Source: Xanthomonas campestris pv. campestris str. ATCC 33913
GTDB taxonomy: Bacteria > Pseudomonadota > Gammaproteobacteria > Xanthomonadales > Xanthomonadaceae
Direction: 5' to 3'
Assembly (NCBI RefSeq): GCF_000007145.1
Contig: NC_003902.1
Coordinates: forward strand, 2,816,497 to 2,848,496
DNA: 32,000 nt
A model generated the notes under the pieces. The model searched no databases and was not told where the DNA came from. It saw only the letters and a program-made list of their open reading frames with translations. Below are positions 1 through 32,000 of the stretch, one piece after another (positions within the stretch are counted from its first letter, which is position 1; each line of letters opens with the position of its first letter). A program made the translations under genes and the position numbers.

Positions 1-73
1 GGGCCTGGACGCGGCGCTCTTCCCACATCAGGTGCTTGGTGGGTGCGGTCAGATGGAACACATGCGGAATCAT
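1..73 (-). CDS. 5' end of an unidentified CDS running off the left edge (partial)
   Basis: Reverse complement of 1-73 reads ATG ATT CCG CAT GTG TTC CAT CTG ..., giving MIPHVFHLTAPTKHLMWEERRVQA with no stop. There is an in-frame stop upstream at 104-106 and an alternative GTG at 85. An AT-rich putative promoter region lies at about 140-200. The fragment is too short for the ORF track and the product is not recognisable. Confidence 0.3.
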   Translation of the reverse strand, partial: MIPHVFHLTAPTKHLMWEERRVQA

Positions 74-248
74 GTGGGCTCTCACGAGTGGGGGGCGCTG
101 CCCTCACATCAGCCCGGATCACCTCGGGCCACAGAGTCAGCCCGAGTGATTTTAATCACATCCATAGTGTGACGAAGTTATCTTTTATAAAGATCGCAAC
201 GCCGCTTCGCGTTGGTGCTGAATCGGTCAGGCCGCAGTTACTTACGGG

Positions 249-1634
249 TCATTCCCAACACCGATCCGCCCGCCCCTTGAGCGTGGCACTGCGCGGGCAA
301 TCGCGTGGCGCAATCCGGCCCGCCTCGTGCTCGATCAACTGCTTGGACCCATCTGCGCGGCGTTGCAGCTCGAACGCATCGTAGAGGCGTCCGGTCGCCG
401 TGCGCGACTCGTAGACGAGCTTCTGTTGATCGATGCGCAGCACCTGATACAGCTGGGTGTCTTCGCCCACCGGGCGCATGGTCTTGCGCGCCATGTCCGA
501 GAGCCGGTACTGCTTGGGGCCGGCTACCGACACCACGAACACCGGCGTTGGCTGGCCGCCGTCATCGCCGCGACGGCCGTAGGTATGGTCGTGGCCCTGC
601 AGCACCAGATCGACCTTATGGCGGCGGATCACCGGCAACACTTGCTCGACCAGCTTTTGGTTCTCGCGGTCGGCACGCGGCGAAAAGAACGGCTGATGGA
701 TCAGCACGATCGACCACGGATGCGGGTTGTCGGCGAGCACGCCATCCAGCCACTGCGCCTGTGCCTGCCCGGTGCCCAGATCCAGCGCCGAGGTGCCGTC
801 GAGCACTGCGATGCGCACGCCCTGGTAATCGAACCAGTAACTGGTGCGCGCGGTGGCGGCCGGGCCGTTGCGCGGCAGCGCGAAGGTCACCGGCCAATGG
901 CCGCCCAGGGTGCGGGTGGCCTGCGGGGTGTCTTCGGCGTCTTCGTGATATTCGTGATTGCCCGGTGCTGGCGCCACCGCGGTGCCTTCCAGCAACCAGC
1001 GGCCGGCTTCGAACCATTCGGCCCACTCGTTATCGTCCTGGCCGTCCTTGCCGCTGACCAGATCGCCGGCGAACAGCGCCAGCCGCGCCTCCGGTGCCGA
1101 GCGCCAGGCCTGACGAATCAACCGCGACACCAGGCTGAGATTCTTGTTCTGCGTATCGCCGAAATACAACAGTGTCAGCGGGGTGCCGGGCGTGGCTGCG
1201 GTACGGAAGTGATTCCACGCGCCCCAGGTGCCGTGGCCCTGCACGCGATAGGCGTAGAGCGTGTCCGGCGTGAGTCCGTCGATGTCGGCGCGGTGATGAT
1301 GCGAGGCGCCGTTTTCCGAGCTCAAGGTCGCGGTCGTGGCCTGGATGCGCCGCGGCGTGCCCACATCCGGCGAATCGCCGGCTACCACCAGTTCCAGCCA
1401 GGGCGCAGTGACGCTGGCATCGGTGCGCCAGGCCACTGCGAAGCCTCGCGCGGCATCCTGCGCCGGGGTGGCGACGATCCGGTCCGGGAAGCCATCGGCC
1501 ACATAGTGCGTGGAGCCCAGCGGCACCTGCGTGTTCGGCTCGGCCGCCTTGTCGGCAGCCACGGCGGGCACGCAGGCGAGCGCCAGCAACGCCAGCACGG
1601 CGCGTAACGAATGCTGCTTCAACGACTGCTGCAT
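249..1634 (-). CDS. Secreted calcineurin-like metallophosphoesterase with purple-acid-phosphatase-like N-terminal domain
   Basis: Inner ATG (cat at 1632-1634) of track ORF 249..1907. It gives MQQSLKQHSLRAVLALLALACVPAVAADKA, a Sec signal peptide. The metallophosphoesterase motif series is present: YFGDTQN, FAGDLVSG, GNHEYH, VLIHQP, GHDHTYGRR. The start lies 5 nt downstream of the phytase stop (1640). The 91 upstream codons of the track ORF overlap the phytase gene and are rejected. Confidence 0.85.
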   Translation of the reverse strand: MQQSLKQHSLRAVLALLALACVPAVAADKAAEPNTQVPLGSTHYVADGFPDRIVATPAQDAARGFAVAWRTDASVTAPWLELVVAGDSPDVGTPRRIQATTATLSSENGASHHHRADIDGLTPDTLYAYRVQGHGTWGAWNHFRTAATPGTPLTLLYFGDTQNKNLSLVSRLIRQAWRSAPEARLALFAGDLVSGKDGQDDNEWAEWFEAGRWLLEGTAVAPAPGNHEYHEDAEDTPQATRTLGGHWPVTFALPRNGPAATARTSYWFDYQGVRIAVLDGTSALDLGTGQAQAQWLDGVLADNPHPWSIVLIHQPFFSPRADRENQKLVEQVLPVIRRHKVDLVLQGHDHTYGRRGDDGGQPTPVFVVSVAGPKQYRLSDMARKTMRPVGEDTQLYQVLRIDQQKLVYESRTATGRLYDAFELQRRADGSKQLIEHEAGRIAPRDCPRSATLKGRADRCWE

Positions 1635-1639
1635 CACTG

Positions 1640-2761
1640 TCACAGTGCGCAGTCCTTCAAGCGCAACGTGCGCGCGATGTCGCGCCAATCGAATGCGGCC
1701 ACGGCCTGGTCGTCGTGCAGCGCGTAGAACACCCCGCCCGGGAAGCGCGCATCGCCATGCTGGTCCAGCCACACGCCATCGGTATTGGCGGTCACCCGCC
1801 CGGCGAACGCGCCGACCGGCGCCAGGCTCTGCCGATCGAACACCTGGAACACGCTGCGGTCCTTGAACTGGTCGGTGGCAATCCAGTAGCCGCTGCCGTC
1901 GGCGCACTGCAGCAAGGTCATGCCTTCGGCCTGCGCCTTGAACAAGCCCGTGCCCACATTGCGGCCGCGATAGCGGCCATCCATGCCGTACTCACGCAAC
2001 TGCGTGCCTACCGCGACATCTTCCTCGGCAATCATCAGGCGCGCGTTGGCCTCGTCGCCAAAGACCGATTCGGCAATGCGCACCGCACCGGCCTCGGTGG
2101 TATCGCCAAAGCTCTGCGTCAGCGTCGCGTTCCAGCCCTGCCCTGTGGTCTGCAGCTGATAGCGGCGGAACCGCTGACCAAGCTCGGCCAGCGGCGGCGG
2201 TGTGTCCTTGTTGGCCGGCGACATGTAGTTATCGCTGACCACCACCTCGTAGCCGCCGTCGTGCTTGCGCACCCACAACCCATACGGTTCGCGCAGTTCG
2301 TCCTGGCCGAAAGCGATCAACGGCGTGAAGTCCGGCAGCGAGAACACCTGCACGCGGCGATTGTCGCGCTCCACCACGAACACCAGATCGTCGACCACCG
2401 AGATCCCGTTGGGACGATCCAGCTTGCCCAGCGCCTTGCCCTTGCCGCCCACCACGCGCAACCGCTTGCCGCTGTCGCCATCGAACACCACCAGCGCATG
2501 CGTGGCCTTGGCGGTGGCGATCAGCCAGCGGCTACCATCCGGCGCAATCCAGCTGGCCGGCGAATCCAGGTTGTCGGCGGGCGTCAGCGCCGTGATGAAG
2601 GCCTCCGGCACCACCTGATGCGCGACCTTGGACTCGCTGAGCAAAGGGTCTTGCAGCAGCGCTTCGTCGGCTTCACGGTCGGCTGGCGCGCTGGCGCAAC
2701 CGGCCAACGCCGCCGCGGCGGCGAGCACTGTGGTCTGCAGGATGTGGCGCGCGGCCATCAC
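1640..2761 (-). CDS. phyA: Beta-propeller phytase (3-phytase), predicted lipoprotein
   Basis: 373-aa ORF. Blocks align by eye to Bacillus beta-propeller phytase: MIAEEDVAVG vs YIAEEDEAIW, AEGMTLLQCADGSGYWIATDQ vs [21 protein letters not shown], and TDGVWL vs TDGIDV. The N-terminus MMAARHILQTTVLAAAAALAGCAS carries a lipobox (LAGC). The first codon is GTG at 2761 and ATG follows at 2758; both overlap the receptor stop (2758-2760). The symbol follows my recollection of the 373-aa X. oryzae phytase and is not verified. Confidence 0.88.
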   Translation of the reverse strand: MMAARHILQTTVLAAAAALAGCASAPADREADEALLQDPLLSESKVAHQVVPEAFITALTPADNLDSPASWIAPDGSRWLIATAKATHALVVFDGDSGKRLRVVGGKGKALGKLDRPNGISVVDDLVFVVERDNRRVQVFSLPDFTPLIAFGQDELREPYGLWVRKHDGGYEVVVSDNYMSPANKDTPPPLAELGQRFRRYQLQTTGQGWNATLTQSFGDTTEAGAVRIAESVFGDEANARLMIAEEDVAVGTQLREYGMDGRYRGRNVGTGLFKAQAEGMTLLQCADGSGYWIATDQFKDRSVFQVFDRQSLAPVGAFAGRVTANTDGVWLDQHGDARFPGGVFYALHDDQAVAAFDWRDIARTLRLKDCAL

Positions 2762-5319
2762 AGCGCCACCTTCAGGCCGAGCGCATAGGTGCGGCCGTAC
2801 TCTTCGTTCTGCAGCGTGCGCGAAGGCACGCCCTGGTACAGCTCCAACGGCTCGTCGAGCAGGTTCTGCGCTTCCAGATACAGGCTGACGTGGCTGTTGA
2901 ACTGATAGCTCATGCTGACATCCAGTTGGGTGTGTGGCGCGACGTAGATATCGTACGCGCGGCTCTGGCCGATGGTGTCCAGGTACTCGCTGCGATACAC
3001 GGCCGCCACGCGCGCACTAAAGCCATACTTTTCATAGCCCAGATGGCCGCTGTAGATGCGCTTGGACGAGCGCGGCAGCATGAAGTCGTCGCCGGCGCGA
3101 TTGCTCAGGCCCGGGTCGAAGTCGCTGTCCAGGGCGGTGGCGCTGGCGCCAACCAACAAGCCGTTCCAGCCTTCGGGCAGGAAGTCCAGCGTCTGCTGCC
3201 AGTTGAACTCGGCGCCGCGCACCTTGGCGGTGTCGCCATTGATCGAGCGCGTCACCTGCAGGCCCGGGAATTCGGCATCGGTGGTGCTGAGGGTCTGCAC
3301 GATGTAATCGTCGATCGACTTGTTGAACACCCCCAGCGACACCAGCCCGGTGCTGCCGATGTATTTTTCGAACGACAGGTCCAGATTGGTGGAGCGATAC
3401 GGGTTGAGGTCCGGGTTGCCGATGCTCACTTCTTCATCGCCGCGGTTGATGCTCACGCGCGGCGACACATCGCCGAACGACGGGCGCGACAGGGTCTTGT
3501 TGGCTGCAAAGCGCAGCACCCAATCGTTGCCGCTGTCGTAGCGCAGGTGCAGGCCCGGCAACACATTGGTGTAGCTGCTGGACGCCTCGCGCGGCGTGAC
3601 CGTGGCGGTGCGGCCGTTTTCGGCCACGTCCACCTGGTTGCCGATGGCGTTGAACTGCGTGTTTTCCACGCGGACACCGGCAATCATGCGCAGCGCACCG
3701 ATGTCCCAGGTGCCCATGGCATAGGTGGCGAAGACGTCTTCGGTGGCGGTGTAGTCGTCCTGCAGCGAGACCTGCTGGTTGCCGCCCACGTCCTGCGGAC
3801 GAGCGCTGTACAACCCACCCGACGCGCGCCAGTAGCGACGCATGCCGTCCGAGCCGATGCTTTCGCCCAGCGTGCCGCCGCGGTGCTCCGGTGCGGCGGT
3901 GGTCCAGCTGCTCAGATCGATCGCCGGGCCACGCCGCAGCTCCTGTTCGTTGACGTCGACATCGCGCTCGCGCCAGCGACCGAGCACACCCATCTTCAGG
4001 CTGGAATGTTCGCCGTCGAAGCGCACATTGACCTGCGCGCTGTGCTCGCTGTCGTCCACCGTCTTGGGCGACACGACAAAGCGGTCGAACACGAAGTCCT
4101 GGTTGCTCTGCCATCCGTTGTCAGAGAACCCCAGCCGCGGGATGCCGCTGCGCTGGTCCACGGTGGCCGACAGGTCGTCGCCGTCGTAGTTGAAGCGCGC
4201 TTCCATTTCGTCGTTTACGCGTTCGGTGGTCTTGGTGTAGCCCACCTTGTAGTCCACCGTTGCAGCGCTCAGGCGGTTTTCACCACCGACGCTGATCGCC
4301 GTGTTGTCTTCCTTCTTGGTGCGGTAGCGCACCCGCTTGGAGATGCTATCCGCCGGCAGGTCGGCCACGTCGTAAGTGCCATCGCCGTTGGCGCTGACCT
4401 GCCCATCGGCCAGGCCGAAGATGGTGCGCTGACGTGTTTCGGCATCGTCGAAACGGCTGTACAACGAGCGCAGGTAGTAGCGGTTGTCGGCGTCCGGGCG
4501 CCAGTCCAGATTGAGGTTGGCGCCCATGCGGGTGCGCTCGATGAAGTACTTGCGGCGCTGCACTTCGCCGGCGAACAAGTCATCGGCAGCGCCACCGTCG
4601 AAGCTGTCGTAGGCCACTTCGGTGTTGTCGGATTCAAACTCGCGGTCCTGATAGTTCACACCCACCGCCACGCCGAAGGTGCCGTTGTAGATGTCGCTGT
4701 AATTGAACGCGCCCTTGGGGCTGGTCTTGCCCGACAGCGACTGGTGGCTGCCTTCGATCGACCCGCGCAGGGTGCGCCCGTCGCGATCGAACGCCGAGGT
4801 GGATTCCACCTGGATGGCGCCGCCGATCGAATCGCCCGGCATGTCCGGCGTGGGCGACTTCACGACCTTCAAGCGCTCGGTGGAATCGGACGGAATCACG
4901 TCCAGCGGCGCCGAGCGTGTACCGTCTTCCGGCGTGCCCATGCTCATGCCGTCGATGGTCACGCTGTTGAGCGACGAATCCAGGCCGCGGATCACCACAA
5001 AGCGCCCCTCTCCCTGGTCGCGGGTGACGCTGACACCGGGCAGGCGCTGCAAGGATTCTGCAACATTCTTGTCGGGGTAGCGGCCCATCGCATCGGACGC
5101 CACCGCATCCTGGATCGCATCGGAAGCACGCTTGAGATCGACTGCGCGCTCCTGCGCTTCCAGCTGCGGCCGCACTTCCAGCCGCTCCAGGTCGATTGCC
5201 GCCGCGCCGCTGGCTGCACCGGTCACGACCGCCTCTTCTGCCGCCTGTGCCAGCGGGCTCCACGCGACCGAAGCCAACGTCAGCGTGATCGCCATGCAGA
5301 GCGGAGTCTTGTTCAACAC
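2758..5319 (-). CDS. TonB-dependent outer-membrane receptor
   Basis: 853-aa ORF. Signal peptide MLNKTPLCMAITLTLASVAWSPLAQA/AEE. Plug-domain motifs are present (LPGVSVTRDQGEGRFVVIRGL, NSVTIDGMSMG). The beta-barrel C-terminus ends ...YALGLKVAL. GTG start at 5319 is preceded by GGGGAAG about 5 nt upstream; an alternative ATG is at 5295. Confidence 0.92.
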   Translation of the reverse strand: MLNKTPLCMAITLTLASVAWSPLAQAAEEAVVTGAASGAAAIDLERLEVRPQLEAQERAVDLKRASDAIQDAVASDAMGRYPDKNVAESLQRLPGVSVTRDQGEGRFVVIRGLDSSLNSVTIDGMSMGTPEDGTRSAPLDVIPSDSTERLKVVKSPTPDMPGDSIGGAIQVESTSAFDRDGRTLRGSIEGSHQSLSGKTSPKGAFNYSDIYNGTFGVAVGVNYQDREFESDNTEVAYDSFDGGAADDLFAGEVQRRKYFIERTRMGANLNLDWRPDADNRYYLRSLYSRFDDAETRQRTIFGLADGQVSANGDGTYDVADLPADSISKRVRYRTKKEDNTAISVGGENRLSAATVDYKVGYTKTTERVNDEMEARFNYDGDDLSATVDQRSGIPRLGFSDNGWQSNQDFVFDRFVVSPKTVDDSEHSAQVNVRFDGEHSSLKMGVLGRWRERDVDVNEQELRRGPAIDLSSWTTAAPEHRGGTLGESIGSDGMRRYWRASGGLYSARPQDVGGNQQVSLQDDYTATEDVFATYAMGTWDIGALRMIAGVRVENTQFNAIGNQVDVAENGRTATVTPREASSSYTNVLPGLHLRYDSGNDWVLRFAANKTLSRPSFGDVSPRVSINRGDEEVSIGNPDLNPYRSTNLDLSFEKYIGSTGLVSLGVFNKSIDDYIVQTLSTTDAEFPGLQVTRSINGDTAKVRGAEFNWQQTLDFLPEGWNGLLVGASATALDSDFDPGLSNRAGDDFMLPRSSKRIYSGHLGYEKYGFSARVAAVYRSEYLDTIGQSRAYDIYVAPHTQLDVSMSYQFNSHVSLYLEAQNLLDEPLELYQGVPSRTLQNEEYGRTYALGLKVAL

Positions 5320-5470
5320 GAGTGCTTCCCCAATCGGTTAAGAATGGGTGTGCACACTATGTCTGCGACGTTTCACCGACATGACATATGCGAGCACCAT
5401 CACAGGCCCTGTGTGGCGACGCTGCGGCCGGCTGCGGCACACTGTGGGCCTCTCCCGCATGCTGCCGCCC

Positions 5471-6103
5471 ATGAAAATCGTCGAAGTCCGTCACCCCCTG
5501 GTCCAGCACAAGATCGGCCTGCTGCGTGACGCAGCGTTGAGCACCAAGGGCTTCCGCGAACTGGTGACCGAGCTGGGCACCCTGCTGGCCTACGAGGCCA
5601 CGGCCAATCTGGACACCGAATCGCACGTGCAGCCGGGCTGGGCCGGGCCGGTGGAAGTGCAACGCATCGCCGGCGCCAAGATCACCCTGGTACCAATCCT
5701 GCGCGCCGGCTTGGGGATGTTGCCGGGCGTGCTGGCACTGATTCCCGCCGCGCGCGTCAGCGTGGTCGGCCTGCAGCGCGATGAAGAAACCCTGCAACCG
5801 GTGCCGTATTTCGAGCGCCTCACCGGCCGCCTGGAAGAACGCGATGCGCTGATCCTGGACCCGATGCTGGCCACCGGCGGCACGCTGATCGCCACCATCG
5901 ACATGCTCAAGCGCGCTGGCGCACGGCGCATCAAGGGCATCTTCCTGGTCGCCGCACCCGAAGGGCTGAAAGCGCTGGAAGCGGTACACCCGGACGTGGA
6001 AGTCTATACCGCCGCCATCGACGATCACCTCAACGAAAAAGGCTACATCCTGCCCGGCCTGGGCGATGCCGGCGACCGGATCTTCGGCACGCGGGTGGAG
6101 TGA
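5471..6103 (+). CDS. upp: Uracil phosphoribosyltransferase
   Basis: Inner ATG at 5471 gives 210 aa beginning [20 protein letters not shown]. Nearly every block is collinear with E. coli Upp: [41 protein letters not shown]. The 41 upstream codons of the track ORF are non-homologous. Confidence 0.97.
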
Positions 6104-6230
6104 GCTTTCCAGCTGAAGTGAGTTTCCCGGCTGAGATGAGCGTCCCAAGCGTCCAGATCAAGAACCGACGCGCGCTGCACTATCCGACCGCGCTGCAACC
6201 GCGCCGATAAGATGAATCGGCGGCTTTAAG

Positions 6231-6252
6231 CCCCTCTCCTACGGGAGAGGGG
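6231..6252. repeat. REP-like GC-rich palindromic element (9-bp stem, tacg loop)
   Basis: cccctctcc-tacg-ggagagggg is a perfect inverted repeat, followed by ttggggtgagggt. It lies in the upp-GH9 intergenic region. This 'ggagagggg ttggggtgaggg' type of element is, from memory, a common intergenic repeat in Xanthomonadaceae. Confidence 0.55.
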
Positions 6253-6375
6253 TTGGGGTGAGGGTACGGCAAGCGATGCTGGCGGCGATTCACTTCTGCC
6301 GACGCGTAGCGACGCGTTTGTCATGTCAGGCATCGGCATTTCGCTGAGGCGCCCCTCATCCGGCGCTATGCGCCA

Positions 6376-6396
6376 CCTTCTCCCGACGGGAGAAGG
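6376..6396. repeat. REP-like GC-rich palindromic element (10-bp stem)
   Basis: ccttctcccg-a-cgggagaagg is a perfect inverted repeat. Its pyrimidine/purine stem design is related to the element at 6231-6252, and it sits in the same intergenic region. Confidence 0.55.
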
Positions 6397-6414
6397 AAAA
6401 ACCGCGTCGACGCG
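6397..6414 (-). terminator. Possible intrinsic terminator of the GH9 gene
   Basis: On the minus strand, 12 nt after the GH9 stop, the sequence reads CGCGTCGACGCG (12-nt palindrome, 6403-6414), then G, then TTTTT (6401-6397). The stem is short, so the call is weak. Confidence 0.3.
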
Positions 6415-6426
6415 CTGAAGCCTGCC

Positions 6427-8187
6427 TCAGCGGGTCGACGCCTCGATCGCAGCACTTACATACACCAGCGGCGCATTCCAGTTGATCGCTACCTCGTTTG
6501 TCGCGTAGCTGCAGGTGTTGTCCAGATACGACAGCGCGGCCAGCTTGGACGGATACGCCACCTTGCAGTCTTTCGCGTCCTGCTGGCCCGGCTGCGGGCC
6601 ACCGGCCAGCCAGCCCGGCACGGGCGCATCGATGCCGTCGGCTTCGGATGGGCGATGGTGGATATGCATTGGCGTGCGCTGCCCGACCCCGGTGACGAAC
6701 GACAGCCCCAGCGGATTGCGCCCCAGGATGTAGTCCAGCTGCGATTGCGCCGCATCCAGATAACGACGTTGCTGCGTCACCCGGTAGCCCTGCAGCAGCA
6801 TCATGGCCTGATTGAGTACCACCGCATTGCTGCCCCAGACAAAGTCATTATCGGCCATGGCCAAACGCCACGGCGATGCCTGCCACTGGTCGCCCAGGCG
6901 CTGCGCCAGCCCGCTGATTTCGCCTTCGATACGTGCGCGGTCGGCATGCGGCGTGAGCTGGTCACGGTGGGCGGCCAACGACATCCAGGCCAATCCACCC
7001 ACGTTGCTCCACCCCGGCACGCTGGCATGTACGTTGCGCGCCAGCATGGCGTCGTAGAACGCGTCCTCGCGCGTGCTCACATAGAGCTCCGCTGCTGCCC
7101 AGGCAAATTCGTCATCTACGGTGGCGTCGTCGTAGCCGCCGGTACGCACGTCGTCAGGCTGGCGATAGATCACGTTCGGGTGTTGTTGCGCCCACGCCCA
7201 GGCACTACGCGCCGCCTTCAACATGCGCGCCGACGCGCCTGGATACTGCTTGTCGAACGGCGCATACACGCGGCTGGCCGCCGCCATCACCGCGGCGAAA
7301 TCCAGCGTGGCGGCGGTGGCCTTCATCACGACATAGCGCTGCTGCTTGGCCTGGTCCGGCATCACCAGCCCATCGAACTGCTTGTCGGTGAGCTTGTGGT
7401 ACACCCCGCCATCGGCCGGGTCCTGCATGGCCAGCATCCATTCCAGATTCCACCACACTTCCTGCAGGATGCCGGGCACGCCAGGCGCATCGTTGGGAAT
7501 GGTGAGTGCCTGCGCCTTGAACAGCGCCGGGTAGTGCTCATACGCGGCCAGCACGGTGTAGGTGCTGATGCCGGAATTGACGATGTACTTGTTGTAGTCG
7601 CCCGCGTCGTACCACCCCTTGGGCGCGCTGATCACGCTGTTGGCCGGGCGCGTGGCAGACGCCGCCGACGGATGGATGCGCACCTCGGTGTCCGGATGCC
7701 CGGCCGCGCGCGCGTAGCGCCCGGCAAACTGCGCCGGCAACTCGGTACTGGCACGGTTGTAGTAGAACGCCTTCAGCGAGGCATCCACGACCGGCTGGTA
7801 GGCACTCGCTGCAATCGGGAATGCATCCGAGGCCGGCATGCCGGCGATCTTCAACCGATACGTGCCCGGCGTGCGCAGTGCGGAAAAGTCGGCCACGCGT
7901 GCCTGTTGCCCCGCCGGTGCCCAACTGGCCGCCGGCGACAAGCTGCCCTCCAGCACGCGAGCGCCCTTGGCATCCTCCACCGTGAAGCGGTCTGGACCGG
8001 CCGCAGCGGACGCCGGCAAGCCGACCACCGCCAGCTTGGCCGAGCCCGGCAGATAGCCGAGTTGATTGACGTGGATGGTGGCGCCAGCGGCCGGCGTGGT
8101 GCCGGCAGTGCCGGTCGTGTCCGCCGCACAGGCGGCGATGGGCGATGCGATCACCATGGCGGTGAGCAGGGTCTGGAAAATGGTCAT
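6427..8187 (-). CDS. Glycoside hydrolase family 9 endoglucanase with N-terminal Ig-like domain, secreted
   Basis: Inner ATG (cat at 8185-8187) gives MTIFQTLLTAMVIASPIAACAADTT, a signal peptide. GH9 signature blocks are present: WYDAGDYNKYIVNSG, HHRPSEADG, YLDNTCSYATNEVAINWNAPLVY. The 68 upstream codons of track ORF 6427..8391 have no signal-peptide character. Confidence 0.9.
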   Translation of the reverse strand: MTIFQTLLTAMVIASPIAACAADTTGTAGTTPAAGATIHVNQLGYLPGSAKLAVVGLPASAAAGPDRFTVEDAKGARVLEGSLSPAASWAPAGQQARVADFSALRTPGTYRLKIAGMPASDAFPIAASAYQPVVDASLKAFYYNRASTELPAQFAGRYARAAGHPDTEVRIHPSAASATRPANSVISAPKGWYDAGDYNKYIVNSGISTYTVLAAYEHYPALFKAQALTIPNDAPGVPGILQEVWWNLEWMLAMQDPADGGVYHKLTDKQFDGLVMPDQAKQQRYVVMKATAATLDFAAVMAAASRVYAPFDKQYPGASARMLKAARSAWAWAQQHPNVIYRQPDDVRTGGYDDATVDDEFAWAAAELYVSTREDAFYDAMLARNVHASVPGWSNVGGLAWMSLAAHRDQLTPHADRARIEGEISGLAQRLGDQWQASPWRLAMADNDFVWGSNAVVLNQAMMLLQGYRVTQQRRYLDAAQSQLDYILGRNPLGLSFVTGVGQRTPMHIHHRPSEADGIDAPVPGWLAGGPQPGQQDAKDCKVAYPSKLAALSYLDNTCSYATNEVAINWNAPLVYVSAAIEASTR

Positions 8188-8433
8188 GCCACGATGGTCG
8201 CCAAATCGACGCACACCGACAAGTCCAATCCAGACATAGGCCACTGCGCCAAACCGCATTGCTGCTAGCGAAGGTGTGGCGTGCAAGCGCTTGGGCCAGC
8301 GTGGGTCAGTACTGTGTGCAGGCCCACCTGAAACGTTTCGTAGCGCGGCGTTGCTGATCACGTTGCCGCTCAAAGCCGAGCCGCTGAGCAAGATCGCGTA
8401 TCAGCAAAAGCGCGCTCCGTCGAACGCTTCCGT

Positions 8434-8464
8434 CATGCCTGCTCCGGGAAACGGCGCAGGCATG
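8434..8464 (-). terminator. Stem-loop just downstream of ggt (possible terminator or RNA-stabilising hairpin)
   Basis: catgcctgc (8434-8442) pairs with gcaggcatg (8456-8464): a perfect 9-bp stem with a 13-nt loop, starting 7 nt after the ggt stop. No adjacent U-tract, so it is not a canonical intrinsic terminator. Confidence 0.3.
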
Positions 8465-8470
8465 CGGGAC

Positions 8471-10252
8471 TCACCGTGCCGGCGTTGCCAGCTGCACTGC
8501 GGCCTTGCCCACCGGATTGCGCGGGTCACTACCACCGCTGAGCACATTGCGGCGCTTGTCCCATTCCACGGTCTGGAAATTACCCCAGACGTGGCTGGAA
8601 CCGCGGCCGCCCTCAGCGGTGTCGCCCGGCAACTTGAGCGCGTGGCCCATTGCTTCCAGCGCCTTGGCGGTTTGCGGCGAGAACGCATTGCTCTCGGCCT
8701 CGATGACGTCCGGCAACCACTGGTGGTGATACCGCGGCAAGGCACTGACCTGCTGCGCGTCCAGTCCGGCGTCGTACCCCAGGATGCCGAGCAGCACCAT
8801 GGTGATGATGCGGCTGCCGCCCGGGGTGCCGAGCACGGCGACCTTGTCGGCCGACTCCATGAAGGTGGGCGTCATCGAGCTGAGCATGCGCTTGCCCGGC
8901 TTGGGCGCGTTGGCGGCATAGCCCATCACGCCAAACGCGTTCGGGGTGCCGGGCTTGAGCGCAAAGTCATCCATCTCGTCGTTGAGCAGCACGCCAGTGC
9001 CCTTGGGGATCAGCCCGGAGCCGTACAGCAGGTTCACCGTCTGGGTGGCGCCCACGCGGTTGCCTTCGCCATCGATGATGGAAAAGTGCGTGGTCTCGTC
9101 GTCTTCCAGCGGCGTCGGGTTGCCCGACAGCAGGTTGCTCGGCGTGGCCTTGTCCGGATTGATGGTGGCACGCAGGCCCTGCGCGTAATCCTTGCTGGTC
9201 AGCACGCGCTGCGGTACGTCGACAAAGTCCGGGTCGCCCAGGAAAAAGGTGCGGTCACGGTAGGCGCGGCGCATCGCTTCCACCACCAAATGAGTGCGGT
9301 GCGCGTCGTCGAGCGTGTTCAAGTCCCAGCCTTCCAGGATCTGCAGCATCGCCGCGAGTGCAATACCACCGGAAGAAGGCGGCGGCGCGGTGGTGACCTT
9401 CCAGCCGCGGTAATCGAACTGGATCGGCGTGCGCTCCTTGACCTGATACCCGGCCAGTTCGGCAGCGGTCCAGCGCCCACCGGCCTGCTTGACGCCGGCC
9501 AGCAGTTTCTTGGCGGTCTCGCCCTTGTAGAAACCGTCAAAGCCCTTCTCGCCCAGCAGCGTCAGGGTGTGCGCGAGCTCGGGCTGCTTGAAGATGTCGC
9601 CTTCGGCAATGGGTTTTCCGCCGCGCAAGTAAACCTCGCGCGTGCCGGGGTAGCGCTCCATCACTTCGCGCCGCGAGGCGTAGCCCTTGGCCATGCGCGC
9701 ATACACCGGGAAGCCCTCGGTAGCGATGCGGATCGCCGGTGCCAGCGATTGGGTGAGCGGCAGCCGGCCGTGCTTGGCCGCCAGTTCCACAAGCGCCGCT
9801 GGCAAACCGGGGATGCCGGCCGACCACGGGCCGTTGACCGAGCGGTCGCGGTCCAGCCCGCCGTTCTTGTCCAAAAACTGTGCGGAAGTGGCGGACTCCG
9901 GCGCGTACTCGCGCGCGTCCAGCATCACGTCCTTGCCGGTCTTGGCGTCGTGCAACAGGAAGAACCCGCCGCCGCCCAGCCCCGAGCTGATTGGCTCGAC
10001 CACCGCCAGCGTGGACGACACCGCGATCGCCGCATCGAAGGCATTGCCGCCTTCGCGCAGGATCTGCAGCCCGGCATCGGTGGCCAGCGCATGGCCACTG
10101 GCCACCGCCGCACCCGGCGGATGCGTGGCGGTGCCGGCGGGCGGCGGCGTGGCCGCTGCGGCGTCGGGCTGGGCCGACCACGCGGCTGGGGCGACCACGA
10201 AGGCCAGCAACAACAGGCCACTCGGGAACAAGCGTCGGGGGGAAGTGATCAC
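8471..10252 (-). CDS. ggt: Gamma-glutamyltranspeptidase (periplasmic, autoprocessing)
   Basis: 593-aa ORF. Signal peptide MITSPRRLFPSGLLLLAFVVAPAAWS. GGT blocks are present, including the autocleavage/nucleophile site EDDETTHFSIIDGEGN, plus SGLGGGGF and LNDEMDDF. GTG start at 10252 overlaps the ferredoxin stop. Confidence 0.95.
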   Translation of the reverse strand: MITSPRRLFPSGLLLLAFVVAPAAWSAQPDAAAATPPPAGTATHPPGAAVASGHALATDAGLQILREGGNAFDAAIAVSSTLAVVEPISSGLGGGGFFLLHDAKTGKDVMLDAREYAPESATSAQFLDKNGGLDRDRSVNGPWSAGIPGLPAALVELAAKHGRLPLTQSLAPAIRIATEGFPVYARMAKGYASRREVMERYPGTREVYLRGGKPIAEGDIFKQPELAHTLTLLGEKGFDGFYKGETAKKLLAGVKQAGGRWTAAELAGYQVKERTPIQFDYRGWKVTTAPPPSSGGIALAAMLQILEGWDLNTLDDAHRTHLVVEAMRRAYRDRTFFLGDPDFVDVPQRVLTSKDYAQGLRATINPDKATPSNLLSGNPTPLEDDETTHFSIIDGEGNRVGATQTVNLLYGSGLIPKGTGVLLNDEMDDFALKPGTPNAFGVMGYAANAPKPGKRMLSSMTPTFMESADKVAVLGTPGGSRIITMVLLGILGYDAGLDAQQVSALPRYHHQWLPDVIEAESNAFSPQTAKALEAMGHALKLPGDTAEGGRGSSHVWGNFQTVEWDKRRNVLSGGSDPRNPVGKAAVQLATPAR

Positions 10253-10533
10253 GGGGCGGGAGGCTCCTGTTCGTACAGTTCGGGATGATCGCGCTGCAGC
10301 TGGATGAGCTTGGCCAGCAATTGATCATGTGTTTCCGGGATCGCCGGGTCCGGGTCGATGCATTCGACCGGGCACACCACCACGCACTGCGCCTCGTCGA
10401 AATGACCGACACATTCGGTGCAGCGCGCCGGATCGATCACATAGATGGTTTCGCCCATCGAGATGGCCTGATTCGGGCACGCCGGCTCGCAGACGTCGCA
10501 GTTGACGCACAGCTCGTTGATCTTCAGCGACAT
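10249..10533 (-). CDS. yfhL: YfhL-type 2x[4Fe-4S] ferredoxin
   Basis: Inner ATG (cat at 10531-10533) gives 94 aa. MSLKINELCVNCDVCEPACPNQAISMGETIYVIDPARCTECVGHFDEAQCVVVCPVECI is collinear with E. coli YfhL (CINCDMCEPECPNEAISMG...CTECVGH...CPV). Two CxxCxxCxxxCP-type clusters are present. Confidence 0.9.
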   Translation of the reverse strand: MSLKINELCVNCDVCEPACPNQAISMGETIYVIDPARCTECVGHFDEAQCVVVCPVECIDPDPAIPETHDQLLAKLIQLQRDHPELYEQEPPAP

Positions 10534-10631
10534 GTGGAGGCCACCTGCGGGGCCAGGCCCAGGCGAAGCAGCTGCTCGCGCGCGACGGCGCAGGCACTGC
10601 GATGGACGCCGCCGGTGGCGGTGTCGGGGAA

Positions 10632-10647
10632 CGGCCCCGAAGGGCCG
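10632..10647 (-). other. UUCG-tetraloop hairpin in the lipoprotein-ferredoxin intergenic region
   Basis: The minus strand reads CGGCCC-UUCG-GGGCCG: a perfect 6-bp GC stem with a UUCG loop, followed by UUCCCC. Function unknown; candidates are processing, stability or weak termination. Confidence 0.3.
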
Positions 10648-10694
10648 ACCCGGATGGAGTGCAACGTCAGCAGCATGGTGCGTTTCCACGCCGC

Positions 10695-10724
10695 GGCCGG
10701 ATGCGCCCTCCCGCGCACCCGGCC
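10695..10724 (-). terminator. Strong stem-loop 10 nt downstream of the lipoprotein gene stop
   Basis: The minus strand reads GGCCGGGTGCGC-GGGAGG-GCGCATCCGGCC: a 12-bp stem (one G-U pair) with a 6-nt loop. No U-tract, so it is either a factor-dependent or leaky terminator or a REP-like element. Confidence 0.35.
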
Positions 10725-10734
10725 TGGTACGGCA

Positions 10735-11232
10735 TTACTTGGCTTCAACGAAGATGTATTCCGCGCCCTTGGGCTGGATGATGGTCTGCACGCGCGCGTT
10801 CTCGGCGGCATTGCCGATGAACAACACGCGCACGCCCTTCATCGAATCCGGCTGCACGTCCTTGAACGCGGCTTCGATCAGGTCGGCCATCTTGGTGGAG
10901 GCCGACGAACCGAAGGCCAGCATGTTGCCCGGCTGCACGCCACGGGCCAGCGCGGTCTTGACGCTTTCCAGCTGACGCTCGTAGCTGCCGGCGAACTCGG
11001 CATCGGATTCCGGCGGCAAGTAGTACAGGAACGGGCTGTTGGTGGTGGTGCCCAGGTTCTGGCCAACCACTTCCTGCAGGTACTTCTTCCAGCCGGCGTT
11101 GTCGTCCTTGGCCGGAGCGGTCAGCGCAGCCGGAGCGGCAGCGGCGGTCGGTGCCGGCTCTTCCTTCTTGCAGGCGGTGACGGCCAGAGCGGCGATCGAA
11201 GCGAGCGCCAGCGCGCGCATGGTGTGTTTCAT
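10735..11232 (-). CDS. Small lipoprotein of unknown function
   Basis: 165-aa ORF. ATG at 11232 is preceded by a strong SD (AAGGGAGGAG, 5-nt spacer). MKHTMRALALASIAALAVTAC carries a lipobox, followed by an Ala/Pro-rich linker and a globular C-terminal domain. No family recognised. Confidence 0.75.
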   Translation of the reverse strand: MKHTMRALALASIAALAVTACKKEEPAPTAAAAPAALTAPAKDDNAGWKKYLQEVVGQNLGTTTNSPFLYYLPPESDAEFAGSYERQLESVKTALARGVQPGNMLAFGSSASTKMADLIEAAFKDVQPDSMKGVRVLFIGNAAENARVQTIIQPKGAEYIFVEAK

Positions 11233-11282
11233 GAAACTCCTCCCTTTGAAAAGCGTGTGGTGGTGTTGACTGCTGAGACGGT

Positions 11283-12409
<1,127 letters not shown>

Positions 12410-12569
12410 CGGCGCACGCACGTGGTCGGCTGATGAAGGCAAGGCAGCAACGGGGCGGCAGGCGTCATGGGCAGGCAATGAAAGAACCGGTGCCCATGAT
12501 AGCGCTGCGGCCGCCATGGCCGCGCCGTGTTCCGGGCGGCCGCTGCATTGCTGAATCCTGCCATCAGGC

Positions 12570-12598
12570 CTTGAAAAATTTCGCATGCAGCCTCATCC
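12570..12598 (+). promoter_or_regulatory. Candidate sigma32 (heat-shock) promoter of htpG
   Basis: CTTGAAA (12570-12576), a 14-nt spacer, then CCTCATCC (12591-12598). The E. coli-type sigma32 consensus is CTTGAAA-N13-14-CCCCATNT. The site lies about 50 nt upstream of the htpG ATG. Confidence 0.45.
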
Positions 12599-12649
12599 CC
12601 CAGGCCATCGGCCGCACTGCGGCCCAGGCCACCACGGAGCACGACCACA

Positions 12650-14554
<1,905 letters not shown>

Positions 14555-14580
14555 AGCTTACGACACACTGGTGATACACC

Positions 14581-14609
14581 AAGACCGGCGCATGCGCCGG
14601 TCTTTTTTT
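14581..14609 (+). terminator. Rho-independent terminator of htpG
   Basis: aagaccggcgca/tgcgccggtctt is a perfect 24-nt palindrome (14581-14604) immediately followed by a T-run (14605-14609). It starts 27 nt after the htpG stop. Confidence 0.9.
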
Positions 14610-14807
14610 ATGTCTATCCTGGCTTATGGAAGACGCCTCACCTGCGTCGCAGATCACTTACCGAGTGGAACGTCATCATCAGAGCGTTGAACGCGCGCCA
14701 GCCGCCACTGTGAGTGCAGCAGGCATGCCACCCGCACTCCCGACATGGCCAATACATAAAACAATTGAATTGACCTGACTCCGGCAATGCAACAAGGCAG
14801 AACTGCA

Positions 14808-15500
14808 ATGATGAACAATCGATTCCTACTTGCACTGCTCGCCGCTTTGGCGGCCTCATTTCCGGCATGGAGTTCGGATATCGGCAAACCAGCAACTTGG
14901 CAATCATCGCGATCCGCTGAACTCAATCGAACCCGCGACCTTCCCAAATTGACCGAAGCATTGATCGCCAATTTCGATCCCGATGGCAACATCGTCCCAA
15001 CAACCGTCAGCGAAGCGCAATTCATCGATCTTGATAACGATGGAACGTTGGAGCTTGTTGCGCTGGTCGACTATTCGGGACGACAGTTTTTCAGCACGAT
15101 GATTGTCATCACGACCGTCAATGCAAAGCCGGTCGTGGTGACATACCGCAGCAACGGCGCCAACATGGATCGCCTGGGCGAGCGCATCATTACAGAACCT
15201 GAAAACCCGAAAAAATTGATTGTCGCAGACCGTTTCATCGGGGGATACCAAGGGTCGACGGCAAGCGCCAAAGAACAGCAACTTCTGGAACTCAGATCGG
15301 CCACACTGGAGGATGTCAGCGCGCACTATCCCAGTTACTACCTCACCAAGCGTCTACCCGCACTGGAAAAACAGGCCCGCATGTCTGCTCCAGTCGATAA
15401 TGCAGACGACGTCGGGCTTGGCCCGATGAATTCCGACGAAAATAAGCGCGTGCTCAGGCAGGAGATAGAACGGGCTCGGGAGCAGTCGCTAGGCAAGTGA
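14808..15500 (+). CDS. Secreted hypothetical protein (orphan, low-GC) with FG-GAP/EF-hand-like DxDxDG motifs
   Basis: Track ORF 14787..15500. I prefer the ATG at 14808 (aagg about 12 nt upstream), which gives MMNNRFLLALLAALAASFPAWS/SD, a signal peptide. Motifs NFDPDGNIV and FIDLDNDGTLELVALVDYSG are present, and the C-terminus is charged and helical (RVLRQEIERAREQ). Codon usage and GC clearly differ from neighbouring genes. It is the only ORF in the island with a coherent protein-like sequence. Confidence 0.6.
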   Translation: MMNNRFLLALLAALAASFPAWSSDIGKPATWQSSRSAELNRTRDLPKLTEALIANFDPDGNIVPTTVSEAQFIDLDNDGTLELVALVDYSGRQFFSTMIVITTVNAKPVVVTYRSNGANMDRLGERIITEPENPKKLIVADRFIGGYQGSTASAKEQQLLELRSATLEDVSAHYPSYYLTKRLPALEKQARMSAPVDNADDVGLGPMNSDENKRVLRQEIERAREQSLGK

Positions 15501-15667
15501 TGCATTGGTTCCATCCGTGCCAGGATTTGAGACGCTCCCATAGAGTATCGCCAGCTGCTGGGGCGTAGATGGATCGATTGGCTCGTCCACATGCCGCACC
15601 GCGTAGTCGGGCTGTCGATGGGATGACTCGCTCTCATCGTGGCTCGTGAGCTTGGGTCGGCACAAGT

Positions 15668-18043
15668 TCACGCCGACTCCAGCACCCAACATCCGAACAC
15701 AGGCCCGGCCGAGTAGCCGGTCTCCGGTTCGATGCGGATCTGCAGGGTGGCGCGTCCGGCGACCGCTGCTGGCAAGGCGTAATCCACGTCGACGAAGTCC
15801 AGGCCGCGGTTACCGTCGAGGCGTTCGTTGGCAATAAGTTCGCCGTCGGCGAGGATGCGAAAGCGGCGGCGGGTTTCGTCGCCCCAGTAGCGCAGGCGCA
15901 GCACGCGGGCGGTTGCGGTGTTGCGCAGGGTAAAGGCGATGAAGCCGCCGGTGCGGGCGTCACGGCCGGCGCGGCGGCGGTAGCTCAGTGCGTAGGAGCC
16001 GTCGCTCTGCAGGGCGTGCGCTTTTTCAGACGCGTCGTCGCCCAGGGCGACCCAGTCCAGTGCACTGGCATCGAGCGCACGCTGGCGTGCGGCTGCGGCG
16101 TCCTGTTCGGCCTGGCGTTGCTGCCAGTCGTTGGCACTGCGGTGTTCCAGGTAGACCGCGCTGCGGCGGTCGAACTGCGCGTAGAACGGTGAGAAGCGCC
16201 ACTGTTGGGCGCCATCGCTGTAGACGTAGCTGCCCTGCCCCGCCGCTGGTTGCAGCTGCTGCAGGACCTCGTCACCGCCGATCAGCGCCAGCGTCTTGCC
16301 CGACCACGGCGTGGCGGCATCGCCCAGATCTGCCGCCAGCACCAGTGGTCCGCGCAGCACCGAGACCCAGGCGGGGTCATCGGGCGTGGCTTCCAGCCGC
16401 AATGGCATTTGCAGGCTGAGGTTGAGCGTGTCGCCTGGGTGCCAGATGCGCGTGACCCGCAGATAGCCATCGACAGCCGCTGCGTCCACGACCGCGCCAT
16501 TGAGCTGCAGCACCGGCGCGGCCGCCCAGCCGGGTACCCGCAGCGAGAGCGTGCGCTGCGCTGCCGGCGCAGCGTCGATGCGCAGCGAGACGCTGCCTTG
16601 CGCCGGCAGCGCGCTGTGCAAGGTCATGTCAAGCCCGGCTGCGTTCCGCACGCGTGACGGCACATACAGATTGATCGCCACGCCCTGCCCGTCTTCCCAG
16701 TAAATCGAGTCACCGAACTGGGCGTGCGCTTCCATGCCGCTGCCGACGCAACACCAGAAATCATCGAACGGCGATGACCAACCGCGTGCCTCACCGGCCA
16801 GCATCGGTGTCATGTAGGTGAACATGCCGGTGCGTGGATGCTGCTGCGCCATCACGTGATTGAGCAGCGTGCGCTCGTAGTAATCGAAGTACGCGGCTTG
16901 CGGACCCCATTGGTACAGGTGCCGGGTGAGCTTGAGCATGTTGTAGCTGGAACAATGTTCGCAGGTCTGCTCGGTGAGAAAGCGCGCAATGCTGTCCGGC
17001 TGCTGGAAATATTCGCGGTCGCCATTGCCACCGATTACATAGCTGTGATGGTCGGTGACTGTATTCCAGAAGAAGCGCGCCGCCGCGCCGGAAGCCGCAT
17101 CACCGGTCACCTCGTATTCGCGGGCCAGGCCGATGAGCTTGGGGATGTTGGTGTTGGAATGCTGGTGCACCAGTTCGTCGCGTTGTGCGACCAGCGGATC
17201 GAGCACGGCGTGGTGATGCAGGCGTTGCGCCAACGCCAGCCACTGCGCATCGCCGGTGCGCACATGCAGCTCGACGAAGGATTCGTTGAGGCCCCCGAAT
17301 TCGCACGACAGCACTTTCTGCAACTGCGCATCGTCGAGTACGGAAAACACCGCTTGCAGATAGCCAGCTAAGCCCACCGCCACCTGCAGTGCCTGCGCGT
17401 TGTCGCAATGCACATGCACGTCGAGCAGGCCGGCGAACAGCTTGTGCCAGGTGTACAGCGGTGCCCAGCTGCCGTTGAGATAGAACGGTAGCGGCTCGAT
17501 CTTGCCGCGTTTGAGTTCGTCGAACACCTCGCGGCCACTCTCGATCTGGCCGGCCGCATTCTTGCGGGTGAAGCCGGCCACGTAGCCATCGCCGGCATGC
17601 GCCTGGCAGCGTGCGAGTTCGGCCACCAGATAGCTGGCGCGCGTGCGGCACTGCGCATCGTCGGTTTGCGCATGCATCAGCGCCAAGGCACTGAGGTAGT
17701 GTCCCAGCGTGTGGCCGGCGATGGTGTCCGCTTCCCAGCCACCGTAGGCGGGGGCCTTGGGATCGAGACCGGCGTACAGCACGAAGTTGTGCAGCAAGCG
17801 GTCCGGCTGCAAGCGCATCAGATAACGGCGATTGGTGTGCAACGCATCCAGAAACAGCGACGGCATCAGCCGCACCTGCGCCAGCGGCACCGCGCGGATG
17901 CTGCCGGGCTGCGCCGCGGCGGCCTGGGCTGGAAAACGCAGGAATCCGGCCGCCACCGCCAGACTGCTCCAGGCCAGAAACCGACGCCGCGACAGGCTCA
18001 GCGCAGCATCGTTCACGTCATCATTGGGGTGTGCATGCGTCAT
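15668..18043 (-). CDS. GH127 (DUF1680) beta-L-arabinofuranosidase, Tat-exported
   Basis: 791 aa with ATG at 18043. Twin-arginine signal LSRRRFLAWSSLAVAAGFLRFPAQA. GH127 blocks are present: IAGHTLGHYLSALALM, HSNTNIPKLIG, TEQTCEHC, and the vicinal Cys pair FWCCVGSGMEAH (TGT TGC at 16748-16753). This corresponds to the Zn-binding Cys/nucleophile arrangement known for HypBA1. There is an extra C-terminal beta-sandwich-like region. Confidence 0.88.
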   Translation of the reverse strand: MTHAHPNDDVNDAALSLSRRRFLAWSSLAVAAGFLRFPAQAAAAQPGSIRAVPLAQVRLMPSLFLDALHTNRRYLMRLQPDRLLHNFVLYAGLDPKAPAYGGWEADTIAGHTLGHYLSALALMHAQTDDAQCRTRASYLVAELARCQAHAGDGYVAGFTRKNAAGQIESGREVFDELKRGKIEPLPFYLNGSWAPLYTWHKLFAGLLDVHVHCDNAQALQVAVGLAGYLQAVFSVLDDAQLQKVLSCEFGGLNESFVELHVRTGDAQWLALAQRLHHHAVLDPLVAQRDELVHQHSNTNIPKLIGLAREYEVTGDAASGAAARFFWNTVTDHHSYVIGGNGDREYFQQPDSIARFLTEQTCEHCSSYNMLKLTRHLYQWGPQAAYFDYYERTLLNHVMAQQHPRTGMFTYMTPMLAGEARGWSSPFDDFWCCVGSGMEAHAQFGDSIYWEDGQGVAINLYVPSRVRNAAGLDMTLHSALPAQGSVSLRIDAAPAAQRTLSLRVPGWAAAPVLQLNGAVVDAAAVDGYLRVTRIWHPGDTLNLSLQMPLRLEATPDDPAWVSVLRGPLVLAADLGDAATPWSGKTLALIGGDEVLQQLQPAAGQGSYVYSDGAQQWRFSPFYAQFDRRSAVYLEHRSANDWQQRQAEQDAAAARQRALDASALDWVALGDDASEKAHALQSDGSYALSYRRRAGRDARTGGFIAFTLRNTATARVLRLRYWGDETRRRFRILADGELIANERLDGNRGLDFVDVDYALPAAVAGRATLQIRIEPETGYSAGPVFGCWVLESA

Positions 18044-18193
18044 CGGACCAGCTTAGCTCCTGTAGGCAACGGCGCAGTGCGCACGCGGTTGCAGTCTGCG
18101 GTGGTCGGCCTTGCGCTCGGCGGTGTTGCGGCGTCGTTGCGACGATGGAACGCAAGCGCCGGCTGCACGCACACACGCCCACCACTGCGCCAG

Positions 18194-21070
18194 TCAGAAC
18201 TTCACCGTGGCACGCGCCCAATAGAACCGGCCCAACAAATCGTAAGTAGCCACGTCAGTATTGGCGTTGCCAACATTGTTGGAGTAATACAGCGGCGGCT
18301 GCTTGTCGGCGATGTTGTCCACGCCCACTTCGAAACGCGTGTGCCACGGTTGCACCTCGTAGCCCAGCTGCAGATTGTTGTAGACATAGGCGCCGATCTT
18401 GCGCACCACGGTGGGCTGGCTGGAATCGGCCGACAGGCTCTGATCCGGATCGGAATTGCCGATGGCGGTATTGCCGACGTAACGGATGCGCCAGGTTGCG
18501 CTCCAGTCGCCCAACGCCCAGCTCACCGTGCCCAGGCCACGCCAGCGCGGGAAGTTGCCATAGGCCTGGGTGTAGCGGCCCACATTGTGGATGGTGACCG
18601 AGCTGGGGTCGGTGGTGTCGGGCAGCACGTCGTAGCGCGTGAGATAGGTACCATTGAGGCCTACATTGACGTTACCCCATGCGGTTTCCGGCAGACGATA
18701 GGTCAGGTTGAAGTCGATGCCCTTGGCCCACAGCTTGCCCAGATTTACGGTGGGCTCGGCGATGTAGTTGATGGTGCCATTGCCGTTGCGATGGATCAGC
18801 GGGCAGAACGCGCTGGCAGAATTTGCATAACACTGATTGAGCACGGTCTGCGCGGAGACGGTGGTGATGGTGTCTTCCAGATCGATGCGCCACCAGTCCG
18901 CGCTCAGCGAGAGGCCATCGATCCATTGCGGGTCGTACACCAGGCCCACATCATAGGACTTACCGGTTTCCGGCTTGAGCTGGTAACCAGCAACCGCTGC
19001 GCCGGAGACCTTGCCCGACACCTGGCCATCGGACTGCTGATAGCTGCCATCGGTGGGCACGTTGGCACATGCAACGCTGCTGCCGCCGGTGTAGCCATTG
19101 CATGGGTCATTGACGGTGGCCGCATCGCCGGCCACGCCGGCGTACAGCTCGTTGATATTGGGCGCGCGGAACACCTGCGAGACCGTGCCACGCAGCAGCA
19201 GGTTTTCGATCGGGCGGTACTCCAGCGACACCTTGCTATTGGTCTTGCTGCCCACCGAGCTGTAGTCGGAAAACCGCGTGCCCAGGGTGATGTTCAAGGC
19301 ATTGATACCCGGCAGGTCCTTGAGCAGCGGGAACAGCGCTTCTGCATAGGCCTCCTTGACATCGAAGCTGCCGCTCAACGTGGAGGCGCAGTATTCGATC
19401 ACGCCGCACAAGCCGTCCTCATCGCCCGTCCACAACGGGTCGGAGGTGGTGGTGGAGCGCTCCTTGCGATACGACAGACCGGCCGCCAGGCTGGCTGCGC
19501 CGGCCGGCATATCAAACAGCGTGCCGTTGGCATTGGCCTCGAACTGCTTGACGGTGTAGACGCTGGTGACAATCGGGTTGACCACCATGCCCTGCAGGGT
19601 GGCGAGGTTGGAGCTGTCGTTGAGGTTGAAGAAATTTAGCGGCGTGCAGCCGGCGATCGCCGCGCCCGCGCTGCCGCACTTGACCACGCCATCGCTGTCC
19701 AGGAACGACGGACCGATGGCCTGATTGAAGGTGGCGTAATCCAGGAAGCCGTTGTTGATCGACTTCTGCTTGACCTTGCCGTAGTTGAACGTGGCATCCC
19801 ATTGCCAGGAGCTGTCACCGAAGCGCCCGCGCAGCCCGGGGCTGATCTGGAAGTTGTAGGTGTTGTACTGGTAGCTGCGATTGCCCAGCACGGTGGCGCG
19901 GGTATTGAAGTCGTTGTACGAGGTGCCGGAGCTGCGATCGGTGCCGAAATTCACCCCGAATGGGTTGTAGTAACTTTGCGACGACACCAGGATGTTGTCG
20001 CCGTTGGAAAAGATCGGGATCGGCGCAATGATCGAGGCGGATTCGGTTTTGCTGAACCACGTGTTGACGTAGCCCTCCACACTGTCGCTGAAGCGATACG
20101 TGCCCAGCACAAAGGCATTGGTGCGCTTTTGCGGTGTCTGCAGCAGGTTGAACGGCTGGTAGTTGTAGGAATCGGCAGCGGCGTCGTAACAATGGAAATC
20201 GCCGGGCCCGGCACGGCCGCTGACACCGCCATTGAGGGTGACACGCGTACAGCCATTCGCTTGTCGCAGCTGGCTTGACGCGTCGGAGCCATCGTTGAAA
20301 TTGACGGTGCCGGTGGGCGTTGCGGAGGAGCCCTGCTTCACCGGCACGCCATCGGTGAGCGCCAGCGCATCCTTGGAATAGTCACGCGCGGCGGCAGAAA
20401 CCGGGTCGATGTTGTGATACGACAGACCCGCAATCAGGCTGCCACGCTCGAAGGTCTTCCCGGCGGTGAGCGCGAAATTGCGGCGATTACCATCGCGCTC
20501 CTTGCTGGTGCCGAAGTCGCTACTGAATTGCACACCATCAAAGCGCGTACGCAGGATGAAGTTGACCACACCACCAATGGCATCGGACCCATACACCGCC
20601 GACGCACCATCGCTGAGTACCTCGATGCGTTCGATCATGCTGGCCGGAATGGCATTGACGTCGTTGTAGGCAAGCCGAATGCCGTTGACCAGGACCAGCG
20701 TGCGCTTGTCGCCCAGACCACGCAGCGATACGGCCGACGCACCGGTGCCGCCGCCATTGTTGGTGTACGGGTTGGTGGCATTGCCGGCAATGGACGGCAG
20801 CTCCTGCAACAGGTCGCCTACAGTGGCCTTGCCGGTGGCGGCAATCTGCTCCTGGCTGACGGTCACCACCGGGTTGGCGGTTTCGGTATCCACTCGGCGC
20901 AGGCGCGAGCCGGTGACCACCACGCTGTCGAGTGTCTGTGTTGCATCGCCGGCAGCTGGGGTCTGTTGCGCATGCAGATCCGCCCCCACTGTCAGGCCCA
21001 GGGCTGCGGCGACGGAAAGACTCAGGAACGAAGGACTGCGCACCGGACGTAACGGCAAAGAAAACGACAT
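18194..21070 (-). CDS. TonB-dependent outer-membrane receptor (CUT-locus type)
   Basis: Track ORF 18194..21094. I prefer the ATG at 21070 because CCGAGGAGTTCCG-ATG provides a strong SD (GAGGAG, 5-nt spacer). The signal peptide is MSFSLPLRPVRSPSFLSLSVAAALGLTVGADLHA, the TonB box/plug is LDSVVVTGSRL and LSDGASAVYGSDAIGGVVNFI, and the C-terminus is YWARATVKF. Several Cys pairs occur in predicted loops. Confidence 0.92.
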   Translation of the reverse strand: MSFSLPLRPVRSPSFLSLSVAAALGLTVGADLHAQQTPAAGDATQTLDSVVVTGSRLRRVDTETANPVVTVSQEQIAATGKATVGDLLQELPSIAGNATNPYTNNGGGTGASAVSLRGLGDKRTLVLVNGIRLAYNDVNAIPASMIERIEVLSDGASAVYGSDAIGGVVNFILRTRFDGVQFSSDFGTSKERDGNRRNFALTAGKTFERGSLIAGLSYHNIDPVSAAARDYSKDALALTDGVPVKQGSSATPTGTVNFNDGSDASSQLRQANGCTRVTLNGGVSGRAGPGDFHCYDAAADSYNYQPFNLLQTPQKRTNAFVLGTYRFSDSVEGYVNTWFSKTESASIIAPIPIFSNGDNILVSSQSYYNPFGVNFGTDRSSGTSYNDFNTRATVLGNRSYQYNTYNFQISPGLRGRFGDSSWQWDATFNYGKVKQKSINNGFLDYATFNQAIGPSFLDSDGVVKCGSAGAAIAGCTPLNFFNLNDSSNLATLQGMVVNPIVTSVYTVKQFEANANGTLFDMPAGAASLAAGLSYRKERSTTTSDPLWTGDEDGLCGVIEYCASTLSGSFDVKEAYAEALFPLLKDLPGINALNITLGTRFSDYSSVGSKTNSKVSLEYRPIENLLLRGTVSQVFRAPNINELYAGVAGDAATVNDPCNGYTGGSSVACANVPTDGSYQQSDGQVSGKVSGAAVAGYQLKPETGKSYDVGLVYDPQWIDGLSLSADWWRIDLEDTITTVSAQTVLNQCYANSASAFCPLIHRNGNGTINYIAEPTVNLGKLWAKGIDFNLTYRLPETAWGNVNVGLNGTYLTRYDVLPDTTDPSSVTIHNVGRYTQAYGNFPRWRGLGTVSWALGDWSATWRIRYVGNTAIGNSDPDQSLSADSSQPTVVRKIGAYVYNNLQLGYEVQPWHTRFEVGVDNIADKQPPLYYSNNVGNANTDVATYDLLGRFYWARATVKF

Positions 21071-21515
21071 CGGAACTCCTCGGAAATCATTCATGAGAAG
21101 CAGTGCGGCCTAGCAGACTGAGCCGGCCGCATCACGCGTTGACGCAAAGAGGACTGCATTGCCTAAGACGCGACGCGTCTGAAGACATGTGCATCAGCAG
21201 GTAATGCGCGTACCAGCACGCGCTTTGTCATCGGTGCGTCACACTTTAGGCAGCACCGCCACCCGACGTCTTGTCGCATTTGCAACGCATTGGCGCGGAA
21301 ACTTGCACGATCGATGGACGGTCGACGCCGACGTCGGCGCAGTGCACATGTATTGGCGGGGCAACTCCGCCGACTTTCAGCGGCTGACCGCGCGCATAGC
21401 AGACTGCAGCGCAGGTGCGGATCTGCGCGTGCGCGCCTCAGGAACGTGGGATCGGCAGCCGAACAGCCATCTGCGCTCCCAACCCCACGGCAATCAGTGC
21501 ATGCGACCACTCACC

Positions 21516-23282
21516 TCATCGGCAGGGTTGTGGCTCGAACTGATGGCCGTTGGTATTCCAGTTCCGATCCAGGCCATCGTCGCCTTTATAGGCATAACAG
21601 GTCGCGGCCGGGCCCACTAGCGGAGTGGCGCCCTGAATACTAACCTCATAGGGAAACCGCGCAGCTGCCTGGCCCGCCAGCTGCTCTTCCCCGGTAGGCA
21701 CCTCGGAGTAGCGATACGGCGTGGCGGTGACCACCAGGTAGTGCGTGATGCCTTTACCGCCTTGCAGCGGGAATGACGCAGTCGCCGACGCAGTGCCGTC
21801 CACCGCAACCAACGGCGCGTAGCGCGGATGCGCCTGGGCATCCAGTGAGACCACAGTGAATCGCCACGACGCCTGATCAGCGCGGGTCTTGCCGGTCAAG
21901 CTGACCTTGATCGAGGTCGCCGAGCTCAGCGGCGTCAACGGAATCACGTGCGTGCCGTAGATGTTCAACGGGCGCTCCGGCGACGATGCGTAGCGGCCGG
22001 GCGCCGCCAGGGGCTTGAGCGGCACATAGCGTTTGCCAGCGGCGTTGCCGTTGCCGATATCGAGCATCGCCTTTTGGCTGACGAAGTCGAACGCCGCTAA
22101 ACGTGCGCCATAGCGGCCCACGGTGTCGGCGAACGAACGATACCCGTTTGGAAACTGCCCGCCCTGCTGACCCAGGCGCACCAGGGTCTCTACCGGCAGT
22201 TCCAGGGTGTCGCCATCGGCATTGCGCAGGTTCTTCAGCCACATGTCCCAGACCAGTGACCGGGTGGCATCGTTTTCGTCCAGATACATCAACCACGGAT
22301 GCGCGCCGTAGCGGCTTTGCGGAAAGAACGGGCCGTTTTCCAGATTCGAGTAGTAGTACGCCAGCCATTGGTCGTCCATGCGCGTTGTCTGGTACGCGCT
22401 CCAGTTGGCGTTGGTTTCCCAGAACCACCCGGCCGCCTGCTTGTTGCGATAGCCGCCGCTGTAGAACTGGATGACATGGGTAAATTCGTGTGCAATCGAG
22501 AATGACCCATAGCCCAGCGCCCACGACGAGGCGCCGATGGCCTGACCACCGGAGGCGCCGCATTCGGTAAGGTCTCCGCCTTGCACATAAGGTAGGCCGG
22601 TTGCGCACATGTACACATTAATGCGCTTGGGTTTGGCTGCAGTTGCATACGGCATCGGTGCACCGAGCGCCTGTGCGTTCATGTCCCAAACCTGCTCCAG
22701 CCAACGCGCGCTTTGGGCGACAAAATCCTTCCACACCAGTCCCCGGCTGGCCACGTCGCGGTAACTCTCGCCATTGCGATCGATGCCGTACCACAACGCA
22801 AAGTGCTGCGTTTCGTACTTCTGCACAGAACCATTGGCCAGCATCGCGGCAGTGACCGTCTCGGGCTCGGCCTCGGTGACATAGCGGCGGGTGTCCTTGC
22901 GGATTGGATGTGCCTTGGCGACATTGGCAACATAGCGGCGGTCAGGCTCTCCAAACGAATTGAGTTGATAGCGCCGGCGGCAGCCATCGGCACTCTCCAG
23001 CACCACCGTGCGCCAGGATTGCGAAGACGCCTCCCCGACGGCAACGACCAACCTGGCATCGAAGGGCTGCCCCTGCGCAATGCCGGCGTTGTTCGGTTTT
23101 CCGGCGTCCGGTTGCCCATTGTTGGGCGTCCAGGTGCGTAGCGGCTGCGCCGCCCCCCAGGGATAGCGTTGCGAGAGGCTCTGGCAACCGACCGTTTCGT
23201 CCGCCATTGCCAGGCTGGGCAGCGACATCGAAAGGACGGCGCCAAGTATCCAGCGCGTGACGGGGATGAGATGTTGCGTCAT
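21516..23282 (-). CDS. Secreted putative zinc metallopeptidase (HEXXH-X19-E, gluzincin-like), family not recognised
   Basis: 588 aa. ATG at 23282 has GGAG 8 nt upstream. Signal peptide MTQHLIPVTRWILGAVLSMSLPSLAMA/DE. HEFTH is encoded by CAC GAA TTT ACC CAT at 22476-22490 (minus strand). A Glu lies exactly 20 residues after the second His (WFWETNANW, 22416-22418), which is the thermolysin-type spacing. The C-terminal roughly 200 aa look like a beta-sandwich domain. Confidence 0.7.
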   Translation of the reverse strand: MTQHLIPVTRWILGAVLSMSLPSLAMADETVGCQSLSQRYPWGAAQPLRTWTPNNGQPDAGKPNNAGIAQGQPFDARLVVAVGEASSQSWRTVVLESADGCRRRYQLNSFGEPDRRYVANVAKAHPIRKDTRRYVTEAEPETVTAAMLANGSVQKYETQHFALWYGIDRNGESYRDVASRGLVWKDFVAQSARWLEQVWDMNAQALGAPMPYATAAKPKRINVYMCATGLPYVQGGDLTECGASGGQAIGASSWALGYGSFSIAHEFTHVIQFYSGGYRNKQAAGWFWETNANWSAYQTTRMDDQWLAYYYSNLENGPFFPQSRYGAHPWLMYLDENDATRSLVWDMWLKNLRNADGDTLELPVETLVRLGQQGGQFPNGYRSFADTVGRYGARLAAFDFVSQKAMLDIGNGNAAGKRYVPLKPLAAPGRYASSPERPLNIYGTHVIPLTPLSSATSIKVSLTGKTRADQASWRFTVVSLDAQAHPRYAPLVAVDGTASATASFPLQGGKGITHYLVVTATPYRYSEVPTGEEQLAGQAAARFPYEVSIQGATPLVGPAATCYAYKGDDGLDRNWNTNGHQFEPQPCR

Positions 23283-23477
23283 TGTCGGGTCTCCAAAACG
23301 AAGTGCAGGGATGCATGTGAATCGGGTCGTGCAAGTGGGCAGTGGGATCGCCGGTCGGTCTTGCGATGCAGCCGCGATTACCGATGAGCTGCGGGAGACG
23401 CCGACTCACAAGCGCAGTTTTTCGGCGGCGTTCGGCTGGATCGCCACGTTGCGCAACGCCGGCCTGCCAATCCGTTG

Positions 23478-25820
23478 TCATGGCGCGGGCACTGCGGCAG
23501 AGACCTGATTCCACTCCGGCGTCGGAGTGCGGTGCAACCAGCGCTGGAAAAAATCCAACAGGCGGCGCTTGCCGTAGTCACCGCCTGCGCCGTGATCGCC
23601 GCCGGGCACCACCAGCAGGTCGAAATCCTTGCCCGCCTTGATCAGGCGATCGGCCACCTGGAAGGTGCTGGCAGGATCGACATTCTTGTCCATGTCGCCG
23701 GTGACCAGCAGCAAATGGCCCTGCAGGCGCGCGGCGTTTTCCACGTTCGAGGATTCGGCGTACCACGGCCCCACCGGCCAGCCCATCCATTGCTCGTTCC
23801 ACCAGATCTTGTCCATGCGATTGTCGTGGCAGCCTGAGTTCGCCACGCCGGCCACGTAGAACTCGGGATGGAACAGCAACGCGCCCAGCGCGTTCTGCCC
23901 GCCGGCCGAGGTGCCGTACACGCCCACCCCGCCGCGAATGTCGTACCAGGGGTAACGTGCGGCGGCCGCCTTGTGCCAGGCGATGCGGTCCGGCAAGCCG
24001 GCGTCTTTAAGATTGCGCCAGGCCACGTCGTGAAAAGCGCGCGAGCGGTTGTTGGTGCCCATGCCGTCGATCTGCGCCACCGCAAAGCCGAGCCCCGTCA
24101 GCGGCGGCGTGCGCGTGGTGAAGCGCTTCGGCACGAACGAGCCCTGCGGCCCGGCGTAGATGTATTCGACGACGCGATACGGCTGCTGGGCATCGAGCTG
24201 CTGGGGGCGGAAAATGACGCCCCAGATCTCGGTCTTGCCATCGCGCCCGGGGGTATGGAACGGCAACGGCGGCTGCCAACCGGCCGCCAGCAGGTGGCTT
24301 AGATCTGTGCGCTCCACCGTGTGTACCAGGCTGCCATCCGCACTGCGCCGCAGCTCCAGTACCGGCCCCAGGTCCACGCGCGAAGACAGGTCCAGAAACC
24401 AGCGCCCGTCCGGCGAATAACGCACATCATGATCGGCGGCCAGCGGGGTCAGCGCGGTCAGGCCGGTGCCGTCCAGGCCGATGCGATAGGCATGGCGGTA
24501 GTACGGGTCTTCACCGGGTTGCATGCCGGAGGCGCTGAAGTACACCTGCCCGGCCGCCTCGTCGACATGATCGAGCCTGCGCACCACCCACTCGCCACGG
24601 GTGACCTGGCGCATCACGCGACCAGTGCGGCCATCGTAGAGATACAGGTGTTCCCAGCCATCGCGCTCGGAGGCCCACAGCAGTTGCGCGCCATCGGCAA
24701 GATCGTGGCGCGCGTACTTGCCGCCGTCTTCGTTGTCGCCACTGAGTGGCGAGTACTCGATAAAGGTGGGCGAGGTTTCCTCGATCACGGTGCGCGCAAC
24801 GGCGGTGCCTGCATCCACTTCGATCACGCGGTACAGCTGATGCCCACGGGCGTTGTATTCGAAGGTCACGCCGCGGCTGTCCTTCCACCATTGCAGCTCG
24901 CTAAGGGTGAAGGCGTTGGGCAGCAGGGTCATGTCCACCGGGCGCGCGGTGCGCGTGGCCACGTCGAACAGCACTGGCTGCATCACCGGCAATGGGTCGC
25001 CGGGCTTGGGATAGACCTGCTGATGCAGCTTGGGTTGCACGCGATCGGCCGGCGCCGATTCGATGTAATACACGATGTGCGGCGGCGGCGCCTTGACCCG
25101 ATAGGCGGCCACATGTTGCGAGTCGGGCGACCACACCACCGTGTCGATGGCGTAGAAGTCGCTCGCACTGCCATCGTCACTGATGGCCGTTGGCGTGCCG
25201 CCGCCCACCGGGGCGATCAGCAGATTGCCCTGCTCCACCCACACCCGCCAGCGCCCGTCCGGCGAGTGCTTGGCATAGCGCTCGCCCTGCTTGAGCGGGA
25301 AACTCATGTCCATCGACTCGGGCCGCACATCGCGCTCGGGCAGGTGCGTGCAGCGGTAACGTACCAACTCGCACTGCCAGCCAAGATCTGCCAGCTGAAA
25401 GCGCAGCGTCTGCTGTTCCAGCGCTGGATCCTGCAAATGCAACGCTGCCGCATCCACGTTGTGTGCGCCGGCCTGGGTCAGCGCGGCGGCAAGACGTGCG
25501 TGGTCGAAGGCCGGCGTGTTGCGCCCGCTGGCGGCGTCCACCAGCCGGTACGCGATCGCCGGCGCCTGGCCCTGGCGCATGCTCCCGCGCCGGTACAAAA
25601 AGCGCTGCGCATCCACCCATACCGGCGCGCTGGGCTGGCGGTCGACCAGGGCGTCGTAGCGGTCGGTCAACCCGATCGCCGCGGTGTACTGCGCCGGTGT
25701 GGGCTCGGCAGGCTGCGCCGCCGCGTGCGCCAGCGTTGGCAGCATGGCAATGCTTAGACAGCACGCGATAAGGAGACGAAATTGCGACAGGCGCGCGGGA
25801 CGTTGCAACTGCAGGAGCAT
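23478..25820 (-). CDS. S9-family serine peptidase (DPP-IV / prolyl tripeptidyl peptidase-like: beta-propeller plus alpha/beta hydrolase)
   Basis: Inner ATG (cat at 25818-25820) gives MLLQLQRPARLSQFRLLIACCLSIAMLPTLAHA/AAQP, a signal peptide. Catalytic triad blocks are present: nucleophile YGTSAGG (Ser codon at 23907-23909), TGDMDKNVDP, and VVPGGDHGAGG. There is a DPP-IV-like N-terminal propeller (WSPDGRW and YSPDGRWF repeats). The upstream part of track ORF 23478..26039 overlaps the GH43 C-terminus and is rejected. Confidence 0.88.
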   Translation of the reverse strand: MLLQLQRPARLSQFRLLIACCLSIAMLPTLAHAAAQPAEPTPAQYTAAIGLTDRYDALVDRQPSAPVWVDAQRFLYRRGSMRQGQAPAIAYRLVDAASGRNTPAFDHARLAAALTQAGAHNVDAAALHLQDPALEQQTLRFQLADLGWQCELVRYRCTHLPERDVRPESMDMSFPLKQGERYAKHSPDGRWRVWVEQGNLLIAPVGGGTPTAISDDGSASDFYAIDTVVWSPDSQHVAAYRVKAPPPHIVYYIESAPADRVQPKLHQQVYPKPGDPLPVMQPVLFDVATRTARPVDMTLLPNAFTLSELQWWKDSRGVTFEYNARGHQLYRVIEVDAGTAVARTVIEETSPTFIEYSPLSGDNEDGGKYARHDLADGAQLLWASERDGWEHLYLYDGRTGRVMRQVTRGEWVVRRLDHVDEAAGQVYFSASGMQPGEDPYYRHAYRIGLDGTGLTALTPLAADHDVRYSPDGRWFLDLSSRVDLGPVLELRRSADGSLVHTVERTDLSHLLAAGWQPPLPFHTPGRDGKTEIWGVIFRPQQLDAQQPYRVVEYIYAGPQGSFVPKRFTTRTPPLTGLGFAVAQIDGMGTNNRSRAFHDVAWRNLKDAGLPDRIAWHKAAAARYPWYDIRGGVGVYGTSAGGQNALGALLFHPEFYVAGVANSGCHDNRMDKIWWNEQWMGWPVGPWYAESSNVENAARLQGHLLLVTGDMDKNVDPASTFQVADRLIKAGKDFDLLVVPGGDHGAGGDYGKRRLLDFFQRWLHRTPTPEWNQVSAAVPAP

Positions 25821-25894
25821 GGGTCGATCCAGGTGAGAAAGCCGGTGATGGGTGGAGAGAAATGTAGGCAGCGGTTGCGTTGTCGTCAGCGCAA

Positions 25895-27493
25895 TCACGG
25901 CGCATCGCAGTGGCGGCTGTCGGCGTCCGTGGCGGCGGGCAGTTGCTGCGGCTGCGGTGCCAGTACTTCCCACTCCTGCACGGCGAAGGCGGCGTAGCTG
26001 GGGCCGGAACCGGACGCATCGAACACCGCACGCACGCAACGCGTGGTCACCGGTGAGAACGACACAGCCTCATAGCGCCCGGTCCGTGTGCCATAGCGGT
26101 CACTGGCCTGCACAGGCACCCAGTGCCCACCCTGGCGATATTCCAGATGCCAGCGCGCCGGTGGCGCCACGCCGATCTGCGCGCCCGTCGGTTGGTCGGC
26201 CCAGAACACGATGCGGGTGCGGTCCAGCGTCACCAGCTGTGCCCAGCTGTACTGAATCCATTGCTGCGGCGGGTTGTCTGGCATCCAGCTGCCCCACAGC
26301 TGTGGCGGCAGCGGATTCGCTTTGACGATGCCGTCGTTGAGCGCTGCCATCCAGTACTGCACGGGAATATCCGGGCCGTTGGAGGCGCTGGCGTAGGCGG
26401 CTGGCGCTTGGTTGCGCTGCGGCTGCATCGGCGGTTGCGGGCGCCGCGTCGGCGTGATGGTGCGGATGCTGGCCGGCTGCGTGCCGTCGTCCCATTGCAG
26501 GCGATCGATCGCCACGCTGCGACGGAAATGCCCACCGCCGGCGGCATCGGCGGTGTGGTAGACCAGATACCACTGGCCGGCAAAGGCGACGATGCCCGGA
26601 TGGGAGGTGGTCGAACTCACCGGTGGCAGCACGATGCCGCGATACGTCCACGGCCCCAGTGGCGTGGGCGCGCTCGCATACGCGATGCACGCGTGATACT
26701 GCGTTGGCGTGCATGCCGAGCCGCGCCCGGCATTGTTGGCGGCATATGCCAGGTAGTAGGTGCCCTTGCGCTTGAACAACCAGGGCGCCTCGAAATAGCC
26801 GCCCAGCGTGTCCACCGCCACCGGCGTGCCCTTGAAGCTGACCATGTCGCGCTGCAGCTCCACGCCGTACAGCGCGCCGAAGGTGCCCCAGTACAGATAC
26901 ACGCGGCCGTCGTCATCCACCAGCACGGTGGGATCGATGTTCTGGATGGTGTTGGGCGTGGGCACCGACTGCGACACGATCGGCCCCTGTGGATGTGCAT
27001 CGGTCCACGGACCGAGTGGGCTGTCGGCCACCGCCACGCCGATGCCGAATGGATCGGCACTGGACGCGTTGCGCTGCTGCACTGGCGCATACAGGTAGTA
27101 GCGGCGATCGGGCCCTTGCACGATCTGCGCTGCATAGGCGTGGCGTTTGCCGGCCCAGGCGAACACGGCGTGCGGGCGCAAAAAGTCGCGGTAGTGGCTC
27201 CAGTTGCCGCGTTCGGGGTCGCCGGTCACAAACAATTGCCAGCCCGGCATGACGAAGTCGTTGCGCTCCGGGGGCGCGGTGTCGCGCCCGGCCAGGATGT
27301 AGAGCTTGCCATCGGCCACCAGCGGCGCCGGGTCGGCCGAATACGTGCTGCCGTCGGCCAGGATCGGGTTGCCCGGCGCGTGCAACTGCACGGGCTGCGC
27401 TGGCACTGCCGCGCATGCCGGAACACTGACCAACCACAAGGTCGTCGCGAAGATGCGTGCGCACGCACGCGCGCACATAACGCTCCACTTCAT
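25895..27493 (-). CDS. GH43 five-bladed-propeller glycosidase (candidate alpha-L-arabinofuranosidase) with C-terminal discoidin-like binding module
   Basis: Inner ATG (cat at 27491-27493) overlaps the stop of the upstream giant gene (ATGA). Signal peptide is MKWSVMCARACARIFATTLWLVSVPACA. GH43-like blocks are present: NPILADGSTYSADPAPLVADGKLYILAG, YAPVQ, DPTVLVDDDGRVYLYWG, FEAPWLFKRKGTYYLAY. The C-terminal roughly 150 aa are homologous to a module in the giant protein. The 122 upstream codons of the track ORF are an overlap artefact. Confidence 0.85.
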   Translation of the reverse strand: MKWSVMCARACARIFATTLWLVSVPACAAVPAQPVQLHAPGNPILADGSTYSADPAPLVADGKLYILAGRDTAPPERNDFVMPGWQLFVTGDPERGNWSHYRDFLRPHAVFAWAGKRHAYAAQIVQGPDRRYYLYAPVQQRNASSADPFGIGVAVADSPLGPWTDAHPQGPIVSQSVPTPNTIQNIDPTVLVDDDGRVYLYWGTFGALYGVELQRDMVSFKGTPVAVDTLGGYFEAPWLFKRKGTYYLAYAANNAGRGSACTPTQYHACIAYASAPTPLGPWTYRGIVLPPVSSTTSHPGIVAFAGQWYLVYHTADAAGGGHFRRSVAIDRLQWDDGTQPASIRTITPTRRPQPPMQPQRNQAPAAYASASNGPDIPVQYWMAALNDGIVKANPLPPQLWGSWMPDNPPQQWIQYSWAQLVTLDRTRIVFWADQPTGAQIGVAPPARWHLEYRQGGHWVPVQASDRYGTRTGRYEAVSFSPVTTRCVRAVFDASGSGPSYAAFAVQEWEVLAPQPQQLPAATDADSRHCDAP

Positions 27494-30400
27494 GGCGTGG
27501 CCGCCTTGATCTGCAGCATGAGTGGCACCGCCACCTGCCCGGTCGGCACGCGCCCTTGCGCAGTGCCGGTCAGAGGGATCTCGCCCGGTTGCGCGTAGCG
27601 CGCTGGCGCCAGCGCCGGCCAGTGCACTGGCACGCGTTCGCGCGAGCCGTCGTTGTATTGCAGGCTGACGAACCCCGGCAGCGTGGGTGCCTGCCCCACC
27701 ACCGCCATGACCACCGGCAACGGCTGCACGGCCGTGATCTGGCCCGGCGGCGTGGCGCGCACCCAGAGCGTGGCCTTGATCGGCACCACGCCTTCCACCA
27801 GGCCCTGCACCTCGACCTTGCCCTCGCTGGCCAGTCTTTCGGATGCAACATCCGGCCACTGCACCGCCACCGGCAACACGCTGCCATCGGCATAAAACGC
27901 GGTGACCTCCTGCGGCAGCGTGGGCAGCTCACCCGGCGCGGTGCGCAGATCGATCGGCTCCAGCTGCCTGGGCACGTCCGACCACGCCTGCCATTCGTCC
28001 ACGCCGATCGCTGCGCGCCCGGTGCCCAAGGTTTGCGTGGTCAGCACCGCACGCAGGCCGGTGGTGACGATGGGCGCAAAGCTCACCGTGCTGACCGCGC
28101 CATTGGCGGCCACCGGATACCCGCTGCGGGCCGACACGTCCTGCCAGCGCCCGTCCTGCAACGTCTGCAGTGTCCAGCTGGCGGGTGGCGCCACGGCGCC
28201 GTCGGGTTGATCGCTCCAGAAATACAGCGTGCTGGACGACAGCCGCACCGGTCGCGGCCATTGGTAGTGCAGCCACACCGTCTGCGGCTGCGCGCGGCCG
28301 TAACTGCCCCAGCGCCGGCTGCCGTTGGGCGTGCTGTCCGCCGCAGGGAGGACGCCGTCGTTGAGCGCCTGCACGCGGTACTGCGTGCCGGTGAGCTGAG
28401 CGCTGACCGTGGCTAGGCTCTGCAGCGCAATGCGCTCAACAGGCGGCGATGCAGGCGCGTTCACCTGCACATCGGCGTGGCCGGCCAACGCGCCGTCGTT
28501 GGCAGCCAGCCGCAAGGTGTAATGCCCTGCCTGCGTGAAACGCACTGTGGTCTGCACTGCCGCAGGATCGGCGAATACCACCTCGCCGCCAGACGGGCCT
28601 TGCAGCAGCGACCAGCGCACCTGCAGCGCGCCGCTGGGCAGGCCATCGTCACCCACACGCCCGTTCACCCGCACCGTGCCGTCGGCACCGGGCGTGTCCA
28701 GCTGCCAGGCCTGCACCTGGGGCGCCACATTGCCCACGAACGCGGGCGGCGCCTGGCTGCTGTTGAAGACCTGCAGTTCCTTGATACCGGTGCGTGCACT
28801 GCCGGCATGCGTCACTACCACCCGCAGCGCCTGCGCACGCAGTGGCGGGAAACGCACCCGATTGCGGTTGCCCTCGGCAATCAGCGCATCACGCACCTGC
28901 CCCGGTACGTCCTTCCAGCTGCCGCCATCCTGGTACTGCACCACGTACATCCATGGTGCGGCGTAGCCAGGCCGGGTTCCCGAGGGGAAGCCGTGCTGCT
29001 CGCCGCCGGGCGACGAGCTGCGATAGAAGTACAGCACCACCTGATCCACCTGCCGGCTGCCAGCGAACCGCAGCGCGAGCCAGTCGCTGGCCGCCGGCGA
29101 GCCTGCGGTGCCCCAGAACGGCGTATTGGCGGTGCTTCCGTCCACCGCCGCCGCAGCCGCGAACCCGGGCGTGGCGAAGCTGGCGGTGGCCTGCGCGCCG
29201 TGTGCAAGATCCAGCCGCGCCGCCGCGGGTAATGTCACATCCAGCCCGGCCTTGGCCAGCACCTGCGCCGCGCGTGAGGCGGGAGCGAACGCCACCTGCG
29301 TCATCGTTGCCAGGTGCGCCGGGTGCGTTTCCAGCACCTGTACCGCACCGGCAGGGTTGACCGCGTCGGGCAGCGCCGTCACTTGCCCGCTCGCCGGGTC
29401 GTAGAGCACATGCGCCAGCCGGTCGATACGGAACGCCAGCCGGCCATCCAGATACACGCTATAGCCCTTGGGCACCTGGCCGGCGTAGTGGGTGCCATCA
29501 CGGTCCCAGACGATGCTCAGGTTGCGATCGCGGTAGCGCAGGTTATCGGCAGCGAAATGTTCCCAGCCGATGTCGATCGGATACAACTCGATCTGGTTGT
29601 CGCTGCGCGGGCGCAAGCCCATCGCATCTTCGATCATGCTGAAGTTGGTTGCGCCCAGCTGGGTGTGGTGGATCCACGAGCGGTAGCCGATCGTGCCGCC
29701 GTTTGCGGCGCTGCCCTTGGACCAGAATTCGTTCTGATCCGGGTAACGGTTGTCGCCATTGATATACGTCGCCCACGCATTCCAGTACAGCAACGTGCGG
29801 TAACTGTGCGCACTCAGATACGGGCTGGGGTAATCGCGTAAGGCTGCGCCCAGCAAGCGGAACGCAACCGTTGCATTGATGGTTGAAAAGTTATTGCTGC
29901 CCGCCTCTGCGCCGCTACCGCGCGCATGCAGATCGACCTGATTTGCCGTGTAGAACGGAAACAGCGGGTACTGCGCGGCATCGGCAAACAGGCGCAAGGC
30001 GCGGATGTACTTGGGGTCGTCGTCGGCATCGCCGTGCTTAGGCATCAGGCCCACGCTGAAGGGGTAATAGTTATTGGTTTCCTTCCAGTCCACCGGCAGG
30101 CGCGGGCCCTTGGCCTGGCGGTGCTTGAGCAGATCGCCGGATAATCCCACCGAATCGGCCGTGCTGCTGCGGTCCTGCCACAATACCTCCAGCACCGCCT
30201 TGCGGATGCGCGCCGCAGTGGTCTGCATGCGTTGCGCGGTCCCGCTGTCACCGGCCAGCTGCGCGGCCTGCGCGGCCGCGTGCGCATTGGCGTACACGTA
30301 GGCGCTTTCGGTGCGGTCCATGCGGATCTCGCCGTGTTGCTTTGCCCAGTCGAAGGACACCGCATCGGCGTCGTTGCCGGTCATCGCGGCCCAGTCGTAC

Positions 30401-31851
30401 TCGATCAAGCCATTGTGGTTGAGATCGTAGGCAGCCAGTACGCCATCCACGTCGCCACTGCCATAGCGCGCCAACTTGCTGGCCAGCGCCGGTGGGCCAC
30501 CATGCACCTGCAGCGAGCGCCAGGCCGCGGCGGTGATGGACTGTGCGTAGGAGTTGGACCAGTTTTCCGGCGATCCGGGGTTGTCCACATACTTGCCACC
30601 GCCTGCGGTTTCGCCGGCGCTGAGCCAGCTGCCGTAGGCGTAGATCGGGTCGCGCAGATACTTCAAATCGTCCAGAAACATGCCGGTGGTCAGCACGATG
30701 GCATTGTTGTAGCCCAGCACGCCTTCGATCGCGACCGGGAACTGGTAATCGTTGCCTGGCACATTGGCATCGAGAAAGTTGAAACGCAGCACCCACCAGC
30801 GGTAGAACAGGCTCTTGGTGATGTTCGCGTTGGGCGTGTCCAGATACGGCACGTTGTCCACCCACCAGCGGTTGTAGCGGGCCACATGCTGCTGATACGC
30901 CTGCTGCGGCGATTGCCCGGCAATGCGGTCGTACTCGGCCTGGGCCTCCGGTAGCTCGTGCGTGAGCAGGCCCAGCTGCACCTTGATGGGCGCCGCCTCG
31001 CCGGTGGCGGGTACGGCCACCTCACGCACCAAGCGGGCACCGTCCACACGAAAGCCATCGCCTGACAGCCGCGGAAACACCGTGGTGATCGCGTTGTAGG
31101 CATCGAATGCGCCCGTCAGCGCAGCGCCATCGGCATGCGTTGCCATCGGTGAGCGCGCCTGCACTGACAGCGTATGCGGCGCACCATCCAGGCTGGACAG
31201 CACAAACGTGGCGACCGCCACGTTCTGCTCGGTGATGTATTTGACCAAACGCATCCGCACCCCGGCGCCCGCATCTTCGAACACGGTGCTGAAGTAGCTG
31301 GTCGTCTGCCGCCGCTGCTGCGGCTGCTCGTTCCACTGCACCTCGCGCGTGCCTTGCGTGGACTGCAAGTGGAACAACGCGTCGTAGTCGGTGGCATGCC
31401 AGTACGCTACCTGGCCAACGAACCCCGGCTGCTCGGGAACGTGCGAAGACAGATACGCGGCGCGGCCGCGCGTGAACAGCCAGTTGTTCTCATCGTCGAA
31501 TCCGCCGCCGGTGCCCTCGCGCACCAGCATGCGGTCCACCCAGAAGTCGTTGCCCGGCACCTGCCCTGCACCGCGTGCGACATCGGCCGCGAAGATCCTG
31601 GCCAGCTGGCCATCCGGCGCGAAGGCCACGCCGCTTTCGGGCACCGGATGCGCCAGCCCGCGAAAGCGTGGTTCGCCAATGGCAGCATTGGCCTTGACCA
31701 CCGGCGCTTCCTGCGCCTGCTTGGTACCAGCCGAAGCCGTGCTGGTGACGAAGAGCACCAGAAGACACAGCGCTGCCAAGCCTACGCGCTGCGCCCGCAA
31801 GCTCAGGCAGCTATGCATGCGCTGCACCACGATCAACCCCAAACGCTGCAT
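27490..31851 (-). CDS. Giant secreted multidomain glycoside hydrolase. N-terminal (alpha/alpha)6-type catalytic region (candidate GH121 beta-L-arabinobiosidase-like), then F5/8-type-C, PKD/Ig-like, discoidin-like module and 2x Big_4-like repeats
   Basis: Track ORF 27490..31887 (1465 aa, GTG). I prefer the ATG at 31851 (GGAG 7 nt upstream); another ATG at 31818 gives MHSCLSLRAQRVGLAALCLLVLFVTSTASA. Approximate domain calls from sequence follow. F5/8-type-C at about 28738-29211 (AAAVDGSTANTPFWGT...DQVVLYFY...IKELQVF). PKD-like at about 28444-28737. Discoidin-like module at 27982-28443. Two LPxxVxxxYxDGSxxxVxVxW Big_4-like repeats at 27493-27981. The GH121 assignment is inferred from context (GH127 and GH43 partners) and is not verified. 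Confidence 0.8.
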   Translation of the reverse strand: MQRLGLIVVQRMHSCLSLRAQRVGLAALCLLVLFVTSTASAGTKQAQEAPVVKANAAIGEPRFRGLAHPVPESGVAFAPDGQLARIFAADVARGAGQVPGNDFWVDRMLVREGTGGGFDDENNWLFTRGRAAYLSSHVPEQPGFVGQVAYWHATDYDALFHLQSTQGTREVQWNEQPQQRRQTTSYFSTVFEDAGAGVRMRLVKYITEQNVAVATFVLSSLDGAPHTLSVQARSPMATHADGAALTGAFDAYNAITTVFPRLSGDGFRVDGARLVREVAVPATGEAAPIKVQLGLLTHELPEAQAEYDRIAGQSPQQAYQQHVARYNRWWVDNVPYLDTPNANITKSLFYRWWVLRFNFLDANVPGNDYQFPVAIEGVLGYNNAIVLTTGMFLDDLKYLRDPIYAYGSWLSAGETAGGGKYVDNPGSPENWSNSYAQSITAAAWRSLQVHGGPPALASKLARYGSGDVDGVLAAYDLNHNGLIEYDWAAMTGNDADAVSFDWAKQHGEIRMDRTESAYVYANAHAAAQAAQLAGDSGTAQRMQTTAARIRKAVLEVLWQDRSSTADSVGLSGDLLKHRQAKGPRLPVDWKETNNYYPFSVGLMPKHGDADDDPKYIRALRLFADAAQYPLFPFYTANQVDLHARGSGAEAGSNNFSTINATVAFRLLGAALRDYPSPYLSAHSYRTLLYWNAWATYINGDNRYPDQNEFWSKGSAANGGTIGYRSWIHHTQLGATNFSMIEDAMGLRPRSDNQIELYPIDIGWEHFAADNLRYRDRNLSIVWDRDGTHYAGQVPKGYSVYLDGRLAFRIDRLAHVLYDPASGQVTALPDAVNPAGAVQVLETHPAHLATMTQVAFAPASRAAQVLAKAGLDVTLPAAARLDLAHGAQATASFATPGFAAAAAVDGSTANTPFWGTAGSPAASDWLALRFAGSRQVDQVVLYFYRSSSPGGEQHGFPSGTRPGYAAPWMYVVQYQDGGSWKDVPGQVRDALIAEGNRNRVRFPPLRAQALRVVVTHAGSARTGIKELQVFNSSQAPPAFVGNVAPQVQAWQLDTPGADGTVRVNGRVGDDGLPSGALQVRWSLLQGPSGGEVVFADPAAVQTTVRFTQAGHYTLRLAANDGALAGHADVQVNAPASPPVERIALQSLATVSAQLTGTQYRVQALNDGVLPAADSTPNGSRRWGSYGRAQPQTVWLHYQWPRPVRLSSSTLYFWSDQPDGAVAPPASWTLQTLQDGRWQDVSARSGYPVAANGAVSTVSFAPIVTTGLRAVLTTQTLGTGRAAIGVDEWQAWSDVPRQLEPIDLRTAPGELPTLPQEVTAFYADGSVLPVAVQWPDVASERLASEGKVEVQGLVEGVVPIKATLWVRATPPGQITAVQPLPVVMAVVGQAPTLPGFVSLQYNDGSRERVPVHWPALAPARYAQPGEIPLTGTAQGRVPTGQVAVPLMLQIKAATP

Positions 31852-32000
31852 GCGCGCACTCCGTGCAGGTGAAAAGGCACGACGCACGGCAGCGCACTCG
31901 GCGTGACTGGACCGATGGCTTTGCGCCGTGCTGCCCGCCCGCCGGCTCTCCGCTCGGTTGTGCGGCGGTCATCCACCATACGCGGCCAGGACGTGGGGCA

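Follow-up and report, generated by a model that had tools for sequence, protein, structure and literature searches.

Organization of the locus

The window analysed here, a 32,000-nt stretch of the Xanthomonas campestris pv. campestris (Xcc) ATCC 33913 genome, carries the Xcc copy of the partly characterized Xanthomonas cluster that strips arabinose chains from extensin. Six genes on the minus strand, XCC2394-XCC2399 (= XC_1718-XC_1713), encode, from upstream to downstream, a GH121 glycosidase, a GH43 glycosidase, an S9B serine peptidase, the metallopeptidase AvrXccA2, a TonB-dependent outer-membrane receptor (TBDR) and a GH127 glycosidase. The start of GH43 overlaps the stop of GH121 by the 4 nt ATGA (27490-27493), and gaps of 74, 195, 445 and 150 nt follow. 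Re-reading the ORFs and gaps confirmed all six frames and returned exactly the gene set and junctions of the original prediction, whose family calls were also right throughout, including that of the giant first protein as GH121 (Pfam, NCBIfam and PDB 6m5a). An export signal had been assigned to every product, and leaders read by eye bear this out: they are Sec-type on GH121, GH43, the S9 peptidase, AvrXccA2 and the receptor, and twin-arginine (Tat; SRRRFLAW) on GH127.

The six genes do not make up a natural unit by themselves; the core that is conserved begins upstream of the window and runs in the order 784-aa Tat-exported protein, second receptor, GH121, GH43. In Xcc the first of these is XCC2401, a conserved, unclassified glycosidase-like (alpha/alpha)6 protein, and the second is XCC2400, a paralogue of the receptor XCC2395; both lie just upstream of the window. 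An S9-GH35 pair is also found upstream of the cluster. The window encodes neither an inner-membrane transporter nor a regulator, as had been noted originally, and the next 10 kb past position 32000 have none either.

The glycosidases and their known relatives

The GH121 gene (XCC2399/XC_1713) occupies 27490-31851. Its maximal reading frame reaches to a GTG at 31887, and the true start is likely the ATG at 31851, giving a protein of 1453 aa; exactly this protein is annotated in public Xcc genomes. Behind the Sec leader lie a catalytic (alpha/alpha)6 region, F5/8-type C, PKD-like and DUF7402 domains and two Big_4 domains. The protein scores 1095 bits against the NCBIfam HypBA2 profile NF041578, under an equivalog cut-off of 3200 that is tuned to the Bifidobacterium protein, and its residues 48-872 match the HypBA2 structure (PDB 6m5a) with E=5e-204. 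Of HypBA2, three acidic residues are essential, E383, D515 and E713 (Saito 2020, PMC7263609); in the alignment their equivalents are kept in the motifs AIEGV, TGNDAD and DQNEFW, and the proposed check of the giant protein against GH121 thus ended in a match.

GH43 (XCC2398, xsa; 25895-27493) matches PF04616 at 126.9 bits over residues 51-338, the five-bladed propeller domain, and ends in a galactose-binding-like domain. GH127 (XCC2394/XC_1718; 15668-18043) matches PF07944 (469.9 bits, catalytic), PF20736 (83.1 bits, middle) and DUF6805. Read directly in the sequence, it contains the motifs CEHC and WCCVGSG, which may correspond to the cysteine nucleophile and the Zn-binding Cys/Glu cluster of HypBA1.

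By their sequences, GH121, GH43 and GH127 are the orthologues of XeHypBA2, XeHypAA and XeHypBA1 of X. euvesicatoria, with identities of 78%, 80% and 86%. In that species secreted XeHypAA (GH43) takes the alpha-1,3 cap off Ara4-Hyp, secreted XeHypBA2 (GH121) frees beta-Ara2 from Ara3-Hyp, and XeHypBA1 (GH127) takes the last arabinose off Ara-Hyp (Nakamura 2018, PMC6085000). The same activities are predicted for the Xcc enzymes: alpha-L-arabinofuranosidase for GH43, beta-L-arabinobiosidase for GH121 and beta-L-arabinofuranosidase for GH127.

The X. euvesicatoria locus XCV2724-XCV2730 (PMC6085000) is orthologous and syntenic, and its receptor is 93% identical. It shares with Xcc the ATGA-type GH121/GH43 overlap, the promoter elements described below, the upstream receptor and the 784-aa protein. 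Its S9 gene, however, is frameshifted and avrXccA2 is absent, whereas Xcc has intact copies of both, kept under purifying selection. In the HypBA cluster of Bifidobacterium longum, the same three families act sequentially on Ara4-Hyp, and the essential GH121 residues are identical. There the system relies on an ABC importer, a cytoplasmic GH127 and membrane anchors; the Xcc locus has TBDRs, a Tat-exported GH127 and enzymes without anchors, and its HrpX regulation is specific to Xanthomonas. Both precedents were given correctly in the original prediction.

A plant-inducible promoter upstream of GH121

A -10-like hexamer, TATGGT, lies on the minus strand at 31975-31980. It is preceded at a distance of 30 nt by a plant-inducible promoter (PIP) box, TTCGT-N15-TTCGC, at window-equivalent positions 32011-32035, 11 nt past the window end and some 160 nt ahead of the GH121 start codon (ATG). 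The arrangement corresponds to that used to define the HrpX regulon (TTCGB-N15-TTCGB, then a YANNNT -10 box 30-32 nt on). The box was read in an Xcc genome that has an identical GH121 and agrees with the window over the shared bases compared, namely the motif at the window end and the GH121 ATG (31851). Eleven further Xanthomonas species, X. euvesicatoria among them, keep box and spacing upstream of GH121 (12 with Xcc).

The same stop/start overlap occurs in xehypBA2-AA of X. euvesicatoria, for which co-transcription and HrpG/HrpX-dependent transcription are both experimental (PMC6085000). In X. campestris pv. raphani, induction by hrpG* reaches 34-fold for avrXccA2 and 29-fold for the adjacent peptidase (PMC4652430). 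In an rpoE1 mutant of Xcc 8004, expression of XC_1713 (GH121) and XC_1715 (S9) drops along with that of hrpX and the hrp cluster, AvrXccA1 changes in the opposite direction, and XC_1716 (avrXccA2) is missing from the table (PMC6085468). No PIP box occurs inside the window, the 195- and 445-nt gaps included, so co-transcription past GH43 is at most putative.

Receptor and S9 peptidase

The receptor XCC2395/XC_1717 (18194-21070, with an alternative ATG at 21094) has Plug (86.8 bits) and TonB_dep_Rec_b-barrel (151 bits) domains and no N-terminal signalling (STN) extension. Omega lies between 0.06 and 0.21 across all six genes, indicating purifying selection; the receptor, at 0.06, is the most constrained, and the peptidases are under constraint equal to that on the glycosidases. 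XCC2395 was already tabulated in a "CAZy associated TBDR" locus (Blanvillain 2007, Table S3), and in the carbohydrate-response table of the same study the XCC2395 and XCC2400 reporter fusions are entered as "-" only, with no value.

The S9B peptidase (XCC2397/XC_1715; 23478-25820) is intact and secreted, is of the DPP-IV/prolyl tripeptidyl peptidase type, and combines DPPIV_N (PF00930, 155 bits) and Peptidase_S9 (PF00326, 143 bits) domains. Among solved structures it comes closest to bacterial DAP4 and P. gingivalis PTP-A (E about 1e-40), and its GVYGTSAGG aligns with the nucleophile motif GVYGWSNGG of P. mexicana DAP4 (5yp1). The double Glu of DPP-IV is replaced by D-T (EFVADEEM in S. maltophilia 2ecf versus DFYAIDTV), so that the enzyme is better not classed with the canonical DPP-IVs; the Asp of this segment aligns with the Glu of GIE in PTP-A.

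In almost all Xanthomonas, early-branching species included, the S9 gene follows GH43, and in Pseudoxanthomonas MAGs it is still linked to the cluster at a different position. Frameshifts interrupt it in X. euvesicatoria, X. bromi and X. populi; the Dyella, P. helianthi and [Pseudomonas] boreopolis loci lack it, as does every non-Xanthomonadales locus examined. The omega of the S9 gene is 0.16-0.20.

AvrXccA2, a metallopeptidase related to Svx

AvrXccA2 (XCC2396/XC_1716; 21516-23282) is a Sec-exported gluzincin that matches Pfam DUF6055 (PF19527) at 121.8 bits against a cut-off of 27. In an AF2 model (pLDDT 89), the HExxH...E catalytic core is flanked by a beta domain on the N-terminal side and by a beta-sandwich (residues 420-555) on the C-terminal side. 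The catalytic residues H265, E266, H269 and E289 are invariant across 31 homologues, which also share six near-invariant cysteines fitting an extracytoplasmic location.

Residues 155-561 align with positions 83-489 of 643 in the Svx family (hhalign, 99.3% probability), and by this sequence evidence AvrXccA2 is homologous to Svx. Svx of P. atrosepticum, a type II-secreted virulence factor, was reported in 2026 to cut carrot extensins, for which its acyltransferase-like left-handed beta-helix (LbH) domain is essential (PMC13164431). Svx, AvrXca (AvrXccA1) and AvrXccA2 have in common DUF6055, which Svx-family proteins match at 267-436 bits, the HExxH...E core, the beta-sandwich and a Sec leader. 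AvrXccA2 is only ~25% identical to Svx, however, and differs from it in its extra N-terminal beta domain and in lacking an LbH: the model ends in the beta-sandwich and shows no beta-helix. Against the NCBIfam Svx/AvrXca profile NF040510 it reaches 75.8 bits, at profile positions 38-225 of 601 only, where the cut-off is 625 and true members score 583-807. With this score and no LbH, full membership of the Svx/AvrXca family is out.

AvrXccA2 is an accessory gene, decayed in other species and absent from most carriers of the cluster: it is intact in 3 of about 35 Xanthomonadales loci, with remnants in 3 more. The proposed synteny of six genes holds for the linkage of S9 to GH121/GH43 and fails for AvrXccA2 and for the upstream boundary.

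A proposed HrpX-wired cluster for hydroxyproline arabinosides

We favor, with a probability of about 0.6, the reading that the locus is a degradation cluster for extensin/HRGP Hyp-arabinosides, wired to HrpG/HrpX and including the peptidases and receptors. Outside the cell, secreted GH43 and then GH121 would strip Hyp-arabinosides, AvrXccA2 would cut the (partly deglycosylated) HRGP backbone, and the S9B peptidase would trim the resulting Pro/Hyp-rich peptides. XCC2395 and its paralogue XCC2400 would bring beta-Ara2, small Ara-Hyp glycopeptides or both into the periplasm, where Tat-exported GH127, possibly together with Tat-exported XCC2401, would finish the imported products. The peptidase substrates and the receptor cargo in this scheme are putative, and "harvesting" through the receptor is something we purely infer. 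The outcome would probably be both dismantling of the wall or defence matrix and nutrient scavenging; HrpX control speaks for in-planta wall attack no less than for harvesting.

That the peptidases belong with the glycosidases, as originally predicted, finds circumstantial support in hrp co-regulation, S9 linkage, purifying selection, the DUF6055/Svx kinship and the genomic contexts of AvrXccA2 homologues, and is weakened by the absence of the domain that Svx needs for extensin cleavage. Also against our reading are the low Svx profile score, the patchy distribution of AvrXccA2 and S9, the absence of GH121 and GH127 beside distant AvrXccA2 homologues, the lack of a transporter or regulator, the "-" entries for the receptor fusions, the failure of X. 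euvesicatoria to grow on arabinose, and the virulence retained by its triple glycosidase mutant. The idea is a reasonable one, partly anticipated in the literature: the presence of peptidases and a receptor among the glycosidases, put forward as unexplained, had been addressed by the suggestion that the S9 neighbour degrades HRGPs (Nakamura 2018, PMC6085000) and by the TBDR listing (Blanvillain 2007), and the "unclassified" gluzincin is the named avrXccA2.

The neighbourhood could instead be composite, with only GH121-GH43 and GH127 acting on Hyp-arabinosides and the other three genes unrelated to that task: S9 as a general prolyl peptidase, AvrXccA2 as a virulence or avirulence protease acquired independently, and the receptor as one for another substrate. 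The accessory status of AvrXccA2 fits such an origin, as do its dS against X. dyei, roughly double the values of the adjacent genes, its lower GC3, the long intergenic gaps free of a PIP box and the dispensability of S9 in several lineages. Distant AvrXccA2-type homologues adjoin TBDR-M16-PNGase A clusters (two contexts), GH36 alpha-galactosidase with TBDRs (two) or GH43 (one), and never GH121 or GH127 in the contexts examined; yet these same contexts, like the Svx homology, point to a glycoprotein substrate. Co-induction of both peptidases by hrpG*, the joint response of GH121 and S9 in Xcc 8004, the persistence of S9 linkage after rearrangement, and selection on the peptidases equal to that on the glycosidases also speak against mere adjacency, and we consider a composite origin unlikely.

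A second alternative accepts the cluster but not the meal: HrpX-controlled enzymes would dismantle extensin papillae and wall reinforcements, no peptide or glycopeptide would be harvested, and the receptors would import at most beta-Ara2 or have another role. The PIP-box promoter and hrp-regulon behaviour agree with this, as do the confinement of the box to T3SS-type pathogenic clades, the inability of X. euvesicatoria to grow on arabinose (PMC6085000), the virulence function of Svx and, as far as the citation in PMC9266454 goes, a P/HRGP-specific metalloprotease known from Xcc culture supernatants (Dow et al. 1998). However, an X. euvesicatoria triple glycosidase mutant is fully virulent, and glycosidase deletion in Xcc is stated, as data not shown, to leave virulence unchanged too (PMC6085000). 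The same core and receptors occur in soil Pseudoxanthomonas and in Dyella, from which the PIP box is missing; two strongly constrained receptors sit within the locus, and Tat-exported GH127 and XCC2401 fit periplasmic processing of imports. Attack as the sole function thus appears quite improbable. That the type III system delivers AvrXccA2 into plant cells as an effector, unrelated to apoplastic extensin, is very hard to credit: the protein is catalogued as a candidate and induced 34-fold by hrpG* (PMC4652430), but its leader is of the classical Sec type and ends AMA|DE, its six near-invariant cysteines suit an oxidising compartment, it has a gluzincin core and, in Svx, a type II-secreted homologue, and its paralogue AvrXccA1 was excluded by the authors for want of evidence of type III secretion (PMC4652430).

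Comparison with other uptake loci

Our reading of a degradation cluster with receptors places the locus near the CUT loci (sux, xylan, pectin; Blanvillain 2007), in which an outer-membrane TBDR is likewise clustered with secreted or periplasmic enzymes that degrade a plant polymer. The Xcc locus has the TBDR and the carbohydrate-degrading enzymes but neither the transporter nor the sugar-related regulator, and so falls short of a full CUT locus; it is controlled by HrpX instead of a substrate-responsive repressor. Unlike Bacteroides PULs, it has no SusD-like partner. Bacteroides mucin PULs carry M60-like peptidases beside glycosidases.

The biochemistry of XeHypBA2, XeHypAA and XeHypBA1, the S9-HRGP suggestion (2018) and the TBDR listing (2007) were already known. 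New here are the PIP box, the conserved S9-GH121 linkage, purifying selection on all six genes, the accessory status of AvrXccA2 and the contexts of its homologues, and the second receptor and unclassified glycosidase-like protein just upstream.

A bolder proposal, which we regard as tentative and rather doubtful, is that the AvrXccA2-type peptidase is an HRGP/extensin-specific endopeptidase whose recognition module would differ from that of Svx. The gene might then lie behind the orphan gp120-degrading metalloprotease (Dow, Davies and Daniels 1998), an enzyme of the same organism, secreted and of zinc type, which by the summary in PMC9266454 degrades extensins and other P/HRGPs and not casein; an AvrXccA2- or AvrXccA1-type enzyme might be expected to act in this way, and the connection is hypothetical. 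The surrounding island, comprising the 784-aa (alpha/alpha)6 protein, two receptors, GH121, GH43, GH127, S9, AvrXccA2 and perhaps the S9-GH35 pair, would be the first TonB-dependent uptake pathway for plant Hyp-glycopeptides. If true, this would mean that hydroxyproline glycopeptides from a plant structural glycoprotein are taken up by way of TonB.

Organization and nomenclature of the locus

The XCC2394-XCC2399 locus is a variant, equipped with peptidases and a receptor, of a system already known. ORF reading confirmed the six large head-to-tail minus-strand genes predicted at 15668-31887, and with the most plausible ATG starts their junctions came out exactly as proposed, an ATGA overlap of 4 nt at 27490-27493 followed by gaps of 74, 195, 445 and 150 nt. 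The likely start of the GH121 gene is ATG 31851 rather than GTG 31887, yielding the 1453-aa product annotated in public genomes. Leaders read by eye bore out an export signal on every product, Sec-type in five and twin-arginine (SRRRFLAW) in GH127. Many complete Xcc genomes, including CP000050.1 (strain 8004), encode exact copies of the 1453-aa and 588-aa proteins in identical gene order.

The genes, their 8004 tags and their X. euvesicatoria counterparts are listed in Table S3 of Blanvillain et al. (2007): XCC2394, GH127 (XC_1718; XCV2724); XCC2395, TonB-dependent receptor (TBDR; XC_1717; XCV2725); XCC2396, “avirulence protein avrXccA2” (XC_1716; absent from X. euvesicatoria, X. citri and X. 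oryzae); XCC2397, peptidase (XC_1715; XCV2726); XCC2398, xsa, GH43 (XC_1714; XCV2728); XCC2399, hypothetical, here GH121 (XC_1713; XCV2729); and XCC2400, a second TBDR (XC_1712; XCV2730). The same study classed the locus as “CAZy associated TBDR” and entered “-”, without a value, for both receptor reporters (XCC2395, XCC2400) in its carbohydrate-response table. Unlike a full CUT locus, XCC2394-XCC2400 lacks an inner-membrane transporter and a regulator, and it is therefore not one.

The original prediction regarded the peptidases and receptor as unexplained, but the literature already covers the peptidase (PMC6085000), the induction of avrXccA2 (PMC4652430) and the CAZy-associated TBDR (Blanvillain et al. 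2007). We found no report joining avrXccA2, the receptors and the HypBA enzymes as one system; a literature search on GH121, Xanthomonas and TonB-dependent found nothing, and neither extensin nor HypBA is mentioned in a 2026 review covering Xanthomonas and the plant cell wall.

Elsewhere in the window, the spacer between htpG and GH127 (14555-15667) has the lowest GC (0.59-0.61) and contains a 237-aa ORF (14787-15500, plus strand) belonging to no family. Other Xcc strains carry RHS-repeat toxin genes, a SymE toxin or an AAA protein at this position, so that the spacer is a strain-variable islet. On the minus strand at 249-5319, a purple acid phosphatase (249-1907), a phytase-like gene (1640-2761) and a TBDR (2758-5319) follow one another and may form a TBDR locus for scavenging phytate or organic phosphate. 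The same 32 kb also encodes further exported enzymes related to plant polymers and peptides, namely a CelD_N-containing GH9 cellulase (6427-8391) and a gamma-glutamyltranspeptidase (8471-10252), both on the minus strand within 6427-10252.

The glycosidases

The giant protein proposed as GH121-like is indeed GH121, matching the HypBA2 structure 6m5a over residues 48-872 (E=5e-204) and the NCBIfam HypBA2 model at 1095 bits. Its alignment retains E383, D515 and E713, essential in HypBA2 by mutagenesis (PMC7263609), within AIEGV, TGNDAD and DQNEFW. Pfam likewise supported the GH43 and GH127 assignments, and identity to the X. euvesicatoria locus is 78% (GH121), 80% (GH43) and 86% (GH127). The glycosidase half of the locus is established knowledge for this close orthologue: XeHypAA takes the alpha-1,3 arabinose off Ara4-Hyp, XeHypBA2 frees beta-Ara2 from Ara3-Hyp, and XeHypBA1 cleaves arabinose from Ara-Hyp while acting poorly on beta-Ara2 (PMC6085000). 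By orthology, GH43, GH121 and GH127 remove Hyp-linked arabinosides sequentially. Single and triple glycosidase deletions left the virulence of X. euvesicatoria unchanged (PMC6085000).

Control by the hrp regulon

In X. euvesicatoria, xehypBA2-AA forms an operon in which stop and start codons overlap; it has a PIP box, depends on HrpX and is induced in planta (PMC6085000). No PIP or hrpII box occurs within the window; a TTCGT-N15-TTCGC box lies 11 nt past its end, in flanking DNA from an Xcc genome that encodes the same GH121 and agrees with the window wherever shared bases were compared, and TATGGT follows 30 nt on, at window 31975-31980. Box and spacing are kept 5' of GH121 in X. euvesicatoria, axonopodis, phaseoli, vasicola, bromi, cissicola, prunicola, maliensis and dyei, in X. 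sp. Leaf148 and in one X. hortorum; the box is absent from X. arboricola, early-branching species and non-Xanthomonas loci. From this distribution, the cluster predates its recruitment into the hrp regulon.

Orthology places at least GH121-GH43 under HrpX-type control. Deletion of rpoE1 in Xcc 8004 lowers expression of hrpX, the hrp cluster, XC_1713 (GH121) and XC_1715 (S9) and raises that of the paralogue AvrXccA1 (PMC6085468). A sigma-70 promoter scan of 15000-32000 found none, terminators there were at chance level, and visual inspection of the gaps of 150, 195 and 445 nt revealed nothing decisive.

The S9 peptidase

XCC2397 combines a DPPIV_N propeller with an S9 hydrolase domain (Pfam). 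Its closest solved relatives are bacterial DAP4 and the P. gingivalis prolyl tripeptidyl peptidase (E ~1e-40); the nucleophile motif is kept, and the canonical double-Glu with which DPP-IV anchors the substrate N-terminus aligns to Asp-Thr. On the basis of these domains, relatives and aligned residues, we file XCC2397 as a putative S9B-type, prolyl-directed peptidase. Nakamura et al. (2018) had pointed to the prolyl oligopeptidase gene adjoining the HypBA genes and proposed that its product degrades HRGPs (hydroxyproline-rich glycoproteins), although in X. euvesicatoria it is a frameshifted pseudogene (PMC6085000).

Beyond the window and upstream of XCC2401, at 1-1666 of L001 (the fetched Xcc locus extending past the window), the gene for another S9 peptidase, of 778 aa and 45-46% identity to XCC2397, overlaps the beginning of one encoding a DUF5597-containing GH35 beta-galactosidase. 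This pair, kept in Pseudoxanthomonas too, may form a second peptidase-glycosidase unit, possibly with arabinogalactan-type HRGPs as its target.

AvrXccA2 is related to Svx, an extensin-cleaving peptidase

The product of XCC2396 had been described as an unclassified gluzincin. The HExxH...E core is present, but the protein is not unclassified, as it is the named AvrXccA2 and matches Pfam DUF6055 at 121.8 bits. Across 31 homologues there is no variation at H265, E266, H269 and E289 and almost none at six cysteines. Its match to the NCBIfam Svx/AvrXca model is weak (75.8 bits, cut-off 625). A profile built from AvrXccA2 homologues matched 645 clusters among 1.84 billion representatives, one of them (E=4e-22) being P0405, a genuine member of the Svx family that scores 807 bits against NF040510, and hhalign paired AvrXccA2 residues 155-561 with Svx-family residues 83-489 of 643 at 99.3% probability. 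Svx-family proteins themselves score 267-436 bits against Pfam DUF6055, and the AvrXccA2 type and Svx are therefore subfamilies within one Pfam family.

Svx of P. atrosepticum was characterized by the Gorshkov group as a gluzincin (2022) that cleaves carrot extensins (2026), and its left-handed beta-helix (LbH), an acyltransferase-like domain, binds Hyp-arabinosides and is indispensable to extensin cleavage (PMC9266454, PMC13164431). In the AlphaFold model of AvrXccA2 (pLDDT 89, pTM 0.89), a helical catalytic core is preceded by a beta domain at the N terminus and followed by a beta-sandwich at the C terminus; the model has no left-handed beta-helix. The two proteins thus have the catalytic module in common, whereas the module giving Svx its specificity is missing from AvrXccA2. 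Foldseek searches with the full model found nothing resembling the catalytic core and, for the C-terminal beta-sandwich, only weak local similarity to CBM-like structures (target TM 0.35-0.5); the DUF6055 profile found only a chance-level match among PDB sequences. A separate PHROGs search returned no match.

AvrXccA2 was named a type III effector candidate on the basis of induction by hrpG*, which in X. campestris pv. raphani raises avrXccA2 34-fold and the neighbouring peptidase 29-fold (PMC4652430). The Sec leader and conserved cysteines of AvrXccA2 argue instead for a putative type II route into the apoplast over type III translocation. It is possible that AvrXccA-type peptidases are linked to the orphan HRGP-specific Xcc metalloprotease attributed, in citations elsewhere, to Dow et al. 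(1998).

Contexts of distant AvrXccA2 homologues

We read seven genomic contexts of homologues 38-45% identical to AvrXccA2, two of which were uninformative. In two Sphingomonas genomes (L011 10001-15282 and L071 8001-13684) the DUF6055 homologue lies between two TBDR genes and a GH36 alpha-galactosidase with an aldose 1-epimerase; these loci could be another HRGP-related module, since extensin serines bear alpha-galactose. One MAG has the homologue immediately after a GH43. Two independent metagenome contigs (L072 12-9809, L074 1583-11093) carry a TBDR, an M16 peptidase (~955 aa), a PNGase A and an AvrXccA2-like DUF6055 protein in a row, which looks like a receptor-linked module for plant N-glycoprotein degradation; the arrangement is reminiscent of the FusA/FusC protein-import system. 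In one of the uninformative contexts the homologue adjoins a phytase and TBDRs, as in the phosphatase-phytase-TBDR row of the window, probably by coincidence. Neither GH121 nor GH127 was found near the homologue in any of the seven contexts. The recurring partners are receptors and enzymes stripping sugars from (plant) glycoproteins, and the contexts support a glycoprotein substrate in general, not extensin in particular.

Distribution and selection

We surveyed 55 GH121 loci, one genome per species, with the window proteins and upstream genes. The core order in Xanthomonadales is XCC2401 (784 aa), the receptor XCC2400, GH121 and GH43. Nearly all Xanthomonas, X. translucens and X. albilineans among them, have S9 after GH43 (65-87% identity); two Pseudoxanthomonas MAG contigs carry a 72% identical orthologue between XCC2401 and the receptor instead, and in this survey S9 was absent from Dyella, P. 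helianthi, [Pseudomonas] boreopolis and all actinobacterial and other loci. The receptor XCC2395 and a >80% identical GH127 mark clade-2 Xanthomonas. Among the surveyed loci, intact AvrXccA2 is confined to X. campestris, X. dyei, X. sp. Leaf148 and X. arboricola pv. juglandis; two further strains of X. arboricola and a single X. hortorum retain decayed remnants, a pattern that fits older presence followed by repeated loss within that group. The core is shared by Xanthomonadales loci and the S9 linkage is conserved across Xanthomonas, but the six-gene boundary is not, the core beginning upstream of the window and AvrXccA2 occurring in few species.

Nakamura et al. (2018) read the S9 frameshift of X. 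euvesicatoria as system decay (PMC6085000). Decay is consistent with the state of X. phaseoli, X. euvesicatoria, X. bromi and X. populi, where S9 or GH121 is frameshifted or truncated, in agreement with published notes; the longest-ORF criterion behind these calls is crude in GC-rich DNA, where off-frame stop-free stretches inflate lengths, and was relied on solely where multiple HSPs or unmistakably short ORFs matched published accounts of pseudogenes. For Xcc, we reject a decaying relic on the basis of omega. Values for the window against X. dyei, X. sp. Leaf148 and X. arboricola are 0.19-0.21 (GH121), 0.17-0.21 (GH43), 0.16-0.20 (S9), 0.11-0.20 (AvrXccA2), about 0.14 (GH127) and 0.06 (receptor XCC2395), and with all six genes at 0.06-0.21 the whole set is under maintaining selection in Xcc. 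For avrXccA2 (21516-23282), dS against X. dyei and X. sp. Leaf148 is roughly double that of the flanking genes (1.2 versus 0.5-0.8) and GC3 is 0.75 versus 0.80-0.83, hinting at allele replacement or a separate origin and at a partly separate history.

Genes upstream of GH121

XCC2400 (L001 6915-9731; window-equivalent about 32121-34937) ends ~120 nt past the window, is 40% identical to XCC2395 (Blanvillain et al. 2007) and is kept with GH121 more widely than XCC2395. XCC2401 (L001 3960-6314; about 35538-37892), with a Tat leader, heads the GH121 locus in nearly all Xanthomonadales loci; it matches nothing in Pfam, NCBIfam or PDB sequences, although its family is large (1475 matches). Its model (pLDDT 79, pTM 0.85) has an (alpha/alpha)6 barrel between two beta-sandwiches and retrieved GH95, GH78, GH94, GH127, GH146 and GH116 structures by Foldseek (E 5e-9 to 1e-4, TM 0.3-0.43). 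XCC2401 probably represents an unclassified glycoside hydrolase family, and we speculate that it might hydrolyse beta-Ara2.

A proposed model for glycoprotein utilization and its implications

The combined glycan-plus-peptide system of the original prediction is reasonable, though already partly in the literature and drawn with the wrong boundaries. With moderate support, we infer that AvrXccA2 and S9 would attack the HRGP backbone, that the receptors would import beta-Ara2 and/or Ara-Hyp glycopeptides, and that Tat-exported enzymes would finish degradation in the periplasm. Such a system may serve nutrition, the breakdown of walls or defences, or both.

Extensins strengthen plant walls and papillae against bacteria, and to our knowledge their removal by pathogens is poorly understood. 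The absence of a virulence phenotype upon glycosidase deletion came from a species with a broken S9 and no metallopeptidase; X. campestris, because it has the complete set, is the right organism for asking if deglycosylation and proteolysis cooperate, if the 25-year-old orphan HRGP-protease maps here, and if TonB-dependent receptors import glycopeptides. If this model is true, “AvrXccA2” would be reclassified from putative type III effector to secreted wall-targeting peptidase, and both Pfam DUF6055 and the unannotated XCC2401 family would gain testable functions.
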